Positions 1-64,000 of a stretch of 64,000 nucleotides of DNA are shown here, piece after piece. The notes under the pieces were generated by a model, which saw only the letters and a list, made by a program, of their open reading frames with translations, ran no database searches and was not told the DNA's origin. The stretch spans positions 186,001-250,000 of the IMG/VR virus record IMGVR_UViG_3300022698_000267; one strand, 5' to 3'. The translations under genes were made by a program, and so were the position numbers. How positions within the stretch are numbered: the first letter of the stretch is position 1; every line of letters starts with the position of its first letter.

Positions 1-4
1 TTTT

Positions 5-1045
5 TTGCCTAGTTTTGCTAACCCAGATTTTAGTATGGGTGTAGAAATAGAATCATTTCTTACTAGACCAATTTCTGAAATCACTCGTGGAATTCAACAG
101 AACTATGGTTATAATCTTAATCATATGGCTTTTAATGGAGAATTTAGTTCCCATAATGACCCATCCGTTTATGGTGGTGGTAAAGAATACATAACTCCGG
201 TTATGTCTGGACTCAGAGCTTTTAAAGCAGGATATCTTCTTGGGGAACAGCTAAAGTCTCTTGGAGATGTTCCTCCAATACATAGAGGTCCAGATAGATT
301 TGACACTTCAGGTTTACATGTAAATATAGGAACCATTCCAGCGTATAATAAAAAGAATGCTTTCAAATTTTCTACTGATATGTTGCGATTACAGGAAGAT
401 GTAATAAAACGAATGTCAGAACCGGATGTCAGATACAATTACTATTCTAGACCAAGTACGGGAGGTCAGTATTCCCCTTATAATTCTACAATAAAACCTG
501 AAAGACTTCCTCCAGATGCTCGTAGTTCTCCACATGAGGAACATGGAAGACAGTTTTGGTCTCAATCCATTTCTAAATTTAGGTCTGCTGGAAGAACGAA
601 TGAATATGATTACTACAGAAATAATGGAAAACATTATTCAAATGTAGCTCTTGAGATGTCAATGTCAGATGTTGGCAAATTGGCAAAGTACAAAACGTTT
701 GGTATGCATAAACTTCAATTAATGGGTTTAATGGAATACAGGTCTCCAATGTATGTTCCTGGTGGTGATCATGTTTTAGCATCTATGGCAATGGGAACTA
801 AATTAGCTGCAGACATTTTTCAAGCATCACAAAATCATGGTGCATTTGCTAGAACAAATAAATTGATTCCTCCTATTGGTGGTTGGTTTAATGGTGATAA
901 GAACGTGTTTAATAATATTGCTGAAAACTTCCTAAATATACGAAATCCAGTCAATCAGGAATTTATGTGGCAAATGCATCAAAAATGTGGACAGGTTACA
1001 ATGCCACCAGATGCAAATACTCTTAGAAGTCAAGGAATATATTAG
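5..1045 (+). CDS. Putative amidoligase (COOH-NH2 ligase, Amidoligase_2-like); probably 5'-truncated by the window edge
   Basis: Motifs GVEIES, EYITPV, SGLHVNIG and MEYRSP; the frame is open to the window start (TTG call only). Confidence 0.65.
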   Translation: MPSFANPDFSMGVEIESFLTRPISEITRGIQQNYGYNLNHMAFNGEFSSHNDPSVYGGGKEYITPVMSGLRAFKAGYLLGEQLKSLGDVPPIHRGPDRFDTSGLHVNIGTIPAYNKKNAFKFSTDMLRLQEDVIKRMSEPDVRYNYYSRPSTGGQYSPYNSTIKPERLPPDARSSPHEEHGRQFWSQSISKFRSAGRTNEYDYYRNNGKHYSNVALEMSMSDVGKLAKYKTFGMHKLQLMGLMEYRSPMYVPGGDHVLASMAMGTKLAADIFQASQNHGAFARTNKLIPPIGGWFNGDKNVFNNIAENFLNIRNPVNQEFMWQMHQKCGQVTMPPDANTLRSQGIY

Positions 1046-1051
1046 TTTACT

Positions 1052-2497
1052 ATGGATCTTCAGAGAATAGCTTCTTATACCAAAGATCTTTTAGACAAAC
1101 ATGGTGTTTACCTTAATGTTGACCCAGATGTTTTGGCATCTGTTTCACGTTCTGATCCGAGTGAAGTAAAAAAGATTTCGCAGAAGGAGACATTCGAAGC
1201 ACCTGGAGGCTTAGATTTTAAGATTCCTAGACAAGCTACATCTGTTCCATTTATAACTGGAATAAATGGAAATAATCTAAGTTTGATGACCTATCAACCT
1301 GGTTTTAAACAATATAGACCAGAATCTTGGGCATTTGGCCCTTCTACACATGGGGCTATGACACCAACCAGATTACATGACTTTAGATCTGAAGTAAATA
1401 GAATCAATAGAAGCCGGTTTCCAAATGGTTTGAATATTGATAGTATGAATTTAATTAATATTAGAAATGAACCATTTGACAGAGAGGGCTTGCAAAGGGT
1501 TCTTCAACATGGAGCAATAGTACCTTTAAGCTCTAATAGAGGAGCCTTCATTCCTAATTTTGGAATATCATCAAACTTTTTTTCCTATGAATATGAAGGT
1601 CGATTTAAAACTGATCTTGATCTTGGTTATGGACCATCTGAACAAGGAAAATTCGATTCTTTAGTGACCAATCCAATTGAAAAGAATTTTGGAGTTAATG
1701 TAAAAAATCTTCTCCCCTATGATTTTGGAAGCCAGAACTCTTACAAAGCATACAATGATGGTTCTATTTCTGAGAAACCTGGTAGAAAATCACAGGAGGT
1801 TGTAGTTGGATCTGCTCCAATGTCTAATCTACTAATGGCTTCTGATATGATGTTTGGTGCTTGGCAGAAGGAAGGAATGTTACATCCAGATGACATACCA
1901 ATGGATAGGTCTGCTGGAATGCACATTAGTACAACATTGCCTAATCTTGCTGGTAGTGGAGCTTATGAAGTACAAAAAGGCATGTCTAATTACTTAAACA
2001 ATGTTGGTTTAGTTTTTGATATGTTAGGAAGACATGCTGATAGATGGAAAAGTACAGCACATCTTGGAGTGGCCGAAAATTATAGTTCTAATCGTAACAA
2101 TTACAGAATAGATACTGGAACTAGAAGACTTGAATTTCGGCATCCAGGACCAATACCTAGTACAGCTTATATAGCTTCGCAACTTTCTATAGTTGGAAAA
2201 TTATCAAATGATTTGATTGGATTTGGAAAAGAAGGATTAGTAGAACTTGGACAAAGATCTCACTCAGAAGCCTATGGTAATTTAAAGCTTTCTAGTCGCA
2301 GAGGATCAGCTTACCAGAAAAGTCCATTCTTTCCTTTACATGAACAAATGGCTGGAGGAAGTCATCCCGCTGCAGCAGAAATGCAAGATTGGTTTAATTC
2401 CTTTACAGATCAAGTAGGAATAACAGATCCTGCTCAGAAAAAATTCTTATTAATGATGAATAAATCTTGTATAAAAACACAATCCAGTTACTTCTAA
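1052..2497 (+). CDS. Second putative amidoligase with a ~170-aa N-terminal extension
   Basis: Motifs YEYEG, QEVVVGSAP, AGMHISTT and RLEFRHP in the same order as in the upstream ORF. Confidence 0.55.
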   Translation: MDLQRIASYTKDLLDKHGVYLNVDPDVLASVSRSDPSEVKKISQKETFEAPGGLDFKIPRQATSVPFITGINGNNLSLMTYQPGFKQYRPESWAFGPSTHGAMTPTRLHDFRSEVNRINRSRFPNGLNIDSMNLINIRNEPFDREGLQRVLQHGAIVPLSSNRGAFIPNFGISSNFFSYEYEGRFKTDLDLGYGPSEQGKFDSLVTNPIEKNFGVNVKNLLPYDFGSQNSYKAYNDGSISEKPGRKSQEVVVGSAPMSNLLMASDMMFGAWQKEGMLHPDDIPMDRSAGMHISTTLPNLAGSGAYEVQKGMSNYLNNVGLVFDMLGRHADRWKSTAHLGVAENYSSNRNNYRIDTGTRRLEFRHPGPIPSTAYIASQLSIVGKLSNDLIGFGKEGLVELGQRSHSEAYGNLKLSSRRGSAYQKSPFFPLHEQMAGGSHPAAAEMQDWFNSFTDQVGITDPAQKKFLLMMNKSCIKTQSSYF

Positions 2498-2509
2498 AGG
2501 AAGAAAAGT

Positions 2510-2986
2510 ATGGTTACAGATTTTCCAAACACACGACAGTCAACAGGTGCACATAAAAACTGTGATTATCTTCTTTTTAATGACTTTTATATCTTACCTA
2601 CGTGTGTTTCAACTGTTCAGAAAAAACCAATGAAATTAATATCAACATACTTTAAAAAATCTGAAGCTTCTTTACATGTTGATTTTTCACAATGGCTTAT
2701 AGAGCTTAATATCCCTTTCGAGCAGATGGATCAATTACAAGATTCAGAAATAGAATATGAAATGTTATCTCTTTTTAAAGATTTAGATCGGCAACATGTA
2801 CTAGTAACCAAATTGTTCCCTTATGGGTTTCAATTCAATGAGCATAATTGGAATTACATTTCTAGTAGACTAAAAGAGGTCGTTAGTAGGAAAAGAGGTG
2901 TGGATCAAAAATTCATAACTTTAGATGCTTTTGATGTACATTCAGATTTATTTTCTTCTAACTTTGAAGATTTATTGAGGATATAA
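2510..2986 (+). CDS. Hypothetical protein
   Basis: 158-aa ORF in operon; its stop overlaps the next start. Confidence 0.6.
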   Translation: MVTDFPNTRQSTGAHKNCDYLLFNDFYILPTCVSTVQKKPMKLISTYFKKSEASLHVDFSQWLIELNIPFEQMDQLQDSEIEYEMLSLFKDLDRQHVLVTKLFPYGFQFNEHNWNYISSRLKEVVSRKRGVDQKFITLDAFDVHSDLFSSNFEDLLRI

Positions 2987-3507
2987 TGGCTTCGGTTTTA
3001 TTGAAAGAGCAATTTCCAGTTTCGTTAGTCCAACAGGCAGAAGAAATACTTCCAAATTCTTATCTTTCTAAAGACTTGTATTTTTTGATCTACTATCTGG
3101 AAGGACATTTACTTTCAACTCTTAAAGATCCATTTAATTTTTCAAGATACTTCTGGAGACAAGAAGTTCAATACTTTCCAGAAAATGTGATGAACGATCC
3201 AGCTCTTTGGCTTTACTATACTATTCAAGATGTTGGCACAGATATATCTAAGGCATTTGTATACTCCAGATTACGAGATAAGAAGAATCTTGAAAGATTT
3301 CTTTCTGATGCCTCTTTCTTGTTATTTGTAGAAGGAAGTGTTTTAAACGAAGATATTGTGTTTGGACACTGCAAAATTTCCGATTATGGTTATTTGAAGT
3401 CTGTTCTATCCAATTCTGGAATTAACAAATTGGAAGTAGATTCTTTGATTAAAATAATGCTGCAAAGATCTAATACTATGGAAGCACAGAAAATCAGATT
3501 CTTATAA
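2986..3507 (+). CDS. Hypothetical protein
   Basis: 173-aa ORF, translationally coupled (TAATG). Confidence 0.65.
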   Translation: MASVLLKEQFPVSLVQQAEEILPNSYLSKDLYFLIYYLEGHLLSTLKDPFNFSRYFWRQEVQYFPENVMNDPALWLYYTIQDVGTDISKAFVYSRLRDKKNLERFLSDASFLLFVEGSVLNEDIVFGHCKISDYGYLKSVLSNSGINKLEVDSLIKIMLQRSNTMEAQKIRFL

Positions 3508-4527
3508 TTTATCGCTTAGATACTGTTCCTTCAAAAAAAGCAAGTCATCTTCAGAAATATCCAATGTTCCCTTCTTTAACTTTTGTTTTATGAATCTTCC
3601 AATTTTTAGGAGTGATCTTTCGGTGGATGTATAGAGTGCATCTGTACTAATGTCTATCTGTTGTAAGATTTTGGAGAGGATACTTTTTAATCTAACTTGT
3701 CTTCCTTCTTCACCTTCATTTTCTATTAGAATATCTTCTGGACTTTTTTCTTCATCCGTTACTACTTGTTCACCAGTTTCCTTCTCTAATCTTTGTATTT
3801 CTTCCAGTTTTTTTAATCTATTGTGTACAACGGCTTCAGAATTTGTTCTAATATCCTTGACCTTTTTCTTGTAATCCTGTCTAGAATTCACTGGTATGGA
3901 TAATGTTCCTCTATCCATATCTACTTCTAAATTGCAAGTGGTTGTTAGTTGTTTTCGAATCTCTCCAATTATAGATAAACCACATAACCAAAATGCCTGA
4001 TAGTAGTAAACTGAACACCTGGTTTTATTTGCATCAAATTTCAATCGATTTAATAATTGTATTGTCACTTCATTAAATTTTGAAGTAAACTTCTGTGAAT
4101 AGTGCATCCATCCATAAAATCTGGATTTCATAACTGATCCATACATTAGAAACATGAAATTGGCCATATAAGTAACTAATGCTGCCTTTTGCCTTTCGAT
4201 AGCTTCCAATGTAGTGATTATAACATCTAGACAACCAGAATTAATACCAATGTCTTCACAACAGCTCTCTTTTATTGTAGATCGAAGATACATTTCAGAA
4301 TATACTAAATACTCATATTGTCGATAAAGAATATCCCAGAACGGATCAATTTCTTTGGGATGTGTATAATCTTTTATTTTTCCGGTTACCAGAACATGCA
4401 TAACCCTTTCTCTGGTTGGCAGTGTGCATTTATGTGTTTTCTTTCCAGCTCTTTTTCTTCGTTTATTGTTTGTTACAGTCTGTATAAATATGAATCTTTG
4501 ATCACCGTCTGGTCCAGGTTTTCTCAT
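3502..4527 (-). CDS. Divergent sigma70-family-like transcription factor
   Basis: KFDANKTRCSVYYYQAFW...IRKQ resembles sigma region 2.3-2.4 (KFDPxxGxxFSTYAxWWIRQ); SPEDIL motif downstream; AGGAG RBS. Confidence 0.5.
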   Translation of the reverse strand: MRKPGPDGDQRFIFIQTVTNNKRRKRAGKKTHKCTLPTRERVMHVLVTGKIKDYTHPKEIDPFWDILYRQYEYLVYSEMYLRSTIKESCCEDIGINSGCLDVIITTLEAIERQKAALVTYMANFMFLMYGSVMKSRFYGWMHYSQKFTSKFNEVTIQLLNRLKFDANKTRCSVYYYQAFWLCGLSIIGEIRKQLTTTCNLEVDMDRGTLSIPVNSRQDYKKKVKDIRTNSEAVVHNRLKKLEEIQRLEKETGEQVVTDEEKSPEDILIENEGEEGRQVRLKSILSKILQQIDISTDALYTSTERSLLKIGRFIKQKLKKGTLDISEDDLLFLKEQYLSDKL

Positions 4528-4624
4528 TTTATCTCTCCTTATAACAACTCGAAAAAGTTTTGGAAAAAAGCTTCTTGTATTATATATGTAAATTCTTTTG
4601 GTACTTTTGTCAATAGTTCAAATT

Positions 4625-5422
4625 ATGAGAAAAAGAATTCTAGCTTATAGAGATGCTTTTGGTATAGGTGATTGGATTATGACAATGTCTGTTTTAAAGA
4701 TGTTGCAAATTACATATCCACAATTCGAGATTTCTATTAATATGAGTGGGAAATTAGGAACTGCATCAAGATTTATATATGAGATTGTTAATGGATTTGA
4801 CGTAGAATTCTCTGAAATTCTTTGTACAAATCTTAAACTTATACAACAGAATTACGATATAATTACAGGACATATTGTTTACACTATGAGAACTAATGAA
4901 AATTTGATTTTTAGTATGCTAAGCAATTTGAATAACAAAACGGACCTAGCTGTAGAGTATATTCCAAATTTTTACTCCACTTATGTTGGAAATATTCAGA
5001 AGTTAACCGTTCCGGATAATTACATTTTAATGCCATCTTGTGGAAAAGAAACAAAATTATCCAAACGTAAGGATTGGGGATTCGATAATTTTAATTCTTT
5101 GTGCACTTTGTTGGTGGAATCTGGTTATTCTGTAGTACAAATTGGAGTTTCAACTGATCCTAGATTAGAAAAAGCTAGTTTTGTTTATTTCAATGTATCT
5201 TTGTCACAGTTACATTTTTTAATGATTAATTGCTCATTTTTTATTGGATTACTAAATGGTTTGACAGTTTATGCTGGACATCATGGTATAAAGACATTTC
5301 TATTACATTATCAAAATCGTTCATCTTTTGATGCAACTAACTACGACAAACAGTTTTCAATAGACGTTACCACTTTAAAACCCTTTGATGTAGTTGAGTA
5401 CATTAGAAGGACTGAATGTTAA
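4625..5422 (+). CDS. Glycosyltransferase family 9 (heptosyltransferase-like); start moved to ATG 4625
   Basis: N-terminal GIGD motif, KDWGFDNF, VVQIG and a FIGxxxGxxxYAG-like C-terminal segment. Confidence 0.7.
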   Translation: MRKRILAYRDAFGIGDWIMTMSVLKMLQITYPQFEISINMSGKLGTASRFIYEIVNGFDVEFSEILCTNLKLIQQNYDIITGHIVYTMRTNENLIFSMLSNLNNKTDLAVEYIPNFYSTYVGNIQKLTVPDNYILMPSCGKETKLSKRKDWGFDNFNSLCTLLVESGYSVVQIGVSTDPRLEKASFVYFNVSLSQLHFLMINCSFFIGLLNGLTVYAGHHGIKTFLLHYQNRSSFDATNYDKQFSIDVTTLKPFDVVEYIRRTEC

Positions 5423-5455
5423 AACATTGATAAATTACTTCATTGGAGGTTTTGA

Positions 5456-5854
5456 ATGGCAAAAAAAGGTGGTAAGAAAAAGATTGAAAAGTTAGTTCCA
5501 GTGAAGAAGGCTGTTACTAAACCTGAGCAAGGAACATTTCAGCAGACTTTTTACATTGACCCAAAGAAGAAAAAGCCTAAAGAGAAAGATCCTGCAAAAC
5601 CAGATGAAACTAGTTCTGGAAGGACCAAACATCCAGATGAAACTAGTTCTGGAAGGACCAAACATCCAAATGACGCTGAGGGAAATAGAACTGCTAGATC
5701 ACGCGAGGAATCTTCTGAGATTGGGAGAAAATCAGACAAAGATAGAATGATTCCAGAGGACACAAATCCACATAAAGATATCAAAGACTTTGAGGATTTC
5801 GGAAAAAAGGGAATTGATCCAGATTCCGCCAAACAATTTTTCTGTAATATGTGA
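5456..5854 (+). CDS. Lys-rich, charged hypothetical protein
   Basis: GGAGG RBS; 132 aa; internal duplication. Confidence 0.7.
   Translation: MAKKGGKKKIEKLVPVKKAVTKPEQGTFQQTFYIDPKKKKPKEKDPAKPDETSSGRTKHPDETSSGRTKHPNDAEGNRTARSREESSEIGRKSDKDRMIPEDTNPHKDIKDFEDFGKKGIDPDSAKQFFCNM
5600..5665 (+). repeat. Perfect 33-bp tandem duplication encoding PDETSSGRTKH x2
   Basis: ccagatgaaactagttctggaaggaccaaacat at 5600-5632 and 5633-5665. Confidence 0.95.
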
Positions 5855-7551
5855 TTATGCCTGAAGATCTTTTAAAAGGTTTTGACCCTTCCAGTCCGGG
5901 ATTAGTTCCAGTTCTTAGAGCTGTTAGAGGTCCAAATGGTGTTTTTGTCAGAAAGTATCATGTAGATTTAGATAAAGTCAAGAAGATGATACAAGAGGCA
6001 GAGCTGAATGTAATTCCTTATTTGACTAGAATTCCAGGAAATAAATTCTTGAAGAGCTATTTGGAGACACAGAATATAAAAGAACTTCTTCAAAATCTAT
6101 TTGCTAAAAGTCCCAGAGGGATTTATGTTATCTACAACAGATATAGTAGAGCTGATCGTATAGAAACTTATCAACATACAAGACAAAGATTCTTTCAGAA
6201 TCTTTACGCTTATTACTTAACAAAAAGCAAGTTTGTAGAATTAACTTTAAAATCGTATATGCAGCCATCTTTAAAGTATATGCAGGATGTGCATGAAGAA
6301 TCAGTTTCTTCTAAATCTGAACGTATTAATGAGCAAGTTGTTTTTAGAAAAGCTACTCGTAAAAAAACTCAGAGGAATAGACCTTGGAAAATTTCTCAAA
6401 GTCCTCTATCTGGTGATTACTTAAAACCAAAATCGTTGTCAAATACTATAGCAAATTTAGAGCCTTCAGAAGATTTAGGTAAAGCAGTTACCTATAGACA
6501 AAAATCAGTCAGAAAAGAAGATCATCCTAAATTTGCCGGACAATTATCTAGACTACTAAACTATTTACATTTGAATTCTAAAAAAGCAATTCTTATGGTT
6601 TCTAAAACCCTTCTATTTGGAGGATTAGCAGATAAAGATTACTTGCTTAGTAATTTGACATTGCTTCCAAATATGTTGTATCCGACCAAATCTGATTACT
6701 GGTCAATGATAATTTCAAGAACAATCTTAAATACAGGAAGTTTGTTTCGGCAGTCCAGTTTGTGTGATACTGACAAAAGATTCTATCAGTACTTGTTATT
6801 ACAAAATATAGACGCAGATTCTTTTGATTCTGTGTGTGCTGTTATTCCACCACCATTTAAAATTCCAGATTCTTTAGATAGTAGTTGGGATAGCTATTCT
6901 GTTAATCAAAGAATGTACATCCTGGCTGCTAGAGCTGAATATGGAGAGTTTGAAAAGCAAGTTCTTCAAAATACGCAGGATTTAGATGAATTTATTCGTT
7001 ATCTTTCCGCTTTAGCTCCACTTCTAACTTCCAATGAGACTTTTGAAGTGATAGAATCTAGATATCCAGATATTTTGGATTTAGAAACTATTCTATACAA
7101 TATTAAATCTGTTCAAACCGGAGAAAAGGAACCAGATTTTTTGTACTTTTTAATTCAGTTATTTGGCTCCAAATTATTTAAACATCATTATCTTCCATAC
7201 GATAGAATTGGTGATACTAAACATGGACCATTTTCACCCTACTTGAGTTTGCAATTGAGGAATCAATTTATTTCAAGAGTCAAAAAAGAATTAATACAAT
7301 CTATTTCATCTTCTAATTCTAGTGGTTCAAATACAACGAATATTATTCTTCCAATCCCATCTATTAGACCATTAGATAGACAGTTATTTGTAAGGGCAGA
7401 GCCTTTAATGGCTGTTTTTCCAGAAGATTCTAATATTGAAGGCATTAAACTATCTATACCAACTGATAGAATCGTATATTCCTTCAAAGATTGTCTAATA
7501 GTTGGAGATCTTATTAAATCTATTCAGTCCAAATCATCTGAAGCATACTAA
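5851..7551 (+). CDS. Hypothetical protein (possible virion-internal protein)
   Basis: 566-aa ORF; N-terminal LVPVxxAV..GxF motif shared with the upstream gene. Confidence 0.75.
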   Translation: MIMPEDLLKGFDPSSPGLVPVLRAVRGPNGVFVRKYHVDLDKVKKMIQEAELNVIPYLTRIPGNKFLKSYLETQNIKELLQNLFAKSPRGIYVIYNRYSRADRIETYQHTRQRFFQNLYAYYLTKSKFVELTLKSYMQPSLKYMQDVHEESVSSKSERINEQVVFRKATRKKTQRNRPWKISQSPLSGDYLKPKSLSNTIANLEPSEDLGKAVTYRQKSVRKEDHPKFAGQLSRLLNYLHLNSKKAILMVSKTLLFGGLADKDYLLSNLTLLPNMLYPTKSDYWSMIISRTILNTGSLFRQSSLCDTDKRFYQYLLLQNIDADSFDSVCAVIPPPFKIPDSLDSSWDSYSVNQRMYILAARAEYGEFEKQVLQNTQDLDEFIRYLSALAPLLTSNETFEVIESRYPDILDLETILYNIKSVQTGEKEPDFLYFLIQLFGSKLFKHHYLPYDRIGDTKHGPFSPYLSLQLRNQFISRVKKELIQSISSSNSSGSNTTNIILPIPSIRPLDRQLFVRAEPLMAVFPEDSNIEGIKLSIPTDRIVYSFKDCLIVGDLIKSIQSKSSEAY

Positions 7552-7616
7552 ATTATAGATATTCATAATGAAAGATTCATACGATTTGGATAACTAGGAA
7601 AAGAGGTTACTGAAAC

Positions 7617-7970
7617 ATGATTTACACATCTTATTTTGGAAATTGGAGAAATTTTCCAGATGATTTTAAGTTGATTGCTATTTGTAATGATCTTCCATTT
7701 TGGTCTAAAGAGTATGAATTATGTGAATTTGAAGAGGTTAGACCTTTTAAGATGTTGGTAACCTCTTATAAATCTGGAGATATCACAGAGGATTTGTATG
7801 AAGAATACTACTTACAATGTTTGAAGGATTTAAATATTGAAGAATTCATCAGAAAGTATGAAAAATCTATCCTTCTCTGTTATGAGAAGCCTACATTTTT
7901 TTGTCATAGACATTTACTTCGTAGATTCATAAATAATGCACTGGGAAAAGAGGTTATAAGGGAACTTTAA
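7617..7970 (+). CDS. DUF488-like protein
   Basis: MIYTSYF start and LLCYEKP..FCHRHLL motif. Confidence 0.7.
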   Translation: MIYTSYFGNWRNFPDDFKLIAICNDLPFWSKEYELCEFEEVRPFKMLVTSYKSGDITEDLYEEYYLQCLKDLNIEEFIRKYEKSILLCYEKPTFFCHRHLLRRFINNALGKEVIREL

Positions 7971-8600
7971 ATGTTAGTACAAGACTTAGATAGAGAAGAA
8001 CTGCTAAGATTACTAGATTTTTCTATGAAAAATCTTTCCAACCGTGCTTTGCCTGTCGTATATAATAGTAAACTTGTTATGTTGGAATTGAATTTAGGTA
8101 AAGCATTGTTAGAATTCTATAGAAGTTTAATCAATGTAGGTGCAGAAATCTACCAAGAACATTTTGGAACTATACAAAAGAAAATAATTGAATTAAAGCG
8201 TTTGGCTTTGGATAGTGGTAGATGTATGGCCCTTCCTCTAGAGGAAGATATAGAAGATCCAAGTGAAGAGTTGGTTGATATTTTCAAACGTTATTGTATG
8301 AGTAATCATCCTGACATATCTCCAAAGAATGAAACTTCATTCAGAGAAATGAAACATCTTTATGATGAAGGGAAGTTTTTCGATTTTTTAGACAATTGTG
8401 ATTCAGAAATTGCAGGGGTTCTGTATTTAAAATGGGTTCATTTACAAAAGGAATTGGATACAATTAAGGCAAAAATTGAGGTAAAATTAGCACTTACTAA
8501 AGGAAAGGATCCATTACAATATTCTAAATTGATAAGTGCAGAATGGAAATTACAGCGTAAGAAATTAGCAGAAGTTATACAACTGCTTAATAATGGGTGA
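7971..8600 (+). CDS. J-domain (HPD) containing coiled-coil protein
   Basis: FKRYCMSNHPDISPKNETSFREMKHLY. Confidence 0.5.
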   Translation: MLVQDLDREELLRLLDFSMKNLSNRALPVVYNSKLVMLELNLGKALLEFYRSLINVGAEIYQEHFGTIQKKIIELKRLALDSGRCMALPLEEDIEDPSEELVDIFKRYCMSNHPDISPKNETSFREMKHLYDEGKFFDFLDNCDSEIAGVLYLKWVHLQKELDTIKAKIEVKLALTKGKDPLQYSKLISAEWKLQRKKLAEVIQLLNNG

Positions 8601-9957
8601 AATGGCAGAATTAAAAATAGAGGTTGTTGATCCAGTTATTTGTAAGTTGCATGGAGATCAGAAGTCTATTAGATCTTGCATGCGTTACGAATCCGATTAT
8701 TGGGTTAGAGGACCAAAGAGAAATTACAGAAAAGCAAAAGTTCGATATGCTATTGTTCGAAAGAAGTTTCATACTGGATTACTTCCTAGAGTTCTTGCAT
8801 ATTGTAAAAGAAATAATATTCCTATTGAAGTAGAGGCTGATGATTGGCATTTAAAACCAGATAATCCTGAACCATTTCTTCCTGGAATTACCTTTCGACC
8901 AGATCAATTAGAATCTATACATGCAGCTGTAAAGCATCAAAGGGGTTTAATCATTGCTCCAACCGGTTCTGGAAAAACCATTGTAGCTTTTGGTATTTCT
9001 TCAATGTTTCCAGATGCCAGGATTTTGGTTTTATGTCATAACAAATCAATCATTAGACAAACGTTTAAAAAAGCTGCAAAATATAATTTTGATGATATTT
9101 CTCTTTTTGGTGGTGGCAGTAGGGATATTAGTGGTAAGATTGCTTTTGGAACTATTCAAACCCTCACTAATATGGATCCAAAAGATTATGGAGCAGAATT
9201 CGATATTGTAATAATTGACGAGTGTCATCATGTTGCTCCAGATGGTCAATATGAGAATGTGCTTTCTAAAATGTTAGCTCCAATTCGAATTGGTTTTACA
9301 GCTACTAGACCAAAGGATCCTCTTAGAGAATTGGTTTTAGAAGGTCTTACTGGTCCAATAATCGGTGAATTAACTATTCAGGAGGGAATAGAATTGAATA
9401 TCTTGGCACATCCAACAATAACTTTAGTTCCAGTTCCTTTTAATAGAACTCTAGATGATAAGTGTCGATCCTATCAAGATTATTATCAAAGATGCATTGT
9501 TAGTAATAGGGCTAGAAACAGACTTATCGTTAACGCGGCAAATTCTAGAGTTGAACAGGGAAAAAGTGTTCTTATTATGATAAAGGAATTGCTTCAGGGT
9601 GATAATTTAATTGCAATGGCTAAGAATTTATATGGGATGAACATTGCTTTTGTACAAGGTGCTACAGAAGATGATGCAAGGGAGGAACTTCAGGAAGCTT
9701 TAAATGCTAAAGAAATAAAATGTGTGATAAGCAGTGCTGTTTGGCGTGAAGGTATTGATATTCCATCTTTGAATTCTGTAATCTATGCATCTGGAGGAAG
9801 AAGTGATACAATGACTCTTCAGATCATTGGTCGTGGACTTAGAAGAACTGATGAGAAGGATCAAGTGGAGATTGTTGATTTTTTAGACTCCTACCGCTAT
9901 CTTTCAGCTCATACTGTCGATAGAATAAAGACTTATGTTGAGTCTGGCTGGCTTTAA
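8593..9957 (+). CDS. uvsW: SF2 DEAD/DEAH helicase (UvsW-like)
   Basis: APTGSGKT, DECHH, TAT, EGIDIP and QIIGRGLR motifs. Confidence 0.9.
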   Translation: MGEMAELKIEVVDPVICKLHGDQKSIRSCMRYESDYWVRGPKRNYRKAKVRYAIVRKKFHTGLLPRVLAYCKRNNIPIEVEADDWHLKPDNPEPFLPGITFRPDQLESIHAAVKHQRGLIIAPTGSGKTIVAFGISSMFPDARILVLCHNKSIIRQTFKKAAKYNFDDISLFGGGSRDISGKIAFGTIQTLTNMDPKDYGAEFDIVIIDECHHVAPDGQYENVLSKMLAPIRIGFTATRPKDPLRELVLEGLTGPIIGELTIQEGIELNILAHPTITLVPVPFNRTLDDKCRSYQDYYQRCIVSNRARNRLIVNAANSRVEQGKSVLIMIKELLQGDNLIAMAKNLYGMNIAFVQGATEDDAREELQEALNAKEIKCVISSAVWREGIDIPSLNSVIYASGGRSDTMTLQIIGRGLRRTDEKDQVEIVDFLDSYRYLSAHTVDRIKTYVESGWL

Positions 9958-9962
9958 TTTAA

Positions 9963-9972
9963 AATACTAAAA
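9963..9972 (+). promoter_or_regulatory. Putative phage promoter motif AATACTAAAA
   Basis: Intergenic, ~30 nt before primase; the motif recurs at 10 other gene starts. Confidence 0.6.
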
Positions 9973-10003
9973 TTAAAGGGTTGGAGGGACTAAGAGGGTT
10001 GGA

Positions 10004-10921
10004 ATGCTAGAATTCTTTGATGTTTATTCGTACTTAAACGATAGATCTATAGACTACAGTGAAAGTGGAACTAACACCTCTTTTGGTTGGGTCAATATCG
10101 AGTGTCCATTCCCATATTGTGATGATCATTCAAATCATCTTGGAATAAATTTGGAATCCAAAGTTTTTCATTGTTGGAAATGTGGAACAAAAGGAGGCAT
10201 AACCAAATTAATACAAGAATTAGAGTCTTGTTCTTATAAACAGGCAAGTAGAATTGTTGAAGAATTTCAAGACATTGATTCTATAGCTTCATACTCGAAG
10301 TCAAGAAAAGAAGCAACAGTTCCAAGCAGATCCAATTTTATATATCCACCGAAAGGTTGTGTAAAAGAATTTCCAGAAGTGCATTTGCAATATCTACGAA
10401 GTAGGGATTTTGATCCATCTATTATTATTCCAAAATATGAGTTAATGGCTTGTCATACTGCTGGTGATTTTAAATTTAGAATCATCATCCCAATTATAGA
10501 AGATGGTGAGGTTGTTAATTTTACAACCAGAACTGTTATAAAGGATATGGAGCCAAGATATAAAATGGCTTCTATCAATAAGTACAATCCTATTACAGAC
10601 ATTTACGATTTGCTTTACAATTTTGATTCAGTACAAGAAAGAGCTTTTATTTTAGAGGGTCCTACAGATGTCTGGCGAATGGGAGATGGAAGTACTTGTA
10701 CATTCGGTACAGCATTAAGCAAACCACAGATTTTAAAACTAGCATCTTTAGAATTAGCAGTTTTAATTTTCGATTCTGAAGCAGAAGAAGATGCAAGAAG
10801 ACTTGAATATCAAATTCGACCCTTTACTGATACAGAAATAATCTTGTTAGATCCTGGATTAGATCCAGCACAGTTGAGACAAGATGAAGTTGAAGAGTTG
10901 AAAAGGGAATTTTCAATATGA
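10004..10921 (+). CDS. dnaG: DNA primase (Zn finger + TOPRIM)
   Basis: CPFPYC..H...CWKC zinc domain; EGPTD and FDSE TOPRIM motifs. Confidence 0.88.
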   Translation: MLEFFDVYSYLNDRSIDYSESGTNTSFGWVNIECPFPYCDDHSNHLGINLESKVFHCWKCGTKGGITKLIQELESCSYKQASRIVEEFQDIDSIASYSKSRKEATVPSRSNFIYPPKGCVKEFPEVHLQYLRSRDFDPSIIIPKYELMACHTAGDFKFRIIIPIIEDGEVVNFTTRTVIKDMEPRYKMASINKYNPITDIYDLLYNFDSVQERAFILEGPTDVWRMGDGSTCTFGTALSKPQILKLASLELAVLIFDSEAEEDARRLEYQIRPFTDTEIILLDPGLDPAQLRQDEVEELKREFSI

Positions 10922-12534
10922 GTGATGCCATTAGCCGTTTTAGGAGAGGTAAGAAAGGTAATGTAGATACAGACTTATCTTCTGAAAAATTAATGTTATC
11001 TGCTGCAATACTCTCCACTAATTTTTGTAGAACTGTCTTTAGAAAGTATAAACCTGAATTTATACAAAATGAATTCATTAGAGATAGTATGAATTGGTGT
11101 ATGGACTATTTTCGTGAATTCGATAAAGCACCAAAATCCGATATTGAAAGAGTATTTGAGTATAAATCTTCTAAGTTAGATCCATCTAGTAAAGAACTTA
11201 TTGAATATCTTCTATTTTCCATATCACAGGATTCTAAGGGTTTAGTTGTAAGCGATCATAACTATGTTCTAAAAGAAACTTTAAAGTATTTCAGGAAAAG
11301 ACACTTAGATATAGCTTTGATGAAGTCTAGAGCTCTTTTAGATTCTGGAAATGTAGATAAGGCAGTAGAGTCTATTGCTGGTGAAAATTTTCAGGAAGAC
11401 CTAGCTTACGAAGGAAGATTAGAAGATATTTTTGACAGAGAAAGTATAGAATCTGCTTGGTCTAAGGTTGATACTGAGCACGTTTTTGCTTTTAGTGGAG
11501 GAGCAGCAACATTAAATAAACTAGTTGGTTACATTAAGAAGGGTTGGTTGATGGCTTTTTTAGCTCCTCCAAAGAGGGGTAAGACCAGTTGGTTATTAGA
11601 AACTGCCTGTCAAGCAATGTCTTATGGTGCAAAAGTCCTTTTTGTTAGTTTGGAAATGAATTCCAAAGCAATAAGACAGAGATTCTATTCCAGATTTTTG
11701 AATAAACCTTACGGTTCATTCCAAAGTGAAAGAAATTTTAAAACAGGTCCTGGAGGAGAACTGCTTTCTAGGATTCCATATATAGACTGTGAACACAATA
11801 AAAGTAATTCTTGTAAAAGAGAGGAAAGGACAAAATATAAGACAGAACATTACCCATCTGATGATGTGGAAGATACTGAAGCGCCTTGCTTTGGTTGCAT
11901 CTACAGTCCAGAGTCTGATTTTTCTTTTAGTGTTGAGTCCATATGGGTTGAAGTTAATTCAAATTCTTATGAAGCAGATCACAGAAGCTTGTTTGCTATA
12001 GGAAGGCATCTAAAAAGGTATCTTAGATTAGTCACTTATCCCAGTTTTCTTGGTGGGATTGATGATATACAACAGGATTTAGAGGTTGCAAAATCTCAAG
12101 GGTTTCGACCTGATGTGATTATAATAGATTATGCCGATATTCTAAAGCCACCAGGATTTGGAGGTGGTGATCCAAGACATAATCTGGATTTAATTTGGAA
12201 GACTCTAAAAGGTTTGGCGGAGGCAACTAATTCTGTAGTTATAACTGCTAGTCAGACTAATAGAAAGGCTGTAGAGGAGAGGAGAATAGGACAAAAGCAT
12301 GTTGCTGAAGATTTTAGAAAACTCGCACATGTTGATGTTTTTATGGCTATAAATCAAAACGATTTTGAAAAGGATATTGGAATAAAAAGAATTAATGTTA
12401 TAGCCCATAGGCATAAAGATTTTTCTGAGAATGTAGAGTTGAATTTAACTGAAGCTTTACATATGGGTCAGGTTTGTGTTAGTTCCATTATTCCACCCAG
12501 AAAGAAGAAAAAGGAGGAAGATGAAGATGAGTAA
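10918..12534 (+). CDS. dnaB: Replicative DnaB-like helicase with a Cys-rich insertion
   Basis: APPKRGKT Walker A, SLEM, IIIDYAD, ASQTNR. Confidence 0.9.
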   Translation: MSDAISRFRRGKKGNVDTDLSSEKLMLSAAILSTNFCRTVFRKYKPEFIQNEFIRDSMNWCMDYFREFDKAPKSDIERVFEYKSSKLDPSSKELIEYLLFSISQDSKGLVVSDHNYVLKETLKYFRKRHLDIALMKSRALLDSGNVDKAVESIAGENFQEDLAYEGRLEDIFDRESIESAWSKVDTEHVFAFSGGAATLNKLVGYIKKGWLMAFLAPPKRGKTSWLLETACQAMSYGAKVLFVSLEMNSKAIRQRFYSRFLNKPYGSFQSERNFKTGPGGELLSRIPYIDCEHNKSNSCKREERTKYKTEHYPSDDVEDTEAPCFGCIYSPESDFSFSVESIWVEVNSNSYEADHRSLFAIGRHLKRYLRLVTYPSFLGGIDDIQQDLEVAKSQGFRPDVIIIDYADILKPPGFGGGDPRHNLDLIWKTLKGLAEATNSVVITASQTNRKAVEERRIGQKHVAEDFRKLAHVDVFMAINQNDFEKDIGIKRINVIAHRHKDFSENVELNLTEALHMGQVCVSSIIPPRKKKKEEDEDE

Positions 12535-13486
12535 ATCCATATGTCCGATTTGCGAGGAGAGATTCAGTGATGTTCTGTCCCATATACTTTCAACAGATGA
12601 TCAAGCACATGCAGATATTATAGCTAGTGTGCATGAGGTCATAGATGCTTTGGTTAACACCAGAACATATGTTGGTGAAGTGGTAGAAATACTTAAGGCC
12701 AAAGATCCAAGATTTTGGTTTGTAACATATGGTTTTGTTGCAAATTATGTGAAGAAAAAGATTGGTTCAGACAGAGTTCATGGCTTTTTGGATAGTGCAA
12801 AAGAAAAACAACCAACTCCAGAATTTCTTGCAACGATGGAAGAAAGTGTAGAAGATTTGAAAGCTTTGTGGATACCTGGAAGTTATGCTAAAGTATTATC
12901 TCAGATTTTGTCAGCAACTAGTGCTAATCCCACTGCTTATCTTTCACATTTCCAAGATTTGAGTTTTTGTAGTATTTGTGGATCTAATAAAGATGTTAGA
13001 GCAACATTTGTCGATGAGGATAGCCAGAATATCCTAATTTCAAACATGGAACCTTTATGTTCCGATTGTAAATCATTAGAAATTTTAGAAGGCGTCCTTC
13101 CATTTGCTACAATAAGTAAAGATTTTTCTTTTGCTGGAGCTCATAAACTTCCAGACTATGATGGCGATTGTAACTTCTTGCATGGACATGAATGGAAATT
13201 TACGGTATCTGTTCGAAAAAGAATTAATCCTATCACCGGAATGATAATTGATTTCAAGAAATTAAAAGCAATTGTTAATGCGAATATTGTTGATCTTCTT
13301 GACCATTCTTATCTCAATGACTTTTTTCCAAATCCTACTGCTGAGAACATTGTGGTATGGATGTGGGAGAGGTTGATGTTTGATGGTTTACTTAAAGGGT
13401 TGGAATCTATTAGACTATGGGAAAGTCCAACTAGTTTTATAACACTTACTAAACAAGATATGTTATCAGTCTTTGGGAGGATGTAA
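12527..13486 (+). CDS. queD: 6-carboxytetrahydropterin synthase QueD fused to N-terminal Zn-finger/degenerate HNH domains; start moved to ATG 12527
   Basis: FAGAHKL, CNFLHGH, DHSYLN, PTAENI and WESPTS in the C-terminal ~130 aa; AGGAGG RBS. Confidence 0.9.
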   Translation: MSKSICPICEERFSDVLSHILSTDDQAHADIIASVHEVIDALVNTRTYVGEVVEILKAKDPRFWFVTYGFVANYVKKKIGSDRVHGFLDSAKEKQPTPEFLATMEESVEDLKALWIPGSYAKVLSQILSATSANPTAYLSHFQDLSFCSICGSNKDVRATFVDEDSQNILISNMEPLCSDCKSLEILEGVLPFATISKDFSFAGAHKLPDYDGDCNFLHGHEWKFTVSVRKRINPITGMIIDFKKLKAIVNANIVDLLDHSYLNDFFPNPTAENIVVWMWERLMFDGLLKGLESIRLWESPTSFITLTKQDMLSVFGRM

Positions 13487-14160
13487 TGTTTTCACTTTAT
13501 AGCATTTTTGATTCAATCGATGGAGAAGTAAATGCTTTTCATCAAGGAGTTCTTACCACTTTTATTAGATTTTCTCAGTGTAATTTATCATGTAAGTGGT
13601 GTGATACACAATATGCCGCAAAGAGATCAGATGGTATGGAAATTAGTTTGTCTAATCTTTTAGAGGATCTCTTTGCTTCCAGAGGGGAAAAATTAAAGAA
13701 AGTGACAATTACTGGTGGTGAGCCTTTACTACAAGAGGAGTTATCTACTCTATTGCAGGAATTAGTTGCTAGAGATATTAAAGTTTCAATAGAAACTAAT
13801 GGAACTTTAGAACCGATTCAACAATTCGTAGGTATTCCAGAAGTTTGTTGGGTCTATGATTTTAAGTTGAAGAATTCTGGGCAGCGTAATAGAATGAATT
13901 TAAATGCTTTTGGATTCCTTTCGAAAAATGATTTTGTAAAGTTTGTTGTTGGGAGTTCTGATGATGTTAAAGAAGCTATGGATGTAGGAAAGGTTCTAAG
14001 AGAAAATGGTTGTGAAGCAAAGTTTGCATTTTCTCCAGTACATGACGAATTTACTCCACAACAGCTTTTAAGGGAGATTGAAATTTATGGTACTGGAGAT
14101 GAAATTATAAACCTCCAATTACATAAGTACATTTGGGGAATAACGAAGGAAGAACACTAG
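13486..14160 (+). CDS. queE: 7-carboxy-7-deazaguanine synthase QueE (radical SAM)
   Basis: SIDGE, CNLSCKWCDT, TGGEP, ETNG, QLHKYIW. Confidence 0.93.
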   Translation: MFSLYSIFDSIDGEVNAFHQGVLTTFIRFSQCNLSCKWCDTQYAAKRSDGMEISLSNLLEDLFASRGEKLKKVTITGGEPLLQEELSTLLQELVARDIKVSIETNGTLEPIQQFVGIPEVCWVYDFKLKNSGQRNRMNLNAFGFLSKNDFVKFVVGSSDDVKEAMDVGKVLRENGCEAKFAFSPVHDEFTPQQLLREIEIYGTGDEIINLQLHKYIWGITKEEH

Positions 14161-14177
14161 AGGGGAGGAATTTAAAA

Positions 14178-14885
14178 ATGGTTAGAGCACTGATTCGAGA
14201 ATCTTATCAAGCTTTATTGGAAACAAAATTGGTTCCAGGTGTAGAATCGAAAGAATTTGATATGGAGAACGATGATTTACAGAAGCTATGTGACAGTTTT
14301 CTAGACTCTGTTGAATTGGTTCCTATTGAAAAGGAACAATTAATTCCACCAAAAGTTATTGATTTATACAATGACATTGTGGATGGAATAGTTGTGGTTA
14401 CTGAAACTTCTACGGCTGCTGAGCCATCAAAAGAGGAAGAGAAGAAGCCAGAGGTATCAGAGGAGGATGAAAAGTTGATCTCTTCTGCTCAAGAGAAAGT
14501 TGCTAAAGAACTTCTTGAAGATAAAGATGGATCAAAACCTGAACCAAAGAAGGCTGAATCAAAGAAGGCTGAATCAAAACCTGAACCAAAGAAGGCTGAA
14601 TCAAAACCTGAACCAAAGAAGGCTGAATCCGATTCTGACACTGGTATTAATATTTTTGGTAGAAGAAAGAATAGCAAGTACGGATTCATTGATGAAAAGC
14701 TTTTAGAAGGCATTACAATGGATAGTTTGGTTTCTATAGTTTCCGAGAAATTTGATATGGATCCAAAGAAAACGTTGGGAACTATAAAAGCTCATATTCG
14801 AAATGTCACAAATAAAAGAAACGAAGCCGATTGTTTGGAGGAAGAGGATGGAATTCTTCGTTTCGTCCAGAAGGAGGCTTCATAA
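14178..14885 (+). CDS. Acidic hypothetical protein with KPEPKKAES repeats; start moved to ATG 14178
   Basis: GGAGG RBS; low-complexity linker and helical C-terminus. Confidence 0.7.
   Translation: MVRALIRESYQALLETKLVPGVESKEFDMENDDLQKLCDSFLDSVELVPIEKEQLIPPKVIDLYNDIVDGIVVVTETSTAAEPSKEEEKKPEVSEEDEKLISSAQEKVAKELLEDKDGSKPEPKKAESKKAESKPEPKKAESKPEPKKAESDSDTGINIFGRRKNSKYGFIDEKLLEGITMDSLVSIVSEKFDMDPKKTLGTIKAHIRNVTNKRNEADCLEEEDGILRFVQKEAS
14532..14630 (+). repeat. Coding tandem repeat (27-bp unit tcaaaacctgaaccaaagaaggctgaa plus partial copies)
   Basis: Seen directly; encodes SKPEPKKAE repeats. Confidence 0.9.
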
Positions 14886-15688
14886 TGGATGAGTTGATGG
14901 ACGTACAAAAAACTAAACCTATTCATCAAATACCAATAGATTTTGTTGGGATTGGTGGATTCAAACTTCCAATTTGTGTTAGCACAAAGGCAGGACCATA
15001 TCAAAATACCATTGCAGATGTTACTGTGTATGGAAATCTTCCAGCAGACAAAAAAGGGATTGATATGAGTAGAATCCCAATAGCTATACAAAAGTTTTCT
15101 GGTCAAAGATTAGATGTCAGTGTAACGAATGAAGTGGCCGAACATATACGAAGAAAGTTGGAAGTAGATTTGTGTAAAGTGACTTACAAATTCCCTTATT
15201 TTCTACAAAAGATTGCACCTGTGAGTAGAGAGCCCGGAATAGTATCTTATGATGTAACATTTCATCTAATAAAGACAGAAGACTCTTCTGATTTTTATAT
15301 GTCTATAGTTGTCTTTGGCACTAGTTTGTGTCCATGTAGTAAAGAAATCAGTGAAAATTCGGCGCATAATCAAAGGGTTCGGGTTAAAGTAGGTTTAAAA
15401 CCATTTGCTGATCAATTCATATGGATAGAGGATATTATAACTCTTGTTGAGGCTTCATGCTCTGGACAAATGTACAGTGTTTTAAAAAGAGTGGATGAAA
15501 AGCATGTCACTGAAACAATGTACGATAATCCAAAATTTGTAGAAGATATTATACGGGAATGTGCTTTCCGACTATCTTTAGAAAAGTCAGTGGAAAAGTA
15601 CAATATTACTGTAAGTTCTCAAGAAAGTATTCATCAACATGATGCAATTGCTATTGTGTCTGGAAAGAATGGGGTCGATAATGACTGA
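14885..15688 (+). CDS. folE2: GTP cyclohydrolase I type FolE2; start moved to ATG 14885
   Basis: KGIDMSR, SLCPCSKEIS..SAHNQR, KRVDE, PKFVEDIIR, ESIHQHDA. Confidence 0.93.
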   Translation: MDELMDVQKTKPIHQIPIDFVGIGGFKLPICVSTKAGPYQNTIADVTVYGNLPADKKGIDMSRIPIAIQKFSGQRLDVSVTNEVAEHIRRKLEVDLCKVTYKFPYFLQKIAPVSREPGIVSYDVTFHLIKTEDSSDFYMSIVVFGTSLCPCSKEISENSAHNQRVRVKVGLKPFADQFIWIEDIITLVEASCSGQMYSVLKRVDEKHVTETMYDNPKFVEDIIRECAFRLSLEKSVEKYNITVSSQESIHQHDAIAIVSGKNGVDND

Positions 15689-16310
15689 ATGGAAAAGTGA
15701 GGTTCGAATTGAAAATTCACTTCCTGTACAAGGTTTGAAACTTCATGTTGGTTGTGGCAGAAGAATTCTGGAAGACTATATAAATATTGATATAACCAGA
15801 ACGCTTTTGAAAGACTTAGATCTTTTCCTTTCCGATTCTGAAGTCAATTACATAAATCAAAGTTTTATTGAATGCTCATCTGATGATATGCCTCTACCAG
15901 ACGAATGTGCTGCTGAGATTCTATGTGAACATACTCTAGAACATCAAACTCCAGAAGAGATATATGAAACTCTATGGGAGTTTGCCAGAGTATTAAAGCC
16001 TGATGGTATACTAACTGTTTCTGGTCCAAATTTCGCACACTTTGCTAAGACATTCGATAAGTACAAAAACAACTATCTGGATTCCATTGATGTTATGTAT
16101 GCAATTCTTTGTAATACCAGAAATGTTAAAAGAATGTCACCCCATAGAAGTTTATTGTGGGCAGAGTTTCTGGTTCCATTGGTTAGAAGGAGTGGTTTTA
16201 CTATCCTGGAGGTTATAGAAAATGATGAACTGAAAATTATAGCTTCTAGAGATAGTGATCGAGTTGTTAGGGTCCTTAATGTCCAAGGAGGTGAAAAAGA
16301 TGAAAGTTAG
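15681..16310 (+). CDS. Class I SAM-dependent methyltransferase (type 11-like); start moved to ATG 15681
   Basis: LHVGCG motif I, INIDI, EHTLEH, RVLKPDG. Confidence 0.85.
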   Translation: MTEWKSEVRIENSLPVQGLKLHVGCGRRILEDYINIDITRTLLKDLDLFLSDSEVNYINQSFIECSSDDMPLPDECAAEILCEHTLEHQTPEEIYETLWEFARVLKPDGILTVSGPNFAHFAKTFDKYKNNYLDSIDVMYAILCNTRNVKRMSPHRSLLWAEFLVPLVRRSGFTILEVIENDELKIIASRDSDRVVRVLNVQGGEKDES

Positions 16311-17262
16311 AAACTTTGCAAAAACCATAATGACAAATTTTAGTTATGGTGTACAAGAGATTTCAACTGATATTGATTTAGATCAAGCTTCGGAAATCTT
16401 AAATTGTATGATTGATATTAAGGAAAAACCGGAAGGTTTTGTTCCAAAATTGAATACTATGGATTTGAAGAGTCTGGGGTTGAATGAACGTGCTGACTTT
16501 GTTCTTCTGCTAACTGGAGGGTTAGATAGTACACTAGCCTACTTTCGTCTACTAGATGAAGGTTACAAATCTATTTTTCCAATCTACGTAGATTTTGGAC
16601 ACCCTTATGCAGAGAAAGAAATTAAGGCTTTGCATAAATTGAAAATAGATTTTTTCTATTACAAAGAAATTGTTCCAGTTCGATATGATGGTCCTTGGGA
16701 ACATATTATCCCAGCCAGAAATTTATATCTTCTTGGAATAGCATCTGAAATAGCCAGAGACGGTGGTGAAATTTGGATATCTTCCGTTGCCGGAGAGACA
16801 CCAGAATATGGTGGAGACAAATCTTTGACCTTTTACAAACAAGCTCATGATTTGATAAAAACAACTTCTGGGAAAGATATTTCCATAAAATGTATGAATG
16901 AAAGAACAAAGTCCGGTTGGGTTTCATGGTTTTTAAATGAATGCCTGATGGATGAATTGACATACGAAGATAAGGTGGGAATTTTAAAAACCACAGTTTC
17001 TTGTTTTTCAGGGCACAGTCATTTGAATTGTGGGAAATGTAGAGCTTGTCTTAGAAAATGGATATGTCTAACATACAATGATGTAGATTGTGACGATATG
17101 TTTGAAGTTCATCCATATCATGGTGCTGGTGAGTTAGTACAAGAGTACAAAGACAGAATGAGCGTTGCTTTACAAAACAGCGATTTCTCATACTTTACTA
17201 AAAATAGGTGTAAAGAGACTTTGTCGGTTTTCAAAAGATTTGAAGAAGGACTTCTTTCTTAA
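16300..17262 (+). CDS. queC: 7-cyano-7-deazaguanine synthase QueC with N-terminal extension; start moved to ATG 16300
   Basis: TGGLDST PP-loop, IPARN, and SC...CGKCRAC Zn site. Confidence 0.85.
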   Translation: MKVRNFAKTIMTNFSYGVQEISTDIDLDQASEILNCMIDIKEKPEGFVPKLNTMDLKSLGLNERADFVLLLTGGLDSTLAYFRLLDEGYKSIFPIYVDFGHPYAEKEIKALHKLKIDFFYYKEIVPVRYDGPWEHIIPARNLYLLGIASEIARDGGEIWISSVAGETPEYGGDKSLTFYKQAHDLIKTTSGKDISIKCMNERTKSGWVSWFLNECLMDELTYEDKVGILKTTVSCFSGHSHLNCGKCRACLRKWICLTYNDVDCDDMFEVHPYHGAGELVQEYKDRMSVALQNSDFSYFTKNRCKETLSVFKRFEEGLLS

Positions 17263-17288
17263 AATAAAAGATTTGGAGGGTTTTTCCT

Positions 17289-18419
17289 ATGAGTAAGAAA
17301 ATAAAAATTGCAATTATGGGCCTTGGAAACTGTTCGTGTTCTCTCATCCAAGGCATTCACTACTATTCGAAAGATGAACATATGCCAAAAAATCCAGAAG
17401 ATCCAAAAGATTTTGTACCTGGATTAATGCATTGGGATTTGGCTGGTTACAAACCAGGTGACATTGAAGTGGTTGCAGCATTTGATGTTGACAGACGAAA
17501 GGTTGGTCGTGACGTATCGGAAGCTATTTTTCAAAGACCTAATTGCACGAAGGTTTTTGAGCCAGATATTCCTGAGTATGGGGTTACAGTTCATATGGGT
17601 GTAATTTTGGATGGAGTTGCTCCACATATGGCAAATTATCCAGAAGATTGTGCATTTTCCACGGCTAATGAAATACAACCTTCTAAAGAGCAGATAGTTG
17701 AGATTCTAAAAAAATCTGAAGCTGATATTGTCGTAAATTACCTTCCAGTTGGTTCCCAAAAAGCTGTAGAATTCTATGCTGAATGTACATTAGAAGCTGG
17801 TTGTGGTTTTGTGAACTGCATACCAGTTTTTATTGCAAGTGATCCAGAATGGGAAGAAAAGTTTGCTAAAGCAAATTTGCCCATTGTTGGTGACGATATC
17901 AAGTCTCAGGTTGGAGCTACGATTGTACATAGAATTCTTACAGATCTTTTCAAGAAACGTGGTGTTCCTTTGGACACGACTTACCAGATAAATTTTGGTG
18001 GAAATACAGACTTCTTAAATATGTTGAATCGAGATAGACTGGTTAGCAAGAAAATCTCGAAGACAGAAGCTGTACAATGTCAAGCAAAACACAGATTGTC
18101 CGATAGAAATATTCATGTTGGACCAAGCGATTATATTCCATGGTTAGATGACAATAAGATCTGTAATATTAAGATGAATGGTCGTCTATTTGGGGATGTT
18201 CCAATGGATATCGAACTTCGGCTTTCAGTGGAAGATTCACCAAATTCTGCTGGTGTGGTAATCGATGCTGTTCGTTGCTGTAAATTGGCTCTGGACAGGG
18301 AAACAGGTGGATGTGTGTATCCAGCTAGTGCTTATTTCATGAAACATCCACCCAAACAATATCAGGACGATGTTGCTTACCGATTGGTAGAATCGTTCAT
18401 TATAGGAGGAACAGAGTGA
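17289..18419 (+). CDS. ino1: myo-inositol-1-phosphate synthase
   Basis: GLGNC, NYLPVGS, GDDIKSQVGATIVHR, GGNTDFLNM, SKKISKT, EDSPNSAG. Confidence 0.96.
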   Translation: MSKKIKIAIMGLGNCSCSLIQGIHYYSKDEHMPKNPEDPKDFVPGLMHWDLAGYKPGDIEVVAAFDVDRRKVGRDVSEAIFQRPNCTKVFEPDIPEYGVTVHMGVILDGVAPHMANYPEDCAFSTANEIQPSKEQIVEILKKSEADIVVNYLPVGSQKAVEFYAECTLEAGCGFVNCIPVFIASDPEWEEKFAKANLPIVGDDIKSQVGATIVHRILTDLFKKRGVPLDTTYQINFGGNTDFLNMLNRDRLVSKKISKTEAVQCQAKHRLSDRNIHVGPSDYIPWLDDNKICNIKMNGRLFGDVPMDIELRLSVEDSPNSAGVVIDAVRCCKLALDRETGGCVYPASAYFMKHPPKQYQDDVAYRLVESFIIGGTE

Positions 18420-19183
18420 ACTTTTTCTTAGATAGTGGTGCCTTTTCTGCTTTTACTCAAGGTTCAGCCATAGATCTAGATTCATACATCTCTTTTATCA
18501 AACAAAATGAAAAGGATGTGACAGTTTACGCAAATTTGGATGTTATTGGTGACGTCGAGGCCTCTTGGGAAAATCAACGATATATGGAAAGCAAAGGATT
18601 AACTCCATTGCCAGTTTTTCACGTTGAAGATCCAATAGAATATCTATACAAATGTATGGATTATGATTATTTCTGTCTTGGTGGTATGGCTTCTGCTACA
18701 ATGGACCTTCGAATTAACTTTTTAGATAAATGCTGGTATATTATCTGTGATACACCAGACAACATGCCAAAAAACAAAGTGCATGGTTTTGGTATGACCG
18801 CACATAAATTGATGTTTCGATATCCATGGTATTCTGTAGATAGTACTAGTTGGTCGCAGACTGCAGGATTTGGAAACATTTTTGTTCCAAGAAAAACGGT
18901 GAATGCTGAATTTGATTTCACAGAACCTCCTTTCAAAATATCTGTTTCAGATGAAAGTCCCAGTAAATCCGAATACGATATTCATATTGAAACTGCAACT
19001 GATGCTGCTAGAGAACACATCTTGAAATACTTTGATTTGATAGGTATAACTGAAATTGGTGTGAAAACCAGTCATTGGAATAGACGATATGTGAATGTCA
19101 CTTTCTTTACTGGTGTTGCTAAGGCACTAACTTGGCCAAGGCCATTCAAACCAAAGTTGATTAATAAAGGCTTTGGTCTCTAG
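18416..19183 (+). CDS. dpdA: TGT-fold transglycosylase, DpdA-like (deazaguanine insertion); lacks the usual N-terminus
   Basis: FLDSGAFS, NLDVIGD, PLPVFH, CLGG, HGFG and PWYSVDSTSW; located in the que cluster. Confidence 0.7.
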   Translation: MNFFLDSGAFSAFTQGSAIDLDSYISFIKQNEKDVTVYANLDVIGDVEASWENQRYMESKGLTPLPVFHVEDPIEYLYKCMDYDYFCLGGMASATMDLRINFLDKCWYIICDTPDNMPKNKVHGFGMTAHKLMFRYPWYSVDSTSWSQTAGFGNIFVPRKTVNAEFDFTEPPFKISVSDESPSKSEYDIHIETATDAAREHILKYFDLIGITEIGVKTSHWNRRYVNVTFFTGVAKALTWPRPFKPKLINKGFGL

Positions 19184-19195
19184 GAGGAATTTCAA

Positions 19196-19435
19196 ATGAT
19201 TATGTATTTTGTAACGGATTTTAATCCAAAGGATGCCGATTTATTTCATAGAGCCGGATCTGAAGACATTCTGGTTTCTTACTGGGTTTTGCAAAGTGGA
19301 AGGGATCCTGAGGGGAAAATCAAGGCCTTTTATGATCAGCTACATGGGTTAAAAGAACCAAAATTGCAATACACTGAAACTGGGGAAGTAATAAAGTCTA
19401 AAAGGGGGAATTCAGATGAAATCGAAGACGATTGA
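19196..19435 (+). CDS. Small protein, possibly the detached N-terminal segment of the TGT-like enzyme
   Basis: MYFV....L..AG...ILVSYW pattern; GGAGG RBS. Confidence 0.5.
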   Translation: MIMYFVTDFNPKDADLFHRAGSEDILVSYWVLQSGRDPEGKIKAFYDQLHGLKEPKLQYTETGEVIKSKRGNSDEIEDD

Positions 19436-19595
19436 AGAAATTCGTAAAGAGATTCGTGAGCTTGAAGAATTAAGAGATTCTGGAAATCCTCCTTCTGATG
19501 AAATTTTTGAAAAATTGGATTCTTTATACAATCAAGAACTGAAACTGTTGGCTACACATATTGATAAGAAGGAGGATAGTTCTAATGAAAGTTAA
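19416..19595 (+). CDS. Small coiled-coil protein (59 aa; below the ORF-track cutoff)
   Basis: Hand-translated MKSKTIEEIRKEIRELEEL...SSNES*; fills the gap and overlaps both neighbours. Confidence 0.6.
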   Translation: MKSKTIEEIRKEIRELEELRDSGNPPSDEIFEKLDSLYNQELKLLATHIDKKEDSSNES

Positions 19596-20616
19596 GGACT
19601 TGAAAAGCATATGTCAGAAGTTACGTCCTGGTTTAGATAGACAGAAGTCTTTGATAGAGCATTTCAGACATATCTGTTTTACTGGAAAACGAATTATTAC
19701 ATTCAATGAAAGAATCTGTGTTGCATATCCATTTGAAACAAGTTTTTCATGTTCGGTTTCTGGACACGATTTTATTAATATGATTTCTAATCTTCCTCAG
19801 AATGAAGACATAGTTATTCGAATGGTCAAAGATATGCTGCGAATTCGTGGTGAAGGCACTAGTATTAAGATGTCTACTTACAATGACCAGAAACTTTCAG
19901 GTATATATGAAGATGCTTTCAATAAAGATTTTGAATGGCTGCCTCTTCCAGAAGATTTTATGGAAGCAATTAACCTATGTCATTTCACAGTTGCCAAAGA
20001 TTTAACCAGGCAATATCTTAACTACATCAAAATATCTGCTTCTGATGTAACAAGTTCTGATAATTTAAGAATTTCTAAATATAACTTAAAATCTGCAGTA
20101 GAAAAAGACTTTTTTATCCCAGGTAACGTTTGTAAACCTCTGCTACAGTACAAGGTTACTTCTTTTTGTATATCCGAGCCTTGGTTAGGATTTAAGACCG
20201 ACGATGATATTGAATTCTTTTGCAGAACTTCTGATATTGAATATCCAGATGTTTCTGCTCTATTTGAATTCGAAGGTGAAACTTTTAATCTGCCCACCGA
20301 ATTAAAAGCCATAGTTGAATCATTAACAGTTGTAACAGAGGAGGATTTTTTAACGGACAGACACATGACGGTGACTATAAAGGACAATATAGTATCCTGT
20401 TTTGTCGAGAAAGAGACTGTGTCGGCAAATAGGTGGGTTGAAACCGATATTAACAGGGAATTGTCATTTGTAATTAACCCAGTATTCTTCAATGAAATAT
20501 TGGAGAAAACCCGAACCATAAAGATTTCAGAAGGGAGAGCTCTCTTTATGGCGGGTAATTTCAATCATCTTCTAGCGCTTCCGGTTAAGAGTAAAGGAGA
20601 AAGTAATGATTCTTAG
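19585..20616 (+). CDS. DNA polymerase sliding clamp (beta-clamp-like); start moved to ATG 19585
   Basis: ~340 aa, alternating beta/alpha pattern, SSDNLRIS and EYPDVSALF segments typical of DnaN-like clamps; lies next to pol and clamp loader. Confidence 0.65.
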   Translation: MKVKDLKSICQKLRPGLDRQKSLIEHFRHICFTGKRIITFNERICVAYPFETSFSCSVSGHDFINMISNLPQNEDIVIRMVKDMLRIRGEGTSIKMSTYNDQKLSGIYEDAFNKDFEWLPLPEDFMEAINLCHFTVAKDLTRQYLNYIKISASDVTSSDNLRISKYNLKSAVEKDFFIPGNVCKPLLQYKVTSFCISEPWLGFKTDDDIEFFCRTSDIEYPDVSALFEFEGETFNLPTELKAIVESLTVVTEEDFLTDRHMTVTIKDNIVSCFVEKETVSANRWVETDINRELSFVINPVFFNEILEKTRTIKISEGRALFMAGNFNHLLALPVKSKGESNDS

Positions 20617-23347
20617 TACTGAAGGTTTCTTCTTTAAAGAACCAACCTTGGCGGAGAAAAAAGCGGCTAGGAAGAGGGATTACAGTAAAGGTAATTCATC
20701 CAAGCCAAAGAAAAAAAGAGCAGCTTCTGGAAGTACAAAAACTGTTGATCAAAAATTGAAAGATAATCCTTGTGAAGTTTGTGGTCTTTACAAGAAAGGA
20801 TGTGAATCTCCATTCATGCAGTATACAGGAGAAGGAAGAACAAAAGCCCTTATTATTGGGGAAGCTCCAGGTGCTGCAGAAGACGCAAAGTGGAAAAAAT
20901 TGGGATATGATGTTCCAACTCAGTTTATTGGTGATGCTGGACAACTTCTTAGAAAGGAACTTCGTCTTCTTGGGTATAATCTGGATAAAGATTTTTGGAA
21001 GGTAAATGCTTGTAATTGTAGACCTCCTGGGAATGCCACACCAACTACCAAACAATTGAAAGCCTGTTGGAATTTCATAGTAGAACCAACCATTAAAAAG
21101 TTGAAACCAAAGGTCATTTTTCTAATGGGAGGAGCAGCAGTTGCTCAATACTTTGCAAAAATCTCTGGAAGTAAGAATGTTCTTGGTATAAATAGATGGA
21201 GAAGGCTTTGTATTCCAGATTTGGATTACGATGTTTGGGTAGTTCCTCTATTTCATCCGTCTTTCATTTTAAGGAAAAGAAATGATGCAAATCTAAAATC
21301 GGTTTATCAAAGAGATTTAAAATTTGCAATTTCTGCCATTTCTAAACCAAAGATTGAAAGAATTGATTATGAATCTAAAGTAGAAATTGTAAAAGATTTT
21401 GATAGAGTCTGTGAGGTTTTAATAGAAGCTAGAAAACAGAAGTTTATAGTTTTCGATTTTGAAACCTCTGGAAAGAAACCTTATGATTCTAAACATAGAA
21501 TATGGTCTATGTCTTTAGCTTGGAACAGAGAAAAGGCCTATTCTTTTGCTTATCAATATCCTGGATGTTGGACAGATGAGCAATTAAAAACAATTCAGAT
21601 ATTAGTTGCTGAATTATTAAATGATGAAAATGTTTTAAAAGGTGCACACAACCTGAAGTTCGAGCATCTTTGGTCTTGTAAATTCTTTACGGAACCGAAG
21701 AATTGGATTTGGTGTACTATGTTAACTGCTCATATTTTAGATAATAGGGGTGGTATTAGTGGATTAAAATTTCAGGTTTTCTATAGATATGGAATTCCAG
21801 ATTATGGAGCTAGTCTACATCAACTTATGATAAAGAAGGATCAGAATGGATTAAATCTATTGTATAAAGCTGATCTGGATGAATTGCTATTATATGGTGG
21901 ATTAGACAGTTTGTTCACTTTCATGCTGTTTGAGGATCAAAAATTAGAGCTCAGACGTTATAAGAATACGTTAAATATGGCTCATCCATTTTTTCATAAA
22001 GGCATTCTGGCTTTAGCAAGGGCTGAAATGAATGGATTTAATGTATCCATGGATTTTTATGAAGAAAAAGATGGAGAGCTTGCTGACCAGATTGCAGAAA
22101 TAGAGCATCGATTAGTTAATGGAGATTATGGTTCCAAATTTAGAGAGATAGAAGGAAAGGATATAAATCCCAGATCTACTTCCGATATTAAAAAGTTATT
22201 CTTTGATATTCTAAATATGAAACCTTTGAGAATGACTGACAAAGGGAATCCTGCTTTAGATAAATCTTGTATGGAAGAATGGAATCTACCATTTACCAAT
22301 GACATTCTACAGTTGAGGATGTTGGAGAAGATAAAAGGGACATATCTGGCTCAGTTTAAAAGAGAGGTTAATGAAGATGGAAGAATACACCCAAACTTTA
22401 ATCTTCACATTCCAAGGACTTATAGATCTAGCTCCAATGAACCAAATTTTCAGAACATTCCGGTTCGCAGCAAATTAGCAAAGGAAGTTACTAGAGGAGG
22501 AATAATTCCAAGTCCTGGTAACAGACTAATGGAAGGTGACTTTGGTAGCCTTGAAGTTAGAATTTCTGCTTGTTATCATAAAGATCCCAATATGTTAACG
22601 TACATCAATGATCCCACTACTGATATGCATAGGGATAGTGCAGCTGATATTTGGCTGCTAGAAACAGATGAAGTTTCAAAAGATATTCGATTTTATGCTA
22701 AAAATGGTTGGGTTTTCCCACAGTTCTATGGTGATTGGTATGATTCTTGTGCAAGGGGATTATGGGGTAATTGCTTAGAATTACAAACGGAAAGAAATAT
22801 AAGTTTATATGATCATATTAGGTCTAAAGGAATTAAAAATCTGGAAGATTTTATTGCTCATTGTAAAGATGTGGAAGACAAATTTTGGAACGTTCGTTTT
22901 AAAGTCTATAAAAAATGGAAGGATAAGATTAATAAGCAGTATAGAGATCAGGGTTACATAGAAACATACTTTGGTTTTCGTCTCGGTGGATACATGGGGA
23001 AGAAGGATGTTACTAATTATCCTATACAAAGCAGTGCTTTCCATTGTCTTCTATGGTCATTCATTAGGGCAGATGAAATAGCTCGTAAAGAAAGATGGAA
23101 GAGTAAGTTGATTGGTCAAATTCATGATAGTATTATAGCCGATTTGCATCCTGATGAAACGTATCATGTCATTGACACTTTGAATAATATTATGAATGTT
23201 CAAATGCGAGAAGAGCTTCCCTGGATTATTGTTCCTTTGGAAGTGGACTTTGAACTAACTGGAATAGATCAACCATGGTCAACGAAGGACGATTTTGATC
23301 TATCGCAATTATCAATTAAAAAAGAGGAAGAGGAGATGATGCTATGA
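20606..23347 (+). CDS. polA: Family A DNA polymerase with N-terminal family-4 uracil-DNA glycosylase domain and 3'-5' exonuclease
   Basis: UDG: CEVC, GEAPG, CRPPGN, HPS; exo: DFETSG, HNLKFE; pol: DFGSLEVR, KNG..FPQFYG, QIHDS. Confidence 0.95.
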   Translation: MILSTEGFFFKEPTLAEKKAARKRDYSKGNSSKPKKKRAASGSTKTVDQKLKDNPCEVCGLYKKGCESPFMQYTGEGRTKALIIGEAPGAAEDAKWKKLGYDVPTQFIGDAGQLLRKELRLLGYNLDKDFWKVNACNCRPPGNATPTTKQLKACWNFIVEPTIKKLKPKVIFLMGGAAVAQYFAKISGSKNVLGINRWRRLCIPDLDYDVWVVPLFHPSFILRKRNDANLKSVYQRDLKFAISAISKPKIERIDYESKVEIVKDFDRVCEVLIEARKQKFIVFDFETSGKKPYDSKHRIWSMSLAWNREKAYSFAYQYPGCWTDEQLKTIQILVAELLNDENVLKGAHNLKFEHLWSCKFFTEPKNWIWCTMLTAHILDNRGGISGLKFQVFYRYGIPDYGASLHQLMIKKDQNGLNLLYKADLDELLLYGGLDSLFTFMLFEDQKLELRRYKNTLNMAHPFFHKGILALARAEMNGFNVSMDFYEEKDGELADQIAEIEHRLVNGDYGSKFREIEGKDINPRSTSDIKKLFFDILNMKPLRMTDKGNPALDKSCMEEWNLPFTNDILQLRMLEKIKGTYLAQFKREVNEDGRIHPNFNLHIPRTYRSSSNEPNFQNIPVRSKLAKEVTRGGIIPSPGNRLMEGDFGSLEVRISACYHKDPNMLTYINDPTTDMHRDSAADIWLLETDEVSKDIRFYAKNGWVFPQFYGDWYDSCARGLWGNCLELQTERNISLYDHIRSKGIKNLEDFIAHCKDVEDKFWNVRFKVYKKWKDKINKQYRDQGYIETYFGFRLGGYMGKKDVTNYPIQSSAFHCLLWSFIRADEIARKERWKSKLIGQIHDSIIADLHPDETYHVIDTLNNIMNVQMREELPWIIVPLEVDFELTGIDQPWSTKDDFDLSQLSIKKEEEEMML

Positions 23348-24288
23348 GCGAAGGACCATTACAGATTTCGTGTCGACCAGATACTTTCGAAGATTTTGCA
23401 GGAAACAAGGGAACTGTTGCTTCTTTAAAAAGCGTATTAGAAAGAGAAGAAGGAAAAATCCCAAAATGTCTTTTATTTCATGGTCCTAGTGGTTGTGGAA
23501 AAACTACTTTAGTTCGAATTATTAGGGACAAAATTGGAACTCACGTAGACGATTTTGTGGAAATTAATGCCGCTCAGAATAGAGGCATTAATGAGATGAA
23601 ACAGATATTGGTCGAAGCTCCCTATTTTCCATTGCATGGTAAAAGTAAAATATACATGTTTGATGAAGCACATATGCTTACCCCAGAGGCCCAAAATAGT
23701 TTACTGAAATTTTTGGAAGAGCCTCCCAAACATGTCTATATAGCTTTATGTACTACTGAACCTCAAAAGCTATTAAAAACCATGCGAACTAGAAGTACGG
23801 CTTTTGTGGTTAAAAAGCAACCACTTCCAACAATAATGAAATTGTTAATGTGGGCTTGTAAAAGAAATGATCTTGCTATTTCAAAGGTTATTCTTAGAAA
23901 GATAGCAACTGTTGCTGATGGTTGTCCAAGACAGGCACTTGTGATTTTAGATTCTATCTATTCTTTGACAGATGAAGAACAAATTTTGGATGTAATCGAG
24001 ACTTATAGCGAAGTTGGAGAGCTTTTGTCTGCTAATACCCTAGAACTTTGTCAAGCCTTACTGGCGCAAAGAAAGTGGGATGTTGTTTCAAAAATACTAA
24101 ATAATGTTGAGGGGGAACCAGAAAATATCCGTTATGGAATTCTAGCCTATATGACTAAAGTTTTGCTTGGTGGAGATGAGCCACTAGCAGCTGCAGTTAT
24201 TGAACAATGTAGAGGATCTTATATGTACACAAAGAAAGCAGGATTAGTGTACGATTGCTATATGATTACTACTCTTGGAGATGAATAA
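23344..24288 (+). CDS. Clamp loader AAA+ subunit (DnaX/RFC-like)
   Basis: GPSGCGKT, DEAHML, LLKFLEEPP, CTTE, GCPRQAL. Confidence 0.9.
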   Translation: MSEGPLQISCRPDTFEDFAGNKGTVASLKSVLEREEGKIPKCLLFHGPSGCGKTTLVRIIRDKIGTHVDDFVEINAAQNRGINEMKQILVEAPYFPLHGKSKIYMFDEAHMLTPEAQNSLLKFLEEPPKHVYIALCTTEPQKLLKTMRTRSTAFVVKKQPLPTIMKLLMWACKRNDLAISKVILRKIATVADGCPRQALVILDSIYSLTDEEQILDVIETYSEVGELLSANTLELCQALLAQRKWDVVSKILNNVEGEPENIRYGILAYMTKVLLGGDEPLAAAVIEQCRGSYMYTKKAGLVYDCYMITTLGDE

Positions 24289-24844
24289 AGTGGCAGATGT
24301 TGACACAGATTCCTACGAATTTATGCAAACTACCTATAAAGAAGATCTCTTTATAGATAAGTATAATTTAGATATCGAGTGGTTGAAACAGCCTATGTTA
24401 TTTGTTAAATGGGCTGAAAGGTGGGCGGAGGCTGTAGAAAGGAGGGATAGAGCCAAGCAGTACTTAGAAGTTATTAAAGCGGAGATGTATACGAAGATCA
24501 AGAAAGATCCAGATGTGTATGGACTTCCGGATAAACCAACGGAAGGTGCAACTAATGCAATAGTTACCAAAAGTAAAAAATACAGATCAGCCTTCGAAGA
24601 TTATTTGGATCTAAATGGTCAGGTTAATGTTTTGGCTAGCGCAAAAGAAGCTATGAACCATAAGAAAAGGGCTTTGGAATACGTTAGTCAATTGATGCTC
24701 GGAGGCTTTTATTCAAATCCGAATATTAAAGCCGAAGCAAGACAAAAAGTAGAAAATGAGAAAGGTTCAGAAATTAGAGGGCACATCAAAGACTCGAATA
24801 GGATGCAGGCGCGAAGCCAATTAACCGATACCGAGAATGAATAG
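24281..24844 (+). CDS. uvsY: UvsY-like recombination mediator
   Basis: Helical protein with DLFIDKYNLDIEW and KPTEGA segments; lies before the SSB. Confidence 0.55.
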   Translation: MNKVADVDTDSYEFMQTTYKEDLFIDKYNLDIEWLKQPMLFVKWAERWAEAVERRDRAKQYLEVIKAEMYTKIKKDPDVYGLPDKPTEGATNAIVTKSKKYRSAFEDYLDLNGQVNVLASAKEAMNHKKRALEYVSQLMLGGFYSNPNIKAEARQKVENEKGSEIRGHIKDSNRMQARSQLTDTENE

Positions 24845-24891
24845 TGTCTAGAAATTAGAAGAACCGAGAATTTTGAATAGGAGGTGCTACT

Positions 24892-25917
24892 ATGGCATCA
24901 ATTAGAGAAAAAATGAAGGAAAAGCTCGCCAATCGTGTAAAACAATCTTACAATAGAAGGGAAGGGCAAAATAAGTCCTACTTCAAATCAGACATTGACG
25001 CTAGCTTTTGGAAGGTGTCAGAGGATGATCATATTATTGATATTATCCCTTATCTGGCAGGTGAATTCGATCCATTAACCAAACCTGGCGATCCAACCTA
25101 TGCATTGGAAATTTATGCTCATCAGGGTGTTGGCACAGATGAACGTGCAATGATTTGCATGTTGGAAAATTATGGCAAACCTTGTCCAATCTGTGAGCAT
25201 CGAAAGGAACTGAGAAATCAGTATCCAGATGACAAAGATATGTGGAAACATTTGTATCCCAAACGTAGAATGGTTTACAATATTGTTTGTTACGACTCCA
25301 GAAAAGAAGAGGACAAGGGTGTTCAAATTTGGGAAGTGGCTTGGTGGTTCACTGAAAGGCACTTTGTTAAACTGGCCAGAGAATCGAAGAGACCGGGACA
25401 TGGCGACACTACTTATATTCCTTTCGCTGATCCAGATGATGGAAAAATGATCTCCTTTAGTCGTGAAGGTCAGGGTGCTCAAAATACTTCATTTGTTGCT
25501 CATAAATTTGTTGATAGAGATGTTCCAATTTCCAATGAGATTTTGGATGCAGCACATATCTTGGATGAACTTTTGTATCTACCAACTTACGAAGAAGTTT
25601 ATGAGTTGTATTACCAACAACCCCCTCCTTCTTCTAAAGAGGAAGAAAAACCAGATGGTCCAACTAGGGGAGGTTCTGTGAAACCTGAACCGAAACCTGA
25701 ACCGAAACCTGAACCGAAACCTGAACCGAAACCTGAACCGAAACCTGAACCAAAACCGGAACCGGAACAGAAATCTGAATCTACAACTTCCGATGGTGAA
25801 GAAATTCCTCAATGTCCTGGTGGAGGGGAGTTTGGAGTTCACACTGATGAACTAGATGCTTGTGAGAATTGTAGCCTCTGGCCACCTTGTGCGAAGAAGA
25901 ACGATCAGAACTCATAA
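24892..25917 (+). CDS. gp32-like single-stranded DNA-binding protein with PEPK linker and Cys-rich tail
   Basis: IDIIPY, C...CPICE Zn motif, YNIV, DPDDGKMISFSREG. Confidence 0.75.
   Translation: MASIREKMKEKLANRVKQSYNRREGQNKSYFKSDIDASFWKVSEDDHIIDIIPYLAGEFDPLTKPGDPTYALEIYAHQGVGTDERAMICMLENYGKPCPICEHRKELRNQYPDDKDMWKHLYPKRRMVYNIVCYDSRKEEDKGVQIWEVAWWFTERHFVKLARESKRPGHGDTTYIPFADPDDGKMISFSREGQGAQNTSFVAHKFVDRDVPISNEILDAAHILDELLYLPTYEEVYELYYQQPPPSSKEEEKPDGPTRGGSVKPEPKPEPKPEPKPEPKPEPKPEPKPEPEQKSESTTSDGEEIPQCPGGGEFGVHTDELDACENCSLWPPCAKKNDQNS
25681..25768 (+). repeat. Coding 12-bp tandem repeat (aaacctgaaccg)n encoding (KPEP)n
   Basis: Five perfect units plus degenerate units. Confidence 0.95.
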
Positions 25918-25931
25918 TTTCAAATGTTCTG

Positions 25932-25941
25932 AATACTAAAT
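25932..25941 (+). promoter_or_regulatory. Putative phage promoter motif AATACTAAAT
   Basis: Intergenic, upstream of the metacaspase. Confidence 0.55.
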
Positions 25942-25996
25942 AAATGGTGATATGTCTATTTTGCGTATCACCATTTTTATTTACGGGGGAATTACG

Positions 25997-26857
25997 ATGA
26001 AAAAGGCATTATTAGTTGGTATAAACGAATATCAAGGGTCTCCTTTAAAGGGGTGTGTCAACGATTGTTTGTTGATGTATAAAATGCTCACCGAAGAATT
26101 TGATTTTGAAACCAAGGACATTAAACTGCTTACAGACCATGAGGCCACACAAGACAGAATATTGCTTGGTTTGTCAGCTTTGACGAGTGATGTACAACCA
26201 GGCGACACTATATACTTCCATTACAGTGGACATGGTTCTCAGGTGGCAGTAAATGATTGGACAGATAACTTTGAACCTGATGGAAGGGATGAGATTTTAT
26301 GTCCTGTGAATTTAAATTGGGATTTTCCTCTTAGAGACCAGATGGTTGGCAGTTTTTTCAAAGATTTACCAAAGGAAGTAAATGTGGTTGTTGTTTTGGA
26401 TTGTTGTCATTCTGGTACTGGTCTCAGGGCTCCAATTAATTCAAATTTAGATGGACCAAAGTGGTTAGCAAACCGGTTTTTGCCACCTCCCCCATCTAAA
26501 CTTCTTTCTAATCCATTAATTCGAGTTGATGCAGACATGAATTTTATACTTCCAGAACCAACTGAGGATCTTAGATCTATAAAGCGTCCTTTCTTGGTTG
26601 ATACAGTAGAACAGGGACATGTCATTTTAATTACTGGTTGTCAAGACAATCAGACTAGTGCAGACGCATATCTAGCAGGTACTTATCGTGGAGCTTTAAC
26701 TTATTGTCTATACTACGTCCTTTCAAAAAGGAAATTTAACATGAGTTATGAAAAACTAGTCATAGAGATCAATCGTTTGTTAGATAATAAACGATATGAC
26801 CAAAATCCACAATTAGAATGTCTTCCTGAATACAAAAACAGAAAATTTTTGGGATAG
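25997..26857 (+). CDS. Caspase-like peptidase C14 (metacaspase); start moved to ATG 25997
   Basis: KKALLVGIN, LKGCVND, HYSGHG (His), DCCHSG (Cys), QTSADA, GALT, QNPQL. Confidence 0.93.
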   Translation: MKKALLVGINEYQGSPLKGCVNDCLLMYKMLTEEFDFETKDIKLLTDHEATQDRILLGLSALTSDVQPGDTIYFHYSGHGSQVAVNDWTDNFEPDGRDEILCPVNLNWDFPLRDQMVGSFFKDLPKEVNVVVVLDCCHSGTGLRAPINSNLDGPKWLANRFLPPPPSKLLSNPLIRVDADMNFILPEPTEDLRSIKRPFLVDTVEQGHVILITGCQDNQTSADAYLAGTYRGALTYCLYYVLSKRKFNMSYEKLVIEINRLLDNKRYDQNPQLECLPEYKNRKFLG

Positions 26858-26865
26858 GAGGACTC

Positions 26866-28020
26866 ATGGCAGAATCTAAATTAAAAAGAGATAAAAGGCA
26901 GAAGTTAAAAGAAGGCTTAGCCGGAGCAGAGGAAGTGACTAAAAAAGAAGAAGCTAAAGCAAAAGCGGCTATTGACAAAAAGACCAAAGAACAAATGCAA
27001 GAAATTGTTGATGAAGTCATTGAAACTTCTATCGAACAAGACATCAGCGATTTAAACGAACCCATACCTTTGGAAGAAGATTACTTAGTTTCTACTGGAT
27101 CCACTTTATTGGATCTTAATATTTGTGGAAGTAGGATTAGAGGTGGGGGAATACCTGCAGGTATTCTATGTGAATTCTTCGGTCCAAGTGGATGTGGAAA
27201 AACAGCTGTTCTTTCTGAAATAGCTACTAGTACACAAGTTAGAGGTGGAAGTGTACTTTATGCTGATCCAGAAGCTCGTTTGGATAGAAATTATGCTGAA
27301 ACGTATGGGTTGAAAATCAATGAAGATGAGTATTCACGTCCAGATACGGTTTCACAACTCTTCGAAGTTCTTTGGGGTTGGAAGCCAAAGAATCCGAATG
27401 TGATAAATACGATTGCTTCAGATTCTCTTGCAGCTCTTTCCACAGAATTAGAAATGGATTCAGCAGACAAAATGGGGATGAGAAGAGCAAAAGAGTTCTC
27501 AGAAGGTCTTAGAAAGACGTGTAGGATCATTAAGAACAAAAAGTATATCATAGCATGCTCGAATCAAATTCGGGGTGGTACAGGGGGTACAGTAACTCCA
27601 GGAGGAAATGCAGTGCCTTTCTATGCTTCACTTCGAGTTTCCATGTGGCCTTTACATTCTGAGAAAGTGCAAATAACCAAGGAACTTCCTAGCGGAAAAA
27701 GGGTTCCCAGAGTTATTGGTATTAAATCTTCCTGCGAAATTATTAAATCTTCAATTGATAATCCTTTTAGGACATGCGACATTTACATTATTTTTAATCA
27801 TGGAATTGATGACATTCGAGGAAATTTACAATGGAGGAAAGATGTTACTGGTGATACCAAGTATGATGTCTTCGATAAAGGTTATGTAGCAATGAATGAT
27901 GCTATTAGATACATCGAAGCTCAGGATTATGAAGACAAACTTAGAGAGGAGGTGATAGATCTTTGGGAAGAAATTGAAAAGAAATTTGTGATTACTCGGA
28001 AGAAAAAGAAACGTAGATAG
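26866..28020 (+). CDS. recA: RecA/UvsX recombinase
   Basis: STGSTLLD, GPSGCGKT, DSLAAL, NQIR, TPGGNAVPFYAS. Confidence 0.93.
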   Translation: MAESKLKRDKRQKLKEGLAGAEEVTKKEEAKAKAAIDKKTKEQMQEIVDEVIETSIEQDISDLNEPIPLEEDYLVSTGSTLLDLNICGSRIRGGGIPAGILCEFFGPSGCGKTAVLSEIATSTQVRGGSVLYADPEARLDRNYAETYGLKINEDEYSRPDTVSQLFEVLWGWKPKNPNVINTIASDSLAALSTELEMDSADKMGMRRAKEFSEGLRKTCRIIKNKKYIIACSNQIRGGTGGTVTPGGNAVPFYASLRVSMWPLHSEKVQITKELPSGKRVPRVIGIKSSCEIIKSSIDNPFRTCDIYIIFNHGIDDIRGNLQWRKDVTGDTKYDVFDKGYVAMNDAIRYIEAQDYEDKLREEVIDLWEEIEKKFVITRKKKKRR

Positions 28021-28059
28021 AAGTATGCAATCGACGGTACTTCAAAGATTGAGAAGGAG

Positions 28060-28521
28060 TTGATTATGGCAGTGTTTGGAATTGGTGCAAGATACGATAC
28101 TCAGTGGGTTCACGAAGATTTTATTAGGAACAATATTGCATGTATCGGTCATGAAGAAGAAAATGCTCCAGAAATATATCGAGATTTTCGAAGGATTACC
28201 AATGGTGATATCATATACATGAAGTCATTGGGTCCTAGATCCGATAAATTGTGTATCATGGGAGTAGGAATTGTTACAAACTCTAAAGTTCAAGAATTTT
28301 ATGAGGGCAAAGGCAAAGATAAAATCTACTGGGGAAATGGTGTTAAGGTCTGGTGGATTTGGACAGAAGAGATTTACTTTAAAACAAATCCAGAACGTGA
28401 TTATCATTGGCATAGGCGATTAGGCACTTTTTATGAAGAATGTAACCCTAAAATTCATCGTAAAGTGATCCGACTTCTTTTAAAACCAAGAGGTCAATGT
28501 CCTAAAGGCTTATTCACCTAG
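28060..28521 (+). CDS. EVE/PUA-like domain protein (resembles N-terminal domains of McrB-type enzymes)
   Basis: NNIACIGH, FRRITNGDIIYMK, IMGVGIV, VKVWW pattern. Confidence 0.4.
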   Translation: MIMAVFGIGARYDTQWVHEDFIRNNIACIGHEEENAPEIYRDFRRITNGDIIYMKSLGPRSDKLCIMGVGIVTNSKVQEFYEGKGKDKIYWGNGVKVWWIWTEEIYFKTNPERDYHWHRRLGTFYEECNPKIHRKVIRLLLKPRGQCPKGLFT

Positions 28522-28532
28522 AACAGTAACTA

Positions 28533-28607
28533 GCCTGTACGTCATTACAACAAATGTAAAGGACGTACAGGCGTTTCCGTGTACAGAGGTATGTCATGGT
28601 ATGGGGA
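28533..28607 (+). repeat. Structured intergenic element, copy 1 (hairpin + conserved tail)
   Basis: gcctgtacgtc/gacgtacaggc 11-bp stem; tail 32/42 identical to 39350-39391. Confidence 0.7.
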
Positions 28608-28637
28608 TAGTTACAAACTCTAATAGAAATGGATTCT

Positions 28638-28647
28638 AATACTAAAA
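28638..28647 (+). promoter_or_regulatory. Putative phage promoter motif AATACTAAAA
   Basis: Intergenic, upstream of the resolvase. Confidence 0.6.
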
Positions 28648-28689
28648 CCTTTTGAAAGAATTTCTTGTAATACTTCAATGGAGTTTCTG

Positions 28690-29253
28690 ATGGCTAAAGG
28701 TGGACAATTTGAACGTGATGTTTGTAAAGAACTTTCATTATGGTGGACAGAAGGGGAAAGAGATGATATATTTTGGAGAACATCAGGTTCCGGTGCAAGG
28801 GCAAAAACTAGATCTAGACAGCAGAATAAAACCACAGCCTATTCATATGGGGATGTAACTTTTACCGATCCAATTGGTCAACCACTCATTGCTAAATGTA
28901 TATTAGAACTTAAAAGAGGTTATGGTAAGTGGTCACCTTTGGATCTGGTGGATAGACCAAAAATGCGTAAAAATGCTAAGAAAATGCCGTTACAAACTCT
29001 GGAATCTTTTATAGAACAGGTTATGGAGGATGTAACAAATGCTGGAGGCTTTCATCATCCCATTTTAATTTGTAGAAGAGATGGAAGAAGGAAGTTTATA
29101 GGAATTACAGACAGATTATTTCGAGCAATGGTAAATATGTTTGGATATCCTGAAACAACAATACTTAGAATTAACACCAATCCATCTTTTCGATTTATGT
29201 CCTACCGATTTTTTCTTGATTGGTGTCATCCAGATTTTTTCAAATCCTGTTAA
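28690..29253 (+). CDS. Holliday junction resolvase (PD-(D/E)xK, Hjc-like); start moved to ATG 28690
   Basis: KGGQFER, RTSGSG, GDV, ELKRGY. Confidence 0.8.
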   Translation: MAKGGQFERDVCKELSLWWTEGERDDIFWRTSGSGARAKTRSRQQNKTTAYSYGDVTFTDPIGQPLIAKCILELKRGYGKWSPLDLVDRPKMRKNAKKMPLQTLESFIEQVMEDVTNAGGFHHPILICRRDGRRKFIGITDRLFRAMVNMFGYPETTILRINTNPSFRFMSYRFFLDWCHPDFFKSC

Positions 29254-29293
29254 AAACATTCATATAATACTTGAAATAACAATAAAATTCTGT

Positions 29294-29303
29294 TATACTA
29301 AAA
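29294..29303 (+). promoter_or_regulatory. Putative phage promoter motif TATACTAAAA
   Basis: Intergenic, upstream of the ligase. Confidence 0.6.
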
Positions 29304-29335
29304 TTAAGTTATAAATATAAATGGAGGTTTTATTG

Positions 29336-31207
29336 ATGGGTATACATGAGAGTGTGTTACAAAATATGAGTGTAGAGCAACTAAGGGAAGAAATTAAAAA
29401 ACACGACAATCTTTATTGGAAAGAACAGAATCCCATTATTTCTGATCCAGATTATGACAGATTAGTCCGAAGACTACAAGAATTAGAACCGGATGACTCT
29501 TTGGTTAGTGAGTTTAAAGAAGAGGAAGTAACTTCTTCTGGAAAAATTGAACATGAAAATCCGATGTTAAGTTTGGATAAAGTCTACACTTCGGAAGAAG
29601 TTTTGAAATGGTGTAGAAAAGTAGCCAGAACAGTTAATGAGTGTTTTCTGCTACAAATTAAGTACGATGGTTGTTCTGCAGAACTTGATAATGACATTCT
29701 TTCCACTAGAGGTGATGGTCATATTGGAGAAGATATTTCAGATAAAATTCCACACATTCGAATTTTGACAGGACCAGATTTTATTCCAGCTATTGGATTT
29801 GAAGGCAAAATTAGGGGAGAATTGGTTTTACAAAAATCTGTTTTCTTACAATACAAAGATATTCTAAAGAGAAAAAGTGGAGAGCCTTATAAAAATTCCA
29901 GAAATGCTTGTGCAGGAATTTTAAATACCGATGATTTTGTCAGTCCTGTGAAAGAACCATTTTTAACCTTTGTTCCATTCGATAATTACACAATGTATAA
30001 GACTCTAAAGCAAATGGAGGATTTTATACTTAGTGGAGAATGGGATAAATTCGTTAAAGATTCTGAAAATCTAGATTATCCAGCAGATGGATTGGTTATA
30101 AAACTGGAAGATCAGTCTTATTGTAAAGAATTGGGAATGACCAAACATCATAGAAAATCAGAACTTGCTTTCAAATTTGCAAATCCGTCAGCTAAAACTG
30201 TTCTTAAAGGTGTGACTCTTAGTTGTGGTAAAGGTTGTGTTACACCAATTGGCAATGTTGAACCTGTTGAACTTGGTGGAGTTACAGTTAGCAATGTAAA
30301 TCTTCACAATTGGAAAAATATCTTGGATATGGGAATCTTCATTGGTGACACTTTGATAGTGGAAAGGGCGGGAGATGTAATCCCTTACGTTGTTGGAGTT
30401 ATTCCAGCTCAACATAGAGTTGCAATAGAAATGGATTACTGTCCAGTTTGTCATGGACCATTGACATATGAAGAACCTGTAAAAGTTTGTAAAAATCCTG
30501 AATGTGGTGGATCTAATCTTAGAAAATTGTCTGATTCCGTTGTACGAATCGGGATTGAAAGATTAGGTCGACCCACCCTTAAAGATATGATGAAAATTAT
30601 AGGTGTTGTAAATTTGATCGATATCTTCCATCTTACAGAAGACGATTTATTAAGACTTCCTAGATTTGGAAAAAGGAAGGCACAGAATCTACTTGAAGAA
30701 ATAGACAAAGTTAAAAAGAATGGAGTGTACGAATGGCAGATTCTTTCAGCCATGAATATTCCTGGAATTGGCAGTACACTAAGTGAAAAAATACTGGAAG
30801 TTTATAATCTCAGAGATCTTATCTTTTTGTGTAGAACAGAACCTGCAATTTCCGAATTAACTTCTTTAGATGGAATAGAGGTTGAAAGAGCCAGTATTTT
30901 AGTAGATGGTGTTTTGGATAATAAAGGATACCTTTTGAAATTGCTTTCTATTCTTCCTATTAAAGAACCGAAGAAGAAAGATTCGAAAGTTGTAAAGATT
31001 TGTTTCAGTGGTAAATTTCCTGATAAAAAGAAAGTATACTACCAGATGTTGGAAGGTAAAAATTTCGAGATTATGGAAAAAGTTGATAAAACCTTGGATA
31101 TTCTAGTTGTAGCAGATTCAACAAAAAATAGTGGTAAGCAGCAAAAAGCTGAAAAATTAGGAATTAAGGTCTTAGAACTAGACTCCCTACTAACTTCAAT
31201 TAAGTAG
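29336..31207 (+). CDS. ligA: NAD-dependent DNA ligase; start moved to ATG 29336
   Basis: PMLSL, KYDG, TRGDG, RGE, DGLVIK, AFKF, Zn finger, HhH and BRCT. Confidence 0.96.
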   Translation: MGIHESVLQNMSVEQLREEIKKHDNLYWKEQNPIISDPDYDRLVRRLQELEPDDSLVSEFKEEEVTSSGKIEHENPMLSLDKVYTSEEVLKWCRKVARTVNECFLLQIKYDGCSAELDNDILSTRGDGHIGEDISDKIPHIRILTGPDFIPAIGFEGKIRGELVLQKSVFLQYKDILKRKSGEPYKNSRNACAGILNTDDFVSPVKEPFLTFVPFDNYTMYKTLKQMEDFILSGEWDKFVKDSENLDYPADGLVIKLEDQSYCKELGMTKHHRKSELAFKFANPSAKTVLKGVTLSCGKGCVTPIGNVEPVELGGVTVSNVNLHNWKNILDMGIFIGDTLIVERAGDVIPYVVGVIPAQHRVAIEMDYCPVCHGPLTYEEPVKVCKNPECGGSNLRKLSDSVVRIGIERLGRPTLKDMMKIIGVVNLIDIFHLTEDDLLRLPRFGKRKAQNLLEEIDKVKKNGVYEWQILSAMNIPGIGSTLSEKILEVYNLRDLIFLCRTEPAISELTSLDGIEVERASILVDGVLDNKGYLLKLLSILPIKEPKKKDSKVVKICFSGKFPDKKKVYYQMLEGKNFEIMEKVDKTLDILVVADSTKNSGKQQKAEKLGIKVLELDSLLTSIK

Positions 31208-31225
31208 ACAAGGAGGTGTTTTTAC

Positions 31226-31561
31226 GTGATTAATTTAGATAAAAATGATGATATCGATATTAAGGTTTCGATTATTGGTTTACCACAGAGTGGGAAGTCC
31301 ACAATAATTTATCTGCTAACAAGAGCATTACAGGATATTGGGATGAAAGTGACTGCTTATGATTCAGAACCATTAAAAAATCATGATTCCAATATTCATT
31401 TGAAATGTGAAGCTCTAAGAGGAAAAAAGATTTCTATTCATACCATAGCTTTGAAAAGCAAGGATTTTAGTAGCATGGCACCGGAAATGCAAGGTGTAGA
31501 GGCTCTTCGTGAAAGAGTTCGAGATTCTAAACGTAGAAGGGGTCCAACTGATACTTTTTAA
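31226..31561 (+). CDS. Mini P-loop protein (paralog A)
   Basis: IIGLPQSGKST Walker A in a 111-aa protein. Confidence 0.65.
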   Translation: MINLDKNDDIDIKVSIIGLPQSGKSTIIYLLTRALQDIGMKVTAYDSEPLKNHDSNIHLKCEALRGKKISIHTIALKSKDFSSMAPEMQGVEALRERVRDSKRRRGPTDTF

Positions 31562-31602
31562 AAAGAACAGGTTACTTTAACTATTGATTCTGGGGGGACA
31601 AA

Positions 31603-32556
31603 TTGGGAAAAAACAATGGTAGAATTCTAAAAATTATTGATGGTTCAGCTAATACTCCTTTGGTTGATGACATCTGTTTCAATTCTAATTTAATTGGTTC
31701 GGAAGTCAAAGATGTTGTTAGTACATTTTCCGATAAAGAAACTCAAATAGAAATCGAAGAAAATATGCGAGGTTGTGATGTATTTGTGATTCAACCTACT
31801 TCTTCACCAGCCAATGAACATTTGATGCAATTATATTTCATACTAGATGCTTTAAAAAGAAGTAATTGTTGGCGGGTTACGGCAGTTATTCCTTACTATG
31901 GTTATGGAAGACAGGATAAAAAGTTGAAGCCCAGAGTTCCAATCTCTGCCAAATCTGTAGCCAGTTTAATTGAGTTTGGTGGAGTTAATAGAGTCCTCAC
32001 TATGGATCTTCATGCTAATCAAATTCAAGGATTTTTTAATTGTCCAGTTGACAATTTATTTGCATCTTCCATATTTTTGCCTTATATGCGTAAGCATGTA
32101 GACCCAAATTCTGTGATAGTATCACCAGATGAAGGTGGAATTGCCAGGGCGGTTCATTACTCTAAAGCTTTAGGACTTCCTGCAGCAATGATTCATAAAT
32201 CAAGACTCATAGCAAATGAAGTTGACAAGATGATACTATTAGGTTCTGTAAGAAATATGCACGCAATCATTATCGATGATATGTGTGATACAGCAACCAC
32301 ACTTTGTAAAGGTGCTGCTATTTTAAAAGATGCTGGAGCATTAAGTGTGGAAGCTTTTGTAACACATGGTGTATTTTCCGGTAAGGCTTACGAAAAAATA
32401 GCAGATTCTGCCTTCGAGGTTGTTAATGTGACAGATTCAATAAAACAGTCGACTATTTACACAGAAAAAATCAATGTCATCTCTTGTGCAGACCTTTTTG
32501 CAAAAGCAATTTTGAATATTCATGATGAAACTTCAGTTAGTTGTCTCTTCGAGTAA
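31603..32556 (+). CDS. prs: Ribose-phosphate pyrophosphokinase
   Basis: FSDKE, PYYGYGRQDKK, DLHANQIQGFF, SPDEGG, DDMCDT. Confidence 0.95.
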   Translation: MGKNNGRILKIIDGSANTPLVDDICFNSNLIGSEVKDVVSTFSDKETQIEIEENMRGCDVFVIQPTSSPANEHLMQLYFILDALKRSNCWRVTAVIPYYGYGRQDKKLKPRVPISAKSVASLIEFGGVNRVLTMDLHANQIQGFFNCPVDNLFASSIFLPYMRKHVDPNSVIVSPDEGGIARAVHYSKALGLPAAMIHKSRLIANEVDKMILLGSVRNMHAIIIDDMCDTATTLCKGAAILKDAGALSVEAFVTHGVFSGKAYEKIADSAFEVVNVTDSIKQSTIYTEKINVISCADLFAKAILNIHDETSVSCLFE

Positions 32557-32561
32557 CAAAA

Positions 32562-32571
32562 AATACTAAAA
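32562..32571 (+). promoter_or_regulatory. Putative phage promoter motif AATACTAAAA
   Basis: Intergenic, upstream of mini P-loop B. Confidence 0.6.
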
Positions 32572-32602
32572 TTTATAGAAATTAATTTCAATGGAGGGTA
32601 GC

Positions 32603-32854
32603 ATGGGGAAAAAGGAGTTACAAATACTGATAATTGGAGAAGCTGGTAGAGGTAAATCTACAATGGCTAGAATTATTCAACATGCTTTACAAGATCGTGA
32701 GTTTGATGATGTAACTATTAAAGATGAAATTGTAGAAGGTGTTCCAGATTCTTTCAATGAGGACGTCAGTATGAATCTTCGTTGTGAGGCTATAAAGGAT
32801 CTTTCAGTACTCATTAAAACCAAACAGTCGGTGAAAGGAGGATTCAATGTTTAG
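32603..32854 (+). CDS. Mini P-loop protein (paralog B); start moved to ATG 32603
   Basis: IIGEAGRGKST; aligns with paralog A. Confidence 0.65.
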   Translation: MGKKELQILIIGEAGRGKSTMARIIQHALQDREFDDVTIKDEIVEGVPDSFNEDVSMNLRCEAIKDLSVLIKTKQSVKGGFNV

Positions 32855-33518
32855 AAAATTTGTTACAAGCAATACATTTATAGCTATAGTTTTAACTGTT
32901 ATAGCTATGGGAGTCTTTGCAGTAATGGATTTTTTCCCACGATTGAGTGCTTCAGTTTCTGAGAATTCTATTGAGAGACCTGACATGCTCTCAGAGGTTT
33001 TTTTTGAATCAGAGGTTCCATTTAGGCAAATTGGACCTCTTAGACAACCAGAAACGGATGATCAGAAAATAATACGTTTTTCCTCTATTATAGAAAAAAG
33101 GCAGCCTCGTTTGGATCCAGCTATAGCAGAACAGATTGCTAAGTGTACATTGATATCTTCCAAACGTTATGGATTCCCTCCGGAAATGATTCTTGCTTTG
33201 ATGAAAAGGGAATCTACATTTATTCCAACTTTAGTTTCTAGTGCAGGTTGTAAAGGTTTGATGCAAGTGTACCCTGAAAAGCATCTGAAGAAATTAAAAA
33301 GAAGAGGGATTTCTAAAGATTCACCAAAGATTTTTTACATCGCTCCAAATATTGATATTGGATGCGAAATTCTTAGGGAGTATTATGATTCTGCAAAAGG
33401 GAATGTTAAACAAGCCCTAAAACAGTATGTTGGTGGGAAACATGATACGTATCTAACCGATGTCACTGTGGAATTTACTTCCTTAATGTTGGAAAAGTTT
33501 GATTCTTCCAACATGTAA
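32847..33518 (+). CDS. SLT-family lytic transglycosylase with N-terminal membrane anchor
   Basis: RES catalytic Glu, GLMQV, NIDIG, AL..Y.GG. Confidence 0.88.
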   Translation: MFRKFVTSNTFIAIVLTVIAMGVFAVMDFFPRLSASVSENSIERPDMLSEVFFESEVPFRQIGPLRQPETDDQKIIRFSSIIEKRQPRLDPAIAEQIAKCTLISSKRYGFPPEMILALMKRESTFIPTLVSSAGCKGLMQVYPEKHLKKLKRRGISKDSPKIFYIAPNIDIGCEILREYYDSAKGNVKQALKQYVGGKHDTYLTDVTVEFTSLMLEKFDSSNM

Positions 33519-33530
33519 TAGGAGAAAATC

Positions 33531-33848
33531 ATGAATACCGATCGTATGACAAAAGATGAGAAGTCAATTCTTCTATATCTAGAATCCTGTGCAACCGATG
33601 ATATTGGTAGAATAGATTCTAGAAAGATTAATGATATCGATCTGGAAATAATGAAAAAATGGAATAAAAGTGGTTTTATTTCATTTGGAAGATTAAGATC
33701 TGCCGATATTAAATCTGGGAGTTTCAAAGCCACATGGGTTAAACTGTCTGATGAAGCTTGGGAAACTGCTTTCAAATTGCGAAAGGAAAGAGCTTTAAGG
33801 ATGGAGAAGAATTACCCTTATGAAAGGAAAGAGATAGGTGTTCTATAA
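33531..33848 (+). CDS. Hypothetical protein
   Basis: 105 aa, GGAG RBS. Confidence 0.65.
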   Translation: MNTDRMTKDEKSILLYLESCATDDIGRIDSRKINDIDLEIMKKWNKSGFISFGRLRSADIKSGSFKATWVKLSDEAWETAFKLRKERALRMEKNYPYERKEIGVL

Positions 33849-34320
33849 CACACCAGAAAAATTGGAACCTCTACTTTGGGCTGTGGAACAGACATGGGAA
33901 ATAACTCAAAGAGAGGATTATCATCCCGAAATTTATGTGCATCTGCACCTTCTACAATGTTTCTATATAGCTGTTAAGGAAACCAGAGACATAGATATTA
34001 TAGTTGCTGCCCTAGTTCATGATGTTGGAAAAGTTGGTGGTAGCCATGGACATGAAAAACGTTCTGTTGATATGCTGGAATGTCACTGTTCTGAGAAGAC
34101 CCTTTGGTTAATCGAACAACATATTAAAATTTGGTCTCTTTTAACAGGACAAATGAAGAAAAGGTCAAAGGTTCAGAATCTAATGTCACATCCATGGTTT
34201 CTAGATTTAATACTTCTGGCTAGAATTGATAAGATGGGAAGGAATTTGGGCAGGACAGTTTACTATGATAAAGAAGAGATTATCAACACCATCCTAGAAG
34301 CAAAAATCCATAATTCTTAG
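33838..34320 (+). CDS. HD-domain phosphohydrolase
   Basis: YHPE..VHLH and AALVHDVGK. Confidence 0.8.
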   Translation: MFYNTPEKLEPLLWAVEQTWEITQREDYHPEIYVHLHLLQCFYIAVKETRDIDIIVAALVHDVGKVGGSHGHEKRSVDMLECHCSEKTLWLIEQHIKIWSLLTGQMKKRSKVQNLMSHPWFLDLILLARIDKMGRNLGRTVYYDKEEIINTILEAKIHNS

Positions 34321-34322
34321 TG

Positions 34323-34364
34323 AATTCAAAAAATATTTGAATTAAATTCAAAAAAATACTATAT
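34323..34364 (+). promoter_or_regulatory. Alternating AATTCAAA/TTTGAATT repeats followed by AATACTATAT motif
   Basis: aattcaaa 34323-30, tttgaatt 34336-43, aattcaaa 34345-52, motif 34355-64. Confidence 0.5.
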
Positions 34365-34390
34365 TTCTATAAAATAAATGGAGAATAAGA

Positions 34391-35575
34391 ATGTTAACTT
34401 ATCGAGATAAACCAAAAGACTATAAAATATTTGGAATTCCAGGTGTGGATTTTGAGTACGAAGCTCTTGAACAGATGAATAAAGTTATGTCCATTCCTGT
34501 TAGCTTAGAAGGGGCTGTAATGCCTGACGCTCACGTTGGATATGGTATGCCTATTGGTGGAGTAGCTGCTTTAAAGGATGCAGTAAGTCCCAATTTCGTG
34601 GGATATGATATAGCTTGTCGAATGACTCTTACTATTTTGGATATTGACATTCCAGAACTTTTAAAGAATCGAGAACTTATAGCTGGACATATGTTAGCTT
34701 CTTCAAGTTTTGGGGTAGGATCTATTTCTAATCGAAGAACAGATCATCCAGTTATGTATTCTCCTCTATGGAAAGAGCTTTCACATCTTAAAGAGTTGCA
34801 GTCTTTGGCTGAGGAACAATTGGGAACCAGTGGATCTGGAAATCATTTCTTCAATGCTATGATAGGTCAGGTAGTAAATGAAGCAGATTGGTTACCTTTG
34901 AATGTTGGTGACAAATTTGTTGCTATTATGACACATTCTGGAAGTCGTGGAGTTGGTCATAAATTAGCTACTCATTATATTAAATTAGCAAAACAAGAAA
35001 CTAAGGCTATTGCCAAAGGAATTCCAAGAGATTATGAGTGGTTAGATATCAGAAAAGATTCTGGTCGTGAATATTTGAAAGTAATGTCTTTAATGGGTGA
35101 ATACGCGGAAGCAAATCATCAGATTATTCACGATTCTTTTCTGAAAAAGTCAGGATTAAAACAGATTGTTCGTTATCAAAATCATCATAATTTTGCTTGG
35201 GAAGGACCTAATGGAATAGTTATACATCGTAAGGGTGCAACCCCTGCTCAATTAGGACAGATTGGAATAATTCCAGGTTCAAGTGGAACAGCTTCTTATC
35301 TTGTTGAAGGAAGAGGAGAGGTCACTGGTTTATGTTCCTCAAGTCATGGTGCTGGTAGAAAGTTCAGTAGGAATGAAGCAAAGGCAAAGTATAAAAAGCA
35401 TATTGTCGATGCTCATATGAAAGATTACGATATTCTTGGTATTGGGATAAACAAAGATGAAACTTTGATGGCTTATAAGGATATTGAGCACGTTATGGAT
35501 TTACAAAAAGATCTTGTTTCTCCAGTAGCAAGAATGCTTCCAAAGGTTGTCATCATGGCTGGAAAAAGAAATTAG
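34391..35575 (+). CDS. rtcB: RtcB RNA ligase
   Basis: MPDAHVGYG.PIG, DIAC, GSGNHF, HSGSR, HHN, HRKGAT, SHGAGR, AYKDI. Confidence 0.95.
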   Translation: MLTYRDKPKDYKIFGIPGVDFEYEALEQMNKVMSIPVSLEGAVMPDAHVGYGMPIGGVAALKDAVSPNFVGYDIACRMTLTILDIDIPELLKNRELIAGHMLASSSFGVGSISNRRTDHPVMYSPLWKELSHLKELQSLAEEQLGTSGSGNHFFNAMIGQVVNEADWLPLNVGDKFVAIMTHSGSRGVGHKLATHYIKLAKQETKAIAKGIPRDYEWLDIRKDSGREYLKVMSLMGEYAEANHQIIHDSFLKKSGLKQIVRYQNHHNFAWEGPNGIVIHRKGATPAQLGQIGIIPGSSGTASYLVEGRGEVTGLCSSSHGAGRKFSRNEAKAKYKKHIVDAHMKDYDILGIGINKDETLMAYKDIEHVMDLQKDLVSPVARMLPKVVIMAGKRN

Positions 35576-35612
35576 ATTTTTTTTCAATAATTACCCGATT
35601 AAGTAAGTGAAA

Positions 35613-35622
35613 AATACTATAT
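35613..35622 (+). promoter_or_regulatory. Putative phage promoter motif AATACTATAT
   Basis: Intergenic, upstream of the vWA/PurA-like module. Confidence 0.5.
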
Positions 35623-35676
35623 ATAGAATATAGATTTTTTATTTACTATTTTAAATGTAAACGAAAGGAGAGAATC

Positions 35677-36060
35677 ATGGAAGAAAAAGACAAAAATGGA
35701 GCAGTAGCAACCAGCAATCCCTCAGCAGTAGTGGAGGTTCCCGGTGCCTTTATGTATTCCTTGAAAAGGAACAACAAGCAGATTCGGGATGACAGGGCCA
35801 TGGCCATCGCTGAGGACACTCAGCTTATCTACAAGCGGACCATGGAAGACCTGGAAGTCGCATTGAAGAGAATGCGACGGGAACAGGAAAATATGCTGGA
35901 TTTGTCACCCACCGACGCCCGGAGCCTGGTTTTGGCAAGCGATTTCGATTCCAAGGAATACGTCAACAAAGACGTGGAATTGGGAGTAAAAATCCGCAAT
36001 ACCGAAATCAAATTGGAAATTGCCAAGGCCCGATATGAATACCTGTTCGGCGAAGTGTAA
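35677..36060 (+). CDS. Coiled-coil hypothetical protein of the vWA/PurA-like module (GC ~50%)
   Basis: 127 aa; AAAGGAG RBS; GC visibly higher than the flanks. Confidence 0.8.
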   Translation: MEEKDKNGAVATSNPSAVVEVPGAFMYSLKRNNKQIRDDRAMAIAEDTQLIYKRTMEDLEVALKRMRREQENMLDLSPTDARSLVLASDFDSKEYVNKDVELGVKIRNTEIKLEIAKARYEYLFGEV

Positions 36061-36064
36061 ACCA

Positions 36065-36208
36065 ATGAAACCTTTTCGCAACATTCTCATAAAGTTCAAA
36101 GAGTTTGTTGCGAAAAAGTGGTTTCAATTTCGTTGTCCACATCAACATTTGCATGTATGGCCTCATATGTATGTATGTGATCGGTGTGGAAAAACTTTTA
36201 AAGATTAA
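36065..36208 (+). CDS. Small Zn-ribbon-like protein (47 aa); start moved to ATG 36065
   Basis: CPH...CDRC. Confidence 0.45.
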   Translation: MKPFRNILIKFKEFVAKKWFQFRCPHQHLHVWPHMYVCDRCGKTFKD

Positions 36209-36222
36209 AAAGGAGGATTAAA

Positions 36223-37092
36223 ATGGGTGGTGGAACATATTCATCAACAGCCAGAGCTACCAGGGCATTTCATTCTGGATATCATACGAAGTCGGCCCAA
36301 GAAATTTTTACCCAAAGAAACATCAACAATGCCATGAGCCCCTATGGTCTTGGGATTCGGGAATCCAGGGATTCAGAAGAGCATCCAAAATCATATCCGA
36401 TTATACTAGGTCTTGACGTAACTGGATCGATGGGAAGCGTTCCTCATTTTCTGGTAAAGGAAGGTCTTCCGAAAATCATGGATGGTATTATTGAAGCCGG
36501 AATTCCTGATCCTCAGGTTTTGTTTTTGGGGATTGGTGATCATCAAGTCGATGATGCTCCAATTCAAGTCGGCCAATTTGAAAGTTCGGATGAACTTCTG
36601 GATAAATGGTTGACCGATATTTATTTGGAAGGTGGGGGTGGTGCAAATGCCGGTGAAAGTTACTTTTTGGCCTGGTACGTTGCAGCCAAACACACTGAAA
36701 CGGACAGTTTTATAAAACGTCAACAGAAGGGCATCCTTTTCACAATCGGTGATGAGCCAGATCTGCGTACTTTTTCTGGAAAGTCTGCAAAAAATATATT
36801 TGGTGCTGGTGAATATGCCAAAGAGTATTCGGACTTTGCATTGTTGGAAGAAGCAATGTTGACTTACAATGTATTCCATATCAATATCAATGAAACCAGT
36901 TCCGGTTCCAGAAGAATGGTCCAAGATGGATGGAAACAAATTCTGGCAGACAACGCTTTATTTGCGAATCGGAGGGAAGATGTTGTTGGAATCATTACCG
37001 ATAAGATTGTCGAAATTTACAAGGCCACAGAAACGGCGCCGACCATTGTACCGGAAGAGTACGTCGAAACATCAGTAGAGGAAATGCTGTGA
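36223..37092 (+). CDS. vWA-domain protein
   Basis: MIDAS-like DVTGSMG, GGGG, IGDE; MGGG start. Confidence 0.85.
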   Translation: MGGGTYSSTARATRAFHSGYHTKSAQEIFTQRNINNAMSPYGLGIRESRDSEEHPKSYPIILGLDVTGSMGSVPHFLVKEGLPKIMDGIIEAGIPDPQVLFLGIGDHQVDDAPIQVGQFESSDELLDKWLTDIYLEGGGGANAGESYFLAWYVAAKHTETDSFIKRQQKGILFTIGDEPDLRTFSGKSAKNIFGAGEYAKEYSDFALLEEAMLTYNVFHININETSSGSRRMVQDGWKQILADNALFANRREDVVGIITDKIVEIYKATETAPTIVPEEYVETSVEEML

Positions 37093-38240
37093 TATCAAAA
37101 GCCGTTATTGATTGCGGATTTGGAGATGCTGGCAAAGGAAAAGTTGTAAGTTACCTTTGTCAGCATTTCAGTAATCCTTTGGTAATTCGTTTTTCTGGTG
37201 GACAGCAGGCTGCTCATCATGTCGTGCTGCCTGACGGTCCAGACCACGTTTTTTCCAATTTTGGTAGTGGTACCCTCCAGGGAGTTCCCACCTATTGGGC
37301 TAAATATTGTACAGTGGATCCAGTAGGAATTTTAAATGAATTAGACGTTCTGAAAGAAAAAGGCATTGAACCGAAATTATACATTGATAGTCTTTGTCCT
37401 GTGACAACTCCGTTTGAGAAGTATTTGAATGTTGTTCAAAATCGGAGAAACGAACATGGCAGTTGTCAAGTCGGTGTTGGACCAACTTATCAACGAGAAG
37501 AGGACTTTTTTCATTTGCAGTTCAGGGATCTTTTCAATCCTACTGTTCTCAAAATCAAATTGGATATGTTTCAGAAACATTACTATCCAATGTCCAGATA
37601 TGCCCATTCTACATTACAGGCTGATGATTTTAAAAAAGCTGAAATTGAATTTTTCAGTTGTGTAGAAGAGTTGGTAAATTGTCCTAATGTAATTCGTGTT
37701 AGTCATTTTCCAAGTGGCTATGAAGATTACATTTTTGAATCTTCTCAAGGTCTTCTTTTGGATCAACATATTGGTTTTTTTCCTCATGTATCTAGGGGTA
37801 ACTTTGGAACTAAAAATATACTGAATATGGGGTTTAATAGTTTTTCAGTAACTTTGGTTACAAGGGCATATCAGACCCGTCATGGAAATGGACCAATGAC
37901 CAATGAGGACATTCCTCATAAAATAAAGGTAAATCCGTATGAAGAAAATCCCGATGACAATGCTCAAGGCAAATTTAGGATTTCTTTACTAGATTTGGAT
38001 TTACTAAAGTATTCTATATACAGTGACCCTTACATTTTGAGTTTTAGAACTGAAGTAGATTTAATAATTACCTGTTTGGACTTGATTGATGAAGATTACA
38101 GACTTACAGTAGATGGGAAAGTTTGTGAATTTAAAAATGAAAGGGATTTTGTTCAGTGTATAAAGTCTGAACTTGCGATTGACAAAGTGCGTCTCAGTAG
38201 GACACCATTTCCAGAAGTGGAGCTTTTCGACTCTTTATAA
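37089..38240 (+). CDS. Adenylosuccinate-synthetase-like (PurA-like) protein
   Basis: GFGDAGKG, RFSGGQQAAH, GVG, ESSQGLLLD, TRHGNGP. Confidence 0.85.
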   Translation: MISKAVIDCGFGDAGKGKVVSYLCQHFSNPLVIRFSGGQQAAHHVVLPDGPDHVFSNFGSGTLQGVPTYWAKYCTVDPVGILNELDVLKEKGIEPKLYIDSLCPVTTPFEKYLNVVQNRRNEHGSCQVGVGPTYQREEDFFHLQFRDLFNPTVLKIKLDMFQKHYYPMSRYAHSTLQADDFKKAEIEFFSCVEELVNCPNVIRVSHFPSGYEDYIFESSQGLLLDQHIGFFPHVSRGNFGTKNILNMGFNSFSVTLVTRAYQTRHGNGPMTNEDIPHKIKVNPYEENPDDNAQGKFRISLLDLDLLKYSIYSDPYILSFRTEVDLIITCLDLIDEDYRLTVDGKVCEFKNERDFVQCIKSELAIDKVRLSRTPFPEVELFDSL

Positions 38241-38254
38241 GGAGGGGGTTTTTA

Positions 38255-38407
38255 ATGGCGACAGCATGTGATTTCACATGGGATTTTTTAATCAAGGAAC
38301 TTAAACCAATCTTTGGGAATAGAAAAAATTGGAAAAGGTTCTATGCTGTAGCTTCACGATTACATTGGAAAGCATACACCTCCACTCTTTTTCTAACCAA
38401 AATATAA
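38255..38407 (+). CDS. Small protein (50 aa; not in the ORF track)
   Basis: Hand-translated MATACDFTWDF...LTKI*; strong AAGGAGG RBS. Confidence 0.55.
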   Translation: MATACDFTWDFLIKELKPIFGNRKNWKRFYAVASRLHWKAYTSTLFLTKI

Positions 38408-38426
38408 AATAATAGAGGATTTTACT

Positions 38427-38735
38427 ATGGCTGGTATTATCTGTGACGTTTGTGGTAAAGATGACCTTGACACATTCGTTTGTTCCTGTTCTTTGGGAGC
38501 AGCAAGTTTTGCATACTGTGGAGTCTGTTCTGCTATGGGAGCTGAACCACGTGCTGTAGTAGAAGGCACTGTTGGAATAGCGGGAGGTTTAGAGCATATA
38601 CATGAGAATTGTCAATTAACCTATTACGATCAATCATCTGATTCTTATATCGATATGAGAGAAGGACCCCAAAACATTAAATTAAAGGACGGTACGGAGG
38701 TTAAAACCAGATCAGAAGTAATAAAACTCATATAG
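38427..38735 (+). CDS. Cys-rich hypothetical protein
   Basis: CDVC...CSC...CGVC. Confidence 0.65.
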   Translation: MAGIICDVCGKDDLDTFVCSCSLGAASFAYCGVCSAMGAEPRAVVEGTVGIAGGLEHIHENCQLTYYDQSSDSYIDMREGPQNIKLKDGTEVKTRSEVIKLI

Positions 38736-38747
38736 AAGGATGATAAA

Positions 38748-38966
38748 ATGTCACATGGAGCTAGATTTCATAAATGCACTTGTCCAAGGTGTGGAGAAGA
38801 ACACAAAAGCAGAATTCATTGGACCTCCAAAAACAAACCCAGAATTTATTGCAAAAGTTGTAAAGGAATTGTGGAAAGAGCAGGAAGTTCTATGGGACCT
38901 TCCAATTATATTACACATGGAAGGATGATTCATTCAGGAAATAGAACAGTATTGGATTCAAAATGA
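38748..38966 (+). CDS. Small Zn-ribbon protein
   Basis: CPRC...CKSC. Confidence 0.5.
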   Translation: MSHGARFHKCTCPRCGEEHKSRIHWTSKNKPRIYCKSCKGIVERAGSSMGPSNYITHGRMIHSGNRTVLDSK

Positions 38967-39301
38967 GAAAGAAACCACTTCTAACATTGACAAAGAAAGA
39001 TTTTCGAATAGACACTTTTACTTCTGGTGGAAAAGGTGGACAACACCAAAATAAAGTGGCTACTGGAGTTCGAATTACTCATATTGAATCTGGGATTTCA
39101 GCAGAAGCAAGGGATACCAGGAGCCAAAAACGAAATAAAGATAATGCTTTTCGCCGTCTTGTGAATAAACCTGAATTTAAGAATTGGTTAAAAGTTGAAA
39201 GTATTCACAAGACGGAATTGGAAAAAAAGGTTGATGAACTGATGTCTCCTGAGAATCTTCTAATTGAAGTTCAAAAAGGAAACGATTGGGTCTCATTGTA
39301 A
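38963..39301 (+). CDS. Stand-alone class I release-factor GGQ domain (ArfB/PrfH-like peptidyl-tRNA hydrolase)
   Basis: SGGKGGQHQNK, VRITH, RSQKRNK. Confidence 0.9.
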   Translation: MRKKPLLTLTKKDFRIDTFTSGGKGGQHQNKVATGVRITHIESGISAEARDTRSQKRNKDNAFRRLVNKPEFKNWLKVESIHKTELEKKVDELMSPENLLIEVQKGNDWVSL

Positions 39302-39314
39302 GTGCTTAACTTTC

Positions 39315-39391
39315 ACGTCTGTACATCTTTCTGCCAACGTAGAAGGTGTTACAGGCGTTTCTGTGTATGAAGGTATATTCCTGTATTGGGA
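39315..39391 (+). repeat. Structured intergenic element, copy 2
   Basis: acgtctgta/tacaggcgt stem with inner extension; conserved tail. Confidence 0.7.
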
Positions 39392-39469
39392 ATATGAATT
39401 ATAGATTACAAAGAATATTTGACACTAGAGTGAACATGAAAATCTCAAAAATTTTATTCGAAGGATGAA

Positions 39470-39487
39470 TATACTAATATACTAATA
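39470..39487 (+). promoter_or_regulatory. Tandem putative promoter motif TATACTAATA x2
   Basis: Intergenic, upstream of pncB. Confidence 0.55.
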
Positions 39488-39513
39488 TTATTTAAACTTT
39501 TCTGGAGATTTTT

Positions 39514-40689
39514 ATGAAATCCTTTATTAAAAGCAAATTAGACAACGATGCCTACATTTTTACCATGGCACAAGCTATCCTCCATAATTATCCAAATGTG
39601 GAAGTTGAATATGAATATGTTTGTCGTAACTTCGATGAGACTTTTGGAAAATATGAAATAGATCCTCATAAACTTAGGAAACTCATTATTCCACAATTGG
39701 ATCATTTAGCAGGATTATCAATGTCTTCATCCCAAAAAAGTTGGATGAATAATATTAGATATTACAAACCAGACTTTGTGCAATTCGTTTACGATTTGAA
39801 ATTAAAGCCACAATTGTATATTACCTGCGTTGTTTGGGATGATCAATTAAAGATTAATATCAAAGGTCCATGGATACAAACTATTTGGTTTGAAGTTCCT
39901 GTTTTGGCTATAATTAGTGAGAGTTATACTAGATTAATACATGAACGTGGGAATACAGAGGCTCTCTATAAAAATTTGGAAGATAAAATAAATTTGTATC
40001 GTGGAAAGTATAGTCATTTTTTCTTTGGTGACATGGGTACCAGAAGAAGAGATAGTTTCGAATTTCAACATCATGTTTGTAAAAGACTGAAAGGGATTCG
40101 AACTTTCACTGGAACTTCTAATATGCATATAGCTCATGCTTTAAGACTTAAAGCTCTTGGAACAATTGCACACCAATGGTTTCAAGCTCATCAACAACTT
40201 GCTCCATTAAAAGATAGCCAAAAAGTAGCTTTAGAAATTTGGGCTCAAGAATTTCGTGGAGATCTTGGAATAGCATTGTCAGATACTTTAGGATTCGATC
40301 AATTCCTAATTGATTTTGATATGTACTTCGCAAAATTATTCGATGGGTGTCGACATGATTCAGGTGATCCATATGAATGGACCGAGAAACTTATTCAACA
40401 CTATCAACAATTAGGAATTGATCCTAGAACTAAAAAAGCAATTTACAGCGATGGATTAAATTTTGAAGAGGCCAATAAGATATACGAAGCTTTTCGAGGA
40501 TCAATTCAAACTTCATTTGGAATAGGAACCTGGTTAACCAACGATGGCATCATTACACCTTTACAAATTGTCATTAAAATGATTAGATGTGCTGGTGGTC
40601 CGGTTGCTAAGATATCAGATAATCCCATTAAGAAGATTTGTGTTGATGAAAATTACTATAAATATCTTTGCAATACCTTTGTCAAATAG
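39514..40689 (+). CDS. pncB: Nicotinate phosphoribosyltransferase
   Basis: DMGTRRR, GTSN, GTIAHQWFQAHQQ, RHDSGDP, SDGL, FGIGT, VAKISD. Confidence 0.95.
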   Translation: MKSFIKSKLDNDAYIFTMAQAILHNYPNVEVEYEYVCRNFDETFGKYEIDPHKLRKLIIPQLDHLAGLSMSSSQKSWMNNIRYYKPDFVQFVYDLKLKPQLYITCVVWDDQLKINIKGPWIQTIWFEVPVLAIISESYTRLIHERGNTEALYKNLEDKINLYRGKYSHFFFGDMGTRRRDSFEFQHHVCKRLKGIRTFTGTSNMHIAHALRLKALGTIAHQWFQAHQQLAPLKDSQKVALEIWAQEFRGDLGIALSDTLGFDQFLIDFDMYFAKLFDGCRHDSGDPYEWTEKLIQHYQQLGIDPRTKKAIYSDGLNFEEANKIYEAFRGSIQTSFGIGTWLTNDGIITPLQIVIKMIRCAGGPVAKISDNPIKKICVDENYYKYLCNTFVK

Positions 40690-40698
40690 GAGAAAATA

Positions 40699-41172
40699 AT
40701 GAATCATCTTCAAACTTATTGTGGAGCATACTTACGGTTAGATTTGAATGTTCGAGAAATTTCAGTAGAAGATTATCGATATTGTCCAGAACATTCGAAA
40801 CATAAGATTCTTGACACCATGATGTTATTTTGTCCCTTCTGTGCAAAAAAATTGGAAATAAAATATAAAAGAAAATTGGAACTTCCAAAGTACTGGCAAT
40901 TAAAACCAAAGAATTTTCCATCCGATGAATGGGAACAATTAGTCACAGTTCTTACGAAAGAAAACAGAATTATTTTAATCAGTGAACATGATCTTTTTAA
41001 CAAAGAATTCTCTGATGATAAAGAGATTTGTAAAGAAATAGATTCCAAATCTATAGAAGTAGCGAAATTTAACTTTCGAAATATTTATATGAATATTATG
41101 GAAGCTTTAGATACTTGTGGAGCAGTAGAAACCTTTTCTCTTCGGTTCGGAATCATACAATACTGGAATTAA
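40699..41172 (+). CDS. Hypothetical protein with Zn ribbon
   Basis: CPEH...FCPFC. Confidence 0.65.
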   Translation: MNHLQTYCGAYLRLDLNVREISVEDYRYCPEHSKHKILDTMMLFCPFCAKKLEIKYKRKLELPKYWQLKPKNFPSDEWEQLVTVLTKENRIILISEHDLFNKEFSDDKEICKEIDSKSIEVAKFNFRNIYMNIMEALDTCGAVETFSLRFGIIQYWN

Positions 41173-41188
41173 AAGAATAGGATTTTAA

Positions 41189-41198
41189 AATACTAAAT
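41189..41198 (+). promoter_or_regulatory. Putative phage promoter motif AATACTAAAT
   Basis: Intergenic, upstream of sbcC-N. Confidence 0.6.
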
Positions 41199-41236
41199 AG
41201 AAATGGACCATTTTATCTATTTTTAATAGGATTACT

Positions 41237-42430
41237 ATGATTAAAGAAATTGAAATTAAAAATTTTCAGTCACATGTATATTCAAAAATTCAATTACATC
41301 CTGGAGTCAACGTTATTACTGGATCTACAGATTCTGGTAAATCTTCTGTAATACGTGCGTCTAAATGGCTTATTCAAAATAGACTAAAGAAAGGTATAAA
41401 ATTATACAGATCTCATCTTGCAGGGAAATCTGAACCAATGAGTGTTACTATGACTTTTTCAGATGGCACAAAAATAGAAAGACACTCATCTACAGCTATG
41501 AATGCTTATATCATACATCCACATGAACCTCTAAAAGCTATTCGAAGTGAAGTTCCACAAGAGGTTTTCACAGCTTTAAGGATGAATGAAATTAACATCG
41601 AAGAACAACACGACCCTTATTTTCTTCTGGACGACAGTCCTGGACAAGTTGCTTCCAAATTCAATGAAGTGATTAAATTGGAGGCTATGGACGAAGTTAT
41701 GTCTATGGCCAATACAGATATTGATACAACCAAGAAAGAACTTGTAAAGGCTGAACAATCTGCAAAGGAAAAATTAAAGCAAATAGAAGAATTGGATTGG
41801 ATTTCAGAAGCTTCTGGACGCATGGAAGATTTGGACTTCTACATGAAGATAAAAACAGATTTAGAAACCAAAATTCCAGAAATTTCTTCTATTTTAGAAA
41901 GGATTAATATTCTTGAATCAGACATTTCTGTATGTAAAGCTGTTCTTGAATTGGATACAATACTAACAGAAATAGAACAAACGAACAGCAAAATTTTACA
42001 GCTTGAAAAGTTGTTGAAAACAATAGAAGTTTTACAGAACGATTTGCAGCAATTCGATGTGTTGTCAGAAATAGAAGAAAATTACAATGAACTTAAATCT
42101 AAGAATATTAAATACAAACTTCTTCGATCTGATATTGAAAATCTGGAGGGTTTTCTTTTCAAATATTCATCTTTGAAGAATGATTTAAATATTCTAAAGA
42201 AGTTTGATTCTATAGAAGATCCTCTTAAAAACCTGGAAAATTTGCAAGTCAAAATCTTATCTTTAAAAAGTAAGATTATTAAACTAGAGAATAATCTTGC
42301 TTCAATACTTGAATCACAGGATAGGATAGAATATTTAAAAGATTCTGTCTTGGAGATGGAAGAGAAATTACATAAAATCATTGGACAGTATGAAATATGT
42401 CCTCTATGTGGAAGACAAATTGATGACTAA
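41237..42430 (+). CDS. sbcC: SbcC/Rad50 N-terminal half (Walker A, Q-loop, coiled coil, ends at zinc hook)
   Basis: IKNFQSH, GSTDSGKS, terminal CPLCG. Confidence 0.85.
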   Translation: MIKEIEIKNFQSHVYSKIQLHPGVNVITGSTDSGKSSVIRASKWLIQNRLKKGIKLYRSHLAGKSEPMSVTMTFSDGTKIERHSSTAMNAYIIHPHEPLKAIRSEVPQEVFTALRMNEINIEEQHDPYFLLDDSPGQVASKFNEVIKLEAMDEVMSMANTDIDTTKKELVKAEQSAKEKLKQIEELDWISEASGRMEDLDFYMKIKTDLETKIPEISSILERINILESDISVCKAVLELDTILTEIEQTNSKILQLEKLLKTIEVLQNDLQQFDVLSEIEENYNELKSKNIKYKLLRSDIENLEGFLFKYSSLKNDLNILKKFDSIEDPLKNLENLQVKILSLKSKIIKLENNLASILESQDRIEYLKDSVLEMEEKLHKIIGQYEICPLCGRQIDD

Positions 42431-43412
42431 AGAAATCCTTAGACGTTATATAACAAGTTCAGATTGGCATGTTAGATTTAAAAATCCTAGAAGAAGAAAA
42501 GATTTCTTCTATGGATCTCAGAAAATGAAGGTGAGAAAAATCCTTAGGTTGTACGATGAACTTACTTGTGATGGACTTCTAGTAGCTGGTGACATTTTTG
42601 ATTCTAGTACTACTCCGTATCTTTGTGTAGGTGATTACATAAGTATGTTCCTTTCTAGAAGTAAAGTGAAATTTATTTCTATTTTTGGACAACATGATTT
42701 GCGATTTCATTCTTTAAAATCAAAAAAGAACACACCTCTTTGGTCTTTTCTAAAAGCCCTTCGAACCTCTACAATCGATCAAAATCCATTTCTGGATGAG
42801 AAGGTGGGTATTAATATTTATGGAACTAGTTGGTCCCAACAAATCCCTGTAATTAAGTCTGATGACGATTCATTCAATATCTTATTGATTCATACTATGG
42901 TAACTGAAGACAACCCTTTATTTCCGGGACAGGCTCCACGTAGTTATACAGAAGCTACTAAATTATTGAAAAAAGCTTCAGGGTTTAATGTGGTAATTTC
43001 TGGTGACAATCATCAATCTTTCAGTCTTTTTAAAAATAATAGGTTGTTGATAAATCCTGGAACAATAGTAAGGAAATCATGGTCAGAAAGACATCATCTA
43101 CCTAGAGTCGGGATATTAACAATCTACTCAGATTATTCTTTTGACTTCGAATGGAAATATATTCCAGTTGCTCCAATAGAATCAGTTTTTAAGGAAGAAA
43201 AAGCTGGTGCTGACGTAGACGATAGTACTTTTGATCCAGAATTAGAAGAGTTCCTAAAGTCTTTAAAATCACATACGTTAGTAAAACCTGATTTTGTCAA
43301 TGATCTGGTTTCTAGTTTAGATGTATTAGATGACCAGGAAGTAGTGGATATTATTCTTGACTTTGCCAGCAGGGTAAGGCAAAAATTTGGAGGTTCTTTA
43401 GATGCAGATTAG
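42423..43412 (+). CDS. sbcD: SbcD/Mre11-like nuclease; start moved to ATG 42423
   Basis: SDWH, GDIFD, GQHD, H, GDNH, NPG. Confidence 0.85.
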   Translation: MTKEILRRYITSSDWHVRFKNPRRRKDFFYGSQKMKVRKILRLYDELTCDGLLVAGDIFDSSTTPYLCVGDYISMFLSRSKVKFISIFGQHDLRFHSLKSKKNTPLWSFLKALRTSTIDQNPFLDEKVGINIYGTSWSQQIPVIKSDDDSFNILLIHTMVTEDNPLFPGQAPRSYTEATKLLKKASGFNVVISGDNHQSFSLFKNNRLLINPGTIVRKSWSERHHLPRVGILTIYSDYSFDFEWKYIPVAPIESVFKEEKAGADVDDSTFDPELEEFLKSLKSHTLVKPDFVNDLVSSLDVLDDQEVVDIILDFASRVRQKFGGSLDAD

Positions 43413-43674
43413 TACTGATACAGAAAAAACTGTTGATGAGAATGAGTTGTTAAAAATACGAAAGTTTGTTGATGACAAAAAACAAGAGATGACAAGAAAG
43501 GAAGGTCAATTGTCCGAACTCTTTAATCGACTAAAAACTGACTTTGATTTTGAAAATATTGAAGAGGCCAGAACTTCCTTAGAAAGTATGAAGGAACAAC
43601 TTTCTAATGTTACTAAGCAGTTAAGTGATGGAATTGTTAAATTAAAAGAGGAATTCCCACAAGTGGATTTATAA
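43402..43674 (+). CDS. Short coiled-coil protein (possible middle fragment of SbcC)
   Basis: 90-aa heptad pattern, coupled to both neighbours. Confidence 0.65.
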   Translation: MQISTDTEKTVDENELLKIRKFVDDKKQEMTRKEGQLSELFNRLKTDFDFENIEEARTSLESMKEQLSNVTKQLSDGIVKLKEEFPQVDL

Positions 43675-44342
43675 TGGATGCCATAAATCAAGAATTTGCG
43701 AAACTAAAGAAAAACATTGAAGACAAGAAGGTTGAAAGAGTCATTCTTAGAAAGCAGTACAGATCTAAGTTACAGGAGATTAGAAAGAAACAACATCTTC
43801 TGGAAAAGCAAATTCTTGCTAGAAAGTGGGTACAAAAAATTGTTAAACAAACTCAGAATAGGGTTTCAGGTGGTATTGAATCTTTAGTAACTAAAGCTTT
43901 AAAAACCTCATTGACCAACCCTTATGAGTTCAAATTCGAATTCGAAACACGAAGGAATAAGACGGAATGCGATTTATTCTTTCGTCGAAATGGACATGAT
44001 CTGGACCCTACCAATAGTAGTGGTGGGGGAAGTGCTGATGTAGCAAGTTTTGCTTTACGACTTACTTTTTGGGTTTTAAATTCAAACCTCCGTCCTGTTT
44101 TATTTATGGATGAACCTTTCAAATTCTTGAGTGTCGATTTGCAAACTTATTGTAGTGAAATGTTAGCTATGATGAGTGAGGAAATGGGAATTCAGTTGAT
44201 AATTGTTTCTCATCTTCCAAGGTTAATTGATCATGCAGATCGAATAATCGATATTCATCTTGAGGATGACATCTCTATATTGGAACAAGACGAGGTCGCA
44301 GAATGTCTTACGAAAACTCAGATCCCTGGCAAAAAACTTTAG
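43674..44342 (+). CDS. sbcC: SbcC/Rad50 C-terminal half
   Basis: SGGG signature, LFMDEPF Walker B, VSH switch. Confidence 0.85.
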   Translation: MDAINQEFAKLKKNIEDKKVERVILRKQYRSKLQEIRKKQHLLEKQILARKWVQKIVKQTQNRVSGGIESLVTKALKTSLTNPYEFKFEFETRRNKTECDLFFRRNGHDLDPTNSSGGGSADVASFALRLTFWVLNSNLRPVLFMDEPFKFLSVDLQTYCSEMLAMMSEEMGIQLIIVSHLPRLIDHADRIIDIHLEDDISILEQDEVAECLTKTQIPGKKL

Positions 44343-44716
44343 TAAAACTGTCTAAAGTTAATGGTAGTTTGGAAATTAAAACTGTCAAAGATAAATCTGA
44401 TCCAATGCAAAAAGTATTTCTGATTTTTATAAGAATTGCAGTTTTGGGACATAGAAAATCATTGGTACTTGAAAATGTAAAGAGATTTGAGAAATTAAAT
44501 CTATCGGAGGGAAGAATAACTTTAGAAATTTCTGATGAAGGTCGAATGGAGTTAGTAGGGATAATCAGACCAAAGAAAATAGAGCGTCTTTGGGTTATAT
44601 CTTTAGGACTCTTCAAAAAGATGTCCACATGTCTATTCAGTTCTGATAATATTGGGGGACCCCGAAATGAGAGAAGTACAAAAAGAATACGTCAATATAA
44701 AAATTCCAGCAAATAG
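44303..44716 (+). CDS. Hypothetical protein
   Basis: 137 aa, continues the operon. Confidence 0.55.
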   Translation: MSYENSDPWQKTLVKLSKVNGSLEIKTVKDKSDPMQKVFLIFIRIAVLGHRKSLVLENVKRFEKLNLSEGRITLEISDEGRMELVGIIRPKKIERLWVISLGLFKKMSTCLFSSDNIGGPRNERSTKRIRQYKNSSK

Positions 44717-45143
44717 CTTGCGACAACCCGGATATGCATTAGAACAAAAACCAAAACCCACCAGAATTAAATTGTTTATATACAAAGGGAATAGTATCAG
44801 TAGACAAGAGCATATCTTATTGAACAGGCTTATAATGGTCCGTTTAAAGATAAAGTTTATTGGAAATTTAAAAGCTTATGTTCCAATGGACTCTTTGATT
44901 ACAAGGGAAGTTATACAGAGTGCAGATGTGGATTTTAATCTAATAGATATGTTCTTTCGAAGAAAGCACAATAAATGGAGATGTTTAAAATTACTTGGAC
45001 CAATTAGAGAGAAATACTTTGGAGTTCAAGTTGGTGAGTATATTGGAACAGTATTTATGGATTTTGATGAATTCAGACAATTCACAGATTTCATTCGATA
45101 TTTGTTATACGAACCTCTGAGAAAGGGAGAGGACGTTCTTTAG
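44667..45143 (+). CDS. Hypothetical basic protein; start moved to ATG 44667
   Basis: Last + strand gene before the strand switch. Confidence 0.55.
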   Translation: MREVQKEYVNIKIPANSLRQPGYALEQKPKPTRIKLFIYKGNSISRQEHILLNRLIMVRLKIKFIGNLKAYVPMDSLITREVIQSADVDFNLIDMFFRRKHNKWRCLKLLGPIREKYFGVQVGEYIGTVFMDFDEFRQFTDFIRYLLYEPLRKGEDVL

Positions 45144-45331
45144 AACATTTTATCAGTCAACTTGGTCAGCAATGTTAAATTAGCTGGCTTCCCAGCTTTC
45201 ACCTTGCCTTTATTTTTAATCAAATGAGGAGGAGATCCAAACAGATCTTCTGCATGGTTACAGATGATCTGTTGAGCCATCTCCCTTTTACAATTTCTCA
45301 GAATTCGTAAAAAGCTTCGACTATTTCGCAA
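45140..45331 (-). CDS. Small basic hypothetical protein
   Basis: 63 aa; overlaps the upstream stop. Confidence 0.4.
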   Translation of the reverse strand: MRNSRSFLRILRNCKREMAQQIICNHAEDLFGSPPHLIKNKGKVKAGKPANLTLLTKLTDKMF

Positions 45332-46163
45332 TTTTAATATTCATAGTCAATGTTATTGCACATTGACCTGTGCTTCCAGAATTTAAAATCAATCCACTTG
45401 GAAATAGATCATTAGATACTGATGGATACCTAGATTTCAGCAATAATCTATCCATCAGTGTTGCATTTGAAACATCGAATGTTTTGGCGTAAATTCCAAC
45501 TCCTGTAATTGGATCTGTTTCAGCTCCAGAATAGGTGGTTGACATTTCACAAATGTAAATGTTATAGTTATTGTCTTCCATCCAATCCAAATTCACAGCA
45601 GAATATTCTAGACCTAACTTAGTTGTAAAGTCTGTCATATCTGTAGTGACTACTGAAGCATCAGTGGCTAAATCAAAGTAGATCGATGTTACTACTGTTG
45701 TCCCTCTATCAAAATCCAATGTGATAGCAGTGCCATCTTCTGGAGCGGTTGCAAACTCTAAAGCTAGAGTTCCATCCTGTGAAATGGTGCCAGATGTAAG
45801 TCCGGATCCCGTTAGCGAACCAACAGAATCTGCTGAAGCTGTTTTTGCTCCACTTTCAGTCCAGTTTAAAACGACAGAATCAATATCTATTGGAGCGAAA
45901 GCAGTGAGAGTTTTGTTGAAGGTTGTTGTTGCACCATCACCAATCCCAATTAACACATCTGTAAAGCCAGATCCAAGAATACTGGGATCTAAAACTTCTG
46001 AACCATTGGCAATTTTGTTGAAGAAAACATCTGTCATGTATTTACTGGTTTTGACTGAGTTGGACACTTTGTCTATTTGGAATTGTTTATCCCAAACCTC
46101 TTCCAGTGAAGCATCCTTTTGACAGACCCGAAGATAACTTTCTATATCTAGATTAAGTCTCAT
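45321..46163 (-). CDS. Probable tail/baseplate structural protein
   Basis: GIGDGATTTF...GTISQDGTLALEFATAPEDGTAI motif typical of tail/baseplate proteins; Thr/Gly-rich. Confidence 0.55.
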   Translation of the reverse strand: MRLNLDIESYLRVCQKDASLEEVWDKQFQIDKVSNSVKTSKYMTDVFFNKIANGSEVLDPSILGSGFTDVLIGIGDGATTTFNKTLTAFAPIDIDSVVLNWTESGAKTASADSVGSLTGSGLTSGTISQDGTLALEFATAPEDGTAITLDFDRGTTVVTSIYFDLATDASVVTTDMTDFTTKLGLEYSAVNLDWMEDNNYNIYICEMSTTYSGAETDPITGVGIYAKTFDVSNATLMDRLLLKSRYPSVSNDLFPSGLILNSGSTGQCAITLTMNIKIAK

Positions 46164-46206
46164 TAAACGTACCTCCCGTTTTAATATGCAAATCTATTTT
46201 TATAAA

Positions 46207-47145
46207 CTAATGTTTTAAAATTTTCTTTACAGTATCTTTACAAGACTTGGATATAATATCGTTCTTCGTTTCTAACGATTTAGAAAGACAAGTTGAATCA
46301 AATATTGAAACCAAAAGTCTTTGATCTATCTCTTTTCTATCTGGGTCTTCTCTCTTTCTCAGAGCTTTCTTTTGTGTATCTACAAGTTCACAAATGCACC
46401 CATCCAAAATGAAGAAATCTCTTGCAACTTGTACATCTGGTTCATCTAGTATCAATAGTGAGAAATCAGATGTTTTAGATTTGAATACGAATGAATCTTC
46501 ATCTAAATTTTCTGTCATATTGGAATCATTCACAATATTATGTCTGTTTACTAAATGATCCCAGAATAATTCTTCAATATTTCTACCTTCTCTTTTTGCC
46601 AACTCCTGACAGATTTCATAAAGTAGAAATAATGATAGTTTTGCAATGTACCCATCTTCTTGAAAAATTATATCTGAACAGAAAGAACCTTTGATAATGA
46701 TTTTTCTCATTTCATTGAAAAATTCGAAAGTTGCAGCTTTGTGTTCTGGATAATCATAAACTGGAAATTCTTGTCTTGATTCACTGATGAATGATAGTAT
46801 GTAATTTGTTTTTTCCTTATCGTTGCAATAAGATAGGAGTTTTTCTAATGTATTTTCCGAATACTCGTCATTTTTGATGGTTAAGTCTGTTGAGATATAA
46901 ATCATGGGAAAGATAAATTTCATTACATTCTTTCCTCTAATAGAATCTAATTCAATCATATGTCCATTTTCCAATTTGCTGCATATGGTTACAATGGAAG
47001 AATTTCTTTGTTTGGAAAATAATAATACTGATAAAACTTCTAAATTCCAATCATTCTCCATCATAAATTTTCTTCGAACGAAGTCCAAATTTTCATAAGA
47101 TATTTTCGATAATTCCATAGTCAGTACATCCTCCTGAGATTTCAT
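46207..47145 (-). CDS. Hypothetical protein
   Basis: 312 aa ORF. Confidence 0.7.
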   Translation of the reverse strand: MKSQEDVLTMELSKISYENLDFVRRKFMMENDWNLEVLSVLLFSKQRNSSIVTICSKLENGHMIELDSIRGKNVMKFIFPMIYISTDLTIKNDEYSENTLEKLLSYCNDKEKTNYILSFISESRQEFPVYDYPEHKAATFEFFNEMRKIIIKGSFCSDIIFQEDGYIAKLSLFLLYEICQELAKREGRNIEELFWDHLVNRHNIVNDSNMTENLDEDSFVFKSKTSDFSLLILDEPDVQVARDFFILDGCICELVDTQKKALRKREDPDRKEIDQRLLVSIFDSTCLSKSLETKNDIISKSCKDTVKKILKH

Positions 47146-47152
47146 TTAAAAT

Positions 47153-49831
47153 TTACCACGCATTTCCTTGTGACCAGTCTGGACCCAATGAATCTGTTAA
47201 TTGTGTTACAATAGTATCCAGACTGGAAACATGTCCAACAGGTTCCGGCCATGGATATGGTTGCCATGATGATTCGTAATGAGAATCTAAATTCCTTCGC
47301 AAGTCTATCCTTATTAAACCATCTGTTGTGTATGTTGTCAACATTTTATTGACCCCATCATAATGTAAGTGTGGTCTACACCACTTTTGACTTGTAAAAG
47401 TGGCAATTGAACTCATTTGTTTGCATGTAATTTCTAATTTAGTTAATACTAATGGCATCACTTGTAAACTGGAGTCGCTCTTATCTATATATAGTACTAT
47501 AGCGGTAGTACTATTTTGTTGTCCAAAATGCATTTTTTGAACACTCATAATAGACCCTATATCATTGCATCCAGTATCATTAAATGAAAAATTCACATCA
47601 TATACAAATTTAAATATTTCCATTTTAACAAATCCTGGATTATCTCTATACTGTGACCATTTTTCATAGAACCATCTGGATTTGTTATACAAATGGGCAG
47701 AGTTTTCCTCACCTTTTGGACCATAGTAAACGGATGGATAACTCATAACAGCTTTTGGATGTTCTACATACATGTAAGCAGAGCCTTGTTGCCTATGATA
47801 GAATTCTCCTCCTTTTTCTTGTTGTGTAACGACCATTCCATATAGATTTACTATAGCATTTCCATTCTCGCAAGGAGAATATGATTTAGGATTATTTTCA
47901 TCTAATGGCTCTAATCCAAGATAAGCCATAGATAGTCTATGTAATAGATAGTCTAAAGCTCCAGTTTGCATTGTTACGCCTACTAGAAAGTAGTCACCAC
48001 TCAAAAATTTTTCCAAACCACTACGTGCTGTTCCTGAGGTACCTTCCGCATTTATTCCTGAAGCGGAAGTAATTCCTGGGTCTTGCATAAATTCATTTGC
48101 TGCTTCTATTGTTAAATTTGTTCCATATATTGGAGGAAAATAATGACATGAATTACAAGAATTCCCATCCGTTATTGGATCATTGCCACCTCCACCACTA
48201 CCTGCTATATGATCTGGAATTTTACATTCGACATCTTCGTATATTTTGAGCGTTATACCACCAGACCCTGGATCCTCGACATTAAAAATTACATCCATAG
48301 CATTTAGAAGTATTTTTGGTGCTCCAGGTGGTCTGTACGTATTAAAATCCGGATTGTATTCGTACCCACCATAACCATACAATGCTTTCGCAAATAAACA
48401 GAAATCAACGCAAATGTATTCTTCAGGACAAGTGTTATTGTAAGCAAATAAAGTGCTACCTGAGCCATCTAATACTAGTGAACCCTTTCCATCAATAGCA
48501 TTCCCCCCATTTCCTCCATTCATAGCATCTCCAGGTAAGCAGATTTGGTTCATCCCCCTTACATCACCTCCTATTGTAAAGTAAGGAGGGGTTGGTGATG
48601 AATATAGATATGAAGCTTTGAAGCTGCTAAATACAAAATCGGAATTTGCGCTTACTAAAGATCCAAAAAAATTGGTTTTGTCAGTTTGTACTGGATAATA
48701 CATATATGATCCAACCCACGGGCGATTTGCATGTTGTGCAACACTCCATGCAGTTGTTAATGTTCCAATTAAAGTTGCACCAAAAGCTACTGGATCTAAC
48801 ATATATGTATCTATGGCTAATGAAAAATCATATACTGGAACTCCACATGTAAACATAAAATATCGTGAAAACCAAGGATCTTTTCCAACAAGACCATCAA
48901 GCCCCCCGATTCGTAAAAGGTCTGCTATGTGTTCAGTCATTTTAACTGGGTAACCAATTGAAATTCTATTTTTAAGAGTTCCTTCAAGTTGTGCTTGTGC
49001 TATTGATAAATTGCTTTGTTGCATTAATGCATCATGAGTCATAAATTCCGTCCATAGAGTTACACCAAGTATTGGAATTGCTTTAAAATCTTTTTGCCAT
49101 GCTTCTCCACCAAATGTTTCTGCTATGGTTTTTTTTGAAAAAGTTGCCGACCTCCCTTTTCCTACAAAGTTTTCAAAATATTTATATAAAGATTCTGCAT
49201 ATAAAGCTGGATAATCTGAGCAAACTGGACCTAAATCATTATAAGTGTAAGGTACTGATTCGAAACCAAATGGTTGTCCTCTGAATCCAGGGTATAGTGT
49301 TCCTCTTTTTCCACATACAAAAGCTCCAGTAAAACTGTCTTTTGGGGATGCTATTCCACCTCCAATTCCACTTCCAGCTTCTGTGTCTTTATCATCGTCG
49401 GTCACCCTACTGTTATTCGTTATATCTTGTACAGAAAATCGGTACATCTGGCCACCAAAATGTCCAGCTGATGAAGCAATAGTCCATCCAACAAAAACAG
49501 ATTTTCCAGTTATTCCATCTGGCATAGCACTTCCAAATGATGGTCCTGGAAGTGGTGTTGTTTGTTCACCACCTTGTACATAATTGATAGAAGTTTTACA
49601 AAATCCGGGACCATCTTGTTCTTCATCCCATGTTCCTCTATACATTTTAGCCATGACATATAAATCTAAAAATACAACTGGTCTCTTTGTAGGAGATTCA
49701 GAACTTATGCCAGCTACAATTAACCCATAGGGTTTTGGTAAAGGATCATCTCCCCATTCTGTTAGTTTTGGACTGCCAGTAGATGATATGTCATCTAATT
49801 CAGTTCCAGCAAAATTTGCATGATCATCCAT
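47153..49831 (-). CDS. Large Gly/aromatic/Cys-rich protein, probably virion-associated
   Basis: 892 aa; composition only. Confidence 0.6.
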   Translation of the reverse strand: MDDHANFAGTELDDISSTGSPKLTEWGDDPLPKPYGLIVAGISSESPTKRPVVFLDLYVMAKMYRGTWDEEQDGPGFCKTSINYVQGGEQTTPLPGPSFGSAMPDGITGKSVFVGWTIASSAGHFGGQMYRFSVQDITNNSRVTDDDKDTEAGSGIGGGIASPKDSFTGAFVCGKRGTLYPGFRGQPFGFESVPYTYNDLGPVCSDYPALYAESLYKYFENFVGKGRSATFSKKTIAETFGGEAWQKDFKAIPILGVTLWTEFMTHDALMQQSNLSIAQAQLEGTLKNRISIGYPVKMTEHIADLLRIGGLDGLVGKDPWFSRYFMFTCGVPVYDFSLAIDTYMLDPVAFGATLIGTLTTAWSVAQHANRPWVGSYMYYPVQTDKTNFFGSLVSANSDFVFSSFKASYLYSSPTPPYFTIGGDVRGMNQICLPGDAMNGGNGGNAIDGKGSLVLDGSGSTLFAYNNTCPEEYICVDFCLFAKALYGYGGYEYNPDFNTYRPPGAPKILLNAMDVIFNVEDPGSGGITLKIYEDVECKIPDHIAGSGGGGNDPITDGNSCNSCHYFPPIYGTNLTIEAANEFMQDPGITSASGINAEGTSGTARSGLEKFLSGDYFLVGVTMQTGALDYLLHRLSMAYLGLEPLDENNPKSYSPCENGNAIVNLYGMVVTQQEKGGEFYHRQQGSAYMYVEHPKAVMSYPSVYYGPKGEENSAHLYNKSRWFYEKWSQYRDNPGFVKMEIFKFVYDVNFSFNDTGCNDIGSIMSVQKMHFGQQNSTTAIVLYIDKSDSSLQVMPLVLTKLEITCKQMSSIATFTSQKWCRPHLHYDGVNKMLTTYTTDGLIRIDLRRNLDSHYESSWQPYPWPEPVGHVSSLDTIVTQLTDSLGPDWSQGNAW

Positions 49832-49835
49832 ACTT

Positions 49836-50204
49836 TTACTCCGGCAAAATCATCACAATACCATTCTCAAATTCCACTCTAATTCGTTTTTTTGTATCGA
49901 TGAAGCCAAAGCTAGCATGTTGAAAATCATCTACTGCCATAGACCCTATGAATTTTTGGAAGTATTCTATTCCAGTTAACCATTCTAAATCGCCTTTCAT
50001 AACACAAATGTGTTGATTATTGATAGTCAAAGCAACAGAAACCCATTGTACTTTTTCATCTTTAAAACTGGCTATTGTAAAGTCTCTCATGACTCTATAA
50101 GCCGTTTTTTCAGCAGTAGCTTTGTAATCTTTCAAATTATGCTGCCAGATTTTACTTTGTCCATTTTCATCGATAATAGAAATAGAGATAACAAAATCAT
50201 TCAT
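49836..50204 (-). CDS. Hypothetical protein
   Basis: 122 aa, coupled. Confidence 0.6.
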   Translation of the reverse strand: MNDFVISISIIDENGQSKIWQHNLKDYKATAEKTAYRVMRDFTIASFKDEKVQWVSVALTINNQHICVMKGDLEWLTGIEYFQKFIGSMAVDDFQHASFGFIDTKKRIRVEFENGIVMILPE

Positions 50205-51060
50205 TCTCAGACTCCAGTTGGTATTTAAAATGTTTGGATCTACAAATTAATAGAAGGAGATTACGTAACGATTTTTCAATCTTTTTATTTCCAGTGTATT
50301 CTATGAAATTTTTTAGAAATGTTTCTATTTGATACACTTTAAATTTTTTATCTCCTTTATTAGTGGCATTTCTTATAATGTATCCTAATAACAAAGCTCT
50401 TGTTAGACTTAATTCAAAATCCTTACCAGAAAATTGTGCCTCCAAGACCTGTTGTATAATGTTCCGTATATACCATTGTAATTGATTCATTCCAGCGTAA
50501 GACATTAATGAATTATATTCTGTTTTAATTTCATCATTCGTTAAAAATCGAAAAATATGAAGTATTTTGGCTTTTTTCTTCCACCAAGTGAAATAATTTT
50601 TAGAATGATACTCTTCTGTTTGTATAAGGTTTTCTTCATTCCAAGATGCTATGATGTAAGGAATCTTACTTTTCTTGGAAATTTTGTAGTTGATATATAT
50701 TGGTATTTTTTCTCCAAGACAAAAAATCGAAAAGATTAAGTATATTGGATAATATTTTCCATATCCAATAATTTCTAAAAAATTTTGAACTGCTGCACCA
50801 CGTTCTTTTCCAAAGGCATGTTTAGAAGAACAGTTTTGACAGAGGGTTTCAAAATAATTTTCTTGGCATTCTATTGGAAGTGCATTTGTAAACAAAGCTA
50901 CGTACATTCGTTTTTCACTTAAAGCGCATATTTCTTGCATTTCTTGATGATCAGGATCTTGTGTTACGTCTATTCCAGACCAATACCTGTCTAGATAATC
51001 ATAACATCTAGAGTCTTGACTTAATCTTATTCTTTCTATACATGATATTTCGTTTCCCAT
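50197..51060 (-). CDS. Hypothetical protein
   Basis: 287 aa; GGAGG RBS; promoter motif upstream. Confidence 0.7.
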   Translation of the reverse strand: MGNEISCIERIRLSQDSRCYDYLDRYWSGIDVTQDPDHQEMQEICALSEKRMYVALFTNALPIECQENYFETLCQNCSSKHAFGKERGAAVQNFLEIIGYGKYYPIYLIFSIFCLGEKIPIYINYKISKKSKIPYIIASWNEENLIQTEEYHSKNYFTWWKKKAKILHIFRFLTNDEIKTEYNSLMSYAGMNQLQWYIRNIIQQVLEAQFSGKDFELSLTRALLLGYIIRNATNKGDKKFKVYQIETFLKNFIEYTGNKKIEKSLRNLLLLICRSKHFKYQLESENE

Positions 51061-51082
51061 TATTTAGAAGCCTCCAACTTTT

Positions 51083-51092
51083 TTTTAGTATT
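51083..51092 (-). promoter_or_regulatory. Putative phage promoter motif AATACTAAAA (minus strand)
   Basis: ttttagtatt on +, 23 nt upstream of the 51060 start. Confidence 0.6.
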
Positions 51093-51163
51093 CTTGAGGA
51101 TTTATAATAGGAAATGTCTTAAAAACATTTCATATATTGGTAAAGTTCTGAAGGAGTTTTAAA

Positions 51164-51436
51164 ATTTCTATTACTAATGAGATACAACTTAAAGAATTCA
51201 CACAAGGTCTTTTAGAATTTTCTAGATCTGTAGAGGAGGGAGATTTAAATGTTAATTTATCTCCTAATGAAGATCTCAATGTTATTACGAATGAAGAAGT
51301 AGAAGAGTTTGTTGCTGTTAATTCTAAAGCTACATTGGAAAAAGGAAATCCTGATGAAATTTCTAGTGATTGGAGATCTACATTTGGGGAAGAGCTACTT
51401 TCCAATGCTAAGATTCGAGCAAAATCCAAACTTTAA
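51164..51436 (+). CDS. Acidic 90-aa protein with a possible ATT start (not in the ORF track)
   Basis: AAGGAG at 51151-56, then ATT 51164; open frame ISITNEIQLKEF...KSKL*. Confidence 0.4.
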   Translation: MSITNEIQLKEFTQGLLEFSRSVEEGDLNVNLSPNEDLNVITNEEVEEFVAVNSKATLEKGNPDEISSDWRSTFGEELLSNAKIRAKSKL

Positions 51437-52310
51437 CTTTGAAAAGTACAAGAATTTCTCTAATCTCTGGACCTCCAGATCTATAGACTACATAATGAAC
51501 GTTTTTGATCTAATAAATATCGAGTTTTCAAATCAAGATATAGAAATAGTATTCTTGGGAGATGTTTTGGATTCTGCAAAAACTCCTGAAGAAACAATGG
51601 ATCTGTATTTTAAATTTGGACTACTAGACAAGATGTTAAATAAGAATCCGAATTGTAGAATATCCATAGTCGTTGGGAATCATGATAAGAATACAAAACT
51701 TCAAAAGATAAATTCTTCTAAATTAAGCAGTTATCATAATTACAGAAGTAGAGTTGTCGTTTATGAAGAATCTTACATGAATGAAGAAAGAAATTTATTA
51801 TACGTTCCTTATATAAGATTTGACCTTTTATTCAAAAACCTATCGCAATACAGTAAACAAACTTTCAAAGAAATTATAATCTTTTCACATAATCGAATTT
51901 ACATCAATGATTTTTTTAGAAAATCAAGAACATACAGCAGATCAGAAATTCATAATTTGTTTTCTCAAACCAAAATAGTAATGTTTAACGGCCATATACA
52001 TAATCATTATTATGAAAAAGATTTCTTTCTGACTGGTTCTGTTTCTCCAACTTCGATGAAGGATGATTTTCAGTCTTCTGGATTGTGTTTTTACGATTCA
52101 GAAACTAAAGAATTAAGGACTTACAAAAACAATAAAATTTCTTTTCTGTCTATTTGGTCTAGAGATCATTTAGAATCTTTGTTTGAGATGTTAAATTTTG
52201 CTAAAGAATCTGGATGTCATATAGCTTTAAGATTATCTTCTGACTTAAAAAGAGATTTAAAAGGGTTATGTAAGAATTTTTCAGAAACTATCGTAGCATT
52301 TAGTTATTAG
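51354..52310 (+). CDS. Calcineurin-like metallophosphoesterase (Mre11/gp47-like); start moved to ATG 51354
   Basis: GDLHLG, GDVLD, GNHD, SHN, GHIH. Confidence 0.85.
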   Translation: MKFLVIGDLHLGKSYFPMLRFEQNPNFNFEKYKNFSNLWTSRSIDYIMNVFDLINIEFSNQDIEIVFLGDVLDSAKTPEETMDLYFKFGLLDKMLNKNPNCRISIVVGNHDKNTKLQKINSSKLSSYHNYRSRVVVYEESYMNEERNLLYVPYIRFDLLFKNLSQYSKQTFKEIIIFSHNRIYINDFFRKSRTYSRSEIHNLFSQTKIVMFNGHIHNHYYEKDFFLTGSVSPTSMKDDFQSSGLCFYDSETKELRTYKNNKISFLSIWSRDHLESLFEMLNFAKESGCHIALRLSSDLKRDLKGLCKNFSETIVAFSY

Positions 52311-52318
52311 GAGTTGTC

Positions 52319-52684
52319 ATGTTACAATTAAGGAAAGTTATAGAAAAAGTTATTTTTCCAAAGTTGCATGGAATTGAAGAATCACCGACTGTTACAATCT
52401 TAGGAATGTCCTCTGAAAATACTAGCAATCCTTTTAGTGGAACTGAACATAACGAAAGTTATGATGATTCAAAAACAGTAGATTGCATATTCAGTGAAGA
52501 ACCAGAAATCATCAGCTCTGGAAATAATGTTACCACTCAAAAAGTTATCTATTTCTATATAAAAGTTCCAGATTTTCCAGAGTTAAGTTTAAAAAATCGT
52601 TTTGTGTTTAAAGGTATTCGTTACAAAGCTATGGATGTACAAGATCTTTTCGGCTTATGGAAAGTTAAAGTCGTTAAGAGTTAG
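52319..52684 (+). CDS. Probable head-closure/connector-like structural protein
   Basis: 121-aa beta-rich ORF in a structural block; RFVFKGIRYK segment. Confidence 0.4.
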   Translation: MLQLRKVIEKVIFPKLHGIEESPTVTILGMSSENTSNPFSGTEHNESYDDSKTVDCIFSEEPEIISSGNNVTTQKVIYFYIKVPDFPELSLKNRFVFKGIRYKAMDVQDLFGLWKVKVVKS

Positions 52685-52697
52685 AAGGAGGTTCTAA

Positions 52698-53642
52698 ATG
52701 GGTATTTTTGGTGACGATCAAGAAGGTGGAAACCTTGATGGAATGCAATTTGTAGAAGCTAGAAAGTCATCAGATGGAACTATTACTATAAGTCTTACTG
52801 GTTTGCCTGGAGACATGCCTGGTGGAACACTAGGTATTGGAGGTTATAAATTCGTTAGAACATCTAGATCTGGAATGGGAACTCTAAAAGAATCTGCTAC
52901 ATATGTGGCAGAAAAATCATCTAATAACTTTGTTAAAATAAGCAATAGCTGTGTTTATAAAAATATCCCAAAATCAGTGTTAGATAGTTATAACAGGTCA
53001 ATAACTCCAAAAGCAATCCTGGCAGATATATCAAACCCAGATTCTGTTGTGAAATTAAAATCCGTAGACAGTCCCTGGACAGATGACCCAGATGGATGGA
53101 CTGCACAAGATATACTAAATGATTTAGATTTTGGTGGTGTTACATTGCCTTCCGGCATGGATTACTCTATTAATGAGGTTCAAGTGAAAGCTGGAACTCC
53201 TCTTGGTAGTTTTATAAAATCTCTCCTTCCAATTCCTGGAATAGTAATTGCAAATACGGCAGGAGGATTAATTATTAGCACGTCAGGAAGTGCAGGAGGA
53301 TTGGAGCCTCCTGGTACTCTTTGTTGGCAAAGTGGTGAATCTGAAACGAAACAAGATTTTTCTAATACCGTAACTGGAGGGAACTCATCACCAATTCAAA
53401 TAACTGGTGGTTGTACTACAGTGGGAGTTGGAGATGACTCACCTATTTTTGGAGGACCATTTAATGAAGACGCAGAGGTTATAGTACATATAAATCAGGT
53501 TGGTGGAATGTTTGGAGTTGAATCAGAAAACGTTTCTAGTTACTCTTCCGAATCTTTTATATCTCATATGTTTTCAATAGGTAGTTCAGTTGGGCCTGGT
53601 GGTGGTGGAGGTGGAGGGGGAAGTGGAGTTGGTCCTGCATAA
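52698..53642 (+). CDS. Gly-rich probable tail/baseplate protein
   Basis: Composition and context. Confidence 0.5.
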   Translation: MGIFGDDQEGGNLDGMQFVEARKSSDGTITISLTGLPGDMPGGTLGIGGYKFVRTSRSGMGTLKESATYVAEKSSNNFVKISNSCVYKNIPKSVLDSYNRSITPKAILADISNPDSVVKLKSVDSPWTDDPDGWTAQDILNDLDFGGVTLPSGMDYSINEVQVKAGTPLGSFIKSLLPIPGIVIANTAGGLIISTSGSAGGLEPPGTLCWQSGESETKQDFSNTVTGGNSSPIQITGGCTTVGVGDDSPIFGGPFNEDAEVIVHINQVGGMFGVESENVSSYSSESFISHMFSIGSSVGPGGGGGGGGSGVGPA

Positions 53643-53660
53643 AATAAAATGGGATAGATA

Positions 53661-56591
53661 ATGGCTTTTAATAAAGTAGAATCTTTAGATTTTAAAGTAG
53701 ATGTTTTTGTAATTAGAGACTTCGATATGGTTATTCGATTACAAAAACATCAACTAGTTCTATATGATATTGATATAAATGCAGAGGTTCCCTATTACAC
53801 TCTATATGATCATTTAACAACTGTCATTAGAGTAATGGAAACTACTGCAGACTTGAATGAATATGATAAACAGGACACTACTTCATTTTTTCAAGTTTTT
53901 GAATCAGAAGAACTTGTACATAACAGATATCTTTCCAGAGATTTACAAATCAGTGAAAGTCCATCAACTAGAATGAATACACCTCTTTCTAGATTTATGG
54001 AGTTGCAAAGTACTGAAGGTTCTGAATTTTCTGCAACTGCATCCCAGTTGTACTGTGTAGCAGATTTTTCTAATGTTGTTGATTTACATAAATTAAAATT
54101 TGGTGTTGAGGGATTTTTTCATGTAATTCTAGAAAATTCAGATCCATCATTAGTTCCCACTAATCATTCAGAATTCATCCAGAAATTTTCAAATAATGCA
54201 GTTTATTGTAAAGGGATTGTTCCTAACACTGAACCTTGGGATATTGCTTGGAGTAGCTATGCAGCAATGTATTGTGGATACATTTACATAGAGAACACAG
54301 GGAATTACTATTTTGGTTTAAAATGTCCAAAACCAGCTGAGATACAAATAGATGATATTTTAGTAGTTTATCAATATTCGAATTGTACAGACTCTATTAT
54401 ATGGGATTCTATTCAGTTGTCTACCGGTTTTCATTCTATAAAAATTCGATACGTTAAAGACGCTTCTGAAACTACCAGGTTGTACACTTATTTCAAATTG
54501 AGTGAGGGTGGATCAACAATAGATTTAAATGTTACTGAACTACAAAATGCTGGTTTAAATTTATATTCTATGGATTTTTCATCTAATGAGGAAATAATTT
54601 CTGATGAAAATTTTGTTAATGAACCAACTAAATTGTCAGAAATAGATCCAACTTTATTTCATATAAATAAACACCTTCCAATCACTATTTTAACTAAACC
54701 AGATAGTCTTCTATTATCCAGCTTTTTACAATATCTACATCAATTTTCTACCCCAGATTCTGTACAAGTAAATCCCAGTATAGCTTATGGTTCAGTTGAA
54801 TCTATGTTATCCTTTGATACATTTCCATATGGAGCAGTTGGTTTAGGAGTAGACATTGAAGAGGGTCATTGCGAAGAATCATCAATAGACCTGTATTATG
54901 AAAATCCAATCCCAATAGACACTTTAGAGATTATTGAGAGTGTTGGATTCACAAATAAATTAATGGAAGATTCTTATGCTAGAAGAATCGGTCTTACAAT
55001 AAGAGATGTTAATAATGAACATGTCTTGGGAAGGGATTTGGAAGAATTGATCGATTTGGAAAATTGTCAGAATATAGAAGAAATTCACTGGTCATCCACT
55101 TACAAGATTTTCTTCAATAAAATCGATGACACACAAGGGATCTTAGTACGATTTAAAAGGAAAATATCTCCAAGATTCATACAGGTTTCACCATTGGATT
55201 GTGAAGAACAAGAATCATGGGGAATTATCACTTTCTTAGGAACTTACGATTCAGATGCTGATATTCGATTTTTTAATAAACAACGAGGATTTTTGCATAA
55301 AAATGACTTTCTTTCATCTATTACAAATAACATTTTAATAGATTACTACAACATTTTTTCTATACCTTCTGTTTTTAATTCCAAAAATCTACCTTTTGAT
55401 ATAACGAAAGGATCAGATTTTATAATGTTTATGTTATTCGACTGTGGAGATATCTCTAACATAGAAGTTTACGGAAATTCATTTCTATTTGAGAATTCTT
55501 TAGAGGAGCCTGTCATTGATAAATCTGTGATTTGTAATGTTAAGTACATCAGTATTTCTGACAAAAGGTTCATTAATTTCTATGATGATTCTGAAAAAGT
55601 TACATTGTTAGATTGGGCAAGAATAGGATATGATAGAACAACAGAATCAATAATTCCTAATGACTTTTCCTATTTTACAATAACAATAGATAATACTGGA
55701 GGGTCTGAATTAACAGACTACTTAATAGATGCTTTAGTTTACAATACTGGATTTGGTTTTTCAGGAACACAAGAATCAACACCATTTCCTGTATGTGGAT
55801 TAAATACTGATGATATATTGGTTATGGATCCGGAAACATGGGATTCTAATGTGGTTAGAATGAAAATTCCAACTATTCCAGCGGATTCTACAACCACTGT
55901 TGTATTGGAACAGTCTGAACTATTTTCTAATCCAGCCCTTGAATTATCTGGTGGAGATTCTGGTGCTTCCCCAGAACCATCTGTCGTGGAAGATATAATG
56001 GGATTGGATTTGTGCGTTGCTTATATAGGAACAGTTTCTGAAAATAGCGTAGAAGACTTATTTTTAATGAGTTCAGATTCCAGTCAAATGAATACCAGTT
56101 TTTCCTATAACATTCCAAAACAATTAACAATTGCCAATATTCTTGTATCTGAGGCTACTGGTTCAGATATTGATATTGAAATACAAGTTGATATGAAATT
56201 AATCTTCGATGTATTTGGAAAATATCCAGTAGTTGTAATTGAATCCTCTAGTCGACAAGTACTTTCTACAGCTGGATTAACCTCTGGATCTTCTATTACA
56301 TTTAATTTTAAAGATTGGGATACGAACCAAATACGATTCCTAGCCTCTTTAAAAGGTGGAGAAACGAAGCAATTTTTTATTAGAATATCAGACTTCACAG
56401 GATCTGCTGGAGATTTTGGAACAAGAACTCTATTAGGAGGAGATGGTGTTCAAGTGAGTACAGCAAATTCCACTTTATTTCCATATAATAAAATAACTTC
56501 ATTAAAAGATTATAAAGGATTGACTTGTACACCGAAAATAGTTTACGCATATAGTGGAATCAATGAAAGTGTAATAGAAAACATTACGTAA
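53661..56591 (+). CDS. Large structural protein with PA14-like and DUF2341-like segments
   Basis: YCGYIYIENTGNYYF..IQIDD..LSTGFHSIKIRY (PA14); ITIDNTGGSELTDY (DUF2341 start). Confidence 0.65.
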   Translation: MAFNKVESLDFKVDVFVIRDFDMVIRLQKHQLVLYDIDINAEVPYYTLYDHLTTVIRVMETTADLNEYDKQDTTSFFQVFESEELVHNRYLSRDLQISESPSTRMNTPLSRFMELQSTEGSEFSATASQLYCVADFSNVVDLHKLKFGVEGFFHVILENSDPSLVPTNHSEFIQKFSNNAVYCKGIVPNTEPWDIAWSSYAAMYCGYIYIENTGNYYFGLKCPKPAEIQIDDILVVYQYSNCTDSIIWDSIQLSTGFHSIKIRYVKDASETTRLYTYFKLSEGGSTIDLNVTELQNAGLNLYSMDFSSNEEIISDENFVNEPTKLSEIDPTLFHINKHLPITILTKPDSLLLSSFLQYLHQFSTPDSVQVNPSIAYGSVESMLSFDTFPYGAVGLGVDIEEGHCEESSIDLYYENPIPIDTLEIIESVGFTNKLMEDSYARRIGLTIRDVNNEHVLGRDLEELIDLENCQNIEEIHWSSTYKIFFNKIDDTQGILVRFKRKISPRFIQVSPLDCEEQESWGIITFLGTYDSDADIRFFNKQRGFLHKNDFLSSITNNILIDYYNIFSIPSVFNSKNLPFDITKGSDFIMFMLFDCGDISNIEVYGNSFLFENSLEEPVIDKSVICNVKYISISDKRFINFYDDSEKVTLLDWARIGYDRTTESIIPNDFSYFTITIDNTGGSELTDYLIDALVYNTGFGFSGTQESTPFPVCGLNTDDILVMDPETWDSNVVRMKIPTIPADSTTTVVLEQSELFSNPALELSGGDSGASPEPSVVEDIMGLDLCVAYIGTVSENSVEDLFLMSSDSSQMNTSFSYNIPKQLTIANILVSEATGSDIDIEIQVDMKLIFDVFGKYPVVVIESSSRQVLSTAGLTSGSSITFNFKDWDTNQIRFLASLKGGETKQFFIRISDFTGSAGDFGTRTLLGGDGVQVSTANSTLFPYNKITSLKDYKGLTCTPKIVYAYSGINESVIENIT

Positions 56592-56605
56592 ATGGGGGAT
56601 TTAAA

Positions 56606-57352
56606 ATGCTCACTGCACAAGATATTGTAAATTACTATGCTGCTAATAAACCTTTTGAAATAACAGATGATACTCAATATTTGTCGATGTTACAGAATGT
56701 TGCACAAATGACAATTATTGAATTCTCTGAAAACGAACCAATTTTAGAAGAGAAAGAGATAACGTCTCCAGCTTCTACAGCTGGGAATTACGTTGAGATT
56801 GATCTATATACAGATATTGATGAAAATTTTATGAGCTTTGTTTTATTCGAACTCAAAGATCAAATTGAATTAACAACCAATAGATTAATTTCTACTTATC
56901 TAGGTTCTCCACAGGAACTTCCAGCTATCAGAAGGGCTTTAGATGGTGGTTCACTTCTTGAATTTTTGGCAGTCAGAGACTCTCTATATGCAATGGAAGA
57001 TTGGTTTTATCTTAAATCCAGGAAATTAATTTACAATAATTCGAAGATAAAAGTTCTTCCAGAGACAGATTACTATTGTCTATATAAAAGGTATAGAAAT
57101 TTAGATGAAATTCCACCATCTGCTGTAAATTCTTTTAAAAAACTGCTATTACTGAATTTACTATTGTCATCTTATCAATCTGACATTTATGCCTCTGAAG
57201 CTGGAATTAGATCAGTTTCAATTTCTAGCCTTTCTGTGTCGTTTAACGTTTCTAGTGCTAAAGATGTCACAGACGCTTTGTTAAAAGAGAAAGAGAAGTT
57301 GATGGGTGAATTAGCAATGGTTTACGACGAAGATATGGTGGGCATAATTTAA
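56606..57352 (+). CDS. Probable head-tail adaptor/neck protein
   Basis: C-terminal GIRSVSISSLSVSF; context. Confidence 0.45.
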   Translation: MLTAQDIVNYYAANKPFEITDDTQYLSMLQNVAQMTIIEFSENEPILEEKEITSPASTAGNYVEIDLYTDIDENFMSFVLFELKDQIELTTNRLISTYLGSPQELPAIRRALDGGSLLEFLAVRDSLYAMEDWFYLKSRKLIYNNSKIKVLPETDYYCLYKRYRNLDEIPPSAVNSFKKLLLLNLLLSSYQSDIYASEAGIRSVSISSLSVSFNVSSAKDVTDALLKEKEKLMGELAMVYDEDMVGII

Positions 57353-57379
57353 CCCGTGGGTTTCCCCACGGGTCTTTTA
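57352..57379. terminator. Intrinsic terminator between convergent genes
   Basis: acccgtggg-tttc-cccacgggt stem followed by ctttt. Confidence 0.75.
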
Positions 57380-57380
57380 T

Positions 57381-59666
57381 CTACGAACAGCTACTAAACA
57401 AACAATCTGGATTTATACAAGCTCCTCCTCTACATCCAACACTCTTAGTAAATGTGAACTTATTGCATTGAGGACAACGATCAAATCCTCCGGTTTCAGC
57501 TGTAAGTCCAGATAAGTTTGTGGTTACTGTTATTCCATTTTTCTCGAAGTGTTCATCTAAAATTGTGGCTATTAAATCAACAATTCCAGTTAATTTTCTG
57601 GAACGTTTTTCATTTTCATCCACTGTGAGAAACATTATCTCACCACCAGCACCTCTCATAGTGTCTGTTAATTTTTCTAATGGAACTCCCATCTGTAAAC
57701 TTTTACTAATCAATCTACCTATGGTATTCAACAACGTATTATCAAAATGTCCTTGATTTCCCATGGAAATAAAAACTTCCATGATTTTTTCATCAACATA
57801 ATTCCCAGTTACATAAATTCTTCCTCTTGGTGTATTTACTTCTAAAGTTTTGCCATAACGCAACATGGGTCTTTTTATTCCTTGAACTTCCACACCCTGT
57901 TTGCAATCTACAGAGGAAAAACTAACCGGCTGAGATTCTTTACTTCCATCTCTATATATGGTAATGCCCTTCAATTTCAAGTCATATGCTAATCTGTAGA
58001 TTTGATCTACATCTTCTTTGGTAGCTGAATTTGGAAGGTTTACTGTAGAAGATATTGATAACGTGATATTTTCTTGTGCTGCTGCCTGCATTTTTAATCT
58101 GTCTCGCCAGGAAATATCGTGTGCTACACAGAAGATTCTTTGTTCCTCTTCTTTAAATTCGTGAAGTCCTCTGATACTCCCATTGTTATTGCTGATCTTC
58201 TTTATTAAATCGTCTGTGATTTTAATCCCAGTTTTATTACAATATTTTTCGAATGTAGGATTCATAAAAGACCATTCTTCATCAGAATCGGATATAACTT
58301 TCCTCCAAGCTAGAGCAAATATTGGTTCAAAGGAGTAACTTGCATCCGCTGATATTGCCGTAGAACCGGTTGGAGCCAATGTTGTTACCGTACAATTGGC
58401 TATACCAGTTTGTTTTACTTTCTTGATGTCAGCTTCTGTCAACCCGTAATCTTTTAACAACTTATAAAATCGTTTAGCATCCTTTTTTGGTATACTAACT
58501 GTCACACCTTCTTCCTTTGCTAATTTTATGGAAGAACGAAAGGCTGTTTTTGTCATTATGGCTGTAATATTTCTCAACAAGTCCCTAGCATCTTTGGAAT
58601 TATATGGAATCTCCATTTTGTATAGAACATCTGAGAATCCCATAAGACCTAAACCAATAGGTCTATTTTTAAGCATTTGATCTTTAAACTTCTTGTTGGG
58701 AAAAGTATTTTTGTCGATGATTCTATTCAATAGACGAACGCCTACTTCAATATATTCTTCGAATTTTCCAAACAGCTCAAGATTTTTCGTCTCTTCATTA
58801 AAAAAACAGTTCAAATTTATATGTCCTAAATCACAGGCAGACCATGGAGGCAAACAAACTTCACCACATGGGTTTGTTGTTTCAATATCTCCTCTACTTG
58901 GAAATGGATTTAAACTATTGATTCTATCAATGAATAAGAGTCCAGGATCACCACTAGTCCAAGCAGAATCAACAATAGCTTCCCAAAGTTCTTTATACGT
59001 AAATTTCTCAATTTTTTTACCATCTAAAAGATCATTTGGAGACTCCAAAGGTATGCATTCATTGGAATCCACTTTTTCCATAAAATTTTTATCTACACAC
59101 ATAGAAATATTTATAGCACTGAATCTATCATTACAAACTTTACAGGTAGCAAAGTCTAAAGCATCTGGATGTGTGTATTTGAAAGAAGCTAGATTGGCAG
59201 CTCTTCTTGAACGTCCACCGGATTTGACTTGATCGGATATTGATTGTACTGTTTCTAGAAATGAGAGGGGGCCGCTGGAGTAGCCTCCTTCTTTAAGAGG
59301 TGATTTTGCTTCCCTAAGATTTGAAATTGGAATTCCAGCTCCACCTCCACCGGCATAGATTCTTGCACAAGTGGCCCACATTTCAATTATGGAATCCATA
59401 TCGTCTTCCAGACCTAGTAAAAAACAGGCTGCAAGATTGGGATTATCTACTATTCCTGCATTAACCATAGCAGGTGTATTTGGTCTAAAAATTTGATTTT
59501 GTAGCAGATAAAAGAATTCCTCTTCCTCTTCCTCCGTTATAGCTAAGAAGTTTGCAACTCTTCTATTACATTGTTCAATAGTTTCTACCGACTTCTGTGT
59601 CAATGGATCTCTTTTTAAATATAATTTTTCATAAGTTTTCTTGGCATTTTCTGAATATTCTGTCAT
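57381..59666 (-). CDS. nrdJ: Class II (adenosylcobalamin) ribonucleotide reductase with TSCPD-like tail
   Basis: FRPNTP, AACF, GGGAG, SGGRSRRAA, TNPCGE, CDLGHINL, LAPTGS, YRDGSK. Confidence 0.93.
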   Translation of the reverse strand: MTEYSENAKKTYEKLYLKRDPLTQKSVETIEQCNRRVANFLAITEEEEEEFFYLLQNQIFRPNTPAMVNAGIVDNPNLAACFLLGLEDDMDSIIEMWATCARIYAGGGGAGIPISNLREAKSPLKEGGYSSGPLSFLETVQSISDQVKSGGRSRRAANLASFKYTHPDALDFATCKVCNDRFSAINISMCVDKNFMEKVDSNECIPLESPNDLLDGKKIEKFTYKELWEAIVDSAWTSGDPGLLFIDRINSLNPFPSRGDIETTNPCGEVCLPPWSACDLGHINLNCFFNEETKNLELFGKFEEYIEVGVRLLNRIIDKNTFPNKKFKDQMLKNRPIGLGLMGFSDVLYKMEIPYNSKDARDLLRNITAIMTKTAFRSSIKLAKEEGVTVSIPKKDAKRFYKLLKDYGLTEADIKKVKQTGIANCTVTTLAPTGSTAISADASYSFEPIFALAWRKVISDSDEEWSFMNPTFEKYCNKTGIKITDDLIKKISNNNGSIRGLHEFKEEEQRIFCVAHDISWRDRLKMQAAAQENITLSISSTVNLPNSATKEDVDQIYRLAYDLKLKGITIYRDGSKESQPVSFSSVDCKQGVEVQGIKRPMLRYGKTLEVNTPRGRIYVTGNYVDEKIMEVFISMGNQGHFDNTLLNTIGRLISKSLQMGVPLEKLTDTMRGAGGEIMFLTVDENEKRSRKLTGIVDLIATILDEHFEKNGITVTTNLSGLTAETGGFDRCPQCNKFTFTKSVGCRGGACINPDCLFSSCS

Positions 59667-59678
59667 TTACGTCCCCCA

Positions 59679-60521
59679 TTATTTTCCCAATCTAGTTTTT
59701 AATACTTCAAGTTGAAATCCATAACAATGAAGACCTTGACTATCGAAAGTTAAAGGTCCCGGTTCCACCCCTTCAAGTTGAGCGGCAATATACTCATTCA
59801 AAAGAGTAAACCCTCCCATATTCTCAGGAAAACCACCGTATAAATCCCAACTTCTAAAGGTGATTCCCATAATTAATTTTCCACCTTTTATCTTTAGATC
59901 AATGCCTCTAAGACAAGGGGATGTTCCCCTCTCAAATTCTTCTTTCCATGGTCTATCATAAGACAGACAAGAATATCTGTCGCCGACTGTAATGTGACAG
60001 TGATTGTTGCCATATCCTTTGGTTTGGAAATGATTGATTACCCATTCCAATTGTGTATTGATTTTCCCGAGTGGACACTTCTTAACATATAGAATAGATG
60101 TTTTACTAATCATACAAATTGGGGAATCGTAAGCGCTGCCTTCACCTTCCAAATGCTCGCATTTCACACATCTACAATATTCTGGATAAGGGAGCATTTG
60201 CCCATTAATCCAGGTGGAATATCGGTATTCTTCTTCTGGTGTTAGATTGGGGTCCATTAAATAATTTGCAAAGTATTGCTCGATGGCATCATCATCGGTT
60301 GGAACTGGAAGTCCAGAACCCTCAGGAACTCTGGGGGCCAATGGCCTTTCATGCACTTTATGAATAAATCCGGAAACTTTATCGAATTCCAGCCTTGTAT
60401 CTCCTGCATAACTTCCTGCAGTAATTTCATATTTTCTCCCAACTTCATTAATGTTATATAATAGTTGGAACCAAGCATCATCTAATGTTGTTGCCTCTAT
60501 AAATCGTGGTTTAAATTCCAT
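59679..60521 (-). CDS. thyA: Thymidylate synthase, short archaeal/deltaproteobacterial type, with a Cys-rich insert
   Basis: SPCL, FRSWD...N (Asn177 equivalent), LHCY. Confidence 0.85.
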   Translation of the reverse strand: MEFKPRFIEATTLDDAWFQLLYNINEVGRKYEITAGSYAGDTRLEFDKVSGFIHKVHERPLAPRVPEGSGLPVPTDDDAIEQYFANYLMDPNLTPEEEYRYSTWINGQMLPYPEYCRCVKCEHLEGEGSAYDSPICMISKTSILYVKKCPLGKINTQLEWVINHFQTKGYGNNHCHITVGDRYSCLSYDRPWKEEFERGTSPCLRGIDLKIKGGKLIMGITFRSWDLYGGFPENMGGFTLLNEYIAAQLEGVEPGPLTFDSQGLHCYGFQLEVLKTRLGK

Positions 60522-60546
60522 AAGACTCCTCCAATTTTTTTATTTA

Positions 60547-60556
60547 ATTTAGTAGA
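60547..60556 (-). promoter_or_regulatory. Variant promoter motif TCTACTAAAT upstream of thyA-nrdJ
   Basis: One mismatch to WATACTAAA; oriented toward thyA. Confidence 0.4.
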
Positions 60557-60586
60557 TTAGTTTTAATTTCCAAACTAAGTAAAACA

Positions 60587-60616
60587 TTGACAAAACTTCT
60601 AGGGAAGTTCTAGATT
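60587..60616 (+). promoter_or_regulatory. Possible sigma70-type promoter TTGACA-N18-TAGATT with a palindrome in the spacer
   Basis: aacttc-tagg-gaagtt at 60594-60609. Confidence 0.45.
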
Positions 60617-60641
60617 CATTTTCGATGTTTTGGAGGCAGAC

Positions 60642-63600
60642 ATGACATTCAGCAACATCTTATCCAATGTGCCATACAATATTAAAAACAGAAGTAATTA
60701 TGGTATAACCAAAGTTGAGACAGAAGATATTGTAGATGTTCCATACTTTCCGGCACAGAACTTAGTAGATACATCTGGTACTATCAATGTGTACAAACCT
60801 ATTGGATACCCCATACCATTTTTGGATAGTAATTCTTTAGAAAGATTATTCTACCTTCATAATAGAAATGATGTAAGATTTTTATTTACTGAGTTAGCCG
60901 ATGATGCTAGATATCTTAGATATTCTTTTATCGGCAATAGTTTTCCGCAAGGAAGAGATTATTTCAGTTACTCATTCGATGGTACAAAATTGTACATTTT
61001 TGGTGGTGATGCCAATGGGAGATGTTCAAATGACTTGTGGGAATATGATATAAATTCAAACAGCTGGAAGAACTTAAATTTTAGTATTGCCACACTCTCT
61101 GCCAATACTTGTCCTTCTAGAAGAAGAAAATCTAGCTGTATTGTTCACGGAACTTCTATTTGGATTTTTGGAGGAGAAACTGATATCCTCACTGTAAATT
61201 CAGAAGAAACTCGAACACTGCTAACTTTGAATGATCTATGGGACTATGATTTAAATTCTGGAGCTTGGACAAATTACGATTTAGATAGAGCTTTCCCTCA
61301 TAGACAAGGAAATATAGTTCATATCGACAGTGCATCTGTCAAAGTCTTTATAGAAGGAGGCTTAAATACAATAGGGCAACAGGAGCCTTTAGCAATATGG
61401 ACTTTAGATATTGCAACTGATACAGTATCGTATGAAGAAATAACAGCTCAGTTCGAACCATCTTACGAAAATGTTGTTCTTCTTATAGATGGTGTTATTC
61501 ATATTCAAGTAGGAACAGATTTATATAAATGGAATAATTCCACTTCTTTATTCGAAGTAGTTAAACAGGGAATATCTTGTATTAATCCCAATGGTAAGAA
61601 TTACTGGGTTGTTTCCGATGTATCTAAGAATTTCGGTGAAAATGCCAATATGGGAACCATGGAAATTTCACAAGCAGCTTTGTATTCCTATGGAGATTCT
61701 TTGCTTTCTACCAAAACAATGACTCTTCCTCCAGATTCTGGTCAAAGTATTCCAAGAATTAATGTGGATAATGTGCAAACATTTTTCTTTGGTGGATTAA
61801 CAGACGAAAATACGTTTAATGAAAGCACATACATTTTAAATCATACAACTTTAGATGTAGAAAAATATGATTTTGATTCTGATGAACGTCCAACAGAAAG
61901 AGTGTATACTTCATTAGCCTACGACAAATACAGAGGTAGGATTTGGTTGTTTGGAGGTTCAGATGGAACAAAATTCTACAATGATTTATGGTATTTTGAT
62001 CTAGGATTAAAGACATGGACTGAAGTTTTCGAAAATCAAGAAAACACAGATGAAGAAAATCCTGATTTTCCACAACCAAGATTTAAAACTGGACTAGCTG
62101 TTGTTGCCACCAATTATCTATATTTCCTTGGAGGATATTCAGATGTTAGAAGTTTTAACGATTTTTGGAGTTACAACATAACAACTCAGGAATGGAAAAA
62201 GCTTTTTGTGGTAGATAACATACCTTGGGGATCTATTTACAAAATCTTCGAATGGAGGGATAGACTCTGGTTATTCAATGGACAAAAATTGTACAGATTT
62301 TTCTTCGATAGAAAGCAATTTGTGCACTCTCCATTTCTAACAGTAAAGACGGAAAAAACCACCAATGATGAAAAGGTTTCAACAGGAATTATAGCCATTC
62401 TTGAATCTAAATCTTATATGGATATTCCTATAAATTGTGCAGTTGTTAATGGAAAATTACTGGTTCAGAATTCCAAAATCTCATTCCAAGTGGATTTAGA
62501 AAGCAAGGTGGTTACTGACTTAAATTTAGAGTTTGGAATGTCTACCAATGTTATCTGGTTAGACTCTTATTGGGGGATTGGTTCTGATTTGTTATCTTCC
62601 TATTATGTAAATGTTAGTGCTTTACAACCTCTTACGAAAAATCAAGTTCCTAATAGTTACTACTGTTCACAATTAAATCGAGTTCTTCCATCTGGTTTAT
62701 TTTTCTATGATTGGGGAAATGTGTATCCAGATAGCAATTTTATTTATCAGGACAGTTCTGGAACATTTACAATACAAAACAGAACAGATGCTTTAAATAA
62801 AGCTAAGTTGTTAGTTAATAAAACTGTTTCCTTTTGTGGAAAACAAACTGATTTTCCAAGTTTCGACTTTGGTGATGAAGAAGCTCTATGGAATGAAACT
62901 GTTGATGCTATGATAGACCCAAGAGTCTACCCATATGCTCCATGGTTTTTATATTCTGGTTACAACGTGGTTGGAAAAAGCGATACCTATACTGGTGCAC
63001 AAAGGGTTGTTTTTAATGAAAGTCTAGGAAAGATTTACATCATATATGATAATGGAAACACAATGAAGTTAAATCCTGAAGATGGAACGTTCTTCACTTA
63101 TTTCACTAGTATTTGGCCAGGTTCTGCAATTGGATACCATAAGAACAGGAACATTTTTTATATCTTTGGGGGGCTTCGAGAAGACTCAGAAGGAAATGCT
63201 ACCAGAAAAACTTACTTACAAAATGGCATGGAAGCAGCACCAATAGTTATTCAAGGAGAAAAGAATACAAGAACTGAAGTATCTCATCCTGGATTAATGC
63301 AATTTGATATGAACATAAATGAAATGAATCTGGGGTCTGTGGAAAATTACCTAAGAGACAAAGAGGTTGCTTCTGTTGATTACACACAAACTAAAGAACA
63401 TTTAGTTTCATTGATTGAAAAATACATAGAAGATGCAAGTAGCAATATTCTACCCGGAGGAATTGATGAAGCAAAACAAAAGATATATGAAGCAACACAA
63501 CCTATAATTGATGATATGTCACAATTCGATTTTGCTTTTGAAAATGGAACACGTCCACTTTCCAGAGCTTATGCAGCTAGTACCCAAGTTGGAAATTTCT

Positions 63601-64000
63601 TGTACGTTTTTGGTGGAGCTGATAGCTACACAGACTCTTGTATAGTAGTACAAGAGCCAGAACCTTATCATTGTTCTAAACCTGGAAGTTTATATAATCA
63701 ATTCGTAACAGCTAATAATCCTGAGGCAGAACCAGTATTTGATGAATATGAAGAAGGAAGAAGAGCATTTTCTTTCAATATGGAAACTAGAACGTGGACA
63801 GAATTAAATTTCACTTTGTATTGGCAGTACTTAGGTTCCGCTATTCCAAGTCCAGATGAAAGATTCATCTATATAGTTGGTGGATTTAAAGGATCAGATT
63901 GTACACAACCTTCTTCAGATATAATGGTCTATGATATACAAACCAATACTTATGAAGAGTTGTCAGGAATTCCAGAAACGTATGCTGGAAGAGCAAAGCC
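60642..64000 (+). CDS. Giant Kelch-repeat (beta-propeller) protein, 3'-truncated, >1119 aa; absent from the ORF track
   Basis: GGAGG RBS + ATG 60642; same frame at both ends and no stop-terminated ORF reported for it; at least 9 GG motifs (YIFGG, WIFGG, WLFGG, YFLGG, YVFGG, YIVGG), several followed by NDLWxYD. Confidence 0.9.
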   Translation, partial: MTFSNILSNVPYNIKNRSNYGITKVETEDIVDVPYFPAQNLVDTSGTINVYKPIGYPIPFLDSNSLERLFYLHNRNDVRFLFTELADDARYLRYSFIGNSFPQGRDYFSYSFDGTKLYIFGGDANGRCSNDLWEYDINSNSWKNLNFSIATLSANTCPSRRRKSSCIVHGTSIWIFGGETDILTVNSEETRTLLTLNDLWDYDLNSGAWTNYDLDRAFPHRQGNIVHIDSASVKVFIEGGLNTIGQQEPLAIWTLDIATDTVSYEEITAQFEPSYENVVLLIDGVIHIQVGTDLYKWNNSTSLFEVVKQGISCINPNGKNYWVVSDVSKNFGENANMGTMEISQAALYSYGDSLLSTKTMTLPPDSGQSIPRINVDNVQTFFFGGLTDENTFNESTYILNHTTLDVEKYDFDSDERPTERVYTSLAYDKYRGRIWLFGGSDGTKFYNDLWYFDLGLKTWTEVFENQENTDEENPDFPQPRFKTGLAVVATNYLYFLGGYSDVRSFNDFWSYNITTQEWKKLFVVDNIPWGSIYKIFEWRDRLWLFNGQKLYRFFFDRKQFVHSPFLTVKTEKTTNDEKVSTGIIAILESKSYMDIPINCAVVNGKLLVQNSKISFQVDLESKVVTDLNLEFGMSTNVIWLDSYWGIGSDLLSSYYVNVSALQPLTKNQVPNSYYCSQLNRVLPSGLFFYDWGNVYPDSNFIYQDSSGTFTIQNRTDALNKAKLLVNKTVSFCGKQTDFPSFDFGDEEALWNETVDAMIDPRVYPYAPWFLYSGYNVVGKSDTYTGAQRVVFNESLGKIYIIYDNGNTMKLNPEDGTFFTYFTSIWPGSAIGYHKNRNIFYIFGGLREDSEGNATRKTYLQNGMEAAPIVIQGEKNTRTEVSHPGLMQFDMNINEMNLGSVENYLRDKEVASVDYTQTKEHLVSLIEKYIEDASSNILPGGIDEAKQKIYEATQPIIDDMSQFDFAFENGTRPLSRAYAASTQVGNFLYVFGGADSYTDSCIVVQEPEPYHCSKPGSLYNQFVTANNPEAEPVFDEYEEGRRAFSFNMETRTWTELNFTLYWQYLGSAIPSPDERFIYIVGGFKGSDCTQPSSDIMVYDIQTNTYEELSGIPETYAGRAK

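What the first reader, a model, noticed from the sequence alone, without database searches (positions are those of the whole stretch)
9963..60556. Recurrent WATACTAWA motif 20-55 nt upstream of at least 10 genes, always co-oriented: a phage-specific promoter regulon
Seen at 9963, 25932, 28638, 29294, 32562, 34355, 35613, 39470/39478 and 41189 (+), at 51083 (-), and as a variant at 60547 (-). It precedes primase, caspase, resolvase, ligase, mini P-loop B, rtcB, the vWA module, pncB, sbcC and thyA. I saw no consistent -35. A rough hand estimate gives about a dozen chance hits in the whole window, but intergenic DNA is only a few percent, so the enrichment looks real. Inference: a middle-gene promoter, perhaps read by the 3502-4527 protein.
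Basis: partly seen in the sequence, partly recalled or inferred. Interest (0 to 1): 0.65.

Follow-up and report, generated by a model that had tools for sequence, protein, structure and literature searches.

The report
Phage middle-gene promoter motif ATACTAA
A short DNA word (ATACTAA) sits just upstream of the replication, repair and nucleotide-metabolism genes of an uncultivated 274-kb phage and its closest relatives, and is most likely a -35-less promoter read with a phage-encoded sigma factor: real, but an ordinary kind of phage regulation.

Summary
WATACTAWA occurs 14 times in the window against 4.5±2.3 in shuffles. In the whole 273.6-kb phage genome the better-defined core ATACTAA has 39 intergenic copies against 7 expected. 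It points toward the downstream gene 27:2 in tandem gaps. It is common in divergent gaps and rare in convergent gaps and coding DNA. Two related phages keep the heptamer at orthologous sites while its flanks diverge.

Site 29294 is the -10 of a sigma70-type early promoter (about 38 near-identical copies elsewhere in the genome). Sites 34355 and 35613 (ATACTAT) look like degenerate copies of that class. Site 25932 is doubtful.

The true ATACTAA class has no -35. The genes behind it that could be named by family search are all DNA/RNA/nucleotide-metabolism genes; the rest have no family match. This fits a middle class. A third motif, TAAAAC[CA]T, precedes head, portal and giant ORFs, so it is probably late.

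Its distant homologues travel with TAAAACAT, not ATACTAA. A SigA-like phage sigma at genome 106,723-107,754, with changed -12-reading residues, is the better candidate reader.

No transcription-start data could be obtained. This is a new member of a known kind.

The parts
7545..7551 (+). Class-2 site ATACTAA, overlapping the stop codon of ORF 5851-7551 and 65 nt upstream of 7617-7970.
   Evidence: Relative G001 keeps ATACTAAAAT at the orthologous site, and L136 has TTTACTAAAAT.
9964..9970 (+). Class-2 site (AAAATACTAAAAT), 33 nt upstream of the DnaG-type primase 10004-10921, which is followed by a DnaB-like helicase.
   Evidence: AATACTAAAAT is invariant in G001 and L136 while the flanks and the distance to the start codon diverge (32 nt against about 87 nt).
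25933..25939 (+). ATACTAA 12 nt upstream of the annotated start of the caspase-like peptidase 25952-26857. A doubtful member.
   Evidence: It is not conserved in G001. It lies between the upstream stop codon and a 14-bp hairpin at 25942-25976 that covers the start codon.
28639..28650 (+). Composite AATACTAAAACCTT, where class-2 ATACTAA overlaps class-3 TAAAACCT. It lies about 30 nt upstream of the PDDEXK nuclease 28678-29253.
29252..29300 (+). NOT class 2. This is a sigma70-type (class 1, early-type) promoter: upstream block, -35 TTGAAA (29271-29276), 17-nt spacer with TGn, and -10 TATACT (29294-29299). It lies before the NAD-dependent DNA ligase 29321-31207.
   Evidence: It has the same architecture as about 38 copies at genome 105.8-157 kb.
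32563..32569 (+). Class-2 site (AAAAAATACTAAAAT), 21 nt upstream of the small P-loop ORF 32591-32854.
34337..34365 (+). It lies upstream of RtcB 34391-35575.
35613..35621 (+). AATACTATA, which is ATACTAT rather than ATACTAA. It has a weak class-1-like upstream block and lies 55 nt upstream of 35677-36060. Class uncertain.
39471..39485 (+). Two overlapping class-2 cores (ATACTAAT ATACTAAT), 28-36 nt upstream of the nicotinamide/nicotinate phosphoribosyltransferase-like gene 39514-40689.
41190..41196 (+). Class-2 site (TTTTAAAATACTAAATAG), 40 nt upstream of the SbcC-like/exonuclease gene 41237-42430.
51085..51091 (-). Class-2 site (AAGAATACTAAAAAAAAG), 24 nt upstream of 50197-51060 (-), a gene of unknown function.
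60549..60555 (-). Variant core CTACTAA, 27 nt upstream of thymidylate synthase 59679-60521 (-).
   Evidence: The same variant lies upstream of genes at genome 8445(-), 65881, 75335 and 142371.
3502..4527 (-). Probably the late (class-3) specificity factor.
   Evidence: No Pfam, PHROG or PDB sequence hit. It has 18 homologues. The AF2 model has pLDDT 64. The Foldseek top 41 matches are all sigmaA/sigma70/HrdB chains, at E 0.05-0.9. VIA-align's top hit is 7d7d_F at Z 8.6 and 2.8 A over 110 residues, followed by several sigma chains. Co-occurrence with AAAACAT is shown.
5420..5427 (+). Class-3 motif TAAAACAT, 28 nt upstream of 5456-5854. Context only, not part of the ATACTAA class.
   Evidence: It is conserved in L136.
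60580..60587 (+). Class-3 motif TAAAACAT, 42 nt upstream of the 1824-aa ORF that starts at 60630. Context only.
46210..46217 (-). Class-3 motif TAAAACAT, 46 nt upstream of 45321-46163 (-). Context only.

Best explanation
(A)A-ATACTAA-(A/T) is the single, -10-like element of a phage-specific promoter class that has no -35 box. It drives the replication, repair and nucleotide-metabolism ('middle') genes of this 274-kb phage and its closest relatives.

The proposed cascade is as follows.
1. Host RNA polymerase with its primary sigma reads about 38 near-consensus TTGACA-N17-TATAAT/TATACT early promoters.
2. The first of these (genome 105,865) drives an operon that encodes a SigA-like phage sigma (genome 106,723-107,754).
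3. This sigma, in which the residues that normally read the -12 base are replaced, directs host core polymerase to the ATACTAA promoters.
4. A second, gp55-like sigma-domain protein (window 3502-4527, minus strand) reads a third single-element motif, TAAAAC[CA]T, upstream of head, portal and giant structural genes.

What is shown: the motif's enrichment, its strand and gap-type distribution, its conservation, the functions of the downstream genes, and the existence of both sigma-like proteins. What is inferred: that the motif is a promoter, its timing, and which factor reads it.
For: Enrichment. Intergenic copies number 39 against 7.0 expected, while coding copies (58) are near their expectation of 47.8. 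ATACTAA is the second strongest intergenic k-mer family, after the sigma70-type promoter.

Orientation. In tandem gaps 27 copies point toward the gene and 2 point away (p = 1.6e-6). Density is 2.10 per kb in divergent gaps, 1.70 in tandem gaps, 0.37 in convergent gaps and 0.23 in coding DNA.

Position. 29 of the 39 intergenic copies end 2-65 nt (median about 26) upstream of a co-oriented start.

Conservation. Relative G001 (DNA polymerase 73% identical) has 12 of its 25 copies in the 7% of its DNA that is intergenic. It keeps the heptamer at orthologous sites before five genes while flanks and spacing diverge. L136 keeps AATACTAAAAT before the primase. At genome 173,271-173,350 a 74-nt divergent gap holds ATACTAA back-to-back with TAAAACAT in both genomes, which leaves no room for another promoter.

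Function of downstream genes. Those named are primase/helicase, PDDEXK nuclease, NAPRT-like enzyme, SbcC-like exonuclease, thymidylate synthase, branch-migration helicase, endonuclease V, HD phosphohydrolase and exonuclease. None is structural.

Candidate factors. The phage sigma matches Sigma70_r2 and PHROG_351 and aligns to SigA regions 2-4. Its family has an invariant WWIWES..N where group-1 sigmas have WWIRQAITR. This agrees with the base before ATACT being A, T or G rather than T. Relatives that carry this sigma also carry ATACTAA before minus-strand genes.
Against: There are no transcription-start or RNA data: no sequencing run was listed.

The motif is short and AT-rich, and 58 copies lie in coding DNA.

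That protein retains a region-4-like C-terminus, yet no -35 is seen.

Some listed sites are not conserved (25932) or are composite (28638-28650).

Gene starts come from a simple ORF caller, so the distances are approximate.
Confidence: 0.6

Rival explanations
1. One reading: ATACTAA promoters are read by the gp55-like protein encoded at window 3502-4527 (minus strand), acting like T4 gp55 on a single -10-type element.
For: The protein's model matches T4 gp55 best (7d7d_F, Z 8.6) and then other sigma domain-2 chains. gp55-type factors use promoters without a -35 element (PMC7892883; PMC2988020), as this class does. In G001 the gene's own upstream gap carries ATACTAAT on both strands.
Against: Loci around its 35-42% identical homologues in three distant phages have AAAACAT in 12 of 26 copies intergenic, all in sense orientation. 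They have ATACTAA in 1 of 16 copies intergenic, none in sense orientation. DNA-polymerase loci of distant relatives also lack intergenic ATACTAA. The protein's many invariant residues fit the widely conserved motif better than the clade-specific one. The structural match is below the level that is safe for helical proteins (note).
Confidence: 0.2
2. ATACTAA sites are weak, -35-less promoters of the host primary sigma, with the hexamer WATACT as a -10. They might be helped by an unidentified phage activator or appropriator and would not be read by a phage sigma.
For: WATACT shares A-11 and T-7 with TATAAT, and TATACT is the -10 of many of the phage's own early promoters. Distant relatives have TGTATAAT-type extended -10 motifs in the corresponding replication regions.
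Against: There is no TGn extension and no -35, and the -12 position is T in only about a quarter of sites. The extra conserved AA(A/T) after the hexamer, the functional segregation from the early class, and the presence of a dedicated phage sigma all argue for a separate recognition mode.
Confidence: 0.15
3. The motif acts in RNA rather than DNA, as a processing site or a translational-operator site in leaders of transcripts that start further upstream.
For: It is always on the sense strand and upstream of the ribosome-binding site, and there is a modest sense excess inside coding DNA (37:20).
Against: The distance to the start codon is variable (2-65 nt) and is not conserved between orthologues (32 nt against about 87 nt before the primase). 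In short divergent gaps there is no room for a separate upstream promoter. Its rarity in convergent gaps fits a promoter.
Confidence: 0.05

Closest known systems
Bacteriophage T4 late promoters (TATAAATA) read by gp55 with gp33 and the gp45 clamp
   Same: Both are a single AT-rich -10-type element with no -35, placed shortly upstream of a temporally defined gene set. Both are read by host core polymerase plus a phage sigma-domain-2 protein (PMC7892883; PMC2988020). This phage also encodes a protein whose model best matches gp55.
   Different: The sequence is different (ATACTAA or TAAAACAT, not TATAAATA). The ATACTAA class drives replication and repair genes, not structural genes. No gp33 or clamp dependence was tested. 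The phage is not T4-like: its DNA polymerase is a family-A, Pol I type.
Phage-encoded sigma70-family factors that redirect host polymerase to middle or late promoters (Bacillus phage SPO1 gp28 and gp33/34; phiEco32 gp36). Named from my own knowledge, not checked here.
   Same: An early-expressed phage sigma replaces the host sigma and defines a new promoter consensus for the next temporal class.
   Different: As I recall, SPO1 gp28 promoters have both -35 and -10 elements, whereas here no -35 is seen. The sigma here is a SigA-like 343-aa protein with regions 2-4 and an unusual invariant WWIWES..N in region 2.4.
The phage's own class-1 early promoters (TTGACA-N17-TATAAT/TATACT)
   Different: Class 1 has a strong -35, a conserved upstream block (TTCAAAWAGTAC) and a conserved leader (TTTAAGWGGTTGGGGA). 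It precedes small genes clustered at 105.8-157 kb. Class 2 has none of these features.

Membership tests
Bacterial/phage promoter (-10-type element) | Enriched in non-coding DNA upstream of genes and oriented with the gene | tested here: met
   39 intergenic copies against 7.0 expected; 27:2 orientation in tandem gaps; 29 of 39 lie within 70 nt of a co-oriented start.
Bacterial/phage promoter (-10-type element) | Present in divergent gaps and absent from convergent gaps (a promoter, not a terminator) | tested here: met
   2.10 per kb in divergent gaps against 0.37 per kb in convergent gaps.
Bacterial/phage promoter (-10-type element) | Conserved at orthologous positions in relatives while the flanks drift | tested here: met
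   Five orthologous sites in G001 and the primase site in L136. One site (25932) is not conserved.
Bacterial/phage promoter (-10-type element) | A transcription start a few nucleotides downstream | not testable with these tools
   No sequencing run was listed for this phage.
Sigma70-type (-35/-10) promoter | A TTGACA-like hexamer 16-18 nt upstream of the -10 | tested here: not met
   The information profile upstream of 38 sites is flat, and the consensus scan does not pick these sites. The exceptions are 29294 and 34355, which are therefore reclassified.
T4-type late promoter system (gp55) | A sigma region-2-only specificity factor encoded by the phage | tested here: inconclusive
   The model of the 3502-4527 protein (pLDDT 64) matches 7d7d_F at Z 8.6 and several sigma domain-2 chains. 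There is no sequence-level support, and the Z-score is below the level that is safe for helical folds.
T4-type late promoter system (gp55) | TATAAATA consensus and dependence on a sliding clamp and co-activator | tested here: not met
   The consensus is ATACTAA (or TAAAACAT for class 3), not TATAAATA. Clamp dependence was not tested.
Sigma70 family (the phage sigma at genome 106,723-107,754) | Region 2 present, with alignment to regions 3-4 of primary sigmas | tested here: met
   Pfam Sigma70_r2 at 31.8 bits, above the cut-off of 24. PHROG_351 at E 1.7e-24. Aligns to SigA residues 108-355. The Pfam r4 model itself gives no hit.

The most novel reading that the evidence does not exclude
An uncultivated jumbo-phage lineage runs a three-tier transcription cascade with two previously undescribed specificity factors.

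The first is a SigA-like sigma family with an invariant WWIWES..N region 2.4. It would read a -35-less AATACTAA(A/T) element.

The second is a sequence-orphan protein with a gp55-like fold. It would read TAAAACAT late promoters, a motif conserved across a much wider clade of giant phages that encode Laminin_G-rich giant proteins. That would extend gp55-type late transcription beyond T4-like phages.
Probability: 0.35. Interest if true: 0.55.

Novelty: new member of a known kind. Interest (0 to 1): 0.4.

Why it matters
The result gives a usable regulatory map for an uncultivated 274-kb phage: three promoter classes and two candidate phage sigma factors. It shows that a simple degenerate motif can merge distinct promoter classes. 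It also identifies a sequence-orphan protein family as a probable gp55-like transcription factor. If that is confirmed, late-gene prediction in a broad group of metagenomic giant phages becomes possible from the sequence TAAAACAT alone. The principle itself, phage sigma factors redirecting host polymerase to -35-less promoters, is well established.

Tried and rejected
1. RNA evidence. The look-up of sequencing runs on window 28600-34599 listed no run, so read laying was not used and no transcription starts could be mapped.

2. Finding relatives through the early-promoter 18-mer in IMG/VR. This gave 67 loci, none truly related by tblastx.

3. The search for related loci with the phage sigma as a single query found nothing. 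Relatives came instead from the DNA polymerase and from the two large protein searches.

4. 'The phage sigma lacks region 4, and that explains the missing -35'. Rejected, because the pairwise alignment to SigA covers region 4.2, even though the Pfam r4 model is silent.

5. Sequence-level tests of the 3502-4527 protein as a sigma were all negative: Pfam at E <= 10, PDB phmmer, BLASTP and hhalign against the phage sigma, and Pfam on all 18 homologues. Only fold comparison and one weak protein-atlas lead point to sigma.

6. Terminator or 3'-end signal. Rejected on the convergent-versus-divergent distribution. The generic terminator scan shows no enrichment.

7. Literature search for the motif returned only lepidopteran mitochondrial-genome papers.

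8. Comparing the MAG sigma P0026 with the neighbouring ORF 4598-5422 found no similarity.
Full report
**Setting.** The window is positions 186,001-250,000 of a single 273,563-bp IMG/VR virus record. The record is linear, estimated 97% complete, and 35.8% G+C. It has no close relative among deposited phage genomes; its family-A DNA polymerase is only about 25% identical to the best hits. I called genes with a simple longest-ORF procedure, which gave 395 ORFs and 9.0% intergenic DNA. Distances to start codons are therefore approximate.

**Checking the observation.** WATACTAWA occurs 14 times in the window. Dinucleotide-preserving shuffles give 4.5 ± 2.3, and none of 100 shuffles reaches 14. The site given as 51083 is at 51084-51092. 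The 39470/39478 pair and the thyA site are variants. Nine matches lie 11-55 nt upstream of a co-oriented start. The other five (4301, 6442, 24093, 53111, 61080) are inside coding DNA, and two of these are antisense.

An unbiased comparison of intergenic against coding k-mers over the whole genome gives two strong signals. One is AGTACTTGACA, with TATAAT/TATACT. The other is ATACTAA.

**Two classes were merged.** The first signal is a very regular sigma70-type promoter:
- Its form is AAAAnnTTCAAAWAGTACTTGACA, a 17-nt spacer, TATAAT or (TGT)TATACT, and then a conserved leader TTTAAGWGGTTGGGGA.
- About 38 copies lie at genome 105.8-157 kb, mostly before small genes. One copy lies in the window at 29252-29300, before the NAD-dependent ligase.
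- Sites 34355 and 35613 read ATACTAT, not ATACTAA. Site 34355 sits inside TTCAAAAAATATTTGAAT-N17-TATATT, a degenerate copy of the same architecture. For 35613 I see only a weaker resemblance to that upstream block, read by eye.

The second signal is the real new class: ATACTAA, usually in the context AA-ATACTAA-(A/T). The information profile upstream is flat, so there is no -35. CTACTAA and TTACTAA variants are also used, for example before thyA.

**Statistics for ATACTAA**:

| Measure | Observed | Expected or comparison |
|---|---|---|
| Intergenic copies | 39 | 7.0 (Markov-1 model of intergenic DNA; Poisson P = 5e-17) |
| Coding copies | 58 | 47.8 |
| Tandem gaps, toward : away from the gene | 27 : 2 | binomial p = 1.6e-6 |
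| Density, divergent gaps | 2.10 per kb | |
| Density, tandem gaps | 1.70 per kb | |
| Density, convergent gaps | 0.37 per kb | |
| Density, coding DNA | 0.23 per kb | |

This is the distribution expected of promoters, not of terminators. Twenty-nine of the 39 intergenic copies end 2-65 nt upstream of a co-oriented start.

**Relatives.**
- *G001.* A scan with the DNA polymerase found 61 related loci. One is close: G001, a 55-kb contig with 73% polymerase identity, syntenic with genome 167-214 kb. In G001, 12 of 25 ATACTAA copies lie in the 7% of its DNA that is intergenic. The heptamer is kept at orthologous positions before five genes, including the primase and the 7617 gene, while the flanks and the spacing to the start codon diverge.
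- *L136.* A second relative, a 9-kb contig, also keeps AATACTAAAAT before the primase.
- *A compact conserved arrangement.* At genome 173,271-173,350 a 74-nt divergent gap carries ATACTAA on one strand back-to-back with TAAAACAT on the other. G001 has the same arrangement. This leaves no space for another promoter.
- *Not conserved.* Site 25932, before the caspase-like gene, is absent in G001. It lies just before a hairpin that covers the start codon, so I treat it as doubtful.
- *Distant relatives.* Phages with about 35-45% polymerase identity do not use ATACTAA. Their replication regions are enriched in TGTATAAT-type motifs.

**Which genes carry the motif.** Every gene behind an ATACTAA site that could be named is involved in DNA, RNA or nucleotide metabolism:
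- DnaG-type primase and DnaB-like helicase
- PDDEXK nuclease
- phosphoribosyltransferase (NAPRT-like)
- SbcC-like exonuclease
- thymidylate synthase
- a branch-migration helicase
- endonuclease V
- an HD phosphohydrolase
- an exonuclease

A third motif, TAAAAC[CA]T, has 25 of its 56 copies in intergenic DNA, and 17 of those are in sense orientation within 70 nt of a start. It precedes the major head protein, the portal and giant ORFs, and it also lacks a -35. The simplest reading is three temporal classes: early (sigma70-type), middle (ATACTAA) and late (TAAAACMT). Timing is inferred from gene function only, because no sequencing run could be listed.

**Who reads it.** Two candidate factors exist.

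*Candidate 1: a SigA-like phage sigma at genome 106,723-107,754.*
- This 343-aa protein lies in the operon behind the first early promoter (105,865).
- It matches Pfam Sigma70_r2 and PHROG_351, and it aligns to SigA regions 2-4.
- Its eight-member family has an invariant KF.TYA.WWIWES..NG where group-1 sigmas have WWIRQAITR.
- From established knowledge of E. coli sigma70, Q437 and T440 in that segment read the -12 base. Their replacement fits a motif in which the base before ATACT is A, T or G rather than T.
- Contigs carrying this sigma (L148, from the same metagenome as G001, plus L149 and L150) have ATACTAA before minus-strand genes, back-to-back with class-1 promoters.

- It has no Pfam, PHROG or PDB sequence match.
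- An AlphaFold model built from 18 homologues (pLDDT 64) is all-helical, with two domains joined by a disordered stretch (residues 200-262).
- The Foldseek top 41 hits are all sigmaA/sigma70/HrdB chains, at weak E-values of 0.05-0.9.
- The exhaustive aligner ranks 7d7d_F first (Z 8.6, 2.8 Å over 110 residues), followed by several sigma domain-2 chains. Entry 7D7D is the T4 late activation complex (PMC7892883). By its length and residue numbering, chain F fits gp55; that identification is my inference.
- For helical proteins this Z-score is not decisive, so I rate the fold assignment at about 0.6.
- Loci around three distant homologues (35-42% identity) show AAAACAT with 12 of 26 copies intergenic, all in sense orientation. 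ATACTAA shows 1 of 16 intergenic, none in sense orientation.

The widely conserved factor therefore travels with the widely conserved motif. I assign the gp55-like protein to TAAAACMT and the SigA-like sigma to ATACTAA. Both assignments are inferences from co-occurrence.

**Rivals.** They are weighed in the rival section. A terminator role is rejected by the gap-type distribution.

**Verdict.** The motif is a real, conserved, oriented upstream element, and most probably a middle-class promoter without a -35. This kind of regulation is well known in phages. The specific motifs and the two factor families appear undescribed: a literature search for the motif found nothing relevant.

Noticed in passing
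Genome 105,865-156,800 (outside the window); one copy at window 29252-29300: About 38 near-identical ~70-bp early promoters of the form TTCAAAWAGTACTTGACA-N17-TATAAT/TATACT. Each is followed by a conserved transcribed leader, TTTAAGWGGTTGGGGA, whose role is unknown. The same promoter architecture occurs in sigma-bearing relatives L148-L151.
   Followed up: partly
Window 5420, 46210(-), 60580; genome 4120, 5463, 9615(-), 12219(-), 22818, 39184(-) and others: A third upstream motif, TAAAAC[CA]T, with no -35. It lies before the major head protein, the portal and giant ORFs. It is conserved in distant relatives L144-L146 (12 of 26 AAAACAT copies intergenic, all in sense orientation). Probably the late promoter.
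   Followed up: partly
Window 25942-25976: A 14-bp-stem hairpin followed by a T-run covers the start codon of the caspase-like gene. G001 has a different-sequence hairpin at the same place (ATGGCGACA...TGTCGCCAT). It could be a terminator of the upstream gene or a translational control element.
   Followed up: no
Window 28638-28650: The composite sequence AATACTAAAACCTT contains both the ATACTAA and the TAAAACCT motifs, overlapping by three bases. It lies upstream of the PDDEXK nuclease gene.
   Followed up: no
Window 24093-24101 (inside ORF 23344-24288): An in-frame AAAAATACTAAATAAT inside coding DNA is conserved in G001 (L076:13488). It could be an internal promoter for 24275-24844, or it could simply reflect conservation of the coding sequence.
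   Followed up: no
Genome 1.9-2.5 kb, 30.8 kb and 256-265 kb (window positions ~70,000-79,000 lie beyond the window): Long runs of AGT/TCA-type repeats (ACTACTTGAACTACT on the minus strand) occur inside very large ORFs. They would encode serine-rich low-complexity linkers. Relatives carry giant Laminin_G_3/DUF2341 proteins of 1,900-3,000 aa.
   Followed up: no
L147 (NCBI GCA_042215745.1, contig JBDGUR010000100.1, 2,745 bp): A contig binned as 'Candidatus Aenigmatarchaeota archaeon' carries homologues of the gp55-like protein (51% identity) and of the phage sigma (35% identity), adjacent and divergent. It is most likely phage DNA mis-binned into an archaeal MAG. The adjacency hints at a functional link between the two factors.
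   Followed up: partly
Genome ~129-142 kb (outside the window): tRNA-like 3' ends (for example GGTTCGAATCC...CCA) lie directly upstream of several small ORFs in the early region, which suggests a phage tRNA cluster. No tRNA was found in the window itself.
   Followed up: no
L069-L129 (DNA-polymerase loci of distant relatives): Pooled intergenic DNA of about 60 distant relatives is enriched in TGTATAAT, TATAATAT and TATAACAT rather than ATACTAA. The ATACTAA specificity therefore appears to be a recent change within a narrow clade.
   Followed up: partly

Follow-up and report, generated by a model that had tools for sequence, protein, structure and literature searches.

A 7-deazaguanine gene cluster with an inositol-3-phosphate synthase gene in the replication operon of an uncultivated jumbo phage

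Gene content of the locus

The sequence analysed (the window) is a stretch of 64,000 nucleotides, positions 186,001 to 250,000 of the IMG/VR virus record IMGVR_UViG_3300022698_000267, which belongs to an uncultivated jumbo phage. Nine genes at window positions 12527-19435, all on the + strand and tightly packed or overlapping, lie between a DnaB-like helicase gene and the genes for a sliding clamp and a UDG-PolA protein (Table 1). A preliminary description, based on the sequence alone, had placed queD, queE, an unassigned ORF, folE2, a methyltransferase gene, queC, ino1 and a dpdA-like gene between these flanks, and this observation was confirmed, with three corrections: the queD gene encodes a fusion protein, the queC gene is not canonical, and the 79-aa ORF that follows dpdA probably encodes a DpdA subunit.

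Table 1. Genes of the cluster and its flanks, in window coordinates, with the supporting evidence. L014 and L024 are two diverged relatives.
Position	Strand	Assignment	Evidence
10918..12534	+	DnaB-like replicative helicase (upstream flank); DnaB_C match split in two by a Cys-rich insertion	PF03796, 2 stretches; same upstream neighbour in L024
12527..13486	+	Fusion protein, 319 aa: residues ~1-195 Cys-rich, HNH/zinc-ribbon-like domain; residues ~195-319 (QueD match only in the last ~115 aa) QueD (6-carboxytetrahydropterin synthase)	PF01242 103 bits; TIGR03367 91.3 bits (cut-off 89.25), on residues 213-300 of the 336-aa ORF 12476-13486; L024 homologue 33% identical
13486..14160	+	QueE-type radical SAM enzyme (CDG synthase)	PF04055; TIGR03963 159 bits (best hit); phrog_2076 E 1.8e-38; CxxxCxxC motif in the translation
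14133..14885	+	Unknown protein, 250 aa (235 aa from the ATG at 14178), K/E/P-rich low-complexity middle	No Pfam, NCBIfam, PHROG or PADLOC family; conserved in L014 and L024, 35-47% identical
14885..15688	+	FolE2 (GTP cyclohydrolase IB)	PF02649 254 bits; NF010200 231.8 bits (cut-off 215); FolE1-type enzyme at this position in L024
15681..16310	+	Class I SAM methyltransferase of the small-molecule type (proposed decorating enzyme)	PF08241 (Methyltransf_11)
16300..17262	+	Divergent QueC-family PP-loop ATPase with a ~75-aa N-terminal extension (proposed CDG-carboxylate-activating enzyme)	PF06508 45.6 bits; model pLDDT 84
17289..18419	+	myo-Inositol-3-phosphate synthase (ino1)	PF01658 116 bits; TIGR03450 445 bits; 397 bits to M. 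tuberculosis Ino1 (PDB 1GR0)
18416..19183	+	DpdA1-type DNA guanine transglycosylase, large piece (255 aa)	phrog_887 E 1.3e-50; 35-39% identical to DpdA of 9g- and CAjan-like phages
19196..19435	+	79-aa protein predicted to bind DpdA by strand pairing; probable small DpdA subunit	Predicted complex, ipSAE 0.90; separate ORF after DpdA in L014 (79 aa) and L024 (67 aa)
19561..20616	+	Sliding clamp (DnaN-like), downstream flank	TIGR00663 37.5 bits; phrog_947 E 1.8e-28
20606..23347	+	UDG-3'-5' exonuclease-family A DNA polymerase fusion, downstream flank	PF03167, PF01612 and PF00476

The FolE2 and QueD assignments both exceed the NCBIfam equivalog cut-offs. For the QueE-type enzyme the radical SAM motif is present and the best hits are all QueE models, but the TIGR03963 score is below the equivalog cut-off of 260, which leaves the equivalog assignment undecided. 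A search of the Atlas with the Cys-rich domain of the QueD fusion gave only weak HNH leads, but included a viral cluster of 98 HNH+PTPS proteins, and for the unknown 250-aa protein only viral unknowns and weak HTH leads were found. The methyltransferase had only 4 relatives among 5.8e9 proteins, three of them in the same type of cluster, and the best PDB matches of its model were small-molecule, sugar-O- and Trm9-type methyltransferases, with no DNA methyltransferase among the top 50 hits. The ino1 product matches PDB 1GR0 over its full length (residues 2-373), is 64-69% identical to annotated cellular enzymes and has catalytic blocks that are invariant across 8 phage homologues, although its TIGR03450 score is below the actinobacterial equivalog cut-off of 638.

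A tblastn search with the DpdA-like protein hit 243 phage records, including 9g-like and CAjan-like phages (E 1e-37 to 1e-46) and, more weakly, Rosebush; 9g, CAjan and Rosebush are known to carry deazaguanines in their DNA. No tree against DpdA2, DpdA3 or DpdA4 was built, and base exchange in double-stranded DNA was not assayed. For the predicted complex between DpdA and the 79-aa protein the best control reached an ipSAE of 0.01, the runs shared at least 72% of contacts and the partner pLDDT was at least 69; the mark was reached by 51 of 78 solved complexes and 2 of 108 mismatched pairs.

Absence of preQ1, archaeosine and thymidine hypermodification enzymes

The preliminary description had noted no queF or arcS in view, and had put forward a profile search of the rest of the genome for QueF, ArcS and DpdC/L/M/N as a way to check its reading. 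When the whole 273,563-bp genome, rated 97% complete by CheckV, was searched, no QueF, ArcS (DUF5591), Gat-QueC (GATase), second QueD paralogue (DpdL), DUF3109 (DpdM) or formyltransferase (DpdN) was found. There was no match to PF14489, PF01702, PF17884, PF11307, PF00551 or PF13537, and only one PTPS and one QueC-family gene were present. Nothing in the genome would lead to preQ1, G+, DG, mdPreQ1 or fdPreQ1. With respect to the bacterial Dpd island (DpdA-K), PADLOC models hit none of the nine cluster proteins apart from a generic QueC model, and the rest of the genome was not scanned for DpdC, so that these data do not settle whether island components such as DpdB, DpdC and the restriction genes occur elsewhere in it. 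The genome contains no PF18724 (aaDT) match at E<=0.1 and only a borderline thymidylate-synthase-like ORF, and no recognisable inositol-phosphate phosphatase, CDP-alcohol transferase or GT2 glycosyltransferase was found.

A divergent QueC-family enzyme

The QueC-like protein was compared with the published signature of canonical QueC, the preQ0 synthase (cluster 1 of PMC13329287). It retains the ATP loop (SGGxDS; TGGLDS at 88-93), the VPxRN motif (IPARN at 152-156), the conserved Lys (T218-K219) and the C(x)8CxxCxxC zinc site (C250/C259/C262/C265). In contrast, the YxQxHxxE and YPDC substrate motifs and the essential residues Y35, Y131 and Y189 are missing. Y35 is replaced by F114, Q37 is H116 in the window although it is Q in most of the subfamily, H39 is replaced by Y118 with a one-residue insertion before E122, and Y189 is replaced by F251. 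YPDC is replaced by GGDKS, with no aromatic residue at the Y131 position and an invariant Lys in place of the Cys. The best folds matched by the model were QatC, Cap9 and QueC.

The protein belongs to a large viral subfamily (341 representatives at E<=1e-30), the neighbours of which vary between ino1, methyltransferases and glycosyltransferases, and one member (P0223) is a fusion of the QueC-like protein with a glycosyltransferase. There are also plain clusters that carry the same subfamily without any decorating gene (the loci L113, L020 and L021, and Bacteroides phage BS162P1).

Viral ino1 genes and conservation of the cluster

Among 81 ino1 loci in IMG/VR, 54 have a PF18724 aaDT-like gene, of the type found in thymidine hypermodification, within about 1-2.6 kb, and in one clade of these loci 5-hmdU DNA kinase and thymidylate-synthase-like genes lie alongside. 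Another 8 have this QueC-like gene within 0.9-2.3 kb, so that viral ino1 is embedded in DNA hypermodification clusters in 62 of 81 loci. The remaining 19 loci showed no hypermodification gene, although many have short flanks, and given that the contigs sampled are related to each other the raw counts overstate independence. Since no aaDT is present in the genome of the window, its only hypermodification partner is the deazaguanine cluster.

The ino1 genes of the window, L014 and L024 sit in a clade with cellular enzymes (98% support), apart from the main phage clade, which indicated a separate capture from cells. The 12 deazaguanine-linked ino1 genes do not form one clade (AU test, p 1e-56; the group tested was named after a first tree had been seen), with at least 6 context switches, and on the QueC-like tree the linkage to ino1 changes at least 6 times. 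The module is under selection: L014 and L024 keep the order methyltransferase-QueC-ino1-DpdA-small ORF, and against L024 ino1 is 59%, DpdA 58% and the methyltransferase 51% identical, as compared with 29% for the clamp and 49% for PolA, whereas FolE2 is swapped for FolE1 in L024.

Comparison with known systems

In the phage DpdA1 systems (Escherichia phage CAjan, dPreQ0; Enterobacteria phage 9g, dG+) the GTP to CDG enzymes, a QueC-family enzyme and a DpdA1-type transglycosylase also sit in one cluster near replication genes, and insertion is post-replicative (PMC10516641). The present cluster differs in that FolE2 is used instead of FolE, QueD is fused to an HNH-like domain, the QueC-like enzyme lacks the two substrate motifs, DpdA is probably split into 255-aa and 79-aa proteins, ino1 and a class I methyltransferase are embedded in the cluster, and there is no Gat-QueC.

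In the Stenotrophomonas Menderavirus phages (Moby, Ps15, IME-SM1) and IMG/VR relatives such as the locus L009, ino1 lies inside a folE-queC-like-TGT-like-queE cluster between replication genes, and the QueC-like gene is of the same divergent subfamily. These are T4-like phages with a FolE1 and a 403-aa TGT-like protein of another subfamily, and their ino1 belongs to a different clade (45% identical), is followed by a small HAD-like phosphatase gene and has been treated in published descriptions as a stray bacterial gene (PMC9025141).

Cap9 (type IV CBASS) and QatC (QatABCD) are QueC-family ligases with a PP-loop and a zinc site that attach CDG, in an ATP-dependent manner, through its carboxyl to a nucleophile other than ammonia. 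They are bacterial defence proteins that modify a protein N-terminus, and QatC has its own motif set whereas Cap9 keeps YxDC; ligation by the phage enzyme was not assayed.

Thymidine hypermodification clusters (5-hmdU DNA kinase plus amino acid:DNA transferase, as in phages M6, ViI and SP10) share the logic of an activated base plus an imported nucleophile, but the window's cluster targets guanine rather than thymine, and an inositol-bearing thymidine has not been reported in the papers searched. In the DpdM/DpdN systems (mdPreQ1, fdPreQ1) an extra enzyme likewise decorates the deazaguanine side chain (PMC10516641), but those systems need QueF to make an amine and DpdM is a DUF3109 metalloprotein, whereas the methyltransferase found here has an ordinary class I fold.

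Interpretation

We interpret the stretch as one early, probably co-transcribed DNA-hypermodification module that points to an undescribed decorated base, a reading that we consider somewhat more likely than not. Comparison with about 100 other viral loci ties ino1 and the methyltransferase to DNA base hypermodification. Family membership indicates that FolE2, QueD and the QueE-type enzyme convert GTP to 7-carboxy-7-deazaguanine (CDG) and that ino1 converts glucose-6-phosphate to myo-inositol-3-phosphate, and homology to tested enzymes suggests that the DpdA1-type transglycosylase exchanges guanine in double-stranded phage DNA for the deazaguanine base after replication. The remaining steps are inferred, and no chemistry was measured. 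The QueC-family enzyme would activate the CDG carboxylate with ATP and, because its substrate pocket is remodelled, need not stop at, or even make, preQ0. In this view ino1 and the methyltransferase belong to the same pathway and provide an inositol-derived, possibly O-methylated, substituent on the deazaguanine, although no enzyme that would attach inositol was identified with any certainty. The most plausible attachment point is the C7 carboxyl or amide, in parallel with Cap9 and QatC, which conjugate CDG to amines, and the likely purpose is escape from host restriction and other DNA-targeting defences.

The interpretation given in the preliminary description is partly supported. Its claim of a complete preQ0 pathway is only safe as far as CDG, given that the last enzyme lacks two motifs that define canonical QueC, so that preQ0, ADG or a CDG conjugate are all possible. 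Its suggestion that the two unexplained enzymes define a new derivative is still an inference but is supported by the comparative evidence, that is, by ino1, the methyltransferase and DpdA being among the best conserved cluster genes in L014 and L024, by the hypermodification context of viral ino1 and by the repeated independent joining of ino1 to QueC-like/DpdA clusters. The proposed coupling to replication is not supported beyond co-location and probable co-transcription, and published work treats DpdA insertion as post-replicative (PMC10516641).

Alternative explanations

A possible, but in our view less likely, alternative is an ordinary dPreQ0 (or dADG) system, in which the QueC-like enzyme is just a fast-evolving phage QueC or the proposed ADG synthase QueC*, and ino1 and the methyltransferase are unrelated auxiliary metabolic genes that happen to lie in the early-gene region. 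This is compatible with the presence of all four core enzyme families plus DpdA and with the plain clusters described above, which suggest that the enzyme may simply make preQ0 or ADG. In addition, all DpdA enzymes tested so far insert preQ0, QueC* is a published idea (PMC10516641), and large phages often place metabolic genes in replication modules. However, random placement would rarely put ino1 so close to QueC-like genes in at least six separate lineages, including a separate capture from cells. The better conservation of ino1 and the methyltransferase than of the clamp, the location of ino1 beside a different base-hypermodification transferase in 54 other loci and the absence of substrate residues shown to be essential also speak against this explanation.

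It is unlikely that ino1 and the methyltransferase instead make a free small molecule, such as inositol or a methyl-inositol, that serves the infection in another way (as osmolyte, as lipid head-group, or by interference with host signalling or defence) and is merely co-regulated with DNA modification genes. The high identity to cellular enzymes makes ordinary inositol-3-phosphate the very probable product of ino1, in 50 of 81 viral loci a small HAD-like phosphatase follows ino1, which implies free inositol, and the methyltransferase fold resembles small-molecule enzymes. This explanation does not account for why the partner gene is so often a DNA base transferase (aaDT-like) or QueC-like/DpdA, nor for why the same slot next to QueC-like genes is filled by glycosyltransferases in other phages, once as a fusion.

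That the TGT-like protein acts on tRNA rather than DNA, which the preliminary description had named as an outcome that would overturn its reading, is very unlikely: the protein belongs to the TGT superfamily and many records annotate its homologues as queuine tRNA-ribosyltransferase, but the genome has no match to the tRNA-type TGT family PF01702, the window has no tRNA genes, and the closest relatives are the DpdA proteins of 9g- and CAjan-like phages and of Rosebush.

The sequence and its gene content

The window comprises bases 186001-250000 of a single IMG/VR virus record of 273,563 bp, which is rated 97% complete, and the GC content is about 0.34. A nucleotide search of the cluster against 50,697 phage records returned no match, and the DNA is therefore that of an uncultivated jumbo phage. 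No sequencing run was listed for the whole cluster and, for the QueC-like gene, one wetland metagenome was listed that holds only 5% of the sampled words. This metagenome holds a distant relative of one gene. As this metagenome is kept as contigs only, read-level evidence of modification was not examined.

The genes of the cluster all lie on the + strand with overlapping or nearly abutting ends. DnaB is located upstream, and a clamp, a UDG-PolA fusion and a clamp loader are located downstream. The gene list and gene order given in the preliminary description were thus confirmed. A PADLOC search gave nothing useful, and a genome search with phrog_887 as the query family returned no signal anywhere, including in the controls, and was given no weight. 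The Cys-rich N-terminal domain of the QueD protein, which is also present in the diverged relative L024 (an ENA contig), and the unknown 250-aa protein were both considered as candidate inositol transferases. However, the Atlas leads were weak (HNH/zinc ribbon and HTH, respectively) and no role was assigned, although a viral Atlas cluster of HNH+PTPS fusions exists.

Positions of the features discussed, in window coordinates unless another locus is named
Position	Strand	Feature	Support
10918-12534		DnaB-like helicase	DnaB_C match split in two by a ~120-residue Cys-rich insertion
12527-13486	+	319-aa protein, C-terminal third QueD	PF01242 103 bits; TIGR03367 above its cut-off
12527-13110	+	~195-aa Cys-rich N-terminal domain of the QueD protein	Weak HNH/zinc-ribbon resemblance
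13486-14160	+	QueE-type radical SAM enzyme	
14133-14885	+	Unknown protein with a low-complexity centre	
14885-15688	+	FolE2	Above the NCBIfam equivalog cut-off
15681-16310	+	Class I methyltransferase	Methyltransf_11
16300-17262	+	QueC-family protein	
17289-18419	+	ino1	
18416-19183	+	DpdA-like protein, 255 aa	phrog_887, E 1.3e-50
19196-19435	+	79-aa ORF	
20606-23347		UDG-exonuclease-PolA fusion polymerase	
31603-32556 and 39514-40689		PRPP synthetase and nicotinate/nicotinamide phosphoribosyltransferase-family gene	
34391-35575		RtcB RNA ligase gene	259 bits
37089-38240		Adenylosuccinate-synthetase-like gene	PF00709 136 bits
59679-60521 and 57381-59666	- (both)	Thymidylate-synthase-like ORF next to a ribonucleotide reductase with a TSCPD domain	24.3 bits for the thymidylate-synthase-like ORF, exactly at the Pfam cut-off, C-terminal part only
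L024:8384-9085 and L024:12041-12400		FolE1-type cyclohydrolase at the position of FolE2, and a DUF488-N3a gene between ino1 and dpdA	
L048:5271-8200		ino1 beside an aaDT-like gene (example from viral loci L042-L100)	PF18724
L035:9542-12347		ino1 beside an aaDT-like gene (example from viral loci L028-L046)	PF18724
L002 (Cr30) 4735-9260		ino1 beside an aaDT-like gene	PF18724
L105:1145-2656		503-aa protein P0223, QueC-like domain fused to a Gly_transf_sug glycosyltransferase	PF04488

The preliminary description had stated that no queF or arcS was in view, and had named searches of the rest of the genome for these and for the DpdL, DpdM and DpdN genes as a way of examining this. In the whole genome we found no QueF, tRNA-type TGT, ArcS domain, DUF3109 (DpdM), formyltransferase (DpdN type) or class II amidotransferase (Gat-QueC), and only one PTPS gene and one QueC-family gene, so that there is no DpdL paralogue. 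The preQ1, archaeosine, DG, mdPreQ1 and fdPreQ1 routes described by Cui, Hutinet and colleagues (PMC10516641) are therefore excluded.

Origin and conservation of ino1 and the module

The ino1 gene encodes a real inositol-3-phosphate synthase that was recently taken from cells. The protein aligned end to end with M. tuberculosis Ino1 (397 bits), whereas the five-membered cyclitol synthase Ari2 scored only 187 bits, and the possibility of an Ari2-like enzyme was rejected on this basis. It is 64-69% identical to enzymes annotated in Desulfobacterales, Marinimicrobia, Asgard archaea and others, one of which was checked and found to lie in an ordinary bacterial neighbourhood. In contrast, it is only 45% identical to the ino1 of Stenotrophomonas phage Moby and 40% identical to that of Caulobacter phage Cr30.

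The module is conserved in two diverged relatives, a Logan contig (L014) and L024, which have the same order of unknown ORF, GTP cyclohydrolase, methyltransferase, QueC-like, ino1, DpdA, small ORF, clamp and UDG-PolA. Against L024 the identities were 59% for ino1, 58% for DpdA, 51% for the methyltransferase, 45% for QueE, 44% for the QueC-like protein, 49% for PolA and 29% for the clamp. In L024, FolE2 has been replaced by a FolE1-type enzyme. Thus, ino1 and the methyltransferase are kept at least as strictly as the replisome genes, while a core step tolerated a non-orthologous swap.

Genomic context of viral ino1 genes

In Moby, ino1 lies inside a folE-ino1-small ORF-queC-like-TGT-like-queE cluster between the DNA polymerase/UvsX genes and the gp41 helicase. 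The possibility that ino1 always travels with que genes was rejected, since phages Cr30 and RP13 have ino1 but no QueC, and this observation led to the link with amino acid:DNA transferases (aaDT). In Cr30, ino1 is immediately preceded by a PF18724 amino acid:DNA transferase (179 bits) and a weak TET-associated glycosyltransferase match, and RP13 has a homologue of that transferase upstream. RP13 has been predicted by others to have T-hypermodified DNA (PMC13697223).

An IMG/VR scan with an ino1 alignment found 521 viral stretches, of which 81 loci were examined (the 80 kept plus locus L010). In 54 of these an aaDT-like gene was present within about 1-2.6 kb in one of two architectures, either aaDT-ino1-small HAD-like phosphatase or ino1-(HAD)-aaDT-like/dual-specificity phosphatase (DSPc)-5-hmdU DNA kinase-thymidylate-synthase-like. 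This widespread viral module suggests an inositol-bearing hypermodified thymidine. Another 8 loci have the QueC-like gene within 0.9-2.3 kb, mostly with folE, queE and a TGT/DpdA-like gene, and 19 showed neither, although many of these have short flanks. Fifty loci carry a small protein with DxDGV...ITGRS...EDDP motifs, which we read as a HAD-type phosphatase that would release free inositol; this is an inference from the motifs, as Pfam found nothing. The papers searched do not connect ino1 with phage DNA modification.

On an ino1 tree, the window and L014 (100% support) together with L024 fell in a clade with 15 cellular enzymes (98% support). The Moby-type and other deazaguanine-linked ino1 genes were scattered among aaDT-linked ones in a separate phage clade of 58 rows, and the viral locus L044 fell in a third clade. 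At least six switches between thymidine-type and deazaguanine-type context are needed, and forcing the 12 deazaguanine-linked genes into one clade cost 765 log-likelihood units (AU p 1e-56), with the reservation that this group was named after a first tree had been seen. These results indicated that recruitment was independent. A separate scan seeded on the QueC-like protein found more cases, including locus L110 with the window's own order of queC-like, ino1 and dpdA.

The QueC-like enzyme

A 2026 study of PF06508 (PMC13329287) defines canonical QueC by SGGxDS, YxQxHxxE, VPxRN, YPDC, a Lys and the zinc motif, and shows that Y35, R99, Y131 and Y189 are essential. A subfamily alignment and a profile alignment to QueC structures showed that the window protein keeps SGGxDS (as TGGLDS), VPxRN (as IPARN), the conserved Lys (as TK) and the C(x)8CxxCxxC motif. 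However, Y35 is replaced by Phe, H39 by Tyr with an inserted residue before E122, and Y189 by Phe, and YPDC is replaced by GGDKS, with no aromatic residue at Y131 and an invariant Lys in place of the Cys. The enzyme is therefore not canonical. The AlphaFold model (pLDDT 84) was closest to QatC and Cap9 and then to QueC. Both QatC and Cap9 are QueC-family ligases that join CDG through its carboxyl to a protein N-terminus, which shows that the fold can use nucleophiles other than ammonia.

A profile search of 1.84 billion representatives found 341 at E<=1e-30, so this is a large, uncharacterised clade in which every sampled context looks phage-like, while two further members that were looked up lie on 1.4-2-kb contigs with no usable context. 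The gene next to the QueC-like gene varies and is ino1 (the window group, loci L107, L109, L110 and L111, and the Moby group), a methyltransferase (L027/L108, L114, L009 and the window group) or a glycosyltransferase (three in L025 and two in L026). In P0223 of locus L105 the QueC-like domain is fused to the glycosyltransferase, and a Methyltransf_23 gene lies just upstream. On the QueC-like tree ino1 linkage changes at least six times among 25 members. Plain clusters also exist (locus L113 and Bacteroides phage BS162P1), so the enzyme can evidently supply DpdA with a base on its own.

The methyltransferase, DpdA and the 79-aa protein

The methyltransferase had only four relatives among 5.8 billion proteins, three of them in the same type of cluster, and a tblastn search against phages returned no match. 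Its model (pLDDT 72.5) matched small-molecule methyltransferases, among them the sugar O-methyltransferase AtmM and the carboxyl-methylating Trm9, and no DNA methyltransferase appeared among the top 50 hits. Methyltransferase-like ORFs of other class I families also recur beside ino1 in aaDT-type loci, though mostly with weak scores. This fits action on the shared inositol moiety, but a methyl ester on CDG is equally possible.

The transglycosylase is closest to DpdA of the 9g-like and CAjan-like coliphages and more distantly related to that of Rosebush, whereas a PDB sequence search with it gave no hit. The literature places the 9g enzyme in DpdA1 and reports dG+ in 9g DNA and dPreQ0 in CAjan DNA. 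The small ORF that follows dpdA is conserved in L014 and L024, and its 79-aa product is predicted with high confidence to bind DpdA by pairing strands with DpdA residues 1-9 and 138-144 (ipSAE 0.90 against a best control of 0.01). The runs shared at least 72% of contacts, partner pLDDT was at least 69, and in calibration the mark was reached by 51 of 78 solved complexes and 2 of 108 mismatched pairs. DpdA thus appears to be split and we read the 79-aa protein, as a prediction only, as a separate small subunit that completes the fold.

Interpretation and significance

The conversion of GTP to CDG and of glucose-6-phosphate to inositol-3-phosphate follow from membership of the enzymes in their families, and post-replicative base exchange by DpdA rests on homology. 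That the QueC-like enzyme activates CDG, and that ino1 and the methyltransferase decorate the resulting base, was inferred from context and motif loss. We are highly confident that this is a 7-deazaguanine DNA modification module, and consider it slightly more likely than not that ino1 and the methyltransferase act in it, whereas the specific idea of a CDG-inositol ester is unlikely. The preliminary interpretation, in which the two unexplained enzymes define a new derivative and the embedding among replisome genes suggests coupling to replication, was partly supported, coupling to replication not being supported beyond co-location and probable co-transcription. The genome lacks a recognisable inositol-phosphate phosphatase, CDP-alcohol transferase or GT2 enzyme, and either a host phosphatase is used or the phosphate ester itself is the substrate.

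A broader possibility, compatible with the data and judged somewhat less likely than not, is that myo-inositol is an unrecognised building block of phage DNA and that viral ino1 genes, usually with a small phosphatase, feed inositol to base-hypermodifying enzymes. In most loci the recipient would be aaDT-type transferases acting on 5-hydroxymethylpyrimidine, and in this phage and at least five other lineages it would be a divergent QueC-family ligase/DpdA system giving an inositol-bearing (here also methylated) 7-deazaguanine. The QueC-like subfamily would then be a general CDG-conjugating enzyme family, in which the neighbouring slot (ino1, methyltransferase or glycosyltransferase) would set the decoration.

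Eight 7-deazaguanine derivatives are known in phage DNA and none carries a cyclitol or sugar. If the inference holds, this locus and its relatives would add a new chemical class of DNA base, would assign a function to the puzzling "bacterial" ino1 genes of Menderavirus, Cr30 and RP13-type phages, and would extend the recently found ligase chemistry of QueC-family proteins from bacterial defence to phage counter-defence. Such bases affect restriction, CRISPR targeting, sequencing and amplification of environmental phage DNA, and their enzymes are candidates for DNA-labelling tools.

Placement among replisome genes and other genes of the window

Placement of the cluster among replisome genes recurs in L014, L024, L026, Moby and L009, which fits expression timed with replication but is not evidence for physical coupling. 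Promoter and terminator scans gave no signal above shuffled background inside the cluster, so no operon boundaries can be claimed. With regard to the downstream polymerase, a 2026 paper links one group of UDG-fused family A polymerases to phages with T-hypermodified DNA, including RP13, which also carries ino1; whether the window's polymerase belongs to that group was not tested.

Elsewhere in the window, the thymidylate-synthase-like ORF could be a divergent pyrimidine hydroxymethylase. The PRPP synthetase and the nicotinate/nicotinamide phosphoribosyltransferase-family gene together look like an NAD salvage pair, and an RtcB RNA ligase gene is also present. The adenylosuccinate-synthetase-like gene is about 31% identical to phage "PurA-like / 2-aminooxy adenylosuccinate synthetase" genes and could be PurA or a PurZ-type enzyme for 2-aminoadenine DNA.

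What the first reader, a model, noticed from the sequence alone, without database searches (positions are those of the whole stretch)
18416..19435. TGT/DpdA-like enzyme apparently split, with its N-terminal segment encoded downstream
Seen: the 255-aa ORF starts abruptly at MNFFLDSGAFS, normally an internal strand of the TIM barrel. The next 79-aa ORF begins MIMYFVTDFNPKDADLFHRAGSEDILVSYW. From my recollection of the family, full-length homologs start with an MxIYFA...L...G...ILxSYxY segment before LDSGAF. Inference: a two-piece enzyme with genes in reversed order, or a regulatory fragment.
Basis: inference. Interest (0 to 1): 0.65.

Follow-up and report, generated by a model that had tools for sequence, protein, structure and literature searches.

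The report
Split phage DpdA, missing strands downstream
A large phage encodes its DNA-modifying enzyme DpdA in two pieces: a 255-residue body lacking the first two strands of its barrel fold, and a 79-residue protein from the next gene that is predicted to supply them, a layout found in dozens of uncultured phages and not in the papers I searched.

Summary

- **The core.** Window 18416-19183 encodes a DpdA/TGT-type transglycosylase. It starts at the equivalent of Z. mobilis TGT residue 97 and has only six barrel strands.
- **The small gene.** The next gene (19196-19435) encodes a 79-aa protein with its own Shine-Dalgarno site. It is under purifying selection as strong as dpdA. The gene pair is conserved in four diverged relatives.
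- **Homology.** Profile comparison ties the 79-aa family to the N-terminal beta-alpha-beta module of full-length DpdAs (hhalign P 2e-6). It is the best match to that module in the whole 273-kb genome.
- **Predicted complex.** The score is 0.90 against 0.00 for the best control. The small protein's two strands sit between the last and first strands of the core, closing the barrel.
- **Natural fusion.** Two independent relatives fuse the module to the C-terminus of the core, in the same order as here.
- **Wider pattern.** In 80 viral loci, every N-terminally short DpdA has such a small ORF nearby. Many loci carry several paralogous copies, including loci with full-length DpdAs.

Nothing has been tested at the bench. 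This is a new architectural variant of a known enzyme family.

The parts
18404..18409 (+). Shine-Dalgarno site (AGGAGG) for the dpdA core gene, 6 nt before the GTG start
   Evidence: Read directly from the sequence.
18416..19183 (+). dpdA core gene: 255 aa covering barrel strands 3-8 and the C-terminal helical region. It carries the conserved catalytic-type Asp residues D6 (LDSGAFS) and D142 (SVDSTSW).
   Evidence: It matches PHROG 887 at E 1.3e-50 over profile positions 57-278. The AF2 model has pLDDT 89 and six barrel strands. The best structural matches are TGTs, with model residues 1-240 aligned to Z. mobilis TGT 97-365 at Z 12.9. Invariant residues come from the alignment.
19181..19187 (+). 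Junction between the two genes: the dpdA stop codon TAG (19181-19183) overlaps the AGGAGG site (19182-19187) of the next gene. The ATG follows at 19196.
   Evidence: Read from the sequence. The stop-plus-SD arrangement is conserved in L006 (TAA) and L004 (TAG).
19196..19435 (+). Gene for the 79-aa 'N-seg' protein, predicted to supply strand 1, helix 1, strand 2 and helix 2 of the DpdA barrel, followed by an acidic tail
   Evidence: The predicted complex scores ipSAE 0.90 against 0.00 for the best control. Residues 2-6 pair with core residues 139-142, and residues 25-29 pair with core residues 4-5. hhalign against the N-seg family gives P 2.1e-6, aligned from Met1. It is the top hit in the 273-kb genome. 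Between the window and L006, pN is 0.16 and pS is 0.73.
12476..18419 (+). Upstream 7-deazaguanine synthesis cluster: QueD-like, QueE, a Lys/Glu-rich ORF, FolE2, a methyltransferase, a QueC-like protein and an inositol-3-phosphate-synthase-like protein
   Evidence: Pfam and NCBIfam matches.
19561..23347 (+). Downstream replication genes: a sliding-clamp-like ORF, named by its position, and a UDG-PolA polymerase. The order dpdA, small ORF, clamp, polymerase is shared with relatives.
   Evidence: One search gives the ORFs. Searches show the shared synteny and the polymerase domains. The window's clamp-like ORF has no Pfam hit. Homologous positions in annotated phages are labelled as polymerase beta or processivity subunits.

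Best explanation
The phage makes its DNA guanine transglycosylase DpdA as two polypeptides.

- **The core.** The 255-aa chain carries strands 3-8 of the TGT-type TIM barrel, both catalytic-type aspartates and the C-terminal helical region.
- **The N-seg.** The 79-aa chain is translated from its own ribosome-binding site directly after the dpdA stop codon. It folds as strand-helix-strand-helix.
- **Assembly.** The N-seg's two strands insert between the last and the first strand of the core. This closes the eight-stranded barrel and adds the strand1/helix1 and strand2/helix2 loops on the catalytic face.
- **Function.** The assembled enzyme would then exchange guanine in phage DNA for a 7-deazaguanine base made by the neighbouring gene cluster.

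Relative to full-length DpdAs the gene order is circularly permuted.

Shown here: the gene structure, the truncated fold, the homology, the conservation, the natural fusions and a confident predicted interface. Inferred: physical binding, a requirement of the small chain for activity, and which base is inserted.
For: - **Truncated core.** The AF2 model of the core has six barrel strands. It aligns to Z. mobilis TGT from residue 97 onward (Z 12.9, rmsd 3.0 A, 205 residues) and to human QTRT1 from residue 100 (Z 13.1). The first ~96 TGT residues therefore have no counterpart.
- **No other candidate.** The 273-kb genome holds one dpdA, one member of the 79-aa family and no other N-seg-like ORF.
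- **Predicted complex.** The median ipSAE is 0.90 (runs 0.88-0.91) against 0.00 for the best of three controls. Partner pLDDT is at least 63 and the runs share at least 83% of their contacts. That mark was reached by 58 of 80 solved complexes and 2 of 110 mismatched pairs. The strand pairing gives the order b8-b1-b2-b3.
- **Homology.** hhalign of the 79-aa family against 111 N-seg ORFs gives Prob 89% and P 2.1e-6, aligned from Met1 to Met1. A reversed-sequence control gives P 0.22. An HMM built without this family aligns globally from Met1 and ranks the ORF first of 5,515 genome ORFs.
- **Conservation.** The pair core then N-seg is kept in L006, L090 and L004 at 76-58% core identity. Selection is purifying, with pN/pS 0.16/0.73 for the small gene against 0.145/0.67 for dpdA.
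- **Natural fusion.** P0136 (L008) and P0138, from different contigs, carry core, linker and N-seg in one chain. No small ORF lies before the clamp gene in L008. L008 sits in the same well-supported 19-row clade as the window.
- **Co-occurrence.** Counting HMM hits and by-eye calls together, 44 of 44 N-short loci have an N-seg-like ORF, against 13 of 23 N-long loci (Fisher 4.6e-6). Counting HMM hits alone, the figures are 37 of 44 against 13 of 23 (p 0.019).
Against: - Direct sequence similarity of the 79-aa ORF to the N-terminal extension of full-length DpdAs is weak (HMM E 0.33; hhalign P 0.0024-0.005). Homology is significant only through the wider small-ORF family and as a targeted test.
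- The complex predictor may be reproducing the single-chain TGT fold from memory. It shows compatibility, not binding.
- In the AF2 model of the natural fusion, the module forms strand-helix-strand but with pLDDT of only about 61-65.
- N-seg-like ORFs, often several, also accompany full-length DpdAs (13 of 23 loci). Simple complementation therefore cannot be their only role.
- There is no expression, binding or activity data, and no sequencing run was listed for this stretch.
Confidence: 0.7

Rival explanations
1. The 79-aa protein docks on the DpdA core but is an accessory rather than an obligatory structural part. It would act as a regulator, specificity factor or tether. The core would retain some activity alone or as a homo-oligomer.
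For: - Paralogous N-seg ORFs occur beside full-length DpdAs that need no complementation.
- They fall into position-specific subfamilies.
- One is fused to the polymerase in L032.
- In bacterial DpdA the strand1/helix1 and strand2/helix2 loops line the DNA-binding face and are proposed to contribute to sequence recognition (PMC10164549).
Against: - A TIM barrel lacking two adjacent strands is unlikely to be stable (inference).
- This genome has only one N-seg and one core.
- Every N-short locus has an N-seg-like ORF, and a natural fusion exists.
Confidence: 0.15
2. The 79-aa ORF is an unrelated small phage protein. Its resemblance to the DpdA N-terminus and the predicted interface are coincidental.
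For: - HMM E-values are not significant at database scale (E 0.33-0.44).
- An out-of-frame stretch inside another gene reaches the same score through the L-x-S-Y motif alone.
Against: - The alignment is global, from Met1, with identical spacing to the motif.
- hhalign gives P 2e-6 against 0.22 for the reversed control.
- All 153 family hits lie on the dpdA strand and none on the other strand.
- The ORF sits in the position immediately after dpdA that family members occupy in about 40 loci.
- Complex controls score 0.00.
- A fused relative carries a closely similar module.
Confidence: 0.07
3. The 255-aa gene is a decaying, inactive dpdA remnant and the small ORF is a leftover gene fragment.
For: The gene is truncated relative to the characterised DpdA1 enzymes of isolates.
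Against: - Both genes are under purifying selection at saturated synonymous divergence.
- The catalytic-type residues are invariant across 40 N-short homologues.
- Most of the 120 best homologues are N-short.
- The full precursor pathway is kept next to it.
Confidence: 0.05
4. The two ORFs are translated as one circularly permuted protein by read-through of the in-frame TAG.
For: The two ORFs share a frame and are separated only by TAG plus four codons. Natural single-chain fusions exist in relatives.
Against: - A strong ribosome-binding site and an ATG precede the small ORF.
- The frames differ in L004 and L090, and the stop is TAA in L006.
- Long ORFs across the window read normally under the standard code.
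- The core ends at the family's natural C-terminus.
Confidence: 0.03

Closest known systems
Phage DpdA1 (Enterobacteria phage 9g / CAjan / Seuratvirus type; Hutinet et al. 2019, PMC6884629)
   Same: - It belongs to the same sequence family (PHROG 887; 35-39% identity by tblastn).
- It has the same FLDSGAFS and VDS(T/S)SW motifs.
- It has the same genomic setting: next to FolE, QueD, QueE and QueC, and upstream of the clamp and polymerase genes.
   Different: - DpdA1 enzymes of isolates are single chains of about 305 aa that carry the N-terminal strand-helix-strand module.
- Here that module is absent from the enzyme gene and is encoded by the next gene.
Bacterial DpdA and tRNA-guanine transglycosylases (TGT; S. 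Montevideo DpdA structure, PMC10164549; Z. mobilis TGT, human QTRT1)
   Same: - TGTs are the best structural matches to the core.
- The first conserved Asp falls at the equivalent of TGT Asp102, because model residue 1 aligns to TGT residue 97.
   Different: - Those enzymes are complete eight-stranded barrels in one chain, with a CxCxxC...H zinc site.
- The window protein has no such Cys motif (read).
- It has no Pfam TGT hit and no NCBIfam DpdA hit.
- It lacks strands 1-2.
Split archaeal archaeosine TGT, with the catalytic and C-terminal/PUA parts on separate genes. This is recalled from the literature and was not checked here.
   Same: It is a member of the same superfamily that is encoded in two genes.
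   Different: That split lies between whole domains. Here the break runs through the TIM barrel itself, as (beta-alpha)2 plus (beta-alpha)6, and the gene order is permuted.
Engineered split or circularly permuted TIM barrels (HisF halves, fragment complementation) and natural circular permutants such as transaldolase. This is recalled from the literature and was not checked here.
   Same: A barrel is assembled from separately made fragments, or from a permuted order of strands.
   Different: Here the split, the permuted gene order and the fused permutant all occur naturally within one enzyme family. The free module also exists in several paralogous copies.

Membership tests
DpdA / TGT superfamily (DNA or tRNA guanine transglycosylases) | TGT-type TIM-barrel fold | tested here: met
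   The top Foldseek and VIA matches are all TGTs (prob 1.0; Z 12.7-13.1). The single chain holds only six of the eight strands. The full barrel appears only in the predicted two-chain complex.
DpdA / TGT superfamily (DNA or tRNA guanine transglycosylases) | Two conserved catalytic aspartates, equivalent to TGT Asp102 and Asp280 | tested here: met
   D6 and D142 are invariant in 40 homologues. D6 maps to TGT residue 102 because the structural alignment starts at model residue 1 = TGT residue 97. The D142 equivalence rests on the motif and its position after the last strand, so it is an inference.
DpdA / TGT superfamily (DNA or tRNA guanine transglycosylases) | Structural zinc site (CxCxxC...H) | tested here: not met
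   The 255-aa sequence contains no such Cys cluster. The feature is described for bacterial DpdA and TGTs in PMC10164549. The phage DpdA1 sequences read here lack it too.
Phage DpdA1 subfamily | Sequence membership | tested here: met
   It matches PHROG 887 at E 1.3e-50. tblastn finds 243 phage records annotated as queuine tRNA-ribosyltransferase or DpdA.
Phage DpdA1 subfamily | Single-chain enzyme carrying the N-terminal strand-helix-strand module | tested here: not met
   The ORF starts at the third strand. The module is encoded by the downstream gene.
Phage DpdA1 subfamily | Linkage to 7-deazaguanine precursor genes | tested here: met
   QueD-like, QueE, FolE2 and QueC-like genes lie directly upstream.
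Bacterial DpdA (NCBIfam NF041059) | Match to the curated model | tested here: not met
   The window protein gives no hit. A full-length relative scores only 19.5 bits against a cutoff of 200.
Two-subunit (split) enzyme | Both pieces conserved as neighbouring genes, and fused in some relatives | tested here: met
   The pair is conserved in L004, L006 and L090. N-terminal fusions are the ordinary full-length DpdAs. C-terminal fusions are P0136 and P0138.
Two-subunit (split) enzyme | Physical complex, with activity that depends on both chains | not testable with these tools
   Only a predicted complex is available.

The most novel reading that the evidence does not exclude
The free (beta-alpha)2 module may be an exchangeable subunit, not merely a detached piece. 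Many uncultured phages encode two to six paralogous N-seg proteins around one dpdA core. These fall into position-specific subfamilies. One phage fuses a module to its DNA polymerase.

Different modules could dock in turn on the same catalytic core. Because they carry the loops that line the DNA-binding face, they could change its DNA sequence preference. They could also tether the core to the replisome. On this reading, the window's phage would be the minimal one-core, one-module version of such a system.
Probability: 0.2. Interest if true: 0.85.

Novelty: new variant of a known kind. Interest (0 to 1): 0.7.

Why it matters
**For annotation.** DpdA is the signature enzyme of 7-deazaguanine DNA modification, which shields phage DNA from restriction. 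If many phage DpdAs work only with a small unannotated partner, then expressing the core gene alone would fail, and genome annotation misses half of the enzyme.

**For protein evolution.** One natural family would show every stage of a TIM-barrel circular permutation:
- the full-length enzyme;
- the full-length enzyme plus a downstream copy of the module;
- the split pair in permuted gene order;
- the re-fused permutant.

It would also supply a free-standing quarter-barrel unit, which theories of barrel origin have long postulated.

**For function.** The multi-copy modules raise a testable idea of subunit swapping as a way to retarget a DNA-modifying enzyme.

Tried and rejected
- **Read-through of the in-frame TAG.** Rejected. 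The small ORF has its own SD and ATG, and the frame and the stop codon are not conserved in relatives. I named no alternative genetic code.
- **An upstream in-frame N-terminal extension.** Rejected. GTG 18416 is the first start codon after the previous stop in that frame, and the upstream region encodes another gene.
- **Direct comparison with the N-terminal extension of full-length DpdAs.** This is weak on its own. An out-of-frame chance hit at window 27024-27116 shows that the L-x-S-Y motif by itself is not specific.
- **C-terminal extensions among the 120 best homologues.** These are internal insertions, not fused modules.
- **Small ORFs beside the full-length DpdA of phage SeppeHuegi.** They are unrelated to the module.
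- **Database searches for the small ORFs.** Pfam and PHROGs do not recognise them. tblastn of two of them against GenBank phages found nothing.
- **Sequence searches of the PDB.** Neither the core nor a full-length profile found anything useful.
- **Sequencing runs.** No public run was listed for the stretch, so expression could not be checked and read laying was not used.
- **The large representative-protein search.** Not used, because the claim does not rest on an absence of relatives.
Full report
**What is in the sequence**

The window lies at 186001-250000 of a single 273,563-bp contig with 35.8% G+C. By gene content it is a large phage genome.

Around the finding all genes run on the + strand:
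- helicase, primase, DnaB-like;
- QueD-like (12476-13486), QueE (13486-14160), a Lys/Glu-rich ORF, FolE2 (14831-15688);
- a methyltransferase (15639-16310), a QueC-like protein (16255-17262), an inositol-3-phosphate-synthase homologue (17289-18419);
- the 255-aa ORF (18416-19183), the 79-aa ORF (19196-19435), a 59-aa ORF;
- a clamp-like ORF, a UDG-PolA polymerase and a clamp loader.

The 255-aa ORF starts with GTG at 18416. An AGGAGG site lies 6 nt upstream, and the GTG overlaps the stop codon of the upstream gene. The 79-aa ORF starts with ATG at 19196, and its AGGAGG site overlaps the TAG stop of the 255-aa ORF.

**The 255-aa protein is a DpdA lacking the first quarter of its barrel**

- It matches PHROG 887 (queuine tRNA-ribosyltransferase) at E 1.3e-50, but only over profile positions 57-278. 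It has no Pfam or NCBIfam hit.
- tblastn finds 243 phage records at 35-39% identity, annotated as DpdA or queuine tRNA-ribosyltransferase.
- In isolates the gene is about 305 codons, and my query aligns from about residue 58 onward. This holds for SeppeHuegi, R7M, PSASB_03, NP1 and Erebus. Those extra residues form a hydrophobic first strand, a helix and an L-x-S-Y-aromatic second strand.
- The AF2 model of the 255-aa chain (pLDDT 89.4) shows six barrel strands.
- Its best structural matches are all tRNA-guanine transglycosylases. Model residues 1-240 align to Z. mobilis TGT 97-365 (Z 12.9, rmsd 3.0 A, 205 residues) and to human QTRT1 from residue 100 (Z 13.1).
- The chain thus begins five residues before the equivalent of TGT Asp102. 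It has no counterpart for the region that holds strands 1 and 2.
- Its C-terminus is the family's natural end, so the TAG is a true stop.
- The short form is not rare. About 95 of the 120 best database homologues start within 5-25 residues of the DSGAF motif.

**The 79-aa protein is a real gene and a divergent copy of the missing module**

- It has four close homologues (62-75% identity) and a more distant one in L004.
- The order core then small gene then clamp gene is kept in L006, L090 and L004. Their cores are 76%, 76% and 58% identical to the window's.
- Between the window and L006, synonymous sites are saturated (pS 0.73) while pN is 0.16. That is the same as for dpdA itself (0.145).
- Directly against the N-terminal extension of full-length DpdAs the similarity is weak (HMM E 0.33; hhalign P 0.002-0.005).
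- The link became clear only after an unexpected result. When I searched 80 viral loci holding DpdA relatives with an HMM of the N-terminal extension, dozens of free-standing ORFs of 50-100 aa matched it strongly, at E down to 1e-12.
- After iteration there are about 150 such 'N-seg' ORFs. All lie on the dpdA strand and none on the opposite strand.
- Against this family the 79-aa family gives hhalign Prob 89% and P 2.1e-6, aligned from Met1 to Met1 over 55 columns. A reversed-sequence control gives P 0.22.
- The family HMM contains no member of the 79-aa family. It aligns the window ORF globally from its first Met and ranks it first among 5,515 ORFs of the whole genome. It ties in score with an out-of-frame 10-column hit.
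- The genome has no other N-seg-like ORF and no second dpdA.

**Predicted assembly**

The complex predictor was given the two chains with their family alignments.

- The median score (ipSAE) is 0.90 (three runs, 0.88-0.91), against 0.00 for the best of three controls.
- Partner pLDDT is at least 63, and the runs share at least 83% of their contacts.
- That mark was reached by 58 of 80 solved complexes and by 2 of 110 mismatched pairs. Because my own alignments were used, those counts hold only roughly.
- Small-chain residues 2-6 pair with core residues 139-142, the last barrel strand. Small-chain residues 25-29 pair with core residues 4-5, the first strand of the core. The small chain's first helix lies on the core's C-terminal helices.
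- This is the order strand 8, 1, 2, 3 expected for closure of the barrel.
- The predictor may be reproducing the single-chain TGT fold. That shows the small chain fits the vacant position; it does not show that the chains bind.

**Comparative support**

- *Natural fusion.* In L008 the dpdA gene is 361 codons. It holds the short core, the natural C-terminal motif, a linker and then a module closely resembling the window's small protein. No small ORF precedes the clamp gene there. A second sequence from another contig, 85% identical in that tail, has the same fusion, so it is not an assembly error.
- *Model of the fusion.* AF2 folds the tail as strand-helix-strand-helix, but with pLDDT of only about 61-65. 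The alignment is three sequences deep there.
- *Placement.* On a tree of cores, the window, L006 and L004 form a supported group inside a supported 19-row clade. That clade also holds L008 and Edwardsiella phage ZHS.
- *A cultured example.* ZHS is a cultured phage with a short DpdA (266 aa). It is followed by two small ORFs with the same pattern, judged by eye.
- *Co-occurrence.* I counted dereplicated loci with at least 1.5 kb on both sides. All 44 with a short DpdA have an N-seg-like ORF nearby, usually starting at the dpdA stop codon. Of these, 37 are HMM hits at E<1e-3, 4 are weak HMM hits and 3 were judged by eye or by homology. Among loci with a full-length DpdA, 13 of 23 have one. Fisher's test gives 4.6e-6, or 0.019 with strict HMM calls only. 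Four loci were reclassified by eye, so these numbers are approximate.
- *Repeated change.* The short and long states need at least six changes on well-supported branches of the tree, so fission and fusion happened repeatedly. The labels are partly by eye.

**What does not fit simple complementation**

- Many loci hold two to six N-seg ORFs, and this includes loci whose DpdA is already complete.
- The ORFs fall into subfamilies that keep their positions: directly upstream of dpdA, directly downstream, between the clamp and polymerase genes, or just before the polymerase.
- In L032 one is fused in frame to the UDG-PolA polymerase.
- In bacterial DpdA, the loops after strands 1 and 2 form part of the DNA-binding face and were proposed to contribute to sequence recognition (PMC10164549).
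- The module may therefore also act as an exchangeable specificity or tethering subunit. I rate that at about 0.2. The window itself has only one module.

**Comparison with what is known**

- The protein belongs to the phage DpdA1 sequence family and the TGT fold superfamily.
- It fails two features of characterised members. It is not a single chain with the N-terminal module, and it has no CxCxxC...H zinc site. The DpdA1 sequences read here lack that site as well.
- The papers on phage and bacterial DpdA that I searched and read do not mention a split, a small subunit or a circular permutation (PMC6884629, PMC10516641, PMC10164549).
- Pfam and PHROGs have no model for the small ORFs.
- Domain-level splits of archaeal TGT, and engineered or natural permuted TIM barrels, are known to me from memory only. 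They differ as set out under Closest known systems.

**Verdict**

- The reading 'two-piece enzyme with genes in reversed order' is supported by fold, homology, conservation, natural fusion and a controlled complex prediction. It remains untested at the bench (confidence 0.7).
- It is a new architectural variant of a known enzyme family.
- It has a broader and stranger background of multi-copy modules in uncultured phages.

Noticed in passing
L007-L086 (viral loci), for example L011 3538-5470, L029 4831-6365 and L043 3461-3977: About 150 unannotated ORFs of 50-100 aa are homologous to the DpdA N-terminal strand-helix-strand module. They flank dpdA genes, often in arrays of two to six paralogues, and also occur next to full-length DpdAs. 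All lie on the dpdA strand. None hits Pfam or PHROGs.
   Followed up: partly
L032 6380-8665: One N-seg module is fused in frame to the N-terminus of the UDG-PolA DNA polymerase. In other loci the same subfamily is a separate ORF just upstream of the polymerase gene. This is a single instance, and it hints at tethering of the DpdA core to the replisome.
   Followed up: partly
L008 3998-5083 (P0136); also P0138: This is a natural single-chain, circularly permuted DpdA, with the core followed by a linker and the N-terminal module. It is seen in two sequences from different contigs.
   Followed up: yes
window 17289-18419: An inositol-3-phosphate-synthase homologue (TIGR03450, E 2e-133, below the curated cutoff) sits inside the 7-deazaguanine cluster between the QueC-like gene and dpdA. 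It is conserved there in L004, L005 and L090 and absent in L006. A carbocycle-forming enzyme in this setting might point to an undescribed hypermodification.
   Followed up: no
window 15639-16310 and 16255-17262: A SAM-methyltransferase and an atypical QueC-like protein lie in the cluster. The QueC-like protein is 335 aa with only a partial QueC match (E 8e-12). No QueF was seen in the stretch examined, so the base that is inserted cannot be named.
   Followed up: no
window 12476-13486: The QueD domain occupies only residues 212-325 of a 336-aa ORF. The N-terminal 210 residues or so have no family match. L006 has a similar 326-aa form.
   Followed up: no
window 19416-19595: A 59-aa acidic, helical ORF lies between the small gene and the clamp-like gene. 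It is present only in the window and is missing at this position in L006, L004 and L090.
   Followed up: partly
L001 4286-4724 (Edwardsiella phage vB_EpM_ZHS, OM621816): This cultured phage has a short DpdA (266 aa). Two consecutive small 'hypothetical' ORFs follow, each showing the first-strand and L-V-S-F pattern. One scores E 7e-4 with the N-terminal-extension HMM. The phage is a ready experimental system.
   Followed up: partly
L044 2949-4879; L033 3719-4885: L044 carries two full-length dpdA genes in tandem. In L033 the dpdA ORF carries two N-terminal modules in tandem before the core.
   Followed up: no
window 25952-26857: A 301-aa ORF between an ORF with a Pro/Glu/Lys repeat tail (24892-25917) and a P-loop ATPase-like ORF looks like a caspase/metacaspase-type peptidase. 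This was judged by eye from the translation only.
   Followed up: no
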